Shown in pieces: positions 1 through 46,488 of a stretch of DNA of 46,488 nucleotides. Below the pieces are notes generated by a model. That model was not told where the DNA came from. It was given only the letters and a program-made list of their open reading frames with translations, and did not search any database. The position numbers and the translations under genes were made by a program. How positions within the stretch are numbered: the stretch's first letter is position 1; every line of letters starts with the position of its first letter. This DNA is from Candidatus Limnocylindrales bacterium. Lineage in GTDB: Bacteria; Chloroflexota; Limnocylindria; Limnocylindrales; CSP1-4. The stretch is from NCBI GenBank assembly GCA_036393495.1, contig DASWGY010000230.1:1-46488 (forward strand). The letters are read 5' to 3'.

Positions 1-1391
1 GCCGCGGTGACCGACAGCATCTCCTGCATCCCCGGGCCGCCGACCGGTCCCTCGTAGCGAATGACGACGACATCGCCGGGGACGATCCGGCGCTCCTTCA
101 CGGCCTCGAAGCAGGCCGTCTCGGAATCGAAGACCCGGGCCGGGCCGCGATGGTGGAGCCGCTCGTGGCCGGCCAGCTTCACGACGCAGCCGTCGGGCGC
201 GAGCGAGCCGCGCAGGATCGTCAGGCCACCGGACTCCTTGAGCGGTGACTCGATTGGGACGACGACCTTCTGGCCCTCGGTCTCGACGGTGTCGGCCGCG
301 ATCCGGGCGAGGGTCCGACCGTCGACGGTCTTCTCGTCGCCGTGGAGCAGGTCGCGCTTCAGTAGCTCCCGCATGACCAGGCCGATGCCGCCGGCGTCGT
401 ACATGTCGGCGGCCGTGTAGCGGCCACCGGGTCGCATGTCGGCGACGATCGGCGTTCGGTCGGCAATCGTGGCGAACTCGTCGAGCTCGAGCGGGATCCC
501 GAACTCGTGGGCCAGGGCCAGGAGGTGGAGGACGCCGTTCGTGGAGCCACCCGTCGCGGCGACCGAGGCGACCGCATTCTCGAGGGCCGCCCGGGTCACG
601 ATGTGGCTCGGCCGGATGTCGTGGCGGACGAGGGTCATCGCCAGCTCGCCGGCGCGCTTGGCGGCCTCGTCCTTCCTGGGGTCCTCGGCCGGGATGCCGT
701 TGAGGCCACCGGGCGACAGGCCCAGGAACTCCATGACCGTGCTCATCGTGTTGGCCGTGTACTGGCCGCCGCAGGCACCGGCACCGGGGCAGGCCGCACT
801 CTCGATCTCGTACAGCTCCTGGATCGAGATCTTCCCGGCCCGGTAGGCGCCGACCGCCTCGAAGACCGACACGATCGTCAGGTCGCGGCCCTTGTAGGTG
901 CCGGGGTAGATCGTGCCGTTGTAGAGGACGAGCCCCGGGACGTCGAGCCGGGCCAGGGCCATGGCGGCGCCGGGGATCGTCTTGTCGCAGCCGACGAGGC
1001 AGACGAGGCCGTCGAGGAGGTGGCCCCGGACGACGAGCTCGATCGAATCGGCCACGACCTCGCGGCTGATGAGCGAGGCCTTCATGCCCTCGGTGCCCAT
1101 CGACACGCCGTCCGAGACCGAGATCGTGTTGAACTCCATCGGCGTGCCACCGGCCTCGCGGATGCCCTGCTTCACGGACTCCGCCAGGCGCCGCTGGTTG
1201 AAGTTGCAGGGCATCGTCTCGATCCACGTCGTGGCGACGCCGATCAGCGGCTTGGCCAGGTCGTCGTCGGTGAACCCGATGGCCTTGAGCATTGCCCGGG
1301 CGGGGGCGCGATCCGGCCCGTCGGTCAGGAGATGGGAGTGGCGCTTGCCGACATCGGTCGGCCGCCCGTAGGGATGCGGTGCGTCGGTCAT
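1..1391 (-). CDS. ilvD: dihydroxy-acid dehydratase (N-terminal ~463 aa; 3' end runs off the window)
   Basis: Reverse translation from ATG 1391-1389 gives MTDAPHPYGRPTDVGKRHSHLLTDGPDRAPARAMLKAIGF... with the CDKTIPG motif and ...GGPGMQEMLSVTAA at the window edge. It is absent from the ORF track only because no stop lies inside the window. Confidence 0.93.
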   Translation of the reverse strand, partial: MTDAPHPYGRPTDVGKRHSHLLTDGPDRAPARAMLKAIGFTDDDLAKPLIGVATTWIETMPCNFNQRRLAESVKQGIREAGGTPMEFNTISVSDGVSMGTEGMKASLISREVVADSIELVVRGHLLDGLVCLVGCDKTIPGAAMALARLDVPGLVLYNGTIYPGTYKGRDLTIVSVFEAVGAYRAGKISIQELYEIESAACPGAGACGGQYTANTMSTVMEFLGLSPGGLNGIPAEDPRKDEAAKRAGELAMTLVRHDIRPSHIVTRAALENAVASVAATGGSTNGVLHLLALAHEFGIPLELDEFATIADRTPIVADMRPGGRYTAADMYDAGGIGLVMRELLKRDLLHGDEKTVDGRTLARIAADTVETEGQKVVVPIESPLKESGGLTILRGSLAPDGCVVKLAGHERLHHRGPARVFDSETACFEAVKERRIVPGDVVVIRYEGPVGGPGMQEMLSVTA

Positions 1392-1413
1392 CCTCGAAGT
1401 GTAGGCGGACGGG

Positions 1414-3072
1414 TCAGGTGGCCGCGACCGACCGGGCCAGGTGGGCCTCGACGATGTGCTCGGTGATCGAGGCGGCGGCCGGGCCGGAGACGGCGGCGAG
1501 GAAGGTCCGGCAGTCGACCGACCAGGCGGAGACCGGGGTCGCGGCGGTCACCGTCGCGGTTCGCATCGAGCTGCGGACCAGGGCGACCTCGCCGACCCCG
1601 TTGCCGTGGCCGAGGCGGTGGATCAGGCGGCCCTCGACGGTGACGTCGACCTCCCCACGGTCGATCACGAGGAACTCGTCGCCGACGTCGCCCTCCCGGA
1701 GGAGAACGGTTCCCGGTGCTGCCTCGATCGAGCGGAGGCCGGCGGCGAGGCGTTCAATGGCCGTCAGGGGCAGCGCCGCGAAGACGGGCACCTCGCGCAG
1801 GAGGCGAACGGTGGGCTCGTCCACGACCGCGATCTCCTGGCTGCGCCCGACCCTGCCGTAGACGACGAGCGCCAGCACCGGCAGGAGCGACCCGGCGATC
1901 ACGAGGGCGCCCTGGGGCCCGAAAGCCACCAGGAGGGCCGGGGCAAGGAGGCTCCCGGAGACCGACCCGAGGCCGGCGACGCCCTCGAACACGGAGAAGA
2001 CCGGAGCCCGCTCCTCGTTCGAGCAGCCTCGCTGGAAGATCGTGAAGACGGCGACGTCGTAGACGGCATTGGCGACGCCGATGACGACCATCGCCATGAG
2101 GGCCACGGCAGGGTGAACCAGCAGGCCCACAACAGCGATCGGGGCGCCCCACCAGGCCAACGAGGCGCAGGCGGTCCGGACCAGCTGATCGGTTCGGGTG
2201 ACCGAGACGGCGAAGATGGCCCCGAAGAGCCCCCCGATGCCGAGGGCCGCGTTGAGCAGGCCGACGCCCGGCTCGCCCATCCCAAGGAGCTCGATCGAGG
2301 CGACCACGAGGAGGGTGTTGAGGAGCCCGCGGGTCAGCACCTGCCCGTAGACCGTGGCCATCATCCAGCGTGGCACCGGGCGCCTGCCGAGGGCCCGGAA
2401 GCCATCGAGCAGCCGGAGACCGCCGCCGGCGAGCCCGGCGCCGCCGGTCGCGTCCGCCGCGTGCTCGAAGCGAAGGCCGGCGACCGCCACGACCGTGATC
2501 GCGAAGCCGAGTGCCGCGGCGGCGGCCGCGCCGGCCTCGAGGCCGGCGGCGATGATGAGGCCGGCGATGAACGGCCCGGCGAAGGAGCCAAGGCCCTCGC
2601 CGGTGGTCCAGGCCATGTTCGAGGCGACGAGCTCGCCGGGGCTCCGGGCGAGCGCCGGCATGAGCGTCGCTTGGATGGGGCGGACCGGGGCGCCGGCAGA
2701 AGCCGCCACGGCGGCCGCGAGGAAGAGGGCCGGCGTCGGTCCACCGGTCGCGATGAGGAGCGCCGCCAGGCCGGCGGCGGCCGTACGGGTCAGCCCGATG
2801 GCGACGAGGAGACGCTCGCCCGGGATGCGCTCCAGGACGGATCCAGAGAGCATTCCCGAGACGACAGCGGGCACCATCCGGACGGCGCCGAGCAGTCCGG
2901 TCGCGAGGGCACCATCCCGCTCGTAGACAACGACCAGGAGGACCACGAGGAACGCGGCATCAGCGGCGATGCCCACCATCCAGGCGATCTCGAGGCGCCG
3001 GATTCCCTCGTTGCCGAGAGCCTCGCGGAGCGCCTGGACGGGCGCCCGGATGGGCCCCCCGATCCAGCTCAC
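1414..3072 (-). CDS. MFS transporter fused to a C-terminal cyclic-nucleotide-binding domain
   Basis: 552-aa ORF. The N-terminal ~420 aa are polytopic and hydrophobic, MFS-like. The C-terminal ~120 aa (LLREVPVFAALP...LLREGDVGDEFLVIDRGEVDV...GEVALV...RTATV) match the cNMP-binding fold signature. GC3 is high. Confidence 0.82.
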   Translation of the reverse strand: MSWIGGPIRAPVQALREALGNEGIRRLEIAWMVGIAADAAFLVVLLVVVYERDGALATGLLGAVRMVPAVVSGMLSGSVLERIPGERLLVAIGLTRTAAAGLAALLIATGGPTPALFLAAAVAASAGAPVRPIQATLMPALARSPGELVASNMAWTTGEGLGSFAGPFIAGLIIAAGLEAGAAAAAALGFAITVVAVAGLRFEHAADATGGAGLAGGGLRLLDGFRALGRRPVPRWMMATVYGQVLTRGLLNTLLVVASIELLGMGEPGVGLLNAALGIGGLFGAIFAVSVTRTDQLVRTACASLAWWGAPIAVVGLLVHPAVALMAMVVIGVANAVYDVAVFTIFQRGCSNEERAPVFSVFEGVAGLGSVSGSLLAPALLVAFGPQGALVIAGSLLPVLALVVYGRVGRSQEIAVVDEPTVRLLREVPVFAALPLTAIERLAAGLRSIEAAPGTVLLREGDVGDEFLVIDRGEVDVTVEGRLIHRLGHGNGVGEVALVRSSMRTATVTAATPVSAWSVDCRTFLAAVSGPAAASITEHIVEAHLARSVAAT

Positions 3073-3117
3073 CTGGGTGCCGCGCCGAGCCCGCCGGTCA
3101 TCGGCGAATGGTACGAC

Positions 3118-4293
3118 TCAATGGAGGCACGGCCCGGTGTCGACGGGCCGGGTCAGCCCGAGAGCCGGTCCGACGGCGATCGCGACGGCCGTCGGCGACA
3201 GCGCGTAGCCGACGTTCGCGTCGGACCGGGATTCGGCGAACACGACGCCCCCGATCGTGCCGTTGGTGAGGATCAGCGGCCCGCCGCTGTCCCCTGGCTC
3301 GACGACGGCTCGAAGCTCGATGATCCGGCGGATGACCCGTTCCGTCCCGCCGACGTCGAGGCCCTCGGCGTCATAGGTCGCCGTCACGGCCGCCGCTTCC
3401 ACGACGGCGTCGCCGCCGCCCGGGTAGCCGAGCGTCGCCCCGAGCGCGCCCCGCGTGGGATCGGACGGGGCGAAGATCAGGGCCGGCGGGGCAAAGCCGT
3501 CCACGCGCAGGACCGCGATGTCGAGGTCGGGGTCGAAGTGGACGACGACGGCATCCCAGCGGCCGGCCGGGGTGTCGACGCTGACGGTCCGCGCCCCGGC
3601 CACGACGTGGGCGTTCGTCACCACGTAGTGCGACGCCACGACGAAGCCGGTGCCGGTCGAGCGGGTCAGGCAGGCCTCAGCCTGGATCCGCGGCACCGAC
3701 GCCGCCGCCTGTCGACCGAGCGCCTCGGCCAGGGGATCGTCCGGCAGCTCGATCGCCTCGGCCGGGAGCCGCTCCAGGCCCAGGAAGACATCCGGCAGCC
3801 CCGACTCGTCGAGGGCCTTGCCGAGCTCCACGACGATCTCCGTGGGGGATGGCAGGACGATCGCCAGGGCCCTGGCGGCACGTGACGTCTGGGCAATCTG
3901 GCCGAGCTGCGGGATCGCGCCCGTGGCGAGGATGCCGCCGGCGAGCCAGATGATGAGGATCGCCTGGCCGGCGCCGACCACCGCCCCGCCGACGCGGTCC
4001 AACGCCCCGAGGAGCCCCACCCCCAGAAGCCGTGAGGCCGACCGGCCAAGCCGCGTCCCGACCGCTTCTCCGAGCCCGACCAGGCCGAGCAGGACGACGA
4101 TCACCACGGCCGCCCGAAGTGATGCGGGGACCTCGGTCAGGAGCGGCAGCAGGCGCGGGACCGAGACCAGTCCGGCGAGGACGCCGAGTGCGGCTCCCGC
4201 CAGGCCGGCGACCTGCGGCAATGCCCCGGACCGCCAACCCAGGACGATCGCGAGCACGAGGAGCGCGATCGCGCCGGCATCCAGCGGGTTCAC
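3118..4293 (-). CDS. MarP-like membrane serine protease (CvpA-type TM domain plus trypsin-like S1 domain)
   Basis: 391-aa ORF with four N-terminal TM helices, then TGTGFVV...NAHVV...DIAVLRV...GDSGGPL. This is a His/Asp/Ser chymotrypsin-fold triad as in mycobacterial MarP (Rv3671c). Confidence 0.8.
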   Translation of the reverse strand: MNPLDAGAIALLVLAIVLGWRSGALPQVAGLAGAALGVLAGLVSVPRLLPLLTEVPASLRAAVVIVVLLGLVGLGEAVGTRLGRSASRLLGVGLLGALDRVGGAVVGAGQAILIIWLAGGILATGAIPQLGQIAQTSRAARALAIVLPSPTEIVVELGKALDESGLPDVFLGLERLPAEAIELPDDPLAEALGRQAAASVPRIQAEACLTRSTGTGFVVASHYVVTNAHVVAGARTVSVDTPAGRWDAVVVHFDPDLDIAVLRVDGFAPPALIFAPSDPTRGALGATLGYPGGGDAVVEAAAVTATYDAEGLDVGGTERVIRRIIELRAVVEPGDSGGPLILTNGTIGGVVFAESRSDANVGYALSPTAVAIAVGPALGLTRPVDTGPCLH

Positions 4294-4348
4294 ACCGGGA
4301 TGGTGGCACAGGACCTCGTCCGGCGGCCTGAGCGACCGAGTCGCGGCG

Positions 4349-6307
4349 CTACCGCCGGCGGTCAGCCCTCGCGAACCGGCGTGGCAGGGGCACGAGGCGA
4401 GCCGAATTCAGGATGAACGTCAGCTCGGAGCCCACGTGGATGAACGTCGCGAGGAGGGGCCCGAGGAGCCCGAGCGCGGCGAGCCCGATGCCGAGCAGGT
4501 CGATGCCGATCGTTCCGGCGAAGTTCTGGATGATCACGCCGCGGGTCCGCCGGGCGAGCCGGATCGTCTCGACGAACTTCGTGAGGTCGTTCCCGATGAG
4601 CACGACATCGGCGCTCTCACGGGTGACGTCCGTTCCCGATCCCATCGCCACCCCGACGCTCGCCTCGGCCAGGGCCGGAGCATCGTTCACGCCGTCACCG
4701 ATCATGACGACGCGGCGACCCGACGCGACGAGCGAGCGAACGTGATCGGCCTTCTGCTCGGGGAGCATCCCGCCGACGAACTCGTCGACACCCAGCTCGG
4801 CGGCAATCGTCGCCGCGGCCGCGGGCCGGTCGCCCGTCAGGAGCACGGTCAGGATCCCCATCTCGCGGAGCTCCCGCACGGCCGTGACGGCCTCATGCCG
4901 GAGGGCGTCGGCGATGACGATCGAGCCCATGACGCGCCGGTCGCGGACCACGACCACCTCGGACGCCGCCCCGTCGTCGACGACGGGCAGACCGTCGACG
5001 TCGATCGCCAGCTCCGAGAGGAACCTGCGTGAGCCCGCCACGATCTCGGCCCCGCCGGCGACGACGCTGACGCCGCGGCCGGGGATCGAGGAGAACGCCT
5101 CCGGCTCATCGACGGCCAGGCCGGTGGCACGCGCATGGGCAACGATGGCTCGACCGAGCGGGTGCTCGCTGCGGGCCTCGGCGATCGCGGCGGTGGCGAG
5201 AATCGAATCGGTCGAAGCCCCATCAGCCGGGACGACACGCTGGACGCCCGGTGTCCCGAAGGTCAACGTCCCGGTCTTGTCGAGCACGACCGTATCGGCC
5301 GCCCAGAGGGCCTCGACGTAGCGCCCGCCCTTGATGATCGAGCGATGCCGCGCGGCTCGGCCGATCGCACCCAGGATCGCGAGCGGCGTGCCGGCCGCGA
5401 CGCCGCAGGCGCCGGCCACGATGATCACCGAGATCGTCGCCGATGCGTCCCGGGTCACGACGAAGGTCAGCGCCGCGGCGCCGATCGCGAACACGACGAG
5501 GTAGCCCGCCAGCCGGTCGGCCGTCTTCTGGACCGGTGCCCGCGACCGCTCGGCCCGCTCGACCGCCTCGACGATCTTGCCGAACGTGGAGTCGCGCCCG
5601 ATCCGCTCGGCGCGGACCTCGAGCGCGCCGTTCTGGTTGATCGTGCCGGCGTAGACGGAGTCCCCGGTCTGCTTGCCGACGGGCATCGGCTCGCCGGTGA
5701 TCGTCGCCTCGTCGACATACGACGTGCCGGCGACGACCTCGCCGTCGATCGGTACGCTGCCCCCCGGGTTGACGAGCACGAGATCTCCGACTCGAAGGTC
5801 GCCGAGCGGGATCTCCACGACGGACCCGGACCGGCGGACCGCAGCCGTCCGTGGCAGGTACTCGAGCAGGTCCCGGATCGCATGTCGTCCGCGGGCCACC
5901 GCCATCTCCTCGATGAGCTCGGCCGCGAGCACGAACGCGGCGATCACGAGGGCAACGAACACCTCGCCGGTCAGGAGCGCCGCGACGAGCGCGATCGTCA
6001 TCGACAGCTCCATCGTCATCCGCCGCTCGAGCAGGTTCTCGAGCGCTTCGTGGAGGACCGGCCAGGCGCCGATCGCGAGGACGACCGCACCGAAGGCGAG
6101 GAGCACCAGCGGCGGCGCCGTCGACGCCGCGAGTGCCACGAGGGCCGCGGCGCTGACGCCGGCGATCCGGACCAGGTCGAGGAGCTCGACCCGGTGCTCC
6201 TCGATGCCGTCCTCGGCCTCACTGGCGTGACCGATCGTCGGTGCGAAGGTCGTGAGGCCGTCGCTCGCCGGCGGATCGAGCAGCTCGTTCGCTCCAGGGG
6301 CGCTCAC
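4349..6307 (-). CDS. P1B-type heavy-metal P-type ATPase without an N-terminal metal-binding domain and with a non-canonical TM4 motif
   Basis: 652 aa with DKTGTLT, SEHPLG (HP motif), GDGVNDAPAL and TGEP. There is no GMxCxxC domain. TM4 reads VIIVAGACGVAAGTP (GAC where CPC/SPC is expected). The last TM reads FIHVGSELTFILNSARL, which is P1B-4-like. The GTG start at 6307 overlaps the upstream stop (GTGA). Confidence 0.9.
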   Translation of the reverse strand: MSAPGANELLDPPASDGLTTFAPTIGHASEAEDGIEEHRVELLDLVRIAGVSAAALVALAASTAPPLVLLAFGAVVLAIGAWPVLHEALENLLERRMTMELSMTIALVAALLTGEVFVALVIAAFVLAAELIEEMAVARGRHAIRDLLEYLPRTAAVRRSGSVVEIPLGDLRVGDLVLVNPGGSVPIDGEVVAGTSYVDEATITGEPMPVGKQTGDSVYAGTINQNGALEVRAERIGRDSTFGKIVEAVERAERSRAPVQKTADRLAGYLVVFAIGAAALTFVVTRDASATISVIIVAGACGVAAGTPLAILGAIGRAARHRSIIKGGRYVEALWAADTVVLDKTGTLTFGTPGVQRVVPADGASTDSILATAAIAEARSEHPLGRAIVAHARATGLAVDEPEAFSSIPGRGVSVVAGGAEIVAGSRRFLSELAIDVDGLPVVDDGAASEVVVVRDRRVMGSIVIADALRHEAVTAVRELREMGILTVLLTGDRPAAAATIAAELGVDEFVGGMLPEQKADHVRSLVASGRRVVMIGDGVNDAPALAEASVGVAMGSGTDVTRESADVVLIGNDLTKFVETIRLARRTRGVIIQNFAGTIGIDLLGIGLAALGLLGPLLATFIHVGSELTFILNSARLVPLPRRFARADRRR

Positions 6308-6582
6308 TTCAGGTACGTCCGGACGACGCCGACGAGCTGCTCGACGGCCCGACCATCCTCCGACAAGGGGTCGGGTTCACGGCCGATGACGTGATACCGG
6401 ATGTGTCCCTCCAGGACCTCGGCCATCAGGCCATTCAGGGCACCCCGGGACGAGGCAATCAGCTGCAGCGTCGCCTCGCAATCCGCCTCGCTGCTCAGCC
6501 CCCGCTCGACCGCCTCGAGCTGCCCGCGCACCCGGCGCACCCGCGCGATGAGCTTGGCCTTGTCCCGGATGAGGTGCGCCAT
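6304..6582 (-). CDS. CsoR/RcnR-family (DUF156) metal-sensing repressor with an RcnR-type H-C-H-H fingerprint
   Basis: I trimmed the track ORF 6304-6690 to the ATG at 6582, which is preceded by GGAGG. The product is MAHLIRDKAKLIARVRRVRGQLEAVERGLSSEADCEATLQLIASSRGALNGLMAEVLEGHIRYHV..., with His3, Cys35, His60 and His64 by direct counting. Confidence 0.85.
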   Translation of the reverse strand: MAHLIRDKAKLIARVRRVRGQLEAVERGLSSEADCEATLQLIASSRGALNGLMAEVLEGHIRYHVIGREPDPLSEDGRAVEQLVGVVRTYLK

Positions 6583-6647
6583 GCTGCCTCCAGCTGCACT
6601 CGGGGATGGGAAGGGGACTACCCTATCACGACGTCGCCGTTGTGCCA

Positions 6648-6681
6648 ACTGTTGACATTCGACAATGACTGCCCATACGAT
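6648..6681 (+). promoter_or_regulatory. candidate promoter (-35 TTGACA, 18 nt, -10 TACGAT) carrying the ACTGTTGACA island motif
   Basis: ACTGTTGACATT lies at 6648-6659, with TACGAT at 6676-6681, 40 nt upstream of the ATG at 6721. The same 10-mer recurs at other island promoters. Confidence 0.5.
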
Positions 6682-6720
6682 TCGGGTCATTCCGGCGCTT
6701 CAGCACACCAGGAGGGGTCA

Positions 6721-7188
6721 ATGGACCATCGTCGTCGCGACCTGTTCATCCTCGTCCCAGCCCCGGGCCGCGCCGACGAGGCAGCGGCCTTCGCCTCGGC
6801 CTGGCTACGCCAACTCGATGGCCACCCGGGGTACCTCGGTGGGGTGGTGGTCCGCGAATCGGCCGGCGAGATGCTCGAGAACACGATGGCCGTCATGATC
6901 GAGTTCGAGGACACGGCCGCCGCGAAGGCCCTGTGGCCCAAGATCGAGAACCTCGTCACCCCGATCTCGTCGGACGTGGCCGGCGCCCAGCCTCGCGACC
7001 AGGCGCCCGTCCTGACCCAGTTCCTCATCGATCGGGGCGACGATCACTCGGAAGCGACCGAGCTCCGGGCGGATGCCACCCGGAAGCTCGAATTCAACCG
7101 CGGGAACGGACTGTTCGCGCGGCTCCTCCACATGCACGGCGAGATCCTCGACGACTACCCGGCGAGTGGCGCCGGCCCGATGGCGTAG
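6721..7188 (+). CDS. hypothetical protein, possibly a dimeric alpha/beta-barrel (ABM-like) fold
   Basis: I trimmed the track ORF to the ATG at 6721, which is preceded by AGGAGG. The 155-aa product has good GC3. The functional call is weak and rests only on the LFILV...GYLGGVVVRES...AVMIEFED pattern. Confidence 0.45.
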   Translation: MDHRRRDLFILVPAPGRADEAAAFASAWLRQLDGHPGYLGGVVVRESAGEMLENTMAVMIEFEDTAAAKALWPKIENLVTPISSDVAGAQPRDQAPVLTQFLIDRGDDHSEATELRADATRKLEFNRGNGLFARLLHMHGEILDDYPASGAGPMA

Positions 7189-7248
7189 GCGCCGATCCCG
7201 CTCTCCGCGGGCCCAACGCCGGGGTCTGCGCCGCGTACACTGTCAACC

Positions 7249-7260
7249 GCCGACACCGTG
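7249..7260. promoter_or_regulatory. degenerate copy of the island operator (ACTGTCAACCGC) upstream of the first GntR gene
   Basis: It matches 9-10 of 12 positions of ATTGTCAACAGT and lies about 80 nt upstream of the ATG at 7339. Confidence 0.3.
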
Positions 7261-7338
7261 CAAGAGTCCGGCCAGCCCGGCATCGACCGGGCGACGGCTC
7301 ACCAACCCACCTCAGCCAAATCCGAGACATTGATCCCG

Positions 7339-8034
7339 ATGGCCAAACAGACAATCGTCCGGATCAAGCGCTCAACGCTGTCGTCGGTCGTGACCGATCG
7401 TCTCCGCGAGCTCGTCATCTCGGGTGCATACGAACCGGGCGCCCAGTTGAGCGAGGTCGAGCTCGCCGAGCAGTTCGGGGTCAGTCGCGGCCCAATCCGC
7501 GAAGGCCTCCAGCGCCTCGTTCAGGATGGCCTGCTCCGATCGGAGCCCCACCGTGGCGTCTTCGTCCCGAAAGTCGGGTCGGCCGATATCGCCGACATCT
7601 ACCTGGCGCGTGAAGCGATCGAAGGTGCCGCGATTCGGATCGTGATGGCTTCGGAGGGTCGGGCGACCGTCGTCGCGACGCTGCGGGACCTCGTCCGCCA
7701 GATGCGCGCCGCTACCGCCGCCGGGAAGTGGGCCCGGGTCGCCGACTTCGACATGCGGTTCCATCTCGAGGTCGTCCGAGCCTCCGGGAGCCCGCGGCTG
7801 CAACGGATGTACTCGACGTTGATCGACGAGACCCGAGTCGTCATGTCGATGACGGCCAACGTGCCCGGTCGCGAGGACTACGCCGAGGAGCACGACGAGA
7901 TCGCCGATCGGATCGAAGGCGGCAGCGTTGATTCCGCGGTCAGTACCCTCGCTCGTACATTCCGAGAGTCAAAACAGACGCTGACGACACAGGCGGCCCA
8001 GGTCGGGCACCCGGGCAGGGACGGGACCGACTAG
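7339..8034 (+). CDS. GntR-family transcriptional regulator (FadR/FCD subfamily), copy 1
   Basis: Start trimmed to the ATG at 7339. The N-terminal wHTH reads LSEVELAEQFGVSRGPIREGLQRLVQDGLL, followed by an all-helical FCD-like C-terminal domain. Confidence 0.85.
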   Translation: MAKQTIVRIKRSTLSSVVTDRLRELVISGAYEPGAQLSEVELAEQFGVSRGPIREGLQRLVQDGLLRSEPHRGVFVPKVGSADIADIYLAREAIEGAAIRIVMASEGRATVVATLRDLVRQMRAATAAGKWARVADFDMRFHLEVVRASGSPRLQRMYSTLIDETRVVMSMTANVPGREDYAEEHDEIADRIEGGSVDSAVSTLARTFRESKQTLTTQAAQVGHPGRDGTD

Positions 8035-8135
8035 GTCCCTGGCCACCGCGAGGCGAGCACCGCGAGGCTGACGATCCTGGGTCGCCGGGGACCGGAGATC
8101 CATGGTCCGAGCCCCGCCGGCATTCAGGGCGCTCG

Positions 8136-8169
8136 ATTGTTGACAGCTGACACTTGACAGCAGTAGAAT
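8136..8169 (+). promoter_or_regulatory. candidate sigma-70-type promoter (-35 TTGACA 8140-8145, 18 nt, -10 TAGAAT 8164-8169) with an ATTGTTGACAGC operator-like element
   Basis: Near-consensus hexamers sit in an AT-richer island 50 nt upstream of the GTG at 8222. A second TTGACA lies at 8154-8159. Confidence 0.55.
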
Positions 8170-8221
8170 CGGCGCGCATCGGCGGACCAACCAGCCGAGC
8201 GTCCGAGCCGGAGGTTCGCGG

Positions 8222-8893
8222 GTGGCCCACCCCTTCGACCCCAAGTTCGTCACCTTCGACTGCTATGGCACGTTGACCTGGTTCCAGATCAACAACTCGA
8301 CGAAGGGCATCCTCGGGGACCGCCTCTCGGTGCACCTTGCCCCGGCCTTCCTCGAGAGCTTCCGGGGCTACCGCATCGACGAGGTCCTCGGCGAGTGGCG
8401 TCCGTACCACGACGTCATCGCGAGCTCGTACCAGCGGGCATGCCAGCGGCACGGCGTCGAGTACCGGGATGCGGATGCTCGCGCGATCTACGAGTCGATC
8501 GGCACCTGGGGGCCGCACCCCGACACGCCGGGCGGCCTCGCCAGGCTCGCCACGAAGGTCCCCCTCGTCATCCTCTCGAACACCGACGATGACCTGATCC
8601 CGGGCAATGTCGCCCAGCTCGGCGCGCCGTTCGCGCATGTGCTGACGGCGCAGCAGGCGCACGCCTACAAGCCGCGTCTACGGGCGTTCGAGTACATGCT
8701 CGACACGCTCGGGGTGGGCCCTACCGAGATCGTCCACGTCTCGTCCAGCCTGCGCTACGACCTCATGCCGGCCTACGACCTCGGGATCACCAGCAAGGTC
8801 TACGTCAACCGGGGCCAAGAGCCGTCGGCGCCCTACTACGGCTACCGCGAGATCTCCTCGATCGCCGAGCTGCCCGGCCTGTTCGGCATCTAG
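8222..8893 (+). CDS. HAD-superfamily hydrolase, haloacid dehalogenase type II-like, copy 1
   Basis: 223 aa with the FDCYGTL nucleophile motif, ILSN, YKP and VSSS. It is preceded by GGAGGTTCGCG. Confidence 0.8.
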   Translation: MAHPFDPKFVTFDCYGTLTWFQINNSTKGILGDRLSVHLAPAFLESFRGYRIDEVLGEWRPYHDVIASSYQRACQRHGVEYRDADARAIYESIGTWGPHPDTPGGLARLATKVPLVILSNTDDDLIPGNVAQLGAPFAHVLTAQQAHAYKPRLRAFEYMLDTLGVGPTEIVHVSSSLRYDLMPAYDLGITSKVYVNRGQEPSAPYYGYREISSIAELPGLFGI

Positions 8894-8915
8894 GCGAGCA
8901 GCAGGGCAGCGCGTC

Positions 8916-10190
8916 GTGAAGAACGTCTCCTACTGGATCGACACGGCGCCGGTGGGCGTCGACTACCGCCGGTCAACCCTGCCCGAGCGGATCGACGCGG
9001 CGGTGATCGGCGGCGGCCTCACGGGCATGTCGGCCGCGATCCACCTCCGGGCAAAGGGTGCCTCGGTCGCTCTCCTCGAGGCCGAGCAGCTCGGCTGGGG
9101 CGCGTCGGCCAGGAACGGCGGCATGTCGACGCCGGGGATCACGATCAACTACCTCGCCGCGATCCAGCGCTACGGCGAGGATGTCGCCAACGAGATGTAC
9201 CTGGCCTACGACGCGGCCCTCAACACGGTCGAGCGCCTCGTGACGACCGAAGCGATCGACTGTGACTTTGCCCGGACCGGCAAGCTCAACCTCGCCTGCC
9301 GGCCGGCCCACTTCGATGCCTACCAGCGGACGGCTCAGGCGCTCGGCGAGAAGCTCGGCCACGAGACGATCGTGGTCCCGCCGGAGAAGATCCGGACCGA
9401 GATCGGTTCCGATTACTACGTCGGTGGCGTGATCGACCCGCGGGGCGGAGGGCTCCACGTCGGGAAGTTCTGCCGCGGGATGGCCGAGGTCGCCGCCCGA
9501 GCCGGTGCCGGGCTCCACGAGGCGGCCAAGGTCACCGGCCTCCGGCGGGTCGATGGCGGCCACGAGGTCCAGACGACGCGAGGGACCCTCGTGGCTCGCC
9601 AGGTGCTCGTCGCGACCGACGGCTACACGGGCGGGGCGACGCCCTTCTACCAGCGCCGGATCGTCCCGGTCGGGAGCTTCATCGTCGCCACGGAGCCCCT
9701 GCCCGAAGCGCTCGTCGACGAGCTCATGCCGACCCGGCGGATGGCCTCCGATTCCAAGAACCTGCTCTACTACTTCCGGATCACGCCCGACAATCGGATG
9801 CTCTTCGGCGGCCGGGCCCAGTTCGCGCTGTCCTCGCCGGCGGCCGACCTCAAGAGCGCGAAGATCCTCCGGAACGGGATGGTCAAGGTCTTTCCGCAGC
9901 TCGCCGACGCCCGGATCGACTACGCCTGGGGCGGGCTCGTCGGCGTCACCCTGGATCGGATGCCCCACGCCGGAGAGCACGACGGGGTCCACTACTCGAT
10001 CGGCTACAACGGCCACGGGGTCCAGATGGCCACCCACATGGGGATGGTCATGGCCGAAGTGATGGACGGCCACCCCGAGGCGAACCCGTGGCGCGGGCTC
10101 CGCTTCCGTGCCATTCCGGGTCATTTCGGGCCACCCTGGTTCCTGCCGTTCGCCGACGCCTACTACAAGCTCCGCGACGCGGTCGGCTGA
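8916..10190 (+). CDS. FAD-dependent oxidoreductase (DAO family), paralog A
   Basis: 424 aa with AAVIGGGLTGMSAAIHL (GxGxxG) and GASARNGG. It resembles gamma-glutamylputrescine oxidase. Confidence 0.85.
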   Translation: MKNVSYWIDTAPVGVDYRRSTLPERIDAAVIGGGLTGMSAAIHLRAKGASVALLEAEQLGWGASARNGGMSTPGITINYLAAIQRYGEDVANEMYLAYDAALNTVERLVTTEAIDCDFARTGKLNLACRPAHFDAYQRTAQALGEKLGHETIVVPPEKIRTEIGSDYYVGGVIDPRGGGLHVGKFCRGMAEVAARAGAGLHEAAKVTGLRRVDGGHEVQTTRGTLVARQVLVATDGYTGGATPFYQRRIVPVGSFIVATEPLPEALVDELMPTRRMASDSKNLLYYFRITPDNRMLFGGRAQFALSSPAADLKSAKILRNGMVKVFPQLADARIDYAWGGLVGVTLDRMPHAGEHDGVHYSIGYNGHGVQMATHMGMVMAEVMDGHPEANPWRGLRFRAIPGHFGPPWFLPFADAYYKLRDAVG

Positions 10191-10203
10191 CGGACCCCGC
10201 GAG

Positions 10204-10941
10204 GTGCGGCTCGACGGCAGGGTGGCAGTCGTCACGGGCGCTTCGGGTGGCATCGGACGCGCCATCGTCCAGGCCTTCGAGGAGGCGGGTGCGCGACAGG
10301 TCCTGACCGGCCGGAGCGAGGCGCCGGAGGGGCTCCCGGATGGCGCCCGGTATCTTGCCGGGGATGTCCTGGACGAATCCTTCGTCGAGCGCCTCATCGA
10401 GACTGCCCACGGCGAGTTCGGCCGGCTTGACGTCCTCGTCAACTGTCACGGTCGGCAGTTCGACTCGGACCTCGAGACCACCGACGTCAGGGACGCGAGC
10501 GCGGTCCTCGCGACGAACGTGACCGGAGCGTTCATCACGATGAAGCACGCCATCCCGCTGATGCTGGCCTCGGGCGGTGGCTCGATCGTCAACATCGCCT
10601 CCCGGCTCGGCATCGTCGGGATCGCCGGCCAGGCGATCTACTCGGCCTCCAAGGGCGGCCTCATCCTCCTGTCGAAGGGTGCCGCCATCGAGTACGCGGA
10701 TCGCGGCATCCGGGTCAACGTCGTGGCCCCCGGGCTGACGTTGACCCCAACCATCGAGGCGGCCTTCGGGCGCCGGCCGGATCCCGAGGCATACACGCGC
10801 CAGCGTGCCTCGACCATCCCGATGAAGCGCCTCGCCCGGCCCGAGGAGATCGCCGCCGCGGTCGTGTTCCTCGCGTCCGACGCCGCGAGCTACATCACCG
10901 GCGCAGTGTTGCCCGTCGACGGCGGCTACACCGCAGCATGA
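10204..10941 (+). CDS. SDR-family oxidoreductase
   Basis: Start trimmed to the GTG at 10204, just after the upstream stop. It has VTGASGGIGRAI (TGxxxGxG), NIAS and YSASK (YxxxK). Confidence 0.85.
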   Translation: MRLDGRVAVVTGASGGIGRAIVQAFEEAGARQVLTGRSEAPEGLPDGARYLAGDVLDESFVERLIETAHGEFGRLDVLVNCHGRQFDSDLETTDVRDASAVLATNVTGAFITMKHAIPLMLASGGGSIVNIASRLGIVGIAGQAIYSASKGGLILLSKGAAIEYADRGIRVNVVAPGLTLTPTIEAAFGRRPDPEAYTRQRASTIPMKRLARPEEIAAAVVFLASDAASYITGAVLPVDGGYTAA

Positions 10942-12308
10942 CGGCCGATCTGGCCTGGGGGTCGATCCGCGAGATCACGGGCGAGGTCCGCTCCGGCCAC
11001 GTGTCTGTGGTGGAGCTCCTCGAGGCCCAGCTGGCGAGGATCGAGCGCCTCCAGCCGGCCCTGAACGCGATCGCGACACTCGACGCCGGAGGCGCGCGGC
11101 TGGCCGCGCGGGCGGCCGATGCGGCACTGGACCGAGGAGACCCGGTCGGCCCGCTGCACGGGATCGCCCTGACCATCAAGGACTCCCATGCCGTCGCCGG
11201 AGTGCGATCGACGATCGGGGTCGCCGCGGTCGGAGACCGGGTGCCCGCCGAGGACGGCACCGTGGCGGCTCGGCTTCGTGCGGCGGGCGCGATCATTCTC
11301 GGCAAGACGAACCTGGCCTCATGGCTCTACGACATCCAGACGGTCAGCGAGCTCTTCGGTAGAACGAACAACCCCTGGGAGCTCGGGCGGACGGTGGGCG
11401 GTTCCTCCGGTGGGTCTGCCGCAGCCGTCGCCGCGGGTCTCTCGGTCGCCGACGTCGGGAGCGACTGTGGGGGCTCGGTCCGGATCCCTGCCTCGTTCTG
11501 CGGCGTCGTCGGCTTCAAGCCGACCGAGGGTCGGATCCCCGAGACCGGCCACCAGTGGACGGGGCGGCCACGGAGCCACTGGTACATGGAGTCGATCGGC
11601 CCACTGGCTCGGTCCGTCGAGGACGTCGAGCGGCTGTTCTCGATCCTTGCCGGGCCGGACGGGAGCGACTGGACCATCCCGCCTGTGCCACTCTCGTTGC
11701 GACGTCCCGCGGCGCTCCGCGGCCTTCGGGTGGCGGTCTGTGACGCGCTGCCCGGTCAGCCCGTGCAAGCCGAGGTCCGGGCGGCGGTGCGCCGTGTCGG
11801 GGAAATCCTCTCGGCCGAAGGGGCGATCGTGGAGCCGGCCCTGCCGGTCGTCGACTGGGACGCCCAGGCCGCGCTGCGCAGTCGCCTCTTCCGGTTCGCC
11901 GACCAGGCTGTCGTCGCCGATGGAGGAGGGGCGGGCGACGTGACGGAGTTCTTCGAGAGCCTCGACCAGCGGTCCCGCTTCGTGCGTGCGTGGACGTCGT
12001 TCTTCGAGACCTGGGACGTCCTCCTCCTGCCGTCGACGAACCGGACGGCCTTCACGCATCGGCCGAACCACGAGCCGCAGGAGATCGACGGCGCCCTGGT
12101 CGCCTACTGGACCCCGGAGCGCCACACGCAACCGGCGAACCTCACCGGAGGGCCGGCGATCAGCCTCCCAGCCGGCCTCGACGCCGACGGCCTGCCCATC
12201 GGCGTCCAGCTCGTTGGCGACCGGTGGCAGGACGAACGGCTTCTGGCGATCGCGCGGAGCGTGGAGCCGATCGCCGGCGGCTTTCTCCGACCACCGGTCG
12301 ATGCCTGA
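10938..12308 (+). CDS. amidase (amidase-signature family)
   Basis: 456 aa with the GGSSGGSAAAVAAG signature. The start overlaps the SDR stop (ATGA). Confidence 0.9.
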   Translation: MTADLAWGSIREITGEVRSGHVSVVELLEAQLARIERLQPALNAIATLDAGGARLAARAADAALDRGDPVGPLHGIALTIKDSHAVAGVRSTIGVAAVGDRVPAEDGTVAARLRAAGAIILGKTNLASWLYDIQTVSELFGRTNNPWELGRTVGGSSGGSAAAVAAGLSVADVGSDCGGSVRIPASFCGVVGFKPTEGRIPETGHQWTGRPRSHWYMESIGPLARSVEDVERLFSILAGPDGSDWTIPPVPLSLRRPAALRGLRVAVCDALPGQPVQAEVRAAVRRVGEILSAEGAIVEPALPVVDWDAQAALRSRLFRFADQAVVADGGGAGDVTEFFESLDQRSRFVRAWTSFFETWDVLLLPSTNRTAFTHRPNHEPQEIDGALVAYWTPERHTQPANLTGGPAISLPAGLDADGLPIGVQLVGDRWQDERLLAIARSVEPIAGGFLRPPVDA

Positions 12309-13284
12309 CGCCGCGCGGCAGGTCCCCGGCCGGATCCACGTGGTCCTGGTGGGGACGTGTCCGCCGGACGCCCGGCCGGGGCTGGCTGCGGCGATCGGTG
12401 ACGGGACGCTCGTCGACCTCGATGCCGCCACCGACGCGGACCTCCGCTCCGCGAACGCGGCGCTGGTGTGGGACTTTCGATGGACGGGGCTCGCCGAGCT
12501 CCTTGCGCGGGCGCCGCAGCTCTCGTGGGTCCAGGCGGCCTCTGCCGGCGTGGACCACCTCCGCGAGGCCCTCGTCGGGCGGCCCGACATCGTGCTGACG
12601 AACGCGGCCGGTGTCTATGAGCGGCCGATGGCCGAGTACGTCCTCGGGTTGATCCTCGCCCATGCCAAGGGCCTTTCGGCGACCTACGCCGCGCAGCGGG
12701 ACCGAGCCTGGCGCTACCGCGAGACGGCCCTCGTTGCCGGGTCGACCCTCGTCGTCGTCGGTGCCGGCCGGATCGGGACGGCGGTCGCGGCCCTGGCTGC
12801 CGCGGTCGGGATGGACGTGCTCGGCGTGCGGCGAACACCGGCCATGCCACCTCCGAAGCCGTTCTCGTCGATCGTCGGGATCGATGCGCTCGTGCCGACG
12901 ATCGCACAGGCCGACTACGTCGTCGTCACGACACCGGCGACGACGTCGACCGCCGGGCTGCTCGACTCCGCCGCACTCAGGGCCATGAAGCCCTCGGCCT
13001 ACCTCATCAACGTCGGGCGGGCCGCCGTCGTCGACACCGGTGCGCTCGTCGAGGCGCTGATCTCGGGCACCATCGCCGGTGCGGCGCTCGACGTCGTTGA
13101 GGACGAGCCCCTGCCGCCGGGCAGCCCGCTGTGGGTGGTCCCGAACCTCCTCATCTCGCCCCACATGTCGGCTGACGCCCACGGCTGGGCGACCCGCGTG
13201 GTCAAGCAGTTCGCCCGGAACGTCGCCCTCCGAGCCGCCGGACGGGCGCTCGAGTCGCGAGTCGATCCGGCGCGAGGCTACTGA
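12301..13284 (+). CDS. D-isomer-specific 2-hydroxyacid dehydrogenase family protein
   Basis: Start trimmed to the ATG at 12301, which overlaps the amidase stop by 8 nt. It has VVGAGRIGTAVA (NAD fold), a later INVGR motif, and a C-terminal ...D...SPH. Confidence 0.8.
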   Translation: MPDAARQVPGRIHVVLVGTCPPDARPGLAAAIGDGTLVDLDAATDADLRSANAALVWDFRWTGLAELLARAPQLSWVQAASAGVDHLREALVGRPDIVLTNAAGVYERPMAEYVLGLILAHAKGLSATYAAQRDRAWRYRETALVAGSTLVVVGAGRIGTAVAALAAAVGMDVLGVRRTPAMPPPKPFSSIVGIDALVPTIAQADYVVVTTPATTSTAGLLDSAALRAMKPSAYLINVGRAAVVDTGALVEALISGTIAGAALDVVEDEPLPPGSPLWVVPNLLISPHMSADAHGWATRVVKQFARNVALRAAGRALESRVDPARGY

Positions 13285-14510
13285 GTTCCCGTTGCCGTGC
13301 CTCCCGTCGGCGCCCCGATGACGCCGGCCGCCACGCCATCACGGAGCTCCACGCCGAAGCCGGGCCGCTCGCTCAGCGTGATGTGCCCATCTCGAACTTC
13401 GGCTTCGCCGCTGAAGAGCGTCGAGAAGAACGTGTCTCCGTCGACGTACTCACTCGGGAAGAACTCCGCCAGGGGCGAGTTGAGGTGGCTGATGACGAGG
13501 TGGAGGTTGTGGAAGTTGTGGGAGTGGGGGATGACCTCGAGGTCGTGGGCCTGGGCCAGCGCCCAGACCTTCCGGGCCTCGGTGATGCCGCCCATCCGGT
13601 TGACGTCGGGCTGGAGATAGTCCACCGCGCCGGCCTGGATGAGGGCCCGAAAGCCCCAGCGCGTGAACTCGTGCTCGCCCCCGGCGATCGGCGTCCCGAC
13701 GGCCGATCGGATCCTGGCGTAGCCGGCGACATCGTCGGGGATCACCGGCTCCTCGATCCAGGTGAGGTGAAACGGCTCGAGCATGCGGATCATCTCGATC
13801 GCGTACGGCACGTTCCAGCCCATGTACGCATCGCCCATGAGGTCGACGTCGTCGCCCAGAGCATCGCGAAGGGCCCGCACGCAATCGAGGTTGCGGCGCA
13901 TGCCCGGGCGGCCGTCGCGGGGCCCGTATCCGAACCACATCTTGAAGCCGGTGAGCCCGTAGCGGTCCATCCGCTCGCGCGCCCGGCGGGCCATGTCATC
14001 GGGCGAGGCGGTGGTGTGGCCGGCCGAGCAGTAGGCACGGATCCGCTGCCGGGTCCGGCCGCCGAGGAGGTTGTAGACGGGCTGCCCGACAACTTTGCCG
14101 AGGGCGTCCCAGATCGCGATGTCCACGCCGCTGATTGCCTCGAGGACCAGGCCCTTCCGCCCGATGTTGATCGTGCTCCGGTACATGCGCTCCCAGGCGA
14201 GCTCGGTGTCGAAGACGGAGGCGCCCAGCACGAGCGGGCGGAGGTGATGGTCGACGACGTCGGCGACGGCCGACGACCCCAGGGCGATGCCGCCGAGACC
14301 CTGCTGCCCGCCCTCGGTCGTGACCCTGACGATGACCGTGAAGACGGGATCGGACCGGAGATCCGGCACCCCGTTGTAGACGCCCATCGCCCGGGCGCGA
14401 TCGCGGTCGCCGTCCTCGTAGACCGCATCGAGCGGGCTCGTCGTCCAGCCTTCGGCGGGAGCCCACGCCGGAGCCGGCACGCGGATGGTCTCGACGTTCG
14501 TGATGCGCAC
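13278..14510 (-). CDS. enolase-superfamily enzyme (mandelate racemase/muconate lactonizing family), L-rhamnonate dehydratase-like
   Basis: 410 aa. The block GPRDGRPGMRRNLD...DAYMGW...WIEEP...GGEHE...QPDV...PHS parallels the RhmD-type acid-sugar dehydratase pattern. Confidence 0.82.
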   Translation of the reverse strand: MRITNVETIRVPAPAWAPAEGWTTSPLDAVYEDGDRDRARAMGVYNGVPDLRSDPVFTVIVRVTTEGGQQGLGGIALGSSAVADVVDHHLRPLVLGASVFDTELAWERMYRSTINIGRKGLVLEAISGVDIAIWDALGKVVGQPVYNLLGGRTRQRIRAYCSAGHTTASPDDMARRARERMDRYGLTGFKMWFGYGPRDGRPGMRRNLDCVRALRDALGDDVDLMGDAYMGWNVPYAIEMIRMLEPFHLTWIEEPVIPDDVAGYARIRSAVGTPIAGGEHEFTRWGFRALIQAGAVDYLQPDVNRMGGITEARKVWALAQAHDLEVIPHSHNFHNLHLVISHLNSPLAEFFPSEYVDGDTFFSTLFSGEAEVRDGHITLSERPGFGVELRDGVAAGVIGAPTGGTATGTQ

Positions 14511-14531
14511 CCGCCCTCCCCTTGCTCGTCG

Positions 14532-14543
14532 ACTGTTGACAAC
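14532..14543. promoter_or_regulatory. island operator/-35 element ACTGTTGACAAC in the divergent enolase / HAD-2 intergenic region
   Basis: It is an exact copy of the ACTGTTGACA 10-mer. It sits inside a possible TTGCTC-17-TACTAT promoter on the + strand and just downstream of a TATAGT on the - strand. Confidence 0.45.
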
Positions 14544-14596
14544 ATACTATACCTGTGCGCAGTCGGCCAGCACCCGACCAGGCCAAGGAGGTTCGC

Positions 14597-15280
14597 GTGA
14601 CCATCGAGATCCGCCCGAGGTTCGTTTCCTTTGACCTCTACGGCACGCTCATTGACTACGAGTACGACACGAACGTGCGGCGGATCCTCGGCGACCGTCT
14701 CCCGCCCGACCTCGTCGACCAGTTCGAGCTTGCCGGCGAGGCGATCCGCTTCGACGAGGTCATGGGTGACTGGAAGCCCTATCACGAGGTCATCGCCCGC
14801 TCCCTGCGCCGGACGATGGAGAAGTTCGGGATCGAGTACCGCGACGCGGACGGTCGGCAGGCCTACGAGGCAATCGGAACGTTCGAGCCGTACCCCGACG
14901 TCCCGCGGGCCCTCGCCCGCCTCGCCGATCACTACCCGCTCGTCATCCTGTCCAACGCCGACGACGCCCAGATCGCCGACAACGTCGCCCGCCTCGGCGT
15001 CCCGCTCCATGCCGTGATCACTGCCGAGCAGGCACGCGCCTACAAGCCGCGCCTCGCCGCCTTCGAGCACATGCTCGGCGCTCTCGGAGCCGGCCCGGAC
15101 GAGATCGTCCACGTCTCCTCGAGCCCGATGTACGACCACCGCCCGGCCCAGGATGTCGGGATCACGAACAAGGTGCTCATGGATCGCGGCTGGGAGCCTG
15201 ACCAGCCGTGGCTCAGCTACGTCCGGATCCGCGACATCGCCGACCTGCCCGCAGTCCTCGGCGCGGGTGCCGGCGTCTAG
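14597..15280 (+). CDS. HAD-superfamily hydrolase, haloacid dehalogenase type II-like, copy 2 (paralog of 8222-8893)
   Basis: Start trimmed to the GTG at 14597 after AAGGAGGTTCGC. It has FDLYGTL, ILSN, YKPRLAAFEHML and VHVSSS. By eye it is about half identical to copy 1 along the full length. Confidence 0.8.
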   Translation: MTIEIRPRFVSFDLYGTLIDYEYDTNVRRILGDRLPPDLVDQFELAGEAIRFDEVMGDWKPYHEVIARSLRRTMEKFGIEYRDADGRQAYEAIGTFEPYPDVPRALARLADHYPLVILSNADDAQIADNVARLGVPLHAVITAEQARAYKPRLAAFEHMLGALGAGPDEIVHVSSSPMYDHRPAQDVGITNKVLMDRGWEPDQPWLSYVRIRDIADLPAVLGAGAGV

Positions 15281-15287
15281 CGCCGGC

Positions 15288-16436
15288 GTGACGACGCCCG
15301 ACCCGGCAGCCCCGACGACCCCGGTCCTCCCACCGGCCCCGCTGGGCGTCGTCACCCCGACGATCCCGCCAGGCGTCGTCACGCCCGCGATCCTGCTCGA
15401 CCTGGCGATCGTCGACTCGAACATCGCACGGATGCAAGACCTGGCCCTGACCGCAGGTGTCGCGCTCCGCCCCCACGTCAAGACCCACAAGTCGCTGGCC
15501 ATCGGGCGTCGCCAGATCGAGGCCGGCGCGGCCGGGATCACGGCCGGCACGATGGGCGAGGTCGAGGCCTTCGCCGCGGCCGGCTTCGACGACATCTTCT
15601 TCGCCTACACGGTCTTCGCGACCCGAGCCCGGGTGGAGCGGCTCCGCCGGGTCCGCGAGGTCGCGCGGCTCCGCGTCGGGCTCGACTCGCGGCCGGCGGC
15701 CGAGGCCCTCGCCGCTGGATTCGCCGGGCTCGACCCGCTCGAGGTCGTCATCGAGGTCGACTGCGGCGCCCATCGCTGCGGTGTACCCCCCGAGGCGGCC
15801 GGCGAGCTCGGGGCGTATGCGCGCTCCCTCGGCCTGCTGCCGGTCGGGGCGTTCACCTACCCCGGTCATGGCGATCTGGACCGGGATGCGCCGGCACGGG
15901 CCTCGGGCGATGAGATCGCGGCGCTGACGACCGCGGCCGACGCCCTCAGGGCTGAAGGGATCGAGGCCACCGTCCTGAGCGGTGGCTCGACCCCGACGTC
16001 GGCCCTGTCGGCTCGGCGGCCGCTCACCGAGATCCGGCCCGGCGAGTATGTCTACAACGACCTCGGCAAGCTCCGGGTCGGGGCCTGTGGCCCGGCCGAC
16101 CTCGCATGCTTCGTCGCCGCGACGGTGGTCAGCGACGCCGTGCCGGGGCAGGTGATCGTCGACGTCGGCACCAAGGCGCTGGGCCGCGAGGGCTCCGTCG
16201 AGCGAGGGTACGGCACGGCTCCCACCGTCGCCGGGGCCGTCCTCACCAAGCTCAACGAGTATCACGGATACCTGGCGATCCCGACCGGCGTTCGACGGCC
16301 GGCTGTCGGGGACGTGCTCGCGATCGCCCCGAATCATGTCTGTCCGGTGGTAAACCTGTTCGATGACATGCTCGTCCACGCGGCCGGTCGTCCGGTTGGC
16401 CGCTGGCCGATCGACGCCCGCGGCCATCTCAGCTGA
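15288..16436 (+). CDS. PLP-dependent alanine-racemase-fold enzyme, DSD1 / D-threonine aldolase / D-3-hydroxyaspartate dehydratase-like
   Basis: PAILLDLAIVDSNIARM...LRPHVKTHKS (lysine in the HxKT motif)...GITAGTMGEVE. The start is uncertain. The GTG at 15288 is the only canonical start between the upstream stop and the conserved core. Confidence 0.72.
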   Translation: MTTPDPAAPTTPVLPPAPLGVVTPTIPPGVVTPAILLDLAIVDSNIARMQDLALTAGVALRPHVKTHKSLAIGRRQIEAGAAGITAGTMGEVEAFAAAGFDDIFFAYTVFATRARVERLRRVREVARLRVGLDSRPAAEALAAGFAGLDPLEVVIEVDCGAHRCGVPPEAAGELGAYARSLGLLPVGAFTYPGHGDLDRDAPARASGDEIAALTTAADALRAEGIEATVLSGGSTPTSALSARRPLTEIRPGEYVYNDLGKLRVGACGPADLACFVAATVVSDAVPGQVIVDVGTKALGREGSVERGYGTAPTVAGAVLTKLNEYHGYLAIPTGVRRPAVGDVLAIAPNHVCPVVNLFDDMLVHAAGRPVGRWPIDARGHLS

Positions 16437-16447
16437 GGAGGACCCCG

Positions 16448-16819
16448 ATGCCGAAGTCAATCCCAGCAGACGCCGTCTCCACGGGCGACCCGTACTCGGA
16501 GATCGTCGAGGCCAGCGGACTCGTGTTCGTGGCCGGGCAGATCGGGATCGGCCGCGACCAGCGGGCCGAGGAGGTGCCGTTCCAGGACGAGGTCCGGGCG
16601 ATGTTCGGACGCGTCGAAGCTGCCCTCGCCCGGGTCGGGCTGGGCCTCGACAGCGTTGTCCGCTGCACGGTCTACCTGACCGACTTCGAGACCTTCGCCC
16701 AGATGAACGACGTCTTCAGGAGTGTCTTTCCGACGCAACCGCCGGCGCGGGCGACCGTGGGCGTGACGCGACTCGCCCGCGATTGCCGGATCGAGGTCGA
16801 GGTGACTGCCGCTCGCTGA
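16448..16819 (+). CDS. RidA/YjgF/UK114-family enamine/imine deaminase
   Basis: 123 aa with GLVFVAGQIG...VYLTDF...ARATVGV..L....IEVEV, typical of the RidA family. Confidence 0.85.
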   Translation: MPKSIPADAVSTGDPYSEIVEASGLVFVAGQIGIGRDQRAEEVPFQDEVRAMFGRVEAALARVGLGLDSVVRCTVYLTDFETFAQMNDVFRSVFPTQPPARATVGVTRLARDCRIEVEVTAAR

Positions 16820-16849
16820 GGGATCGTCGACCGCCAGACGGCCGGCCTC

Positions 16850-17254
16850 CTAGCCCGCGATGACCTTGCGGTAAGCCAGCTTGGCGAGGACGAGGCCGTC
16901 CCTGAACTCGAAGAAGTCGGCGCCCTCCACCGATCCGGCAACGCCGTCCTTGTCGACGAAGTCGCTCGTCCAGCGGGCGAATCCCAGATCACCGTACAGG
17001 TAGGTGTGGTGGTACTCGTGGGTGCTCGAGCGGTTCGTCGACGCGGCATGCATCGCCTCCAGGCCGGCGCGGACGCCCTCGGGACCGACGAACCGGTTGC
17101 CGTACGGGTGGGGCCCGTATGACGCTTCGTAGACGCCGTCGGGATGGGTCATGGCGCAGATCTCGTCGACGTTGCTCGTCGACCAGGCGTGGAGATAGCG
17201 CTCGAACAGCGCGGCATTGGCAGTCCGGGATCCAGGATCGGTCTCGGTCGTCAT
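16850..17254 (-). CDS. SnoaL/NTF2-like fold protein
   Basis: Start trimmed to the ATG at 17254, which is preceded by AGGGAGG. The 134-aa product has FERYLHAW...DEI..M.HPDGVYE...FFEFRDGL, as in SnoaL-like domains. Confidence 0.6.
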   Translation of the reverse strand: MTTETDPGSRTANAALFERYLHAWSTSNVDEICAMTHPDGVYEASYGPHPYGNRFVGPEGVRAGLEAMHAASTNRSSTHEYHHTYLYGDLGFARWTSDFVDKDGVAGSVEGADFFEFRDGLVLAKLAYRKVIAG

Positions 17255-17297
17255 GACGGCCTCCCTGCGGGCGTGCGTCGGCGTCTCGGGCTGCCCG

Positions 17298-18653
17298 TCA
17301 GGCCACGAGCCGCGCCTTGTGGTACGTCCCGTCCGCGAAGCGGCCGTGGCGGAAGGCGTGCAGGTCGAGCGAGGGCTGCCGGTCAGCGATCTGCTCGGCG
17401 ACCAGCCGCCCGACGATCGGACCCATCCCGAACCCATGACCGCTGAAGCCGGTCGCCACGACGAGGCCGGCAGGCGACGAGAGCTCGTCGATCACCGGGA
17501 TCGCGTCAGGTGTCGTGTCCGTGTACCCGGCCCAAGCCCGATCGATCTCGATCGGAATCGTCGGGAAGATCCTGCGGAAGTTGGCGACCGCACTCCGGAC
17601 CTTCTCGGGATTCGCCGGCGGGGAGAGCACGCGGTCGTGCCGGAGCTGCCAGGGGAGGTCACGACGGAGGGCCCGACGACGGAGGTCCTCGAGCAACGGC
17701 CGCCCGACGTGGACCTTGATCATCTTCCGGTTCTTCAGGTAGTTGGGCAGGAATGCCCGGAGGTGCGAGAACGAATCGAGCGTAATGTCGTAGTCGCTCC
17801 AGCCGCCGGCGGCGAGGTACAGGGCTCCGCTGTGGCGTTGCCGGAGCGATACGACGGGGTGGTAGCCGACGCCCATCTCGGTGATCCGCTCCACGGGCCT
17901 TGTCCGCGCCACGGACGTGTGGACGATGCGGACGGGCAGGTCGACGCCGACGCCGCCCAGCAGCCGGGCCGCCCAGACCCCGGCGGCACAGACCACGTGT
18001 TCGGCCCGGATCGCGCCGCGTTCCGTGGCGACGCCTGTGACGCGGCCGCCCGCGACCAGGATCCTGTCGACCGCGCAGTCCTCGGCGATGACGACGCCCC
18101 GGGCCTCCGCGGCTGAGGCAAACGCTCGAGTCGCGAGCAACGGCTCGGCGTGCGCATCGGACGGGGTGTACATGGCTCCGAGCCACTCGCCTTCGAGGGC
18201 AGGGAGGAGGCGCCGGATCTCGGCCTGGTCGATGATTCGGGTGTCGAGGCCGGCGGCCTCGGCGAGCTTGACCCAGCTCTCGAAGAAGGCGATCCGCGCC
18301 GGGTCGGTGGCGAGCGCGAGGTTGCCGGCCTGGGTCCATTCGATCGACGCGCCGAGCTCGGCCTCGAGCGCCCGCCATCGGGCGTTCGAGGCCTGCATGA
18401 GCGGCAGCTCGTCCTCGTCGCGGGCCTGCTGGCGGACCCAGCCCCAGTTGCGCCCCGATTGCTCGCCGCCCACCCGGCCCTTCTCGAGGAGGACGACCGA
18501 GGCGCCCTTGACGCTGAGCTCGTAGGCGGTCGCCGCACCCATGATCCCGCCGCCGATCACGACGACGTCCGCCCGGGCGGGGAGATCGGCGATCGGCGCA
18601 CCGCCGATGCCGGCGTCGTCCCAGGGCGGGCGATGCTCGTAGCCGATCGTCAT
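17298..18653 (-). CDS. FAD-dependent oxidoreductase (DAO family), paralog B
   Basis: 451 aa with DVVVIGGGIMGAATAYEL and GGEQSGRNWGWVRQQ, as in opine/amine/D-amino-acid oxidase-type flavoproteins. Confidence 0.85.
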   Translation of the reverse strand: MTIGYEHRPPWDDAGIGGAPIADLPARADVVVIGGGIMGAATAYELSVKGASVVLLEKGRVGGEQSGRNWGWVRQQARDEDELPLMQASNARWRALEAELGASIEWTQAGNLALATDPARIAFFESWVKLAEAAGLDTRIIDQAEIRRLLPALEGEWLGAMYTPSDAHAEPLLATRAFASAAEARGVVIAEDCAVDRILVAGGRVTGVATERGAIRAEHVVCAAGVWAARLLGGVGVDLPVRIVHTSVARTRPVERITEMGVGYHPVVSLRQRHSGALYLAAGGWSDYDITLDSFSHLRAFLPNYLKNRKMIKVHVGRPLLEDLRRRALRRDLPWQLRHDRVLSPPANPEKVRSAVANFRRIFPTIPIEIDRAWAGYTDTTPDAIPVIDELSSPAGLVVATGFSGHGFGMGPIVGRLVAEQIADRQPSLDLHAFRHGRFADGTYHKARLVA

Positions 18654-18680
18654 GGTGGGCCTCGATTCAGTCAGGAAGCC

Positions 18681-18711
18681 GAGCGCCCGGCCGCGTGGCG
18701 GCCGGGCGCTC
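18681..18711 (-). other. perfect 14-bp-stem hairpin between the SBP and downstream flavoprotein cistrons
   Basis: GAGCGCCCGGCCGC-gtg-GCGGCCGGGCGCTC. It lies 40 nt after the SBP stop and 28 nt before the next start. No clean U-tract follows it. Confidence 0.6.
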
Positions 18712-18750
18712 GTAGGTTCAGATTCGCGCCGTCCGGGCGCGTCGTTCCGG

Positions 18751-20334
18751 CTACTCCGAGATCGTCAGCACTGGGGAGAGCAGGTAGTGCTCCAGGGGGT
18801 GGACCCTGAAGTTCTGGACCCCGGACCGGGCCCCGGCGAGCTCCTGGGGGTGGTAGAGGAACACGTCGACGGCGGTTTCCTGGAGCAGCGTCGCTACGTC
18901 CGAGTAGACGGCGTACCGGGAGCTGGGATCATCGTCGGAGACGGCGGCCTCGAGCCGCGTGTCGACCGTCTCGTCGCAGAAGAGCGAGAGGTTGTAGCCC
19001 CCGCCGCAGGTGTAGTCGGCGCGGAGCATGCCGGCCGGGTCGTTGATGTCGGTGAGGTAGCCGCGGGACAGGACGAACATGTCGTAGTCGCCGGCGAGGA
19101 CATCGCCCTCCATGGCGGCGTAATCGGCGACCCGGATCTCGACGACGATCCCGGCCTCCGTCAGCATCCCCTGGATCGCGACGGCGACATCGGGCAGCTC
19201 GGCCCGGGAGGGGTAGGTCCAGAGGGACAAGGTGAGCTCGCCCTCTCCGAATCCCGCCTCCGCGAGGAGTGACTTCGCCCGGTCGACGTCCCTGACGATG
19301 GGCGTGGCGCCGGCCGGTGCCCAGGCCGCGTTTGACGCAAACGGGCCGGCCGCCGGGGCAACCGCGCCCTCGAGAACCTGGTTGGCGATGGCGTCGACGT
19401 CGATCGCCGCCTGGATCGCCTGGCGGACCAGGACGTCGTTGAGCGGCGCCCGGCTGTTGTTCATGTACATCGAGTTCGTTCGGGCGAGCTGGCTTCGGAC
19501 GACCACCAGGTCGCCGTTCGCCTCGATGAGCGGGATCGTCGGGATCGGCAGCGAGCTCGCGATGTCGACCTCGCCCGTCTGGAGCAGGGTCGCGCGGGTG
19601 GCGCCGTCGGGGATGAGCCGGACCTGCGCGCCGGCGAGGGCGACGTCGCCGCCCCAGTAGGTCTCGTTGCGCGTCAGGGTGAAGTCGGACGGCAGGTTCT
19701 GGGCGGTCAGGACGAAGGGCCCCGTGCCCGCCTGGGTCGGATCGATGCCGCCGCCGGAGTAGGCCCGTTCGGCCAGGATGACCGTGTTCGGGCTGGCGAC
19801 GTAGAGCGGGATGAGCGCGTTCGAAGACGTCGACGTCACGGTGACGATGCCGTCTCCGGTAGCCTCGACCGACGCGATGGCGTTGGGATTGAAGGATCGG
19901 GCCGGAGCGTCGACGCCGAGCAGGTAGGTGAGCGACGCCGCGACAGCGTCGGCCGTGACGGGCGTGCCGTCGTGGAACGTCACGCCATCGCGGAGCGTGA
20001 ACTCCCACGTCGTGTCATCGGTTCGTCGCCACTCCGTCGCGAGGGCGGGCTCGGGCTGACCGTCGAAGCCCGTCCGGGTGAGCGTCTCGGCGATCCCAGA
20101 GATGGTCAAGATGAAGGCGTCGTCGGTCTCCAACGCCCAGGCGTTGTCAACCGTCTCGCGCGAGGCCCAGACGAGGGTAGCGTCACCCGGGGCGACGCTC
20201 GGGGCATCGGTTGGCGAGCCCCCGGTGCCGGTCGGCGTGCCCGATGGTGCCGACGACGCGGCGCCCTGGCAGGCCGTCACGATGAGGGCGGCGACCAACA
20301 GACCGCCGAGCAAGGGATTGCGCCTATGGAACAT
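18751..20334 (-). CDS. ABC transporter substrate-binding lipoprotein, family 5 (peptide/opine/nickel, DppA/OppA-like)
   Basis: Start trimmed to the ATG at 20334 after GGAGGAGG. The signal peptide plus lipobox-like sequence reads LLVAALIVTAC, followed by a family-5 SBP body. Confidence 0.85.
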   Translation of the reverse strand: MFHRRNPLLGGLLVAALIVTACQGAASSAPSGTPTGTGGSPTDAPSVAPGDATLVWASRETVDNAWALETDDAFILTISGIAETLTRTGFDGQPEPALATEWRRTDDTTWEFTLRDGVTFHDGTPVTADAVAASLTYLLGVDAPARSFNPNAIASVEATGDGIVTVTSTSSNALIPLYVASPNTVILAERAYSGGGIDPTQAGTGPFVLTAQNLPSDFTLTRNETYWGGDVALAGAQVRLIPDGATRATLLQTGEVDIASSLPIPTIPLIEANGDLVVVRSQLARTNSMYMNNSRAPLNDVLVRQAIQAAIDVDAIANQVLEGAVAPAAGPFASNAAWAPAGATPIVRDVDRAKSLLAEAGFGEGELTLSLWTYPSRAELPDVAVAIQGMLTEAGIVVEIRVADYAAMEGDVLAGDYDMFVLSRGYLTDINDPAGMLRADYTCGGGYNLSLFCDETVDTRLEAAVSDDDPSSRYAVYSDVATLLQETAVDVFLYHPQELAGARSGVQNFRVHPLEHYLLSPVLTISE

Positions 20335-20408
20335 CGGCCTGCCTCCTCCAGCAGCCTCGGCGGGGGACGCGCTCGCAGGTTCACGGCGACGCGTGCTCCG
20401 AGCCTCGT

Positions 20409-20440
20409 ATTCTGCACGTTGAGTGTCGGCTGTCAACAGT
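20409..20440 (-). promoter_or_regulatory. candidate promoter for the SBP operon (-35 TTGACA, 16 nt, -10 CAGAAT) with the ACTGTTGACAGC element
   Basis: The + strand shows GCTGTCAACAGT at 20429-20440 and ATTCTG at 20409-20414. Confidence 0.5.
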
Positions 20441-20501
20441 ATGCACGTAATTTCCTCGCCCCGACGCCAGGCGGTCCGGGCTCAGGGAGCGTCAGCAGAT
20501 A

Positions 20502-20533
20502 ACTGTTGACAATCCAGCTGAGGGGGTGACAAT
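20502..20533 (+). promoter_or_regulatory. candidate promoter for the permease/GntR/ATPase operon (-35 TTGACA, 16 nt, -10 GACAAT) with the ACTGTTGACAAT element
   Basis: ACTGTTGACAAT lies at 20502-20513. It is inverted relative to the 20429-20440 copy and about 60 bp from it. Confidence 0.5.
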
Positions 20534-20634
20534 GGCAGTCGCAGCCCAGAGTCCGCCCACCTCGAAGTCGGAGCTCCGTATGACCGTCCCGGTGGTCGCG
20601 ACGCGATCCCGACCCTCGCGCCCGGGTTCCTGAC

Positions 20635-21585
20635 ATGGCTCGATTCATCGTGCGCCGGGTCATCTTCCTGGTCGCGACGCTGTTCGCGGTGTCGGTGCTG
20701 GCCTTCGTGGTCCCGTACCTGGGCGAGACCGACCCGGCCCGCCAGATCCTCCGCGCCCGGCTCGGCGGCGAGCTCGCCCTGGACCCCGCAACGGTCGAGG
20801 CGGTCCGGCGCCAGTTCGGCCTCGACCAGCCAGTTCCGGTCCAGTACCTGCGCTGGTTGGAGGCCGCGGTCAGCGGCGATTTCGGAAGCTCGTACACGAA
20901 TCGCCAGCCGGTCATCGGCATCATCGCCCGCGGCCTGGGCGTGTCCTTCGTCCTGGCCCTCTCGGCACTGCTCCTGGCCACGATCATCGCCGTGCCCCTC
21001 GGCATCCTCGCGGCGCTGAAGCCCGGCGGGCGTCGCGACAGCTCGATCATCCTGCTGACCCAGGGTCTCGTGGCCCTGCCGGAGTACTGGCTGGCGCCGC
21101 TCGGGATGCTCGTCTTCGCTTTGTGGCTCGGCTGGCTTCCGGCGGCCGGCTGGAGCAGCCCGGTGTCGGTGATCCTGCCGGCCGGCGTCCTGGCCCTGCG
21201 CCCGCTGGCCTATCTCCTCGGTGTCACCCGGGCGTCGATGATCACCGTGCTCGAATCGCCGTACATCACCGCCGCGCGCTCGCGGGGCCTGAGCCAGCTC
21301 CTGACGCTGCGCCGGCACGGTCTCAAGAACGCCATGGTCCCGGTCATGACGCTGTTCTCGATCTGGCTGGCGGGGACCCTCGGCGGGTCGGTCGTCATCG
21401 AGGTCATCTTTGCGATCCCCGGCCTCGGGCGGGTCATGTACGACGCCGTCACGAACGGCGACATGCCGGTGCTCCAGGCCGGCATCATCGCGACGGTCGG
21501 CCTCGCGATCGTCGTCAACACGCTGACCGACATCGGGTACGCGCTGCTCAACCCGGCGATCGTCGTGGGCGACTCCAATGGCTGA
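20635..21585 (+). CDS. ABC transporter permease (DppB/OppB-like)
   Basis: 316 aa, starting MARFIVRRVIFLVATL... with six TM segments and a binding-protein-dependent transport (BPD) signature region. Confidence 0.9.
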   Translation: MARFIVRRVIFLVATLFAVSVLAFVVPYLGETDPARQILRARLGGELALDPATVEAVRRQFGLDQPVPVQYLRWLEAAVSGDFGSSYTNRQPVIGIIARGLGVSFVLALSALLLATIIAVPLGILAALKPGGRRDSSIILLTQGLVALPEYWLAPLGMLVFALWLGWLPAAGWSSPVSVILPAGVLALRPLAYLLGVTRASMITVLESPYITAARSRGLSQLLTLRRHGLKNAMVPVMTLFSIWLAGTLGGSVVIEVIFAIPGLGRVMYDAVTNGDMPVLQAGIIATVGLAIVVNTLTDIGYALLNPAIVVGDSNG

Positions 21586-22492
21586 TGCCGGACAGATCGC
21601 CGCCCCGCGGCTGGCCCGGTCGGTCGGCCTGGGCTACCTGGTCCGACGCTTCCACTGGGCGTTCGTCGTTGGAGCCGCGTTCTTCCTCACGGTCTGCTCC
21701 CTCTTGATCCTGACACCCTGGATCTCACCGTACGACCCGGCCGCCCAGGACCTCCTGAACCGCCTCGCGCCGCCAGGCCCGGAGCACCTCTTCGGAACCG
21801 ACCACCTCGGTCGCGACGTCCTGTCCAGGCTCCTCCACGGGGGACGATTCTCGGTCTCGATCGCGGCCATCGCCGTCCTCATCACGGGGGTCACGGGGAC
21901 CCTCCTCGGCGCCATCAGCGCCCGGGTCGGCGGAGTGCTCGATGACTTCCTCATGCGCCTCGTCGACGCCCTGCTGGCGTTCCCGGGCGTGATGATCGCG
22001 CTGTTCCTCGTGTTCATCCTCGGACCCGGCTACGGCACCCTGATCATCGCGCTCTCGGTCGCCGGCTGGACCCCGTTCGCGCGCCTCACCCGCGCGGTCA
22101 CGCTCGAGATCAACACCCGGGGCTACATCGAGGCGGCCGAGGCCCTCGGCTGCTCGCGCACGTTCATCATCGTCCGACACGTGCTCCCCAACGCCATCGG
22201 CCCGGTCCTCGCACAGGGTTTCCTGCGGTTCGGCCATGAGCTCATCACGGTCGGCGGCCTGTCCTACCTCGGCCTCGGAGTCCAGCCACCCGAGTCGGAC
22301 TGGGGCGCCATGCTCGCCGACGCCCAGCTGTACATGATCAGGTCGCCATGGCTCGTCCTCGTCCCGGGGCTCGTGATCTTCCTCACGGCGCTCTCGGTCA
22401 CGCTTGCCGGGCACGGCCTCCGCCAGTCGTTCCGGCGCGGCGGCCCCCGCGGCCTCGGCGCCGTGGCGGCACCCAAGGAGTCGGCTTCATGA
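21578..22492 (+). CDS. ABC transporter permease (DppC/OppC-like)
   Basis: 304 aa with an 8-nt overlap with the upstream permease. It contains the HLFGTDHLGRDVLSRL motif typical of DppC. Confidence 0.9.
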   Translation: MADAGQIAAPRLARSVGLGYLVRRFHWAFVVGAAFFLTVCSLLILTPWISPYDPAAQDLLNRLAPPGPEHLFGTDHLGRDVLSRLLHGGRFSVSIAAIAVLITGVTGTLLGAISARVGGVLDDFLMRLVDALLAFPGVMIALFLVFILGPGYGTLIIALSVAGWTPFARLTRAVTLEINTRGYIEAAEALGCSRTFIIVRHVLPNAIGPVLAQGFLRFGHELITVGGLSYLGLGVQPPESDWGAMLADAQLYMIRSPWLVLVPGLVIFLTALSVTLAGHGLRQSFRRGGPRGLGAVAAPKESAS

Positions 22493-23145
22493 CGACGCCG
22501 ATCAGACCACTTGACCAGGCCCAGCGATCGACGCTCGGGGCGATCGTGACCGACCAGCTCCGGGATCACGTCATCCATGGCCGGTTCGAACCGGGTGCCG
22601 TGCTCGGTGAGGTCGCGCTGGCGGCCCAGTTCGGCGTCAGTCGCGGCCCCGTCAGGGAAGCCCTCCAGCATCTCGTCCAGGAAGGCCTCCTCCGGCGTGA
22701 GCCGCGGCGCGGCATCTCCGTGCCGCGCCTCGCCGCCTCCGACCTCCGCGACATCTATGTCGCCAGGGAGGCCATCGAGTCGGCCGCAGCCGCCGTCGTC
22801 GTCGCCGGCGACACCGCGGCCCTCGCGGCCGGGCTCCGCGACGTGGTCGGTCGGATGCGGAGTGCCTTCGCTGCCGACGACTGGCTGGCCCTCGCCGACC
22901 TCGATGTCGCCTTCCATCGCCAGATCGTCGAGGCCGCCCTCAGCCCCCGGCTCTCACGGCTTTACGCGTCGGTCATCGGCGAGACGTTCGCCTTCTTCAA
23001 CATGAACGCCCATCACCCGCGACGCCATGAGCTGCTCGAGCAGCACACCGAGCTCGTGCGGCTCATCGCCGCCCGGGACGGGGACGGCCTCCGGCGAGCC
23101 CTGGCGCGGCATCTCTCCGGGACGAGCGAGCGAGGAGCGCGATGA
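22489..23145 (+). CDS. GntR-family regulator (FCD subfamily), copy 2, embedded in the ABC operon
   Basis: Start trimmed to the ATG at 22489 (ATGA overlap with the permease stop). The stop overlaps the next ATG (ATGA). The wHTH reads LGEVALAAQFGVSRGPVREALQHLVQEGLL and is paralogous to 7339-8034. Confidence 0.85.
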   Translation: MTTPIRPLDQAQRSTLGAIVTDQLRDHVIHGRFEPGAVLGEVALAAQFGVSRGPVREALQHLVQEGLLRREPRRGISVPRLAASDLRDIYVAREAIESAAAAVVVAGDTAALAAGLRDVVGRMRSAFAADDWLALADLDVAFHRQIVEAALSPRLSRLYASVIGETFAFFNMNAHHPRRHELLEQHTELVRLIAARDGDGLRRALARHLSGTSERGAR

Positions 23146-24233
23146 CGACCATCGATCAGGTTGCCGATCGGGGCACCGCCGCTGGACCCGGGCCGACCCC
23201 GCTCATCGAGGTCCGTAACCTCCGGGTCCAGCTGCCCAGCCGCGACGGGATTGTCACGGCCATCGACGGCATCGATTTCTCGATCGGCAGGGGCGAGATC
23301 GTGGCCCTCGTCGGGGAGTCGGGGTCGGGCAAGAGCATGACCGCCCTGTCGATCGCCCGGCTCCTGCCCCCGACCGCCCGAATCACCAGCGGCGAGGTCC
23401 TCCTCGACGGCGTCGACCTCCTCGAGCTCCCGGACCGGGACATGGACCGGATCCGGGGCGCTCGGATCGCGATGCTGTTCCAGCAGCCGAAGGCGTCGCT
23501 CGATCCCACCAGCCGAGTCGGCGACCAGGTCGGGGAGGCGTTGCGGTTCGGCCGCGGCGCGAGCCCGAGCCAGGCCTGGCAGAAGAGCGTCGCGCTCCTC
23601 GAGGACGTTGGCATTCCGGAGGCCCGGCGACGGGCCCGTGCCTACGCCCATCAGCTGTCGGGCGGGATGGCCCAGCGAGTGATGACCGCGGCGGCCATCA
23701 GCGGAGGCCCGGAGCTCCTCATCGCCGACGAGCCGACGACCGCGCTCGATGTCACGGTCCAGGCCCAGATCCTGGGGCTCCTCAAGAGCATGGTTCGGGA
23801 GCACGGCCTGTCGATGCTCCTGATCAGCCACGACCTCGGCATCGTCTCGACGATCGCCGACCGGGTCGTCGTCCTCTACGCCGGCAAGGTCGTCGAGGAT
23901 GGTCCGACGGCCCAGATCATCGGCCAGCCGACGCACCCCTACACCGAGGCCCTGATGCGGTCGTCGCTCCTGATCCCGAACGACGAAGGACGGCTGTATG
24001 CCATCCCCGGGGGTGCCCCGCGACCAGGGGAGGAGCTCGTCGGCTGCCGGTTCCGGGCCCGCTGCCAGTACGCCGACACCCTCGGGATCGCCGCGAAGTG
24101 CGAGACCCTCGAGCCCGGGCTCCACCTCTGTGAGTCGGGCCACCAGTGTCGATGCTGGGCGGTTCAGGACGGGCTCATCACCCTCACCCCGGCCGACCCG
24201 ATCCGCCTGATGATCACCGAGCGGACGCGATGA
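23142..24233 (+). CDS. ABC transporter ATP-binding protein (DppD/OppD-like)
   Basis: Walker A GESGSGKS, signature LSGGMAQR and Walker B LLIADEPT. It has a C-terminal Cys-rich oligopeptide-type extension. Confidence 0.9.
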   Translation: MTTIDQVADRGTAAGPGPTPLIEVRNLRVQLPSRDGIVTAIDGIDFSIGRGEIVALVGESGSGKSMTALSIARLLPPTARITSGEVLLDGVDLLELPDRDMDRIRGARIAMLFQQPKASLDPTSRVGDQVGEALRFGRGASPSQAWQKSVALLEDVGIPEARRRARAYAHQLSGGMAQRVMTAAAISGGPELLIADEPTTALDVTVQAQILGLLKSMVREHGLSMLLISHDLGIVSTIADRVVVLYAGKVVEDGPTAQIIGQPTHPYTEALMRSSLLIPNDEGRLYAIPGGAPRPGEELVGCRFRARCQYADTLGIAAKCETLEPGLHLCESGHQCRCWAVQDGLITLTPADPIRLMITERTR

Positions 24234-25288
24234 CGGCGGCCGACCCGGCGGCGGTTGGACCGGGCGCCCACCCGGGGGTCACCGACATCGGCCGCCATCC
24301 GAAGGCGGCCGCCGGCCGGCCGCTCATCGTCCTCGACGACGTGACGAAGCATTTCCCGGTCAGTGGCGGCGGCCTTCTCGGCCGGAAGGAGGTCGTCCAC
24401 GCCATCGACGGCGTCACGCTGACGGTCCGCGAGGGTGAGGTCATGGGCCTCGTCGGGGAGACCGGGAGCGGCAAGAGCACGCTTGCCCGGCTCATCCTCA
24501 AGCTCATCACTGCCGACGGTGGCCAGATCACGTTCGACGGCCAGGATGTCCTGGCGGCCGATCGGGGCCAGCTCAAGGCGCTCCGGCGCGAGATGCAGCT
24601 CATCTTCCAGGACCCGTTCTCGGCGCTCGACCCGAGCATGAAGCTGGGCCAGAGCATCGAGGCGCCGCTCTCCCAGCACAACATCGGGGACAAGGCGTCG
24701 CGCAAGCGGATGGTGGCCGAGCTGCTCGACAAGGTCGGCCTGCCGGCGTCGTTCGCGGAGCGCTACCCGAGCGAGTGCTCGGGGGGCCAGCTCCACCGGG
24801 TCGTCATCGCCCGGGCGCTCTCGCTGGGACCGCGCTTCCTGGCCTGCGACGAGCCGACCTCGTCGCTCGATGCCTCCATCCGGGCCCAGATCCTCAACCT
24901 GCTCGTCGATCTCAGGGATCAGCTCGGCCTGACCCTGCTCCTCATCTCGCATGACCTGCGGGTCGTGCGCTACATCTCCGATCGGGTCGCGGTCATGTAC
25001 CTCGGCCGGATCGTGGAGCTGGGAAGCCGCGACGACATCTTCGAGCACCCCCTCCACCCCTACACCCAGAAGCTGATCGCGGCGTCGCTGCCGGAGCGGG
25101 CAGGGGAGGACCACGCGATCCTCCAGGGTGAGCCGCCGAGCCCGATCAACCCACCGTCCGGCTGCCGGTTCCGGGAGCGCTGCCCGCTCGCGATCGAGGC
25201 CTGCAAGGAGCTGCCGCCGTTCGAGCCGGCGCGCCCGGGCCACTCGGTGGCCTGCATCCGCTGGCAGGACGCGGCCGCATCGTGGTGA
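24230..25288 (+). CDS. ABC transporter ATP-binding protein (DppF/OppF-like)
   Basis: Start trimmed to the ATG at 24230 (ATGA overlap). It has GETGSGKST, a CSGGQLHR signature variant, and FLACDEPTS. Confidence 0.9.
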   Translation: MTAADPAAVGPGAHPGVTDIGRHPKAAAGRPLIVLDDVTKHFPVSGGGLLGRKEVVHAIDGVTLTVREGEVMGLVGETGSGKSTLARLILKLITADGGQITFDGQDVLAADRGQLKALRREMQLIFQDPFSALDPSMKLGQSIEAPLSQHNIGDKASRKRMVAELLDKVGLPASFAERYPSECSGGQLHRVVIARALSLGPRFLACDEPTSSLDASIRAQILNLLVDLRDQLGLTLLLISHDLRVVRYISDRVAVMYLGRIVELGSRDDIFEHPLHPYTQKLIAASLPERAGEDHAILQGEPPSPINPPSGCRFRERCPLAIEACKELPPFEPARPGHSVACIRWQDAAASW

Positions 25289-25310
25289 CGGCCACCGCCA
25301 GGCTGCCGGC

Positions 25311-26270
25311 TTGACGACGACCCGGGCAACGATCAACGACGCTTCTGAGCAGCGCGGGGACGCGACCGAGCTGGCCCTGATCGGGACCGTCGTCCTGCTG
25401 TATGCGGGGGGCTGGATCGCCGCCGAGGTGGCGCTCCGGACGATCGCGCCTCTGAGCCTGGCCGCGTTCCGCTTCACGATCGCCGGCGTCATCCTCGTCA
25501 TCGCCGCCCGGCTCGGCGGTCAATCGCTGGGGCTCGATCGCCCGAAGACGATCGTGGCCCTTGCCCTCTTCGGCATCGCCATCGGCCACGCCTTCTTCTA
25601 CTGGGGCCTTCGCCTGGCGCCGGCGACCGACGGTTCGATCCTCAGCACCGCTTTGACGCCGGCCCTGACCCTGGCCGTCGGTGTCGCCCTTCTCGGGGAG
25701 CGGGTGTCGCGGCGCGGCGTCTCGGGAGCCGCCCTCGGGATCGCCGGGGTCCTGCTGGTGGTCGTGGGGCCCCGCGAGCAGGCCGGCGAGCTGGTGCTCC
25801 TCGGCGACCTCCTGCTCGCCGTCGGCGCGGCCTCGGTCGCGATCTACACGCTCCTCGGCCGGGTCGCGATGGCGCACGGCTCGGTGGTCGGCGTCGCCGG
25901 GAGCTCGACGCTCATCGCGGGGCTGATGATGTTGCCGTTCGCCGTCCTCACCGAGCCGCCGTTCGAGCCCTGGGAGTGGCCGCTCGAGGCGTGGATGGCA
26001 TTCGGCTACCTGACGATCCCCTCGGCGGTCTTTGCCGCGTCGGCCTACTACCTCCTGGTCCGTCGGGCCGGGGCGGTCCGGGCGACGCTCGTCCAGTACC
26101 TGGCGCCGGTCGTCGTCTTCGCCGCCAGCGCCTGGCTCCTCGGTGAGGTGCTGACGCCGTTGCGGGTGCTCGGCGCACTGCTCGCACTCGCCGGCACCCG
26201 ACTCATGATCACCGACCGGCAGACGGGGATCGCCGCCACGGCGGAGCCCCCTGCCCCGCCGGAGGCCTGA
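25311..26270 (+). CDS. EamA/DMT-family transporter
   Basis: About 10 TM segments with a duplicated EamA-like pattern. The start is uncertain. The TTG at 25311 is the only start-like codon between the upstream stop and TM1. Confidence 0.68.
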   Translation: MTTTRATINDASEQRGDATELALIGTVVLLYAGGWIAAEVALRTIAPLSLAAFRFTIAGVILVIAARLGGQSLGLDRPKTIVALALFGIAIGHAFFYWGLRLAPATDGSILSTALTPALTLAVGVALLGERVSRRGVSGAALGIAGVLLVVVGPREQAGELVLLGDLLLAVGAASVAIYTLLGRVAMAHGSVVGVAGSSTLIAGLMMLPFAVLTEPPFEPWEWPLEAWMAFGYLTIPSAVFAASAYYLLVRRAGAVRATLVQYLAPVVVFAASAWLLGEVLTPLRVLGALLALAGTRLMITDRQTGIAATAEPPAPPEA

Positions 26271-26308
26271 GGCGCTGGCGAACGGGTCGGTGCGCGGGTC
26301 GGCGCAGG

Positions 26309-27652
26309 TCAGGTGGACCCGCGATGGCCCTCGGAGCCGATCGGCACGAATGGCGGGGGGGCGGGATCGTGGCCTCGAGTCCGTTCGTGATGGTCGTCCC
26401 CGACGTGGTCGCAGGGGTCGATGTGCACGAGGATCGCGTCGAGCTTGCGGACGTCGTGGTACGCCGCGTGCCGGATGTCCTCGGCCAGCTTGTGGCCGTC
26501 GGCGACGGTGAGCGTGCAGTCGACGACGGCGTGGAGGCTGGCTTCGAGGCGATGGCCGATCCAGCGGACGCGGATCGAGCTGACGTCGATGACGCCCGGC
26601 ACGGCTTTCGCCTGGCGCTCGATCGTGTCGACGAGCGCCGGGTCGACCGCATCCATGAGCCGCCCGAAGACGGCGATCACGGCGTCGCGGAGGACGATGA
26701 GGATTGCGGCGGTGATGAGGAGGCCAACGATCGGGTCGGCCAGCGGAAAGCCGAGCATGAACCCGAAGGCCCCAATCACCACGGCCAGCGACGTGAGGCC
26801 GTCGGTCCGGGCGTGGTAGCCGTCCGCGACGAGCGCGGCTGAGCCGATCTCCTTGCCGACGCGGATCCGGTACGACGCCACGGCCTCGTTGCCGAGGAAG
26901 CCGAAAAACCCGGCCGCGACCACGAGCCACGGGTTGGTGAGCGGGTGGGGATCGATGAGGCGCTGGATCGACTCGGCGCCGGCGATGAGCGCGGACAGCG
27001 CGATCATCAGGACGATGAACAGCCCGGCCAGATCCTCGGCCCGGCGGTAGCCGTACGTGTATCGCTTGTTCGCCTGGCGGCGGGCGAGGATGAACGCGAT
27101 CCAGAGCGGGATCGAGGTCAGTGCATCCGAGAAGTTGTGGATGGTGTCCGCGAGGAGCGCCACGGAACCCGTGACGAGGACGAGGAGCACCTGGGCGACG
27201 GCCGTCGCCATGAGGACGATGAGCGAGACCTTGACGGCCCGGATGCCCCTGACGTTGGAGAGGATCGCGTCGTCGACCGAATCCGCCGAGTCGTGGCTGT
27301 GGGGCTTGATGAGCTCGTAGATGAAGCCCTTGATCCCGGATGGGTGGTCGTGGTCGTCATGGTCGCCATCGCCGTGGTCATGATCATCGTCGGGATGGTC
27401 GTGGTCGACGTGGGCGTGCGCGTGGTCGTCGTTGCCGCCGCCGGCGTCGTGGTCGTGGCCGCCATGCGCGTGGCTGCCGTGGGGGTGGGCGTGGCCGTGG
27501 GCCTCGGCCGGATGCGGGTTCGGCTCGTCGAGGTAGCCGGAGGGGTGCGGATGATCGTGGTCGTGATCGCCGGCCGGCTCGTCCCCACCGGGATGCGGAT
27601 GGGGGTGGTCGTCGTCGTGGGCCTGCTGCCCGCCACGGGACTGTTCGGTCAC
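26309..27652 (-). CDS. cation diffusion facilitator (CDF) transporter with a ~110-aa His/Asp-rich N-terminal extension
   Basis: GTG start after AGGGAGA. The N-terminus reads HDDDHPHPHPGGDEPAGDHDHDHPHP...HGHAHPHGSHAHGGHDHD...DHDHPDDDHDHGDGDHDDHDHP. The CDF core follows (LLADTIHNFSD...YGYRRAED...HARTDGL). Confidence 0.9.
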   Translation of the reverse strand: MTEQSRGGQQAHDDDHPHPHPGGDEPAGDHDHDHPHPSGYLDEPNPHPAEAHGHAHPHGSHAHGGHDHDAGGGNDDHAHAHVDHDHPDDDHDHGDGDHDDHDHPSGIKGFIYELIKPHSHDSADSVDDAILSNVRGIRAVKVSLIVLMATAVAQVLLVLVTGSVALLADTIHNFSDALTSIPLWIAFILARRQANKRYTYGYRRAEDLAGLFIVLMIALSALIAGAESIQRLIDPHPLTNPWLVVAAGFFGFLGNEAVASYRIRVGKEIGSAALVADGYHARTDGLTSLAVVIGAFGFMLGFPLADPIVGLLITAAILIVLRDAVIAVFGRLMDAVDPALVDTIERQAKAVPGVIDVSSIRVRWIGHRLEASLHAVVDCTLTVADGHKLAEDIRHAAYHDVRKLDAILVHIDPCDHVGDDHHERTRGHDPAPPPFVPIGSEGHRGST

Positions 27653-27677
27653 GCCTGTCTCCCTGTCCTGCTGCCGA

Positions 27678-29090
27678 TCACACGTTGAGGCAGACGACCT
27701 TTGTGGTCGTCATCTCTCGAGCGGCGAAGGGCACGCCCTCGCGACCCAGGCCGGATCCCTTGACCCCACCGAACGGCATCGCATCGATCCGATAGTCGGT
27801 GCTCTCGTTGACGAGGACGGCGCCGGCGTCGACCTCGCGGACGACGCGCATCGCAGCCATGATGTCACGGGTGAAGACACAGGCCTGGAGGGCCTGGTCG
27901 ACCTCGTTGGCCACGGCGATCGCCTCGTCCAGCGAGGCGACCTCGACGATTCCGGCCACTGGCCCGAAGATCTCCTCGCGAGCCAGACGGCTCGTCCGGG
28001 GCAATGCATCGATGAGGGTCGGCGCGATGCTCCGACCGCGACGGCTGCCGCCAACGAGGATGCGGCCGCCGAGGTCCACGGCTTCGGCGATGGTGGCCAT
28101 GATCCGATCCGCAGCCGCATCGCTGATCACCGGCCCGACATCGGTCGCCTCATCGAGCTTGGGCCCGCTGACGAGTCGGGCCGTCCGCTCGACGAGGAGG
28201 CGCCGGAGTGGCTCGGCGGCCCCACGCTGGACGATGATCCGCTGGACGTGAAGGCAGTTCTGACCAGCAGCCCAGAAGGCTCCCGACGTGATGGCCACGG
28301 CGGCGGCCTCGACGTCGGCGTCATCGAGGACGATCGCCGGCGAATTGGCGCCCAGCTCGAGGGCCAGCTTCTTGCGACCGGCGAGGCGAACCACCTGGTC
28401 ACCAATCTCGGGGCCGCCGGTGAACGAGACCATCGCCACCCGGGGATCGCCGACGAGTCGATCGCCGATGGCGGCGCCCCGGCCGGTGACGACCTGGAGG
28501 ATCCCATCCGGGATCCCGGCGGCCCCGAACGCCTCGGCGAGGGCCAGGGCCGAGAGCGGGGTCCGGCTGTGGGGCTTCACGATCACGGCGTTGCCGGCGG
28601 CGATCGCCGGCCCGACCTTGTGGGCGACGAGGTTCAGGGGATCATTGAACGGCGTGATCGCGACGATGACGCCAATCGGCTGGCGGATCCAGTAGCCGAC
28701 CTTGTCCTCGCTCCCGGCACGCTGGTCGAACGCCAGGGTCTCGCCATGGAGCCGTCGCGACTCCTCGGCCGAGAGACGGAGGGTCTCGATGCAGCGTCCG
28801 ACCTCGGCGCGGGCCTCTCGGATCGTCTTGATGCCTTCCCGGGCGATCGTCGTGGCGAAGGAGGCGCTCCGGGCCTCGACCTCGGCCGCGGCCCCGTTGA
28901 GGATCGCCATTCGGCGATGGACGGGCAGGGACCGGGAGCGCCGAGCCCCGTCGACCGCCGTCGCGAGGGCACGCTCGACGTCGGCGGGCGACGCGCTCGG
29001 GACGCGCCCAACGACGCTGTCGTCATCGGGGTCATGGACCTCGAGGAACGCGGGCTGGACCGCAGGCGCCCGCCCGAGGACCACGTGCAT
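27678..29090 (-). CDS. NAD(P)+-dependent aldehyde dehydrogenase
   Basis: Start trimmed to the ATG at 29090 after GGGAGG. It has LELGANSPAIV (catalytic Glu region), AGQNCLHVQR (catalytic Cys) and FGGVKGSGLGREG. Confidence 0.88.
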   Translation of the reverse strand: MHVVLGRAPAVQPAFLEVHDPDDDSVVGRVPSASPADVERALATAVDGARRSRSLPVHRRMAILNGAAAEVEARSASFATTIAREGIKTIREARAEVGRCIETLRLSAEESRRLHGETLAFDQRAGSEDKVGYWIRQPIGVIVAITPFNDPLNLVAHKVGPAIAAGNAVIVKPHSRTPLSALALAEAFGAAGIPDGILQVVTGRGAAIGDRLVGDPRVAMVSFTGGPEIGDQVVRLAGRKKLALELGANSPAIVLDDADVEAAAVAITSGAFWAAGQNCLHVQRIIVQRGAAEPLRRLLVERTARLVSGPKLDEATDVGPVISDAAADRIMATIAEAVDLGGRILVGGSRRGRSIAPTLIDALPRTSRLAREEIFGPVAGIVEVASLDEAIAVANEVDQALQACVFTRDIMAAMRVVREVDAGAVLVNESTDYRIDAMPFGGVKGSGLGREGVPFAAREMTTTKVVCLNV

Positions 29091-29129
29091 CCGGTTGCCT
29101 CCCAACGGTAGGATGTCGGCAGTATGATG

Positions 29130-29141
29130 ATTGTCAACAGT
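29130..29141. promoter_or_regulatory. island operator ATTGTCAACAGT in the divergent ALDH / MFS intergenic region
   Basis: It is the exact reverse complement of the 20502-20513 12-mer. It is followed by TTTACGC, which also occurs at 34111-34117. Confidence 0.45.
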
Positions 29142-29176
29142 TTACGCAAGACTCGGGGGTGGAGGGAATTCGACGG

Positions 29177-30397
29177 GTGGCGCTGACGCGGTGGTACCCG
29201 TCGCTCGGCCCCGGGACGTATCGGCGCGTCTGGTCGGGCATCGTCCCGTATCACTTCGCCTTCCAGATCGGGATCGTCGCCACGGGAACGGCCGCGGTCG
29301 CCCTGTCGAGCTCGGCCCTCGAGGTCGGCCTGATGGTCGGCGCCTGGGGTCTGCCGATCCTCATCCTGCCGCCGTTCGGCGGGGTCGCGGCCGACCGCTT
29401 CTCGCGCCGCCGCACGATGGTCGCGGCCCAGGTGATCCTCGGCCTGGGGGCCCTCGCCGTGGGCATCCTGGCGCTGGCCGGCCTGCTCGGTGTCTGGCAC
29501 GTCATTGTCCTCGGCCTGGCCCAGGGCGGCGTCTACGCGTTCTTCGCCCCGGCCCGGACGGCCTACACCGCCGCCGCGGTGGACCGAGTGATCGTGCCGA
29601 ACGCGATCGCGGCCTACAGCCTGAGCGAGCAGATCGGGGCGGTCGTCGGGCCGGTGCTCGGCGGACTCCTCGTCGCGGTTCCGGTCATCGGCTACGGCTG
29701 GGCGTTCGTGCTCATCGCACTGATGCACCTCATGATCCTGGCGATCTTCCAGGGGCTGCCCGAGCAGTCACAGCCGGGTGCGACGAACGGCGAGACCGTC
29801 GTTGCGAGGATCCGGGCGGGGATCCGCTTCGCCCGGGCGACCCCGAGCCTGCGCGTCGTGCTGGTCGTATCGGCGATCGCGATGCTCCTGGGGATGCCCT
29901 TCCGCCAGCTCCTCCCGGTCTTCTCCGAGCGTGTATTCGAGGCCGGGCCGGCCGGCCTCGGCCTGCTGCTCGGGGCCGCAGGATTCGGGGCGATCGCGGG
30001 GGCGATCGGGGCCTCGCAGATCCGTGGCGGCGTTGGGCTGTGGCGCTGGTCCGGGGTCCTCGGCACCGCGTTTGGGCTGGGCGTGGTGGCGTTTGCGCTG
30101 TCGCCGACGTTCGCGGTCGGCGTCGCCCTCGTGGCCGTCGCCGGAGCCGCCACGGCCGCGTTCACGACGATCAACTCGGCGATCGTCGCGAGCATTCCTG
30201 ACCCGGCCTTCTTCGGTCGGGCGGCGAGCCTGTACCAGCTGACCTTCGCCCTCGGTCCGCTCGGCGCAATCCCGATCGCGGCCCTCGCCGACCAGATCGG
30301 TGCGCCGGGAGCGGTCGCGGCCGGAGGGCTGCTCCTCGCGCTCCTGGCACCGTTCGTCGCCCGGCACCTTGGCCGAGAAAGGAGCTTGACCTCGTGA
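29177..30397 (+). CDS. MFS transporter
   Basis: 12-TM hydrophobic profile. I prefer the GTG at 29177, which lies 10 nt after GGAGGG. The track start at 29159 is also possible. Confidence 0.8.
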   Translation: MALTRWYPSLGPGTYRRVWSGIVPYHFAFQIGIVATGTAAVALSSSALEVGLMVGAWGLPILILPPFGGVAADRFSRRRTMVAAQVILGLGALAVGILALAGLLGVWHVIVLGLAQGGVYAFFAPARTAYTAAAVDRVIVPNAIAAYSLSEQIGAVVGPVLGGLLVAVPVIGYGWAFVLIALMHLMILAIFQGLPEQSQPGATNGETVVARIRAGIRFARATPSLRVVLVVSAIAMLLGMPFRQLLPVFSERVFEAGPAGLGLLLGAAGFGAIAGAIGASQIRGGVGLWRWSGVLGTAFGLGVVAFALSPTFAVGVALVAVAGAATAAFTTINSAIVASIPDPAFFGRAASLYQLTFALGPLGAIPIAALADQIGAPGAVAAGGLLLALLAPFVARHLGRERSLTS

Positions 30398-31011
30398 TCG
30401 CCACCCCGGCGTACACGATTCGACCCGCCTCGGCGGCCGACCTTCCGGCGGCCAAGGCCCTCATGCGGCGGACCGTCGAGGAGGACTTCGGGACGCCGTA
30501 CGACCCGGCCTACCACCGCGACATCGACGACCTCGCCGGCTTCTATCTCGCGCCGCCCCGGCACCGGCTGTTCGTGGCCATCGACGCGGGCTCCGGCGCG
30601 CTCATCGGAACCGGCGGCATCCGGGTCGGCCGCCTCCGGGGCGGGCCAGAGCATCTTGTCCGCCGCTACGCCGGCGATGACACCGCCCAGCTCGTGCGGA
30701 TCTACGTCGGCCGCGAGCACCGCCGGCGGGGAATCGCCCGGGCGATCGTCCAGGCCTGCCTCGCCTTCGCCCTCGACGAAGGCGGCTACTCGATCATCGC
30801 CCTCCACACCTTCCCGCATTCGCCCGGGGCCTTGCCGTTCTGGCAGTCGATGGCCACCCAGGTCGGCTACCAGGAGCGCTCGCAGATCCCGCCCGAGGCG
30901 TTCTTCGAGATCGAGGTGGAGGCGGCCAGACGGATCGTGGCCGGTGAGTGGTCCGCGCGATCGGCGCCGGAATCGCCGGCCCCGGCGGCGCCAGGAACGT
31001 TGCCTGGCTAG
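30394..31011 (+). CDS. GNAT-family N-acetyltransferase
   Basis: 205 aa with a GTGA overlap with the MFS stop. It has the VGREHRRRGIARAIV acetyl-CoA-binding motif (Q/RxxGxG/A). Confidence 0.75.
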   Translation: MIATPAYTIRPASAADLPAAKALMRRTVEEDFGTPYDPAYHRDIDDLAGFYLAPPRHRLFVAIDAGSGALIGTGGIRVGRLRGGPEHLVRRYAGDDTAQLVRIYVGREHRRRGIARAIVQACLAFALDEGGYSIIALHTFPHSPGALPFWQSMATQVGYQERSQIPPEAFFEIEVEAARRIVAGEWSARSAPESPAPAAPGTLPG

Positions 31012-32183
31012 CGCGAGATCGTGGCCGACGAGGCCGTCTCGGTTGCGTCAACCCAGCGGCCGCCGCCGTCGAAGCGGCTGGCGTGGAAGGGCGACAGGTC
31101 GAACTCGCTGGCGCCCGTCGTCACGAGCTCCGCGAGCGCCCGTCCGATGGCCGGGGCGGTCTTGAAGCAGGTGCCGCTGTCGCCGACGAGACCGAGCAGC
31201 CCGTCGTAGCCGGCGAATGGCCCGATCACCGGGCGGCTGTCGATGGACCGCATCACGAGGCCCGTCCAGCCGCCGCGGCCCACGGCGCGGCGCATGACCG
31301 GGTAGCGGAGCGAGAGCTGCTCATGGCACAGCTCCACGTACGCCTGGTCGATCGTCTCGTCGAGCCGGTCCGGATCATCGACCTCGCGGCGGACGCCCCA
31401 CTCGGCACCCAGGAGGGTGTGCTCACCGAAGATCGGCCGGATCCAAAGCCCGTTGCGGTGGTCGATCGCGACGGGGTGGCGCTTGTCGCGGTCATGGGGC
31501 CAGCGGAAGACGGCGATTCGTGAGGTCGCCGGGACCATCGGCAAGTCGATCCCGAGGGGCCGGAGGAGGGCATGGGCCCAGCCGCCCGGGGCAATCACGA
31601 CATGGTCGCCATCGATATCGCCGGCCGTCGTGGCGACGCCGGTCACGCGCCCGCCGGCGTGGCGGATCGCGGTGACGGTCGTGTCCAGGCGGATCTCGAT
31701 GCCGAGCCGTTCGAGCACCGTCGCGAAGGCGTTGCAGGCCGCCATCCCGTCGACGACGCCGGCCGTCGGGTCGTAGCCCACGACCGCACCGTCCTCCACG
31801 CTCACGGAGCCGTCGATGTCGCGGAGATCGTCCGCGCTCACGATCCGGGCGGGGATCCCGAGCGACCGCTGGATCGCGAGGTTCGCCTCGAGCGCCGCCG
31901 TGTCGCCCGGGTCGGCAAACACCAGCTGACCGGTTTCGACGAACTGGCAGGCCACGCCGACTCGGTCCTCGAACGCCCGGAAGAACTCCAGCCCCTCGAG
32001 GGCCAGGCGTGTCTCGGGCTCATTCGAATAGTGCGTTCGGATGATCGCGCCGGACTTGCCCGACGCGCCGGCGCCGACGTGGCGGCGCTCGACGATGGTG
32101 ACGTCGCGGACGCCGCGCTGGACGAGCTGGAACGCTGTCGAGAGGCCGACGATGCCGGCCCCGACGATCACGACCTCAGGCAC
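31008..32183 (-). CDS. FAD-dependent oxidoreductase (DAO / sarcosine-oxidase-beta-like), paralog C
   Basis: Start trimmed to the GTG at 32183, so the Rossmann motif VVIVGAGIVGLSTA sits at the N-terminus. The start overlaps the P450 stop (GTGCCTGA). Confidence 0.8.
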   Translation of the reverse strand: MPEVVIVGAGIVGLSTAFQLVQRGVRDVTIVERRHVGAGASGKSGAIIRTHYSNEPETRLALEGLEFFRAFEDRVGVACQFVETGQLVFADPGDTAALEANLAIQRSLGIPARIVSADDLRDIDGSVSVEDGAVVGYDPTAGVVDGMAACNAFATVLERLGIEIRLDTTVTAIRHAGGRVTGVATTAGDIDGDHVVIAPGGWAHALLRPLGIDLPMVPATSRIAVFRWPHDRDKRHPVAIDHRNGLWIRPIFGEHTLLGAEWGVRREVDDPDRLDETIDQAYVELCHEQLSLRYPVMRRAVGRGGWTGLVMRSIDSRPVIGPFAGYDGLLGLVGDSGTCFKTAPAIGRALAELVTTGASEFDLSPFHASRFDGGGRWVDATETASSATISR

Positions 32184-33441
32184 GGGCGCGGGTCGCGTCG
32201 AAGATGACCGGGAAGGACATGAACGAGTAGCGCTCGCCCCGGTCATCCAGGGTCGGCGATCGATCGGGGTCGCGCCGCACCCCGCGGCGCGCGGTCTCCT
32301 GGACCATCAGCGCGACCTGGCCGTACAGGTGGTCGTCACGGGGCTGAAGGTCGCTCGGGACCGGGAGCCCGGCGGCCGACGACCGGCCCGGGCAGAGGTG
32401 CGGCCCGAATCCGAACGAGAGGCCCCAGCGGGGTACGCCCTCGCGGAGCTCGCGGTCGGGGTTGAACTCGTTCGCATCCGGACCGAAGAGCTCCTCGCTG
32501 CGGTTCGCCGTCCGGACGTCGAGCACGATCATCGTGTCGGCCGGGATGGAGACGCCTCCGATCTCGACGTCGGCCTCGGCGCGCCGCTTCATGCGCTCGG
32601 TCACGGGCCGCAACCGCAGGGTCTCGTGGATGCACCGGGCGACATACAGCCGATCGTCGACGATGCGGCGGCGCTCTGCCTCGTCCGCCTCCATCCGCGG
32701 GAGGAGGTAGTCGAGCGTGTGCAGGAGGGTCTGCGAGCTCGTGTGCGTACCGCCCTGGAGGTAGGTCGCCACTTCCCGCACGATCCGGCCGTCGTCCTCG
32801 AGCTGCAGCGCCGGGTCGTCGCGGTGGACCAGCAATGTCGTGAGGACGTCCTGGTGGGCGATCGACTCGAGCGTCCCGGCCTGCCGATGGGCCTCGATCG
32901 CTTCGAGGCGGCGAACCCAGGCCGGCCGCACGAAGTCTCGCTCGAATTCCTCGAGCGCGTTACGAACCTTCTTCCGCGCTGCCTCGGGATCCTTCATCTC
33001 GAGGAGGCTCGGACCGAGGCCGTTGGAGATGACGTCGACGATCGCGATGACCTGGCGGAGCTGGCCGACATCGTGGTGATCGACGTCGAAGCCCGCCCGC
33101 TTCGCGGCGAGGACGACGGCGATCAGCGGCGCGACCGAGGCGAGGTCGACCTGACCGGCCGGGGCATGCCGGTCGAGCATCTCTGTCAACAGTGTCGGGA
33201 ACAGGACGCGCTCGTGCTCACGGAGGCGTTCGGTTCGGAACTGTGTGTTTTCCACGCGCCGGCGCGCGCGCTGGAGCTCGCCATGCGCCGTGCTCACGGT
33301 GCCGTCGCCGGTGTTGCCCTCCGCGTAGGACCGCCTGTCGAAGCGGCGCGAGAGCTGCGGGTGCGCGAGGGCGTCACGGATGTCCTCGTACCTGGTGAAG
33401 ACGACCTGGGGGGCCGCCATCGTCATGACGTCGAGGGTCAT
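32176..33441 (-). CDS. cytochrome P450
   Basis: Start trimmed to the ATG at 33441 (ATGA overlap with the ferredoxin stop). It has the heme loop FGFGPHLCPG, the ExxR motif ETLRLRP, and an I-helix region YLQGGTHTSSQT. Confidence 0.85.
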   Translation of the reverse strand: MTLDVMTMAAPQVVFTRYEDIRDALAHPQLSRRFDRRSYAEGNTGDGTVSTAHGELQRARRRVENTQFRTERLREHERVLFPTLLTEMLDRHAPAGQVDLASVAPLIAVVLAAKRAGFDVDHHDVGQLRQVIAIVDVISNGLGPSLLEMKDPEAARKKVRNALEEFERDFVRPAWVRRLEAIEAHRQAGTLESIAHQDVLTTLLVHRDDPALQLEDDGRIVREVATYLQGGTHTSSQTLLHTLDYLLPRMEADEAERRRIVDDRLYVARCIHETLRLRPVTERMKRRAEADVEIGGVSIPADTMIVLDVRTANRSEELFGPDANEFNPDRELREGVPRWGLSFGFGPHLCPGRSSAAGLPVPSDLQPRDDHLYGQVALMVQETARRGVRRDPDRSPTLDDRGERYSFMSFPVIFDATRARA

Positions 33442-33695
33442 GAGCCCGCCGTCGTCGCGCCGAGAGCGTCGGGCCACCCCGCCGTCACGAGCACGATCGC
33501 CTCGACCGGACACGCTGCCGCCGCCTCGCGCAGGAGGGTGGGGTCCGTCGCCGCGGCGCCCGGCAGGACCTCCGAGATGAAATCCCGGTCGCTGACTCGG
33601 AAGGCCAGCGGAGCGAGCCGCGCACAGTCGCCCGTGCCGATGCAAAGGTCGCGATCGACGCCGACGGGCAGCGGCTCGGGCGCGGTGTCGCCCAT
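33438..33695 (-). CDS. small [3Fe-4S]-type ferredoxin
   Basis: 85 aa with CIGTGDC...CPVEAI. This is the Cx5C...CP pattern of actinobacterial P450-associated ferredoxins. Confidence 0.75.
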   Translation of the reverse strand: MGDTAPEPLPVGVDRDLCIGTGDCARLAPLAFRVSDRDFISEVLPGAAATDPTLLREAAAACPVEAIVLVTAGWPDALGATTAGS

Positions 33696-34036
33696 CAGTC
33701 GTGGGTGTGTCCGCGAGACATGACGAGGACGTACGAACCCGCCTCGAGCGCTCGCATGCTACGCGTCGTCCCGCGCGGGATCGTGTAGCTGTCACCGGCT
33801 CGCAGGACCTCGGTCCGACCGCCGATCGTCACCTCGAACGCCCCCGACACGATGAAGTTCGCCGTGTCCCATTCGTGGGCGTGGTCCCCGACGGTCTCGT
33901 GGTCCTTGTCCCAGAAGTACTCGGTGGCGCTGAGTGTGCTCGAGTCGGCGATGACTCGCTTCACGACCCCGTCCTTGACCGGCTGCGTGGAGGTCTCCCG
34001 AGCCAGCGTGATCCGGCTGGGGGCTTCGGTACTCAT
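33695..34036 (-). CDS. cupin-domain protein
   Basis: Start trimmed to the ATG at 34036 after GGGAGGA. It has GDHAHEWDTANFIVSG....G.......GDSYTIP, matching cupin motifs 1 and 2. The stop overlaps the ferredoxin start by 1 nt. Confidence 0.65.
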   Translation of the reverse strand: MSTEAPSRITLARETSTQPVKDGVVKRVIADSSTLSATEYFWDKDHETVGDHAHEWDTANFIVSGAFEVTIGGRTEVLRAGDSYTIPRGTTRSMRALEAGSYVLVMSRGHTHD

Positions 34037-34119
34037 GGGTGGCGTCCTCCCTCGGCTGGCACCGTCGCGGGGGACGGCCGCGGCTGCCCGCACTGCACGC
34101 GCCTGTCCAGTTTACGCCG

Positions 34120-34159
34120 ACTGTTGATTGTTCACAATCTGCGCGGTCACGGGTATCCT
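34120..34159 (+). promoter_or_regulatory. candidate promoter (-35 TTCACA 34131-34136, 17 nt, -10 TATCCT 34154-34159) overlapped by ACTGTTGATTGT and the perfect palindrome ATTGTTCACAAT
   Basis: ATTGT-TC-ACAAT at 34127-34138 is a perfect inverted repeat. On the opposite strand, TTGTGA-17-TAAACT could serve the cupin operon. Confidence 0.5.
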
Positions 34160-34195
34160 TTGGCTTCACCCGGCATCGGCCGGTGGAGGAGGAGC

Positions 34196-35362
34196 ATGAC
34201 TGCACGGACGATCGTCGTCGGCGCCGGTGTGCTCGGCCTGTCGGTGGCCGAGCGCCTCGCGGCGAAGGGCGCGGCGGTGACCCTCGTCGATCGCGGCCAG
34301 CCGGGTGGCGGCACGTCGCGCACCAGCATGGCCTGGCTCAACAGCAACGGCAAGCTCCCGCTGAGCTACCACCAACTCAACGTCGAGGGCGTCAAGCGCT
34401 ACCGCGAGCTGGTTGGGACGCCTGGAACGGCAGCCTGGCTGCACCTCGATGGGCGGATCGAGTGGGGCGTCGGCGCCGACGAGGTGCAGTCGATCGAGGC
34501 CAGGGTTGCGGCCTTGCGAGACCTGGACTACCCGGTCGAGGCGATCACCCCGGGGGCGACGCGGCGCCTCGAGCCCGACCTGAGGGTCCCCGATGCGGCT
34601 GCGGTCACGTTCTGGCCCTCCGAGGGATTCGTGGTTCCGCCGGTCTACCTCGAGTGGCTGCTTGCCCGAGGCCGCTCCCGCGGTGTGGAGGTCCTGGCGG
34701 ATCGTGCGGTCAGCGGGTTCGCGGTCGAGGGTGGAGCGGTCCGGGCGGTCCGATTCGCCGACGGCTCAGGGCTCCCCGCAGATCTCGTCGTCAGCTGCGT
34801 CGGGCGCTGGACCGAGACACTCCTCCGCAGTGTCGGCGTCCACATCCCGATGCTGCCGCCGATCGAGGGAGGCGCGGTGCTGGCACCGCTCGGCTACTCC
34901 ACGCCGGTAGCGACACGTCTCACCAGGATGGTCTCCACGGCATCGCTCAGCGTGCGGCCCGACGGCCCGGCCGGGCGCTACCTGCTCCACGGCCACCGCC
35001 TGGACCAGATCGTCGCGCCGGGGAGCCGGCCCGAGCCGGACGGTGAGCTCGGTGGCGAGATCCTCGCTCTCGGCCGCGCGATGCTCGTCGGATTTGACCG
35101 CGCCGGGCTCGCGGAGCTCCGACTCGGCTACCGGGCGGTCCCGGCCGACCGAGTCGCGGTCGCCGGCTGGGCACCCGGCATCGAAGGCCTCTACGTGGTC
35201 GCCACGCACAGTGGCTATACCCTCGCCCTGCACCTCGGCGAGCTCGTCGCGCGGGAGGTGGCCGAGGCCCACGAGGAGCCGACGCTCGCCGACTTCCGGC
35301 CGGACCGCTTCGCGACGGAGCCCCTCGCCACCACCCCCGTCGAAGTTCGTCCGGTCCATTGA
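34196..35362 (+). CDS. FAD-dependent oxidoreductase (DAO family), paralog D
   Basis: Start trimmed to the ATG at 34196 after GGAGGAGGAG. It has TIVVGAGVLGLSVAERL and GGGTSRTSMAW. Confidence 0.8.
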   Translation: MTARTIVVGAGVLGLSVAERLAAKGAAVTLVDRGQPGGGTSRTSMAWLNSNGKLPLSYHQLNVEGVKRYRELVGTPGTAAWLHLDGRIEWGVGADEVQSIEARVAALRDLDYPVEAITPGATRRLEPDLRVPDAAAVTFWPSEGFVVPPVYLEWLLARGRSRGVEVLADRAVSGFAVEGGAVRAVRFADGSGLPADLVVSCVGRWTETLLRSVGVHIPMLPPIEGGAVLAPLGYSTPVATRLTRMVSTASLSVRPDGPAGRYLLHGHRLDQIVAPGSRPEPDGELGGEILALGRAMLVGFDRAGLAELRLGYRAVPADRVAVAGWAPGIEGLYVVATHSGYTLALHLGELVAREVAEAHEEPTLADFRPDRFATEPLATTPVEVRPVH

Positions 35363-35430
35363 CGCCCCGCGGAGATCCTGCAACAATGAGCCGGCTGATA
35401 CTCCCCAGGAGTATGTGGGACGGAGGTGAC

Positions 35431-35739
35431 ATGATCGAGTCGTGGGCCGCCATCGACGCCTCGCCGCCGTCCGAAGGGACGATGACCGCGGTTGACGTTG
35501 ACGGGACGTACGTGGCCCTCGGGATGCTCGGCGGCACGCTCGTTGCCTTTGACGAGACGTGCTCCCATCGGGCCTGTCCGCTGTCGGACGGCGTCCTCGC
35601 CGACGACTCGATCACCTGCCCCTGCCACAAGAGTCGCTTCGATCTCCGGACCGGCGTCCCGATCAACGGGCCGGCCGTCGAGCCGATCAGGATCCGCCAG
35701 GTCCGCCAGGACAGTGGCCACATCTACGTCGAGCGATAG
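35431..35739 (+). CDS. Rieske [2Fe-2S] domain protein (NirD/ferredoxin-subunit-like)
   Basis: Start trimmed to the ATG at 35431 after GGAGGTG. It has CSHRACPL...CPCHKSRF, which is the CxH...CxxH Rieske motif. Confidence 0.8.
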   Translation: MIESWAAIDASPPSEGTMTAVDVDGTYVALGMLGGTLVAFDETCSHRACPLSDGVLADDSITCPCHKSRFDLRTGVPINGPAVEPIRIRQVRQDSGHIYVER

Positions 35740-35761
35740 GACGCTCGGATAGGAGGACATC

Positions 35762-36310
35762 GTGAACCTGAACCTGCAGATCGCCCCCCGCCCGAACGAC
35801 TCGCTGATCGCGAGCTACAACTGTCCGTGCGGCTGCAACCCCCGGGTCAGCTACGCGCGCGGCAGCGAGGCCCTCACCGACGACTGCTGCTGCGGCAACC
35901 AGTTCGCCGTCGGCCCGAATGCGTCGGCGGCCCTGCCGGCCTCGTCGGATCGTCGCGAGCAGGTGGCGTTCGATGCCCCGTGGGGCGGCCAGCTCGAGGC
36001 GGCCTGGAAGCTCGTCATGGTCGGGAGCGAGCCGGAGGGCGACCACGGCCACGGCCACGACCACGGCCACGACCACGGCCACGACCACGGTCACGAACAC
36101 GGCGACCACCACGGCAACGGCGGCGCCAAGGCGACGTCGGCGACGGACCCGGTCTGCGGCATGACGGTGGACATCGCGACCGCGACCGCGAAGGACCTCT
36201 CGGCGGAGCACGGCGGCACGACGTACTACTTCTGCGGCAAGGGCTGCAAGCTCGAGTTCGGTGACGATCCCGCGAAGTACCTCGACCCCACGTACGTCCC
36301 CTCGATGTAG
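35762..36310 (+). CDS. three-module metal-binding protein: N-terminal Cys-rich domain, (D/G/E)H repeat linker, C-terminal YHS/TRASH domain
   Basis: GTG start after AGGAGG. It has NCPCGCNP...DDCCCGNQF, then GDHGHGHDHGHDHGHDHGHEHGDHHGNGG, then DPVCGMTVD...YYFCGKGCKLEF. Confidence 0.75.
   Translation: MNLNLQIAPRPNDSLIASYNCPCGCNPRVSYARGSEALTDDCCCGNQFAVGPNASAALPASSDRREQVAFDAPWGGQLEAAWKLVMVGSEPEGDHGHGHDHGHDHGHDHGHEHGDHHGNGGAKATSATDPVCGMTVDIATATAKDLSAEHGGTTYYFCGKGCKLEFGDDPAKYLDPTYVPSM
36041..36115 (+). repeat. in-frame tandem repeat of ~12 nt (GACCACGGCCAC) encoding the (DH/GH)n tract
   Basis: The sequence gaccacggccacggccacgaccacggccacgaccacggccacgaccacggtcacgaacacggcgaccaccac is read directly from the window. 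Confidence 0.8.
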
Positions 36311-36340
36311 GGGCATCCCCCCACAACCCGGGCCAGGACC

Positions 36341-39055
36341 ATGACGACAACCACGACCCTCGCCGACGACCCCCGCCGACTCCCGATCGAGATCGTCCTC
36401 CCGATCGAGGGCATGACCTGCGCGTCGTGCGTCAACCGGATCGAGCGCTTCCTGAAGAAGACGCCCGGCGTCGCGGAGGCGTCGGTCAATCTCGCCACGG
36501 AAAAGGCGACCATCCGCCTCGATCCGGTCATCGCCGGTCGCGCGGAGGCGGTGGCGGCCGTCCAGGCCGCCGGCTACGACGTCAAGGCAGAGGTCGTCCC
36601 CGCCGATGGCGTCTCGGGCGCCACGGCGTCGCTCGCCGACGAAGTCTCGGCCGAGGACATCGAGCGGGAGCGAGAGCAGCGCCACACCCTCATCCAGGCC
36701 GGCGTGTCGGTCGCGGCCGCGCTCGTCTTCATGGTCCTCATGTTCACGCCCCAGACGACGATCGCGATGGAGGACCTCAACAAGCTCATCCTGTGGCCGG
36801 CGACGCTCATCCAGTTCTGGGCCGGCGGTCGCTTCTACCGGGCCGCCTGGCGGGCCGGCCGGCACGGCGGGGCGACGATGGACACCCTGGTCGCGGTCGG
36901 GACGTCGGCGGCCTGGGGCTACTCCGTCTTCGTCGCGATGTGGCCCGAGGTGATCCACCTCGCCGGGCTCCATCCCGAGACGTACTTCGATTCGTCGGCC
37001 ATCATCATCGGGCTTATCCTCCTGGGGCGGTGGCTCGAAGCCCGGGCCAAGGGTCGGACAACCGGCGCGATCCGGCGGCTCATCGGCCTCCAGGCGACGA
37101 CGGCCAGGCGGATCCGCGACGGCGTCGAGGAGGACGTCGAGCTTGCCGTGGTCATCGCCGGCGACCTCCTCCGGGTCCGGCCGGGCGACAAGATCCCGGT
37201 CGACGGGGTCGTCGTCGAGGGCGCGTCCGCGGTCGATGAGTCGATGCTCACCGGGGAGCCCATCCCGGTCACGAAGTCGGCCGGCGACGAGGTCATCGGG
37301 GCGACCCTCAACACCTCGGGGTCATTCGTCATGCGCGCCGTCCATGTCGGACGGGACACGGCCCTGGCCCGGATCGTCGACCTGGTCCAGCGGGCCCAGG
37401 GCTCGAAGGCGCCGATCCAGCGCCTCGCCGACCGGATCAGCGAGGTCTTCGTCCCCGTCGTCCTCGTCGTGGCCGGCCTGACCTTCCTTGCCTGGTTCCT
37501 CGCCGGCCCCGAGCCGCGCGTGACCCTGGCCCTGACGGCATTCATCGGCGTCGTGATCATCGCCTGCCCCTGCGCCATGGGGTTGGCCACGCCGACGGCG
37601 ATCATGGTCGGGACCGGGGCGGGCGCCGAGGTTGGCGTCCTCATTCGCGGCGGCGAAGCGCTCGAGGGCGCGGGCCGGGTCGACGCCGTGGTCCTCGACA
37701 AGACGGGCACCCTGACGCTCGGACGGCCGGCGGTTGCGGCCATCATCCCGGCCGGCGGCCTCGATGAGCGCCGCCTTCTCGATCTCGTCGCCTCGCTCGA
37801 GGTCGGGAGCGAGCACCCGCTCGGCGAGGCGATCGTCCGCCACGCCCGCGAACAGGAGCTCGGCTTCCTGGCGGTCGAGGGCTTCGAAGCCGTGGCCGGA
37901 CGCGGGGTCCGCGGCCGGGTCGACGGCCACGAGGTCACGATCGGGAGTGGGCGCCTGGTCGGGGAGCTCGGGATCGATACCGCAGCATTGCGTGAGCGGG
38001 CCGAATCCGCCGCCTCCGACGGTGCCACCGTCTCGTGGGTCGCGGTCGATGGCGCCCTCGCCGGTCTGGTCGCGATCGCCGATCCGGTGAAGGCCGAATC
38101 GGCCGAGGCCATCCGCGAGCTCCGGGCGATCGGCCTCGAGGTCTGGCTCCTGACCGGAGACTCTCGCCTGACCGCGGAGTCCGTCGCCCGCCAGGTCGGG
38201 ATCCCGTCCGACCACGTGATCGCCGAGGTCCTGCCGGAGGACAAGGACGACGTGGTCGCGCGCCTCCAGGCGGAAGGCCGGAAGGTGGCGATGGTCGGCG
38301 ACGGCATCAACGATGCACCGGCCCTGGCGCGGGCCGACCTCGGGGTGGCCATCGGGACCGGCGCGGACGTCGCCATCGAGGCGTCGGACGTGACCCTCGT
38401 GGGTGGCGACCCGCGGCTCGTCGCCTCGGCGATCGGGCTCTCGAGGGCCACCATCCGGGTAGTCCGCCAGAACCTGTTCTGGGCCTTCGCCTACAACGTC
38501 CTCCTGATCCCGGTTGCGATGGGCGCGCTCTATCCCGCGCTCGGGATCACCCTCAGCCCGGCCCTCGCCGCCGGGGCCATGGCGATGTCGTCCGTATCGG
38601 TCGTGACGAACTCGCTCCGGCTCCGCTCGGTCGACGTCCGGCCCGGCCAGGTCCGGCCGCTTCGGCGCGGGCCACTGGGCCTCGTCCGCGACGCCGCGTT
38701 CCTGGTCGGCGTCGCCGCCCTCGGCCTGGCGATGGCCGCCGGGGTCTACGCGGCCGACCGGGCCATCGATGGCGCGAGCCAGAGCGTCCCGGTCACGGCC
38801 GAGGGCTTCCGGTTCTCGCCGGCCGAGGTCACCGTCCAGGCCGGCCGCTGGGTCGTGGTCGAGTTCACGAACGACGACGAGGTCGTCCACGACTGGATGG
38901 TCGAGGGCATTCCCAACGTCGACATCGCGGCCCGGCCGGGTCAGACCGCCCGCCTCCGCTTCGTCCTCGACGAGCCCGGCGAGTACATGATCATGTGCTC
39001 GATCCCCGGCCACGCCGAGGCCGGAATGGTCGGGCTCCTGACGGTCGAGCCCTAG
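36341..39055 (+). CDS. copA: copper-translocating P1B-1 ATPase with an extra C-terminal TM helix and a fused cupredoxin-like domain
   Basis: 904 aa with [22 protein letters not shown] ([13 protein letters not shown]), [23 protein letters not shown], and the TM7/8 motifs YN....P and MAMSSVSV. The tail has [21 protein letters not shown] (TM helix), then [10 protein letters not shown]...HDWMVE...[14 protein letters not shown]. Confidence 0.93.
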
Positions 39056-39353
39056 AAGCTCAGGGCGCCCCGGCGCGGCCCGCCCCGACGCGGGGCGAGG
39101 AGCGGGCGGCGGCGAAGCGTTCCTGCCCGCTCAGCGGGTCATCTGTCGCCCCGAGCCGGCAACCTGGCCGCCCGGCGGGCAGGACCACGCCGCTCATGGT
39201 CCCTCGCCCCGATTTGGCCCGTCGGGCGGGTGGTCTGCCGGGTGGCGTGGCTGAATGACCCGCCCCGCGGGTGGTTGGACTCACGGGCGCTGGGAGGGCG
39301 CGGGTCCTGCGAGGCGCGGGTGCTGCGAGGGCGCGGAGCCAGGGCCAGAGTCA

Positions 39354-39551
39354 TCAGCCGGAAAGCCGGCCCGTCTCGGCGAGGTGGCGGAGGAAGCGGA
39401 GCCGTGCGATCTCCCGAAGGCTCCAGCCGGCCGGCACCGGCCGCAGCCCGACCGACACGCCGAGCAGATTTGTCGCCTCGGCCGGCGTGCAGCCCGCCCG
39501 GAGCAGGGCCGTGATCGCCGCTCGGTCCGCCTGACTCGTTCCCGTCGTCAT
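39354..39551 (-). CDS. small hypothetical protein (65 aa), possibly HTH-like
   Basis: ATG preceded by AAGGAGGG. The product is MTTGTSQADRAAITALLRAGCTPAEATNLLGV.... I recognise no family. Confidence 0.4.
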   Translation of the reverse strand: MTTGTSQADRAAITALLRAGCTPAEATNLLGVSVGLRPVPAGWSLREIARLRFLRHLAETGRLSG

Positions 39552-39642
39552 CGCTCGTCCCTCCTTGATGGTCGAGACGAACGTCGGCCTAAGGCGGGCG
39601 GGTTGGGATTGGGACGGGTCCGCGAAGTTGAGGGTTGGCGCC

Positions 39643-40275
39643 TTAGCCGGTCGCGGAGGCCTCGGGGCGGGTGTCGACGCGGGCCGGGTGGGCGGCGTCC
39701 CAGGCCTCGATGTCGGGCAGCTTCGCGATGAGGTAGCCGAGCTCGTCGGTGCCGCGCAGGAGCATGAGCTTGGCGAAGGTGTCGACGTCGAACTCGATCG
39801 TCGCTCCGTCCGGCAGGAGGATGCCCTGCTCGGCGAGATCGATCGTCAGCTCGGCATCGGGGTCGTCGTCGAGGAGCCCGAAGAGATGGGCGTGGGTCTC
39901 GGGGTCGACGCTGATCGGGAGGACGCCGTTCTTCAAGGCGTTGCTCCGGAAGATGTCGGCAAAGCCGGTCGAGATGACCGCCCGAAAGCCCCACGCGGCG
40001 AGGGCCCACGGCGCGTGCTCGCGGGACGAGCCGGTCCCGAAGTTGGCGCCCGCCAGCAGGATGTTGCGGCCGGCCATCCCGGGCCGGTCGAGGACGAACA
40101 GCGGCTCCTTGAAGCAGCCCTGCTCGTCGAACCGCCAGTCGCGGAACAGGACCTCGGCCAGGCCGGCCTTGTCGGTGATCTTCAGGTAGCGGGCCGGCAC
40201 GATCTGATCGGTGTCGACGTTCTCGGCCGGCAGCGGCACGACCTTCGAGCTGAAGCTTCGATACGGCTCGGGCAC
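39643..40275 (-). CDS. leuD: 3-isopropylmalate dehydratase small subunit
   Basis: Start trimmed to the GTG at 40275, 2 nt after the leuC stop. It has PLPAENVDTDQIVPARYLK...LLAGANFGTGSSREHAPWAL. Confidence 0.93.
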   Translation of the reverse strand: MPEPYRSFSSKVVPLPAENVDTDQIVPARYLKITDKAGLAEVLFRDWRFDEQGCFKEPLFVLDRPGMAGRNILLAGANFGTGSSREHAPWALAAWGFRAVISTGFADIFRSNALKNGVLPISVDPETHAHLFGLLDDDPDAELTIDLAEQGILLPDGATIEFDVDTFAKLMLLRGTDELGYLIAKLPDIEAWDAAHPARVDTRPEASATG

Positions 40276-40277
40276 GG

Positions 40278-41720
40278 CTAGCGGCCCCCGATCCCGGCGA
40301 CGGCCTCGATGCCGGGGAGCCGTCGCGGGTCGGCCACGGCCCCGGCGACGGCCGAGGCGGCGGCGGTCAGCGGCGAGGCGAGGAAGGTCCGGCCGCCCTT
40401 GCCCTGGCGGCCCTCGAAGTTGCGGTTGCTCGTCGAGACGGCGTACTGGCCGGGCGAGAGCTGGTCGCCGTTCATGGCGATGCACATCGAGCAGCCGGCC
40501 TCGCGCCACTCGGCGCCGGCGGCCCGGAAGACCTCGTGCAGCCCCTCCCGCTCGGCCTCGCGCTTCACCTCGTCCGAGCCGGGCACGACCATCATCCGGA
40601 CATTGCTCGCGACGTGGCGGCCCTGGAGCGCGGCGGCGGCGAGCCGGAGGTCGCTGATCCGGCCGTTGGTGCAGCTGCCGATGAAGACGACGTCGACCGG
40701 CTGGCCGAGGATCGGCTGGCCCGGGGTCAGGTCCATGTAGGCGAGGGCGTGCTCGAGGGCCCGGCGGGCGGACGGGTCCGGGGCCGCTGCCGGGTCCGGG
40801 ACGCTAGCCGTGATCGGGATGCCCATGCCCGGGTTCGTGCCATAGGTGACCATCGGCTCGAGGGCCGAGGCGTCGATGACGATCGAGCGGTCGAAGGACG
40901 CCTCGTCGTCGGTCGGCAGCTGGCGCCAGGAATCGACCGCCAGGTCCCAGGCCGCGCCCCGCGGCGCGTGCGCGCGCCCCTGCAGATACTCGAAGGTCGT
41001 GTCATCAGGGGCGATGAGGCCGGCTCGGGCGCCGCCCTCGATGCTCATGTTGCAGATCGTCATCCGCTGTTCCATCGTCAGGGCCCGGATGGCCCCGCCG
41101 CGGTACTCGAAGACGTGGCCGGTGCCGCCGCCGACGCCGATCCGGGCGATCAGGGCCAGAATGATGTCCTTGGCGCTCACGCCCGGGACCAGCGACCCGT
41201 CGACCCGGACCTCGTACGTCTTCGGCTTGCGCTGGAGCAGCGTCTGGGTGGCGAGGACCATCTCGACCTCGCTGGTCCCGATCCCGAACGCCAATGCCCC
41301 GAACGCCCCGTGCGTGCTCGTGTGGCTGTCGCCGCAGACGATCGTCATCCCCGGCTGGGTCAGGCCAAGCTGCGGCCCGATGACATGAACGATGCCCTGG
41401 CCGGGATCGCCGAGGCCGTGCAGCGGGATGCCGAACTCGCGGCAGTTCGTCTCGAGCTGCTGGACCTGGGCGGCGGCCATCGAGTCGAGGAAGGGCAGTC
41501 CCCGAGGCGTCGTCGGCACGGAGTGGTCGGCCGTGGCAACCGTGCGCTCCGGGTGTCGCACCTTGAGCCCTCGCTCGCGGAGGCCGGTGAACGCCTGCGG
41601 GCTGGTGACCTCGTGGACGAGGTGGAGGTCGACCGCCAGGACGCTCGGCGCGCCCCCGTCCTCCGCGACGACGTGGTCGTCCCAGATCTTCTCGACGAGC
41701 GTGCGAGGCCGATGCTCCAT
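40278..41720 (-). CDS. leuC: 3-isopropylmalate dehydratase large subunit
   Basis: 480 aa with [12 protein letters not shown]...[14 protein letters not shown]...CGDSHT...GSCTNGR...[10 protein letters not shown]. Confidence 0.95.
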
Positions 41721-41874
41721 GGGGCCGACAGGCTAGCACGCGTGCCGGAAGTGCCCTCTGGCAGGCCCGGAGGTCAAGCCGACGCGCCCGGAAACGATGC
41801 CGTCGCGCAGGGAATCGAGGCCGGCACGCCCTCGAAACGAAGCCGGCGCGCCCTCGACCGGTACTTTTGGGGTG

Positions 41875-41888
41875 GTGCCACGTGGCAC
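41875..41888. promoter_or_regulatory. perfect 14-bp palindrome GTGCCACGTGGCAC in the divergent leuC / GGDEF-EAL intergenic region
   Basis: Read directly from the sequence. It lies 52 nt upstream of the GTG at 41940 and 155 nt upstream of the leuC start. Confidence 0.4.
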
Positions 41889-41939
41889 TTGAGGAGGTAC
41901 AAGAGGCGCAGCGTCAAATCAGGTCTCGGAGGAGGGAGC

Positions 41940-44591
41940 GTGCCGTCCCGGTTTCGGGTGACATCGGGCCGCAGGTCCGCCCCAGCGTTCAGCGTCCCGC
42001 ACGGTGGAGAGATCGCCGCCGCCGCGGGTCGCGTGCGGGGCGTCTCGATCCGACCGGCGGTCCGTGTCTGGACCCAGACCGTCGTGCTCGCTGCCGCGGC
42101 CGCGGCGATCTACCTGACGGCCCTCCGGGATCTTGCCGCGCCACAGCAGTCGTGGGTCTCGTGGCCCATGCTTGCCGCCGCCTTCGCGATCGCCGAGCTC
42201 AAGGTCGTCGAGGTCCACTTCCGGCGGGAGACGCACTCGTTCTCGCTGAGCGAGTTTCCGGCGGTCATCGGCTTCTTCTCGCTCGCCCCGGCTGACTACC
42301 TGCTGGCCGTGCTCGTCGGCTCGAGCGCGGCGCTCATCCTCCAGCCCCGCCAGCGCCTCATCAAGACCGCGTTCAACCTGGCGAACTTCATGTTCGTGGC
42401 CTCGCTGTCTCTGCTGATCGTGCGGTCGTTCGCCAGCATGGCCGCGACGCCGACGCCCGGCGACTGGCTCGCCGCCTTCGCCGCGACCCTCGCGGCGACC
42501 GTCGTGAGCGCCATGTCGATCGCCCTCGTCATCACGATGTCAGGGGGTGCGCCGCAGTTCGAGAAGCTGCCGGAGATGATCCGCTTCGGGAGCATGGTCG
42601 CCGTCGCCAACACCAGTCTGGCCCTCCTGGCGGTGGCGGTCATCCAGCGCGACCCGGCCCTCCTGTGGCTCCTCGTCCTGCCCCTCGTCATCGTCTTCCT
42701 GGCCTATCGCGCCTACCTCTCGGAGCGGGAGAAGCACGAGCGCCTGGAGCTGCTGTACCAGTCGTCCCGCATCCTCCAGCACTCCCCGGAGCTCGACTCC
42801 TCGCTCGTGGCCCTCCTTGGGCACGCCCGGGCGATGTTCCGGGCCGAGCTGGCCGAGGTCGTGCTCTATCCCCGGGACCTCGATGCGGAGGCGCTTCGGA
42901 CGAGCTCCTGGCATGACGGCGAGCCCGAGGTCATGGTCCCGGTGGCCGATTTCGGCGGGAACCCCTTTGCCGCGAGGGTTCGCGACGCCGCCGGGCCGTT
43001 CTTCTTCGAACCAATCGACGAGCCGCGGATCCGGCAGGCGATCGCCGCCCCGCTCCGGGGCGAGGTCGAGCTCATCGGGTCGCTGCTCATCGCCAACCGG
43101 CTGACCGAGGGGACGACCTTCAGCGACGATGACCTGCGCCTCCTCGAGACGCTCGCCAACCAGGTCGCGGTGGCCCTCGAGAACGGGCACCTGGAGCGGT
43201 CCCTGGCCGAGCTCTCCAAGTTGAAGGAACAGCTTCGCTACCAGGCCTACCACGACCCGCTCACCGGGCTGGCCAATCGGAGCCTGTTCGTGGAGCGGGT
43301 CGACGAGCGTCTCGAGACGACCTCCGGCGAGCGGATGCCGGTCGTGGTGTTCCTCGACCTCGACGACTTCAAGATCGTCAACGACACGCTCGGCCATGCC
43401 GCGGGCGACCGCCTCCTCATCGAGGTCGCGGAGCGGGTCCGGAGCGTCCTCCGAGACGAGGACCTGGCGGCAAGACTCGGTGGTGACGAGTTCGCGGTCC
43501 TGCTCGAGGACGGCCCCGACCTGGCGACCGGCATGGCCGTCGCCGAGCGGGTCGTCAGCTCCCTCCGGGTCGCGTTCCTGATCGCCGAGACGGAGGTCCA
43601 GGTCAGCGGCAGCGTCGGCGTCGCCGCCGCCCGGCTCGGGACCGAGCGGGCCGACGAGCTCCTCCGCAACGCCGACCTCGCGATGTACACGGCGAAGTCG
43701 AAGGGCAAGAACCGGATCGCCATCTTCGAGCCGACGATGCACGCCGCGATCGTCGCCCGCCATGAGCTGAGCGCCGAGCTCTCGCGGAGCCTCGGGCGCG
43801 GTGAGCTGGCCCTGCTCTACCAGCCGATCATCGACCTCCGGACCGGGAGCGCGATCGGCGCCGAGGCGCTCGTCCGGTGGCGTCACCCGACACGCGGATT
43901 GCTCGGCCCCAGCGAGTTCATCCCGCTGGCCGAGGAGACGGGCCTCATCGTCGCCCTCGGAGGCTGGGTGCTCGAGGAGGCCTGCCGCCAGGGGGCGGAG
44001 TGGTCGGCGCCAAACTCGCTCGGTCGACCCCTGACCGTGACCGTCAACCTCGCCGCCCAGCAGCTTCAGGAGGCCGACTTCGTCAAGGACCTCACGGCGG
44101 TTCTCGAGGCCACGGGCCTCCCTCCGGAGCAGCTGGTCCTGGAGATGACCGAGACGATCATCTTCCACGACACGATCGGCACGATCGCCCGCCTCGAGGC
44201 GATCCGGGCCCTCGGCGTGCGCATCGCCATCGACGACTTCGGGACCGGGTATTCATCGCTCGGCTACCTCCGCCGGTTCCAGGTGGACATCCTGAAGATC
44301 GCCCAGGAGTTCATCGGTCAGACGGACAGCCCCGAGGAGTGGCCGTTCGCCGCGGCGATCGTCGCCCTCGGACGGGCGCTCGGGATGACCATCGTCGCCG
44401 AGGGCGTGGAGGAGCCGGGCCAGCTTGCCCACCTCCGAGGATTGGGCTGCGAGCTGGGGCAGGGCTATCTGTTCGCGCCGCCCCTCCCCGCCGAGGAGGC
44501 CCGCCGCTACCTCCAGGAAAAGGCGCCGACCCGCGCGGGATCGGCGCGACGCGTCCCGACCGCCGGCCTGCTCGCGCCGGATGGCGCCTGA
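41940..44591 (+). CDS. membrane-anchored GAF-GGDEF-EAL protein (diguanylate cyclase/phosphodiesterase)
   Basis: I trimmed the 1351-aa track ORF to the GTG at 41940 after GGAGGAGGGAG. It has about 8 TM helices and a GAF-like region. The I-site RDED lies 5 aa before GGDEF. It also has EALVRW, DDFGTGYSSL and EGVE. Confidence 0.9.
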   Translation: MPSRFRVTSGRRSAPAFSVPHGGEIAAAAGRVRGVSIRPAVRVWTQTVVLAAAAAAIYLTALRDLAAPQQSWVSWPMLAAAFAIAELKVVEVHFRRETHSFSLSEFPAVIGFFSLAPADYLLAVLVGSSAALILQPRQRLIKTAFNLANFMFVASLSLLIVRSFASMAATPTPGDWLAAFAATLAATVVSAMSIALVITMSGGAPQFEKLPEMIRFGSMVAVANTSLALLAVAVIQRDPALLWLLVLPLVIVFLAYRAYLSEREKHERLELLYQSSRILQHSPELDSSLVALLGHARAMFRAELAEVVLYPRDLDAEALRTSSWHDGEPEVMVPVADFGGNPFAARVRDAAGPFFFEPIDEPRIRQAIAAPLRGEVELIGSLLIANRLTEGTTFSDDDLRLLETLANQVAVALENGHLERSLAELSKLKEQLRYQAYHDPLTGLANRSLFVERVDERLETTSGERMPVVVFLDLDDFKIVNDTLGHAAGDRLLIEVAERVRSVLRDEDLAARLGGDEFAVLLEDGPDLATGMAVAERVVSSLRVAFLIAETEVQVSGSVGVAAARLGTERADELLRNADLAMYTAKSKGKNRIAIFEPTMHAAIVARHELSAELSRSLGRGELALLYQPIIDLRTGSAIGAEALVRWRHPTRGLLGPSEFIPLAEETGLIVALGGWVLEEACRQGAEWSAPNSLGRPLTVTVNLAAQQLQEADFVKDLTAVLEATGLPPEQLVLEMTETIIFHDTIGTIARLEAIRALGVRIAIDDFGTGYSSLGYLRRFQVDILKIAQEFIGQTDSPEEWPFAAAIVALGRALGMTIVAEGVEEPGQLAHLRGLGCELGQGYLFAPPLPAEEARRYLQEKAPTRAGSARRVPTAGLLAPDGA

Positions 44592-44612
44592 GCACCAGCC
44601 CGGGAGCCTGCC

Positions 44613-45158
<546 letters not shown>

Positions 45159-45249
45159 CAACTCCCCCGAACATCCGGGCCGGCCAGTACCCATGGGCTA
45201 TGGCCGCGGCCACTCCAAGGTCCTAGGGTCGTCCCACGAGACGACGTCC

Positions 45250-45360
45250 GTCTCCAACGCACCGGGATCGTCCAGGGCAAACCCGTCGTGAGGCGGGGAC
45301 GCAAAGCCAGGGATCTCCAACGCGGAGACCGCCCGGCCGCCGAGATCGGGGCGATGGCAT
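45250..45360 (+). promoter_or_regulatory. c-di-GMP-I (GEMM-I) riboswitch aptamer
   Basis: 45273-45308 reads CAGGGCAAACC-CGTC-GTGA-GGCG-GGGACGCAAAGCC. Both conserved cores are present, separated by a 4-bp stem with a GNRA tetraloop at the same 12-nt spacing as the V. cholerae Vc2 aptamer. A P3-like hairpin has a TCTCC/GGAGA core at 45314-45328. Closing pairing is ATCGTC (45267-45272) with GGCGAT (45350-45355). Confidence 0.8.
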
Positions 45361-45381
45361 CCCGTCAGGGAAGGAGAACCC

Positions 45382-45471
45382 GTGAAGGCGAACCTGGCGC
45401 GCTTCACCTGGGCCATCATGCTGCTCGGCTCGATGGCTCTCACCGTTGGCGCAGGACTGCGCTGGTACTAG
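45382..45471 (+). CDS. candidate micro-ORF 1: 29-aa single-pass hydrophobic peptide
   Basis: The GTG lies 5 nt after GGGAAGGAGA. The product is VKANLARFTWAIMLLGSMALTVGAGLRWY. It was too short for the ORF track. Confidence 0.35.
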   Translation: MKANLARFTWAIMLLGSMALTVGAGLRWY

Positions 45472-45473
45472 CC

Positions 45474-45572
45474 GTGGATAAGCTCACGGCTATCCGCCTT
45501 CCTGTCTGCGTCGATCCCACGGCCATCGCGAGCCCGCCGATCGATCTCGATTCCGGGCACCGCTGGCGGTAA
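45474..45572 (+). CDS. candidate micro-ORF 2: 32-aa peptide starting 2 nt after the micro-ORF 1 stop
   Basis: GTG at 45474. The product is VDKLTAIRLPVCVDPTAIASPPIDLDSGHRWR. GC3 is about 79%. It is the 3' part of the track ORF 45288-45572. Confidence 0.2.
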   Translation: MDKLTAIRLPVCVDPTAIASPPIDLDSGHRWR

Positions 45573-45601
45573 GAGCAGTCGAGCTGCTCACGCAGTTGGA
45601 G

Positions 45602-45634
45602 CGACCGCCGGTCATCCGGCGGTCGTTCTGTCTT
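45602..45634 (+). terminator. intrinsic terminator
   Basis: CGACCGCCGG-tcat-CCGGCGGTCG, a perfect 10-bp stem, followed by TTCTGTCTT. Confidence 0.7.
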
Positions 45635-45708
45635 GGGGGCCGGGTCGGGGACCGGGTTTGGGGCCGGGTTGGGGGCCCGGGTTTGGGGGCCTGGTCTGGG
45701 GCCCGGCC
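45635..45708 (+). repeat. about six degenerate 12-13-nt tandem repeats (GGGGCCGGGTTT-like), strongly G-rich on the + strand
   Basis: The sequence gggggccgggtc ggggaccgggtt tggggccgggtt gggggcccgggtt tgggggcctggtc tggggcccggcc is read directly from the window. Confidence 0.65.
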
Positions 45709-45767
45709 TCACCGGTACCTCCGGCGTGGTTGCGCATCGAACGATGGCACCGTAGACTGCGCGGACC

Positions 45768-45977
45768 GTGCGTAGCTCGAACGGCCTCGATCGCCGCCCC
45801 GTCGCCGTCGTCGTGACGAGCGATGGCCGACGCGTCCAGATGCCGATCGAGGACGGCGCGCTCGAGGTATCCCTTCTCTCCCTTATTCGCTCGCTCCTGG
45901 TCGGCATTGAGAGCCTCCTGGCCCTCATTACCGGCTCCCGGCGGGAGAACGGAGGAACGCGGAGGGACGAGCGCTAG
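45768..45977 (+). CDS. candidate small ORF / ilvB leader peptide (69 aa from GTG 45768, or 45 aa from ATG 45840)
   Basis: GC3 is about 83%, better than either antisense frame. The stretch 45861-45929 encodes LEVSLLSLIRSLLVGIESLLALI, in which 14 of 23 residues are L/I/V. It uses the rare codons CTT x2, ATT x3 and GTA. I see no convincing SD. Confidence 0.3.
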   Translation: MRSSNGLDRRPVAVVVTSDGRRVQMPIEDGALEVSLLSLIRSLLVGIESLLALITGSRRENGGTRRDER

Positions 45978-46006
45978 CGGCGCGACGCACCACCGAAGAC
46001 CAACGG

Positions 46007-46039
46007 GACCCTCGCCGGGTGGCGAGGGTCTTCTTGTTT
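46007..46039 (+). terminator. intrinsic terminator 36 nt upstream of the ilvB start (candidate attenuator)
   Basis: GACCCTCGCC-gggt-GGCGAGGGTC, a perfect 10-bp stem, followed by TTCTTGTTT. Confidence 0.7.
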
Positions 46040-46075
46040 GATCGGGACCGACACGAAGACGAGGGACGACGAGCG

Positions 46076-46488
46076 ATGACCATGACGAAGGGAGGCTCGG
46101 CCAAACCGCCGGGTCCTGGCGCGCCGGCCGCCGCCGGCCCGCCGACCAAGGCTCGCCCACGGCGCAGCCACGTGCCGGCGGCCGGCACGGACCACGCCGC
46201 TGCGATCGAGAAAGCCCAGCGGGAGATGCTCCACGAGGGCACGTCCGCCCAGTCGGTCCCGGCCGACCCGCACGACGCGCACGCGGCCCACGGAGCGAGC
46301 GCCAGGAAGGCCCGCGCCCGGATCGGGGCCGATGTCGTCTGCGAAGCGCTCATTCGCCAGGGCGTGGGGGTCTTCTTCAGCTATCCCGGCGGGGTCATCC
46401 TGCCCCTCTACGACGTCCTCGGCGACTACCCGGAGCTGCGTCACATCCTCGTCCGCCACGAACAGGGCGGCGCCCACGCCGCCGACGG
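46076..46488 (+). CDS. ilvB: acetolactate synthase large subunit (N-terminal part; runs off the window)
   Basis: The frame from ATG 46076 (after GAGGGA) reads ...[55 protein letters not shown], the conserved AHAS/TPP-enzyme N-terminus. The start is uncertain. An ATG about 140 nt downstream (MLHEG...) is an alternative. Confidence 0.88.
   Translation, partial: [137 protein letters not shown]

Follow-up and report, generated by a model that had tools for sequence, protein, structure and literature searches.

Operators of the FadR subfamily of GntR regulators are A/T-rich palindromes of the form NyGT-Nx-ACNy with TKGT/ACMA boxes, in which GT and AC lie 2-3 nt apart (2 nt in some groups) and additional weak half-sites are found 7-12 nt from the centre; they are bound by dimers and frequently serve divergent operon pairs, through one central site or two, and the catabolic FCD regulators are typically repressors released by an effector (PMC4494728). 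For PhnR of the Betaproteobacteria, whose predicted regulon is given in RegPrecise and by Suvorova et al. 2015, a supplementary table lists the predicted sites ATTGTTGACAAT, ACTGTTGACAAT and ACTGTTGACAGT and the variant ATTGTCAACAAC, and for PrpR the predicted sites ATTGTCAACAAT and ATTGTCGACAAT (PMC4494728). We found no experimental tests of the PhnR_burk operators in the literature. PmiR (PA0797) of P. aeruginosa, which regulates prp genes and senses the organic acid 2-methylisocitrate, is described as a direct repressor; EMSA and DNase I footprinting placed it on a pair of neighbouring sites of the prpB promoter (PMC9728974).

In the 46-kb stretch of DNA analysed here (the window), from a Limnocylindria-like member of the Chloroflexota, a 28-kb nutrient-breakdown island is very probably switched jointly by two related GntR-type repressors. 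The type of switch is already known; what is new is the bacterial group and the gene set. The recurring element is a 12-bp inverted repeat, RYTGT-YR-ACARY, with arms YTGT/ACAR and a centre that is nearly always TG/CA, and with its GT and AC 2 nt apart it fits the FadR-subfamily consensus; beyond the 12-mer, a G at -10 and a C at +10 from the dyad are weakly conserved. The window sites are the same words as those of the PhnR table and agree with the predicted operator ATTGTYRACAAT / ACTGTTGACAAT. The reading as a FadR/FCD-type GntR operator, already put forward in the initial annotation, is supported by the fit of the consensus, by the identity with catalogued PhnR/PrpR sites (PMC4494728) and by the co-occurrence with GntR homologues described below.

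The frequency of the motif was measured in the window and in related loci. Exact matches to ACTGTTGACA number six in the window (6648+, 14532+, 20502+, 20431-, 29132- and 33184-); allowing at most one mismatch gives eight against 0.51 expected, and YTGTYRACAR gives six against 0.18, counts that were reached in 0 of 100 shuffles in either case. A 16-bp palindromic matrix trained solely on non-Chloroflexota sites, taken from loci of other phyla, ranks the window's own sites 1 to 8 and yields seven matches of at least 13.9 bits, compared with 0.06 in 300 first-order Markov nulls (shuffle mean maximum, 11.0), while the same scan finds zero sites in the flanks, 17 kb in all (1-6.5 kb and 35.4-46.5 kb). 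Eight sites fit the palindromic model, seven of them intergenic after gene-start correction, in DNA with a non-coding share of ~4-10% (binomial P ~1e-9 for the intergenic bias at 4.2%), and these seven precede ~10 transcription units between 6.6 and 35.4 kb (Table 1). The copies lie where they had first been reported, except ACTGTCAACCGC, which is at 7239 and not at 7249; the claim of about nine sites, nearly all at promoters, holds for the seven intergenic sites among the eight that score, and not for 7239, where position 3 is G rather than T, or 34120, both of which score weakly. At its score of 5.6, the 34120 copy has no support as a site of its own.

Table 1 Predicted operators, regulators and regulated units of the window
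Feature	Coordinates	Strand	Score or basis
Predicted regulon, ~10 transcription units, ~30 genes	6721..35362	.	annotation + synteny
Operator ACTGTTGACATT	6648..6659	+	exact 10-mer; matrix score 13.9
Predicted unit: 155-aa ORF, then gntR1			
Weak candidate ACTGTCAACCGC, upstream of GntR1	7239..7250	.	score 6.6, below shuffle mean maximum 11.0
GntR1, GntR/FCD regulator, PhnR-like	7339..8034	+	PF00392 69.6 bits, PF07729 79.8 bits
Operator ATTGTTGACAGC, preceding HAD1-DAO1-SDR-amidase-D-2-hydroxyacid dehydrogenase operon (8222-13284)	8136..8147	+	score 16.9
Predicted unit: HAD1-DAO1-SDR-amidase-2HADH			
Predicted unit: enolase-superfamily gene			
Single operator ACTGTTGACAAC	14532..14543	+	score 20.7
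Predicted unit: HAD2-DSD-RidA			
Predicted unit: SBP5-DAO2-SnoaL			
Operator GCTGTCAACAGT	20429..20440	-	score 17.7
Operator ACTGTTGACAAT	20502..20513	+	score 21.6
Predicted unit: dppBC-gntR2-dppDF-eamA			
GntR2, GntR/FCD regulator, PhnR-like	22489..23145	+	PF00392 69.5 bits, PF07729 83.4 bits
Predicted unit: ALDH(-CDF)			
Single operator ATTGTCAACAGT	29130..29141	-	top score, 25.1
Predicted unit: MFS-GNAT			
Predicted unit: cupin-Fdx-P450-DAO3			
Intragenic copy TCTGTCAACAGT, P450 gene	33182..33193	-	exact 10-mer; score 11.0
Partial copy ACTGTTGATTGT, overlapping the 34127 site	34120..34131	+	score 5.6
Variant operator ATTGTTCACAAT (perfect arms, TC centre)	34127..34138	+	score 22.1
Predicted unit: DAO4			

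At five promoters the central hexamer of the motif is also the -35 (TTGACA; TTCACA at 34131), with a -10-like box 16-18 nt away, as had been proposed earlier. The 6648 site, which separates the divergently oriented csoR (start 6582, - strand) and 155-aa ORF (ATG 6721), has the promoter-like arrangement TTGACA(6652)-18-TACGAT(6681) and a GACA box 7 bp further downstream, and GACA boxes at a 7-bp period occur beside 8136 and 20429 as well. At 8136 the arrangement is TTGACA(8140)-18-TAGAAT(8169), with 11 of 12 positions matching. The TTGACA of 20429 serves as -35 for SBP5-DAO2-SnoaL, transcribed leftward (ATG 20334; TTGACA-16-CAGAAT), whose operator and -10 are kept in the related loci L001, L002, L004 and L018, and that of 20502 serves as -35 for dppB-dppC-gntR2-dppD-dppF-eamA, transcribed rightward (20635-26270; TTGACA-16-GACAAT), where four relatives keep the operator, the -10 and, upstream, a degenerate copy in inverted orientation (CGTCAGCAG); two of the five -10 boxes are thus conserved in four relatives each. 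The 34127 site (TTCACA-17-TATCCT) lies between cupin-ferredoxin-P450-DAO3 (ATG 34036, -) and DAO4 (ATG 34196, +). A sigma-70-like promoter scan of 6.3-21 kb gave four matches against 0.5 expected, and all four use the TTGACA of the motif as their -35. The remaining two intergenic sites are single and divergent: 14532, between the enolase-superfamily gene (GTG 14510, -) and HAD2-DSD-RidA (GTG 14597, +), has overlapping -10-like TACTAT and TATAGT at its flanks, and its block gACTGTTGACAACATACTA is kept in L002, where much of the surrounding intergenic sequence has diverged; 29130, between ALDH(-CDF) (ATG 29090, -) and MFS-GNAT (GTG 29177, +), is part of a 30-bp block, tAGTATGaTGATTGTCAACAGTTTACGCAAG, that is conserved in L001 and L002 and also present in L058-L060. 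Operators and adjoining -10 boxes thus stand out as conserved blocks, or phylogenetic footprints, in diverged intergenic DNA. The copy within the P450 gene is real as an exact 10-mer, but it lacks conservation: the P450 orthologues in L058-L060 do not have it, its codons (ACA CTG TTG ACA GAG, TLLTE) encode a peptide that differs in P0121-P0132, and it is specific to this lineage and of uncertain function.

Both regulators carry an N-terminal GntR winged HTH (PF00392) and a C-terminal, all-helical FCD domain (PF07729), all scoring above the gathering cut-offs, which places them, as the initial annotation had it, in the FadR (FCD) subfamily. They are paralogues, 50% identical, and TIGR03338 (phnR_burk) is the best family match of each over its full length, with 135.4 bits for GntR1, ~65 bits ahead of the next family, and 122.8 bits for GntR2. 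Since both scores are less than half the equivalog cut-off of 271.5 bits, we infer specificity from the co-occurrence with the motif rather than from orthology. PhnR resembles the window regulators in its helix-turn-helix, 45-48% identical with a shared SRGP(V/I)RE recognition core, in its predicted operator, which agrees with the window's 12-mer and also has the G four bases ahead of it, and in having sites in divergent regions and before its own operon. It differs in its targets, the 2-aminoethylphosphonate import and catabolism genes phnSTUV, phnW, phnX and phnA, none of which is among those of the window regulators, in its host, and in controlling one cluster, where the window has two paralogues and ~10 operons. 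The GntR-type PrpR/PmiR proteins of Gammaproteobacteria, which control methylcitrate prp genes, also share the 12-mer at their predicted sites, and one related locus (L011) has a gntR-prpBCD operon with two ATTGTTGACAAT upstream; they are, however, ~30% identical overall to the window regulators, the window has no prpBCD, and the C-terminal part of the HTH domain resembles PhnR more than PrpR. Among PDB entries GntR1 matches 7xp0 best, which has an HTH of the PrpR type and which we take to be PmiR. The operators of FadR, LldR, PdhR and DgoR likewise have TKGT/ACMA-box palindromes, divergent pairs and extra weak half-sites, but their commoner GT-AC spacing is 3 nt, against 2 nt in the window, where the box is YTGT and not TGGT.

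Across genomes, the motif co-occurs with GntR1/2 homologues in Chloroflexota, Actinomycetota, Alpha- and Gammaproteobacteria (counted as four phyla). Loci with homologues at 42-88% identity have one to seven intergenic copies each, whereas ~300 kb of loci with only distant homologues contain ~3 core 8-mers. In the motif-bearing homologue loci L001-L006, L008, L018 and L055-L057 (Chloroflexota, Actinomycetota and Alphaproteobacteria) the copies adjoin the same types of genes, namely DAO, HAD, ALDH and the SBP5/Dpp transporter, and the place of gntR2, embedded in the dpp-type ABC transporter operon, is the same in L001-L003, L055 and L059.

The gene map of the regulon combines Pfam and NCBIfam annotation, gene calls of identical contigs and synteny with L001, L002 and L058-L060. 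A single regulon from ~6.7 to 35.4 kb, as originally suggested, is supported by the enrichment of operators before its units and their co-occurrence with GntR homologues. Its proposed extension to the copper genes is not: these carry no motif and possess a promoter-like site and a CsoR-type palindrome of their own, though read-through from DAO4 could still reach them. The island encodes four DAO-type amine oxidoreductases, two L-2-haloacid-dehalogenase-type hydrolases, an amidase, a D-2-hydroxyacid dehydrogenase, an enolase-superfamily enzyme, a D-Ser-dehydratase-like enzyme, an aldehyde dehydrogenase, a cupin-ferredoxin-P450 set and a Dpp-type importer. HAD1 and HAD2 match the type II haloacid dehalogenase model TIGR01428, and PhnX is not among their matches at E <= 1e-5; DAO1 (154 bits against a cut-off of 633 for TIGR03329, the oxidoreductase of 2-aminoethylphosphonate loci) and ALDH (381 bits against a PhnY cut-off of 636) fall far short, and domain annotation of the island shows no PhnA-type domain and no PrpB, PrpC or PrpD domains. 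Judged by these family models, none of the regulated genes is a phosphonate or propionate gene.

The motif is likely to be the operator of GntR1 and GntR2, both PhnR-like, working by effector-released repression. A regulator dimer would occupy each site, with its centre on the -35 hexamer itself at five promoters and, in the divergent single-site regions 14532 and 29130, between or over the -35/-10/+1 of both promoters, and because the sites cover these elements the bound regulator would exclude RNA polymerase. A small-molecule effector in the FCD domain would release it, most probably an acid formed from whatever the Dpp-type ABC transporter imports. Both gntR1 and gntR2 lie inside or just downstream of regulated units; gntR2, being within a regulated operon, would be repressed by its own product, and auto-repression of gntR1 is possible. 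We infer binding, the sign of regulation, the assignment of paralogues to sites and the effector from sequence.

The central hexamer, canonical as a -35 and followed at five sites by a -10-like hexamer, in two cases conserved, could instead constitute a housekeeping promoter signal, that is, a consensus TTGACA with a preferred upstream ACTG that is read by the primary sigma factor with no dedicated regulator. We regard this as very unlikely, given that the window has ten TTGACA hexamers, of which eight belong to the motif, two lie elsewhere and none is in the 17 kb of flanks with their other promoters, that the 12-mer tracks one regulator clade through four phyla of very different promoter usage, and that its outer positions are palindromic (AC..GT, AT..AT, GT..AC). 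In three actinobacterial loci (L005, L006 and L008) the motif's TTGACA points away from the downstream gntR gene, and the orthologues of the 34127 site, ATTGTGGACAAT (L058, L059) and ATTGTGAACAAT (L060), vary in the hexamer (TGGACA or TTCACA; centre GG or GA) while their arms remain perfect. Absence from the flanks, linkage to the regulator and this anti-orientation largely refute a sigma-70 extended -35. The near-invariant TG centre is asymmetric, which is unusual for a purely symmetric dimer site and suggests that promoter function as a -35 also shapes the motif. The copies could also be what is left of a small mobile or repetitive element, as short AT-rich intergenic repeats in a GC-rich genome can be REP/MITE-like. 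This is almost certainly wrong: the copies cease to resemble each other ~10 bp from the dyad, neither longer shared flanks nor target-site duplications were seen, the distances between the copies and the conserved -10 boxes and start codons are fixed in orthologous loci, and the copies accompany one regulator clade through several phyla.

Activation is known for some FadR-subfamily members at certain promoters, as for E. coli FadR at fabA, and the sites extend over the -35 region, to which class II activators bind too. It is nonetheless unlikely that the GntR proteins, bound to the motif, recruit RNA polymerase as activators or in a dual role, as the site centre lies at ~-33.5, within the -35 hexamer and not at -41.5, and the site covers the spacer/-10/+1 at 14532 and 29130; moreover, the promoters already have a consensus TTGACA and should therefore be strong unaided. 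Known relatives argue in the same direction, PmiR, a prp regulator like the PrpR group that shares the 12-mer, being a repressor (PMC9728974) and catabolic FCD regulators typically being effector-released repressors (PMC4494728). A more serious, if still doubtful, possibility is that one paralogue alone recognises the motif and the other reads a different, unrecognised operator or no longer binds DNA, in which case the island would not be one regulon under two regulators. The paralogues are just 50% identical, and related Actinomycetota loci often have a single regulator and the same motif; against this, the HTH and recognition helix are nearly identical in GntR1 and GntR2 (VSRGPIREGLQRL and VSRGPVREALQHL), both match one family model best, and sites flank gntR1 as well as gntR2.

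The analysis provides a predicted regulon map of ~10 promoters and ~30 genes for an uncultivated soil Chloroflexota lineage with almost no regulatory knowledge. The PhnR/PrpR-type operator word persists in at least four phyla even as one regulated pathway is swapped for another, and therefore a motif match or best family hit alone would mislabel these genes as phosphonate genes. What the island does can be proposed only speculatively, and we think the following rather improbable as a whole: that it encodes an undescribed route for the breakdown of an imported N-substituted amino-carboxylate or poly-carboxylate (for example opine-, chelator- or metallophore-like) or of a halogenated acid. If so, metal released by the pathway would be handled by the CDF, CopA and CsoR genes, which are conserved neighbours, the two PhnR-like repressors on one operator set would integrate two different effectors, and the regulator-operator-DAO-HAD-ALDH-SBP5 core would have moved horizontally among Chloroflexota, Actinomycetota and Alphaproteobacteria. 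The conserved core of regulator, DAO oxidoreductase, HAD hydrolase, aldehyde dehydrogenase and SBP5 transporter marks a widespread catabolic module, and the operators would offer a starting point for engineering inducible promoters or a biosensor when the effector has been identified.

The 10-mer ACTGTTGACA occurs in six exact copies in the window (G+C 70.8%), three on each strand, and with up to one mismatch eight matches are found against 0.51 expected. Its palindromic form, YTGTYRACAR, is matched six times against 0.18 expected, a count reached in no shuffle, and eight of the ten TTGACA hexamers in the window fall within the motif. A 16-bp palindromic matrix trained only on sites from outside the Chloroflexota ranks 29130, 34127, 20502, 14532, 20429, 8136, 6648 and then the intragenic 33182 as the eight best matches in the window; seven matches score at least 13.9 bits, compared with 0.06 in nulls, and the scan finds no scoring site in 1-6.5 kb or 35.4-46.5 kb. 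The 12-mers quoted in the initial annotation are present where it placed them, save ACTGTCAACCGC, which lies at 7239 and not at 7249. This copy and the one listed at 34120, at 6.6 and 5.6 bits, score too low to stand alone and are not independently supported as sites. The intergenic placement that had been noted is confirmed for seven of the eight scoring sites, although all but a few per cent of the window is coding.

The exception, the copy inside the P450 gene (33182-33193), is real in that it is a perfect 10-mer, but it is not conserved. It spans the codons ACA CTG TTG ACA GAG, of which ACA, TTG and ACA, the A-ending ones included, are rare for the genome (GC3 about 0.85). Conservation is ruled out by its absence from the orthologous P450 genes in the comparison loci L058-L060 and by the differing peptide at this position in P450 homologues of 59% to 95% identity. 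The copy was created by amino-acid changes from FPALL[S/N/V]E to FPTLLTE that are confined to the lineage of the window, and is a recent, lineage-specific change.

Genes were called from GC3 bias, Pfam and NCBIfam, with starts corrected by ribosome-binding sites and then compared with gene calls on identical metagenome contigs (Table). A 17-codon upstream ORF (MTVPVVATRSRPSRPGS) with a GGAG ribosome-binding site ends with its TGA two bases ahead of the ATG of dppB, which itself lacks such a site; in the relatives L001, L002 and L004 the same place holds ORFs of 18-20 codons whose N-terminus is similar, possibly reflecting translational coupling or a leader peptide. Elsewhere in the window we observed a fusion of an MFS transporter with a C-terminal cyclic-nucleotide-binding domain (552 aa), and a very long ORF (1446 codons, GC3 0.84) overlapping an aconitase-family gene (GC3 0.95) on the opposite strand.

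Table. Coordinates of genes and sequence elements, in the window unless a comparison locus is named
Feature	Position	Strand	Context
MFS-cyclic-nucleotide-binding fusion	1414-3072	-	
csoR	6582 to 6304	-	adjoins site 6648
155-aa ORF	start 6721		downstream of site 6648; then gntR1 (7339-8034)
HAD1-DAO1-SDR-amidase-D-2-hydroxyacid dehydrogenase	8222-13284		site 8136 in front
Enolase-superfamily gene	14510 to 13278	-	adjoins site 14532
HAD2 / D-Ser-dehydratase-like / RidA	14597-16819		site 14532 in front
SnoaL, DAO2, SBP5	ATG 20334	-	adjoins sites 20429 and 20502
17-codon ORF	20580-20632		before dppB
dppB-dppC-gntR2-dppD-dppF-eamA	20635-26270		after sites 20429 and 20502
CDF and ALDH	ATG 29090	-	adjoins site 29130
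MFS-GNAT	29177-31011		site 29130 in front
DAO3, P450 (containing 33182), ferredoxin, cupin	ATG 34036	-	adjoins site 34127
DAO4	34196-35362		site 34127 in front
Promoter-like site and ATACTCCCCAGGAGTAT	35359-35414		68-bp gap 3' of DAO4
Rieske gene	35431-35739		same strand as DAO4
Copper P-type ATPase (904 aa)	36341-39055		
1446-codon ORF	40254-44591	+	
Aconitase-family gene	40278-41720	-	
GACA boxes	6655-6668, 8148-8159, 20418-20428		
Degenerate inverted copy CGTCAGCAG	20490-20498		14 bp centre to centre upstream of site 20502
CDF-type genes	26309-27652; L055 12806-13756; L058 18084-20649		
Distant-homologue words	L019 4641 and 5631; L015 4106 and 4964; L027 964		

The aligned sites give the consensus RYTGT-YR-ACARY, with largely symmetric outer positions (AC..GT, AT..AT, GT..AC) and a weakly conserved G four bases outside the 12-mer, mirrored by a C. 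Nearly every site has TG/CA at its centre; TA is seen once, in locus L003, and CG in L019, the locus of a more distant homologue, while the orthologous 34127 sites have GG, GA or TC at the centre and nonetheless retain perfect ATTGT/ACAAT arms. GACA boxes with a 7-bp period (TTGACAnnnGACA) directly adjoin the operators at 6648, 8136 (three in a row) and 20429, and the degenerate inverted copy near 20502 is kept in relatives, with CGTCAACTG as its counterpart in actinobacterial ALDH/SBP regions. These boxes and inverted copies could be auxiliary half-sites for cooperative binding; extra half-sites are common in the FadR subfamily (PMC4494728). The ATAC flank beside TTGACAAC was also considered as an operator extension, and we tentatively prefer to read it as an opposite-strand -10-like hexamer (TATGTT/TATGAT).

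A simple sigma-70 scan of 6.3-21 kb returned four promoter-like sites against 0.5 expected, and in all four the -35 is the TTGACA of the motif (6652, 8140, 20436 on the - strand, and 20506). With a fifth promoter-like site at 34131 (TTCACA-17-TATCCT), the -35 overlap initially proposed is borne out at five positions. The motif word is not simply a -35, since in the actinobacterial homologue loci L005, L006 and L008 TTGACA is directed away from the gntR gene downstream. An alignment of the SBP5/dppB intergenic region with that of four relatives shows four conserved blocks, namely the two operators and, 16 nt from them, two -10 boxes (CAGAAT, GACAAT). Three genomes share an invariant 30-bp block at 29130, and -10-like hexamers on both strands, overlapping one another, border the 14532 operator; a single site at each of these positions can cover both divergent promoters.

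GntR1 and GntR2 are paralogues, 50% identical. The nearest genomes, the Chloroflexota MAGs L001 (MAG254) and L002 (Candidatus Limnocylindrales), are syntenic with the window at 65-98% protein identity, which places the origin of the window in a Limnocylindria-like bacterium from soil. The 12-mer is repeated in the GntR1/2-homologue loci of these two and of L004, of actinobacterial MAGs and Nocardioides (L003, L005, L006, L008, L055) and of the alphaproteobacterium Aureimonas (L056), and on further metagenome contigs (L018, L057), always between genes and beside DAO, HAD, ALDH, aminotransferase or SBP5/Dpp genes. Some 300 kb of loci with nothing closer than distant homologues contain about three core 8-mers in total. 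A metagenome scan with GntR1 gave only L017 (identical) and L018 (59%) as close relatives, the others being distant and used as background; contigs with the exact GntR2 protein are from the same population and contribute no further divergence. Related words, GTTGTCGACAAT (twice), ATTGTATACAGT and GTTGGTAACAAT, adjoin genes of more distant FCD homologues (27-38% identity) on metagenome contigs L019 and L027 and in the Planctomycetota MAG L015, which suggests a wider clade for the TTGT-NN-ACAA operator type.

A literature search for TGTTGACA with GntR found nothing relevant, and the word match came solely from the supplementary table of PMC4494728. In that study, by Suvorova, Korostelev and Gelfand, the FadR-subfamily consensus is TKGT/ACMA, with a GT-AC distance of usually 3 nt and of 2 nt in some groups (PMC4494728). 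The table lists ATTGTTGACAAT, ACTGTTGACAAT, ATTGTCAACAAC and ACTGTTGACAGT for PhnR (hosts Burkholderia, Cupriavidus, Polaromonas, Ralstonia and Verminephrobacter) and ATTGTCAACAAT and ATTGTCGACAAT for GntR-type PrpR, and in both groups a tabulated word is exactly the window 12-mer (PMC4494728). TIGR03338 (phnR_burk) is the best, full-length NCBIfam match of GntR1, GntR2 and the tested homologues, with scores for GntR1 and GntR2 (135 and 123 bits) below the cut-off of 271.5; the HTH of the window regulators is 45-48% identical to that of PhnR, with the SRGP(V/I)RE core in common. In the gammaproteobacterial locus L011, two ATTGTTGACAAT lie upstream of a gntR-prpBCD operon. The best PDB match of GntR1, entry 7xp0, is probably PmiR. 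This prp gene regulator of P. aeruginosa, described as a direct repressor, footprints on two adjacent sites and senses 2-methylisocitrate (PMC9728974). The element belongs to a known operator type, PhnR/PrpR-like and of the FadR subfamily, and the proposal that it is a GntR operator was essentially right.

The link to PhnR made phosphonate catabolism a candidate function, which we rejected because the enzymes fail the PhnX, PhnY and TIGR03329 models; work on the FAD enzymes of that catabolism (PMC10590968) served as background. HAD1 and HAD2 satisfy the type II haloacid dehalogenase model (motif FDxYGTL), PhnX being absent among their family matches; DAO1 is far under the TIGR03329 cut-off and ALDH far under that of PhnY, and family searches recognised no C-P cleaving enzyme in the regulon. 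It is neither a phosphonate nor a prp regulon. The recurrent set, common to Aureimonas and Nocardioides, comprises DAO oxidoreductases, HAD, ALDH, 2-hydroxyacid dehydrogenase, cupin, GNAT, M20/amidase and an SBP5 transporter, and one could speculate that an imported N-substituted acid is cleaved oxidatively. In Chloroflexota and Nocardioides eburneiflavus the regulon contains or adjoins a CDF-type cation efflux gene, and in several relatives the island is bordered by P-type ATPases and by metal-sensing repressors, a link of this catabolic module with metal export. The initial annotation had also considered the copper genes downstream as part of the regulon. Downstream of DAO4, and on its strand, come the Rieske gene, a YHS gene and one for a fusion of CopA with a cupredoxin, an order kept in L058-L060, and read-through from DAO4 could possibly reach them. 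The gap after DAO4 holds a promoter-like TTGACG-17-AACAAT, with TG, followed by the palindrome ATACTCCCCAGGAGTAT, which by its sequence looks like a CsoR-type operator, and the matrix scan finds no GntR-type site there. Rieske-YHS-CopA is therefore better regarded as a separate copper regulon. The copper P-type ATPase carries a C-terminal cupredoxin/plastocyanin-like domain, a fusion also found in L058 and L059, and csoR, encoding a CsoR-family repressor, adjoins a second P-type ATPase.

As a mechanism, we propose that dimers of GntR1 and/or GntR2 would bind the palindromes, excluding RNA polymerase at the -35 of the five promoters and blocking it over the spacer/-10/+1 in the two divergent regions, and that an effector in the FCD domain would release them. 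All four parts of this scheme, namely binding, the sign of regulation, how the paralogues share the work and what serves as effector, are inferences. Since gntR2 lies within a regulated operon, it would repress itself; gntR1, just 3' of a regulated ORF, may do so too. For the PhnR/PrpR-like operator, the phylum is new, the gene set is a different one and the regulators form an uncharacterised subgroup.

Follow-up and report, generated by a model that had tools for sequence, protein, structure and literature searches.

An RNA that is, by its sequence, a canonical c-di-GMP-I aptamer lies in the leader of a short micro-ORF transcript in the 46,488-nt stretch of Candidatus Limnocylindrales DNA analysed here (hereafter, the window). 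It is built on the GC-rich scaffold common to the GGC variants of the class without being one of them, and binding of c-di-GMP probably controls the translation of the two micro-ORFs that follow, ORF1 and ORF2, with a weak leaning towards an ON switch. The riboswitch call itself adds little, since this is a textbook class that Rfam finds automatically; the added value over the known class lies in the micro-ORF cargo, in the link with DUF5317 and a GGDEF-EAL enzyme, and in the uncultured phylum that hosts it.

The whole window returned a single Rfam match by cmscan, located at 45267-45345 on the forward strand and spanning the full-length model (63.3 bits, E 9.5e-13). The same 63.3-bit match was recovered when cmscan was repeated on 1 kb, and the match is far beyond chance. 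The best model at this position is RF03167 (c-di-GMP-I-GGC; gathering score 59 bits), and a second, lower-scoring family of the same clan was also above its own gathering score in the window. The Rfam scan was extended to 17 related loci (18 aptamer copies), where RF03167 ranked on top in 16 of the 18 copies, with 60.3-69.1 bits. RF01051, whose gathering score is 35 bits, was the best model in L031 (54.1 bits) and L034 (53.5 bits), and these scores imply that the canonical threshold is cleared by about 20 bits in the family. A first-pass annotation of this DNA had called a GEMM-I (c-di-GMP-I) aptamer upstream of the GTG codon at 45382, and had suggested scoring it against RF01051. The aptamer does lie in a 5' leader and shares its strand with this GTG; the assignment is borne out by the Rfam match and by the covariation described below, and the RF01051 threshold is passed indirectly, through the same-clan family in the window and the two relatives just mentioned.

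The pocket bases G45276, A45303 and C45340, which correspond to G20, A47 and C92 in the Vc2 numbering of the crystal structures, showed no variation in 49 relatives. The corresponding conserved block reads GGGACGC-G-AAgCC in the RF03167 consensus and GGGACGC-A-AAGCC in the window and in all 49 aligned relatives, the A after ACGC being the single mismatch in that block of the RF03167 alignment. The letters "GGC" presumably denote positions 20, 47 and 92, as the model consensus suggests; the G expected at position 47 is absent from the window and from 49/49 relatives. Similarly, the A at position 20 that defines the c-AMP-GMP riboswitch (GEMM-Ib) was not found, 45276 being G here as in all relatives. 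With G20, A47 and C92 all canonical, the name GGC misleads in this case, and the ligand to be expected would be c-di-GMP.

Comparisons were made with 80 related loci fetched by a genome scan with the upstream DUF5317 gene. Essentially all of them are from MAGs of Chloroflexota ('Chloroflexia', Ca. Limnocylindrales, Ca. Limnocylindria), although some contigs, few in number, are probably mis-binned, and the relatives of the window DUF5317 protein are all metagenomic. The window, at about 71% GC, belongs to the Chloroflexota, class Ca. Limnocylindria, order Ca. Limnocylindrales; the Actinobacteria-like host supposed earlier was an understandable guess, but a wrong one. The aptamer is present in 59 of the 80 loci: a motif scan found it in 48, with two copies each in L030 and L060, and about 10 further loci carry slightly diverged copies. 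GEMM-I, described in the first-pass annotation as much rarer in genomes of this kind, is thus a conserved module here. Ca. Limnocylindria is an abundant, uncultured, high-GC class of soil and freshwater Chloroflexota in which no experimental c-di-GMP biology is known. A literature search for c-di-GMP riboswitches in Chloroflexi, or for any controlling a small ORF, gave nothing relevant.

The first aptamer core, CAGGGCAAACC (45273-45283), and the second, GGGACGCAAAGCC (45296-45308), are separated by a hairpin reading CGTC / GTGA / GGCG (45284-45295). These motifs, together with the 10-mer repeat, the GGAGA pair and the GTG codon that had also been listed, all lie where they were first reported. 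The sequence quoted alongside them as the Vc2 aptamer is presumably that of Vc2, and a literature search for it was without result. Two details of the fold needed correction. P2, described as a 4-bp stem, has 6 bp plus the G21-C46 and C22-G45 pairs. The closing helix proposed at 45267-72 / 45350-55, of which no more than 9 of the 49 relatives keep 5 or 6 of the 6 pairs, gives way to the P1 register listed in the table. The segment 45350-57 more plausibly lengthens P1 by pairing with 45254-60, as in the centroid fold of the window.

The fold was counted in the Rfam register on a 49-sequence alignment. Paired cells amounted to 86.5%, as compared with 28-47% when the 3' partner was slid by 1-3 columns, and changes on both sides were observed at 10 pairs (85 cells). 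Both P1 and P3 covary strongly; none of 500 shuffles matched the covariation score. The third pair of P1 (t=2) occurs as UA in 21 copies, CG in 15 and UG in 9, and the fourth pair covaries as well. Cognate P1 strands paired at -9.15 kcal/mol, as against -7.0 kcal/mol for non-cognate ones (p < 2e-4, kinship ignored), and P1 was not recovered by unconstrained thermodynamic folding alone. The distal P3 stem is variable with compensation (UCUCC/GGAGA, CCUCC/GGAGG, UCUUC/GAAGA, CUUGG/CCAAG), while the loop capping P2 reads GYGA in relatives, its two G and its A being invariant. The diverged copies add a compensated C-G to U-A change in P2 (L007 and L066) and compensated changes at the base of P3.

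Table 1. Features of the riboswitch unit and of the genes upstream of it, in window coordinates.
Feature	Position	Strand	Basis or remark
Membrane GAF-GGDEF-EAL gene (start approximate)	42000..44591	+	Pfam EAL 4e-69, GGDEF 6e-44, plus GAF
DUF5317 membrane protein gene, directly upstream	44613..45158	+	Pfam PF17248, E 3.3e-29
Putative -10-like element TAGGGT (TAnnnT)	45224..45229	+	Conserved block in relatives
P0, 5' leader hairpin, GAGACG / loop ACGUC / CGUCUC	45238..45254	+	Relatives, MFE fold
c-di-GMP-I aptamer	45264..45347	+	Rfam match, covariation, invariant G/A/C triad
P1	45264-70 / 45341-47, extendable to 45254-70 / 45341-57	+	Rfam register, covariation
P2	45277-78 / 45301-02 plus 45282-87 / 45292-97	+	Rfam-register structure
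P2 loop GUGA	45288-91	+	GNRA tetraloop
P3	45305-18 / 45324-38	+	Rfam-register structure
Linker hairpin UCCC / GUCA / GGGA	45360..45371	+	Abuts/occludes 5' part of Shine-Dalgarno
Shine-Dalgarno AAGGAGA	45371..45377	+	4 nt 5' of GTG
ORF1, 29 aa, MKANLARFTWAIMLLGSMALTVGAGLRWY	45382..45471	+	Purifying selection, conserved after aptamer
ORF2, 32 aa, MDKLTAIRLPVCVDPTAIASPPIDLDSGHRWR	45475..45572	+	Paralogue-like micro-ORF
Intrinsic terminator CGACCGCCGG / UCAU / CCGGCGGUCG, then UUCUGUCUU	45602..45634	+	Terminator scan

Upstream of the aptamer, a TA[ACG]nnT block is common to the relatives at about 50 nt from its 5' end. A full promoter was not found by a simple sigma-70 scan, so that the -10 element is putative and, the promoter evidence consisting of a -10-like motif, read-through from the upstream DUF5317 gene is possible. 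The P0 hairpin begins about 8 nt after the TAnnnT block, is seen in the MFE fold of the window and has at least 5 bp in 45 of 49 relatives, with differing stems (GAGGACG/CGUCCUC, CGGAC/GUCCG, GGGAC/GUCCC); the upstream TCTCC is its 3' arm and covaries with its own 5' arm. The 10-mer TCTCCAACGC occurs at 45251-45260 and again at 45314-45323, and GGAGA both at 45324-45328 and at 45373-45377. The repetition of the 10-mer, to which attention had been drawn earlier, is thus real but specific to the window: in 48 relatives the longest substring common to leader and P3 measures 3-8 nt.

Between the aptamer and ORF1 the terminator scan retrieved no terminator-like site, making a usual transcription-termination switch unlikely. 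All relatives carry a purine-rich motif of the GAAGGRG type 4-9 nt before the start codon. The mean unpaired probability of the Shine-Dalgarno (SD) sequence was 0.38 in 49 relatives, compared with 0.55 when the linkers were shuffled, and accessibility was below the shuffled-linker level in 40 of the 49 (Wilcoxon 3.5e-8, kinship ignored). The missing terminator and a local hairpin occluding the SD make translational control of ORF1 likely, and we infer it with moderate confidence.

Downstream of every complete aptamer copy, GTG-AAR occurs at a constant spacing and opens an ORF of 28-35 codons. In the window this is ORF1, which starts from the GTG at 45382, on the aptamer strand; its product begins with a basic segment, continues with a single hydrophobic helix and the small residues GAG, and closes with a short tail ending in RW (GAGxRW). 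In 49 copies, no indel was observed over 28 codons, pN/pS was 0.41 in the ORF1 frame and 0.94 and 2.27 in the two others, and variability at codon positions 1, 2 and 3 was 0.16, 0.08 and 0.30, respectively. ORF1 is thus genuinely protein-coding, and the selection acting on it is purifying. Codons 2-8 show almost no synonymous variation and synonymous change is free from codon 9 on; indeed, Leu5 is CTG in 44 of 46 copies (background 45%), while at Leu15 and Leu20 CTC and CTG occur about 50:50. The size of this GTG ORF, 29 codons, had passed without remark in the first-pass annotation.

ORF2 accompanies ORF1 in 43 of 49 units and usually starts from a GTG inside the CGG-TGG of ORF1, overlapping its R-W codons. 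It is often kept only at the C-terminus, as [IVL][DE][AS][GW][HQR]RW, and its hydrophobic copies align to ORF1 free of gaps (e.g., KAQAFRVLMVLSTLASSALVIEAGQRWK versus KANLARFTWAVALLASMALTIGAGMRWY). For the Arg that precedes the final Trp, 42 of 43 copies use CGC, whereas the third base is free to vary in the adjacent codons. The end segment of ORF2 (..CCGCUGG) mimics the 5' arm of the terminator, and its pairing with the 3' arm, CCGGCGG, is possible in about 28 of 43 loci; the terminator of L032 is without this complementarity. The terminator of the window is strong; the same stem, (A/G)CCGCCGG...CCGGCGG, recurs 3' of ORF2 in relatives and, as the next gene is convergent in L034, the unit is self-contained. 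Neither peptide matched a family in Pfam or NCBIfam, even at E <= 10. In architecture only, ORF1 is similar to small membrane peptides or to signal-peptide-like pro-peptides, and the products of both ORFs are probably small peptides, in the membrane or exported, with a link to DUF5317 and to the c-di-GMP enzyme nearby.

The GAF-GGDEF-EAL protein has intact GGDEF, RxxD and EAL motifs in its translation. The order of genes is kept as leuDC (on the minus strand), GAF-GGDEF-EAL, DUF5317, riboswitch unit and, further on, ilvB, the remaining neighbours being unrelated housekeeping genes; synteny of ilvB extends to at least 34 loci, and this gene apparently has its own leader and terminator. The unit and GGDEF-EAL occur together in 57 of 80 loci, the unit alone in 2, GGDEF-EAL alone in 1 and neither in 20 (Fisher 1e-15 over 80 loci, a count confounded by phylogeny). 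The unit keeps to this neighbourhood while its position shifts: in L014, L036 and L059 it precedes GGDEF-EAL, and in L042 it lies between the GGDEF-EAL and DUF5317 genes. A role of the unit as leader or attenuator of the downstream ilvB was considered and discarded, a convergent 739-aa gene lying in between in L034.

As for DUF5317, a profile search against PDB sequences retrieved nothing, the AlphaFold2 model (pLDDT 74.7) had no Foldseek match in PDB better than E = 4, a literature search found no mention of the family, and an exact-sequence look-up of the window protein gave no record. The idea, suggested by a motif resemblance, of an LspA-like (signal-peptidase-II-like) intramembrane peptidase processing ORF1 and ORF2 was dropped as unsupported; hhalign against a hand-entered E. 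coli LspA sequence returned a probability of 2.4%.

In the mechanism that we favour, a self-contained transcript of about 400 nt, with predicted ends at about 45236 (5') and 45634 (3'), would comprise the putative -10 element, P0, aptamer, SD, ORF1, ORF2 and intrinsic terminator, and c-di-GMP binding would govern translation initiation at ORF1, and ORF2 by coupling, and not transcription termination. Without ligand, the 3' strand of P1 and the 5' strand of P3, GCCAGG, would pair with the spacer, the start codon and the early coding region; P1 and P3 locked by the ligand would free these segments, turning expression ON, with the ORF1 and ORF2 peptides as the regulated output.

Several observations are consistent with such pairings. 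The 3' strand of P1 matches the spacer/start region in a cognate-specific manner (p = 0.006, kinship ignored), and the sequence of the spacer is often similar to the 5' strand of P1, as in GAUCG-UG or GACCG-UG. In addition, CCUGGC at 45393-98, within ORF1 codons 2-8, is fully complementary to GCCAGG (45306-11), the invariant 5' strand of P3, and this pairing is used in unconstrained MFE folds. With P1 enforced, the opening energy of the ribosome binding site (SD to start) was 1.5 kcal/mol lower, decreasing in 26 of 49 relatives and increasing in 4; in aptamer/platform chimeras it fell by 0.54 (p = 0.018 versus cognate, kinship ignored). When the whole aptamer was enforced, the difference between cognate and chimera was gone (p = 0.26), and in this window enforcing P1 alone raised the opening energy by 1.7 kcal/mol. 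The accessibility of the SD itself did not change upon enforcing P1 (0.36 versus 0.37). The ON direction is therefore held weakly, considering the lost chimera control, the +1.7 kcal/mol of the window, an alternative GGGG/UCCC pairing and tests that ignore kinship; for this window alone it is ambiguous. Two candidate anti-sequestors were rejected, namely the anti-SD arm pairing with aptamer strands, which gave no cognate-specific signal, and the CCUCC of P0 as a conserved anti-SD, for which non-cognate pairs were equally good and which is missing in some subgroups.

Four other explanations have to be weighed against a canonical aptamer controlling ORF1 and ORF2 translation. Membership in the variant class RF03167, with an altered pocket and hence probably a ligand other than c-di-GMP, would agree with the ranking of that model, best in the window (63.3 bits versus 59) and in nearly all the related copies scanned (16 of 18). 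These scores reflect the common GC-rich scaffold (6-bp P2, short P3) and not the defining base, and the G conserved at position 47 in RF03167 is A in the window and in its 49 relatives, with G20 and C92 canonical too, which makes this reading most improbable. The switch originally proposed in the first-pass annotation, in which the UCUCC of P3 (45314-18) or the one upstream (45251-55) would alternate between GGAGA at 45324-28 and the SD at 45373-77, appears distinctly improbable. The mutually exclusive pairings do exist in the window, and the P3 5' arm pairs with the SD region at -7.9 kcal/mol (family mean -5.6), but the elements are not conserved: the upstream UCUCC is a P0 arm covarying with its own partner, relatives of the L008 type have a P0 without any CCUCC, the P3 arm varies (UCUCG, UCUUC, CUUGG, UCUGC) without matching changes in the SD (p = 0.17), and the 10-mer repeat is missing from 48 relatives.

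An OFF switch with the same aptamer and cargo, or Rho-dependent termination or mRNA decay in place of ribosome access, is possible, though we consider it less probable than control weakly in the ON sense. The GGGG at 45348-51 may pair either in the extended P1 (centroid fold) or with the UCCC at 45360-63 (window), so that formation of the extended P1 would leave UCCC free for the GGGA of the SD region; the opening energy of the window is higher under an enforced P1, and in most relatives the SD hairpin is present whatever the state of P1. On the contrary, the anti-SD arm showed no cognate-specific complementarity with any aptamer strand (p = 0.70-0.99), and the family-wide shift in opening energy goes in the opposite direction (26 down, 4 up). 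Finally, the RNA of about 400 nt could be a small RNA that responds to c-di-GMP, or could belong to the GGDEF-EAL/DUF5317 operon as a 3' or intercistronic element, with translation of the ORFs serving regulation only, for instance a translation-coupled control of the terminator. The conservation of ORF2 only in its last six codons, the nearly fixed CGC, the possible pairing of the ORF2 end with the terminator 3' arm and the nucleotide-level constraint on ORF1 codons 2-8 would suit such a role. It is nonetheless improbable in view of the protein-level purifying selection over all 28 codons of ORF1, with synonymous change free from codon 9, of the alignment of ORF1 and ORF2 as paralogous peptides, of the L032 terminator lacking the complementarity and of the convergent gene in L034, which may leave nothing downstream to read into.

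Starting from the favoured model of translational control, it is conceivable, albeit tentative, that c-di-GMP directly gates, via the riboswitch, the synthesis of two peptides of about 30 residues, each with a conserved xG-x-R-W end, that act with the adjacent GAF-GGDEF-EAL enzyme and the uncharacterised membrane protein DUF5317; such peptides might be small membrane regulators or exported signals, feeding back on c-di-GMP turnover. If true, Ca. Limnocylindria would have a kind of c-di-GMP output module not described before, and DUF5317 would gain its first functional context. The riboswitch marks two unannotated conserved micro-ORFs and DUF5317 as likely members of the c-di-GMP regulon of Ca. 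Limnocylindria, and using riboswitches as guides to small proteins is of value, since gene callers usually overlook ORFs of this kind. It also follows that best-hit Rfam annotation labels a whole lineage of aptamers with a canonical pocket as 'c-di-GMP-I-GGC'.

Among known systems, Phr-type pro-peptides, type I toxins and MgrB-like membrane regulators share with ORF1 a basic N-terminus, a single hydrophobic helix, the GAG residues and a conserved tail, a likeness that would be architectural only, ORF1 having no sequence-family match. The characterised translational or terminator-type switches of Firmicutes, Bc1/Bc2 of Bacillus thuringiensis and Cd1 of Clostridioides difficile, likewise have the aptamer in the leader of a c-di-GMP-linked transcript; they have intrinsic terminators, long expression platforms and large genes (adhesin, flagellar operon), whereas the window has no terminator before the ORF and a micro-ORF cargo. 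Related literature includes PMC4933901 and PMC11218506. RF03167 has almost the same scaffold as regards the length of P2, the layout of P3 and the sequences at the junction, the defining G47 being A here. With RF01051 members such as Vibrio cholerae Vc2, the window aptamer shares the three-helix architecture, the invariant GGCAAACC and GGGACGCAAAGCC cores, the GNRA loop on P2, the G20/A47/C92 contacts and the location in a 5' leader. It differs from them in its GC-rich 6-bp P2, GYGA loop and long extendable P1, in a short and variable P3 without an obvious 11-nt receptor, in its Ca. Limnocylindria host and in its cargo, which consists of two ORFs of about 30 codons instead of a gene of normal size.

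Across the window and the related loci fetched via the DUF5317 gene, codons 2-8 of ORF1, the first micro-ORF of the riboswitch unit, are nearly without synonymous variation, with Leu5 written as CTG in 44/46 copies, Ala6 as GCG in 37/44 and Arg7 as CGC in 41/48; Leu codons further on in ORF1 are divided between CTC and CTG at about 50:50. These early codons contain the motif CCUGGC, the complement of the invariant GCCAGG of the aptamer. At the other end of the coding region, the Arg codon that precedes the final Trp of ORF2 is CGC in 42/43 copies, against a background of 31%, and the third base of the adjoining codons is freely variable. The ORF2 segment ..CCGCUGG resembles the 5' arm of the terminator, (A/G)CCGCCGG, both in the window and in the related loci, and can base-pair with CCGGCGG, the 3' arm. 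The constraint on the Arg codon CGC and on the ..CCGCUGG segment is at the nucleotide level.

Coordinates of the features discussed in the window
Feature	Position	Strand	Remarks
Heavy-metal P-type ATPase	36341-39055	+	HMA, E1-E2 ATPase and hydrolase domains
Conserved non-coding block	45159-45223
Aptamer GCCAGG	45306-45311		invariant
ORF1 codons 2-8	45385-45405
ORF2 end compared	45558-45572
Terminator segment compared	45602-45625
G-rich tandem repeat	45633-45706		period 12, 5.5 copies; also scores as period 26
Leu/Ile/Val-rich ORF	45840-45977		45 codons
Terminator before ilvB	46005-46040		12 bp
ilvB start codon	46078		ATG

At the C-termini of the two peptides, GAWMRW replaces GAGMRW in ORF1 and ESWHRW replaces E(A/S)GHRW in ORF2 of loci L020, L028 and L077, the same Gly-to-Trp change therefore occurring in both peptides of each genome.

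The unit also varies in number and position among the related loci. A tandem pair of complete riboswitch units, spaced by ~530-545 nt, is present in L030 (4715, 5259) and L060 (4711, 5238); each unit of L030 has its own ORF1 copy, and the second unit of L060 is cut by the end of the locus. The unit lies 5' of the GGDEF-EAL gene, and not 3' of DUF5317, in L014 (724), L036 (762) and L059 (753), and between the two genes, 3' of GGDEF-EAL and 5' of DUF5317, in L042 (3607). In these four loci gene order is altered and the neighbourhood of the unit is retained. A Limnocylindria-type DUF5317 locus was also found on contigs labelled Patescibacteria, Methylomirabilota and Gemmatimonadales (L023, L027, L035, L044), with the riboswitch at the last three; these contigs were probably mis-binned in the source MAGs.

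Immediately 3' of the DUF5317 stop codon and 5' of the -10-like TAGGGT, a conserved non-coding block (CAACTCCCCCGAAC ... GGTAC ... CAT) could represent a -35 or activator site, or a further RNA element. On the opposite side, a G-rich tandem repeat of GGGGCCGGGTTT directly adjoins the terminator of the unit. Further downstream, an ORF (..LEVSLLSLIRSLLVGIESLLALITG..) with rare CTT/ATT codons is followed by a terminator shortly before the acetolactate synthase gene ilvB, the two forming a candidate branched-chain amino-acid attenuator. Elsewhere in the window, the heavy-metal P-type ATPase carries a cupredoxin or plastocyanin-like domain at its C-terminus, an unusual fusion.
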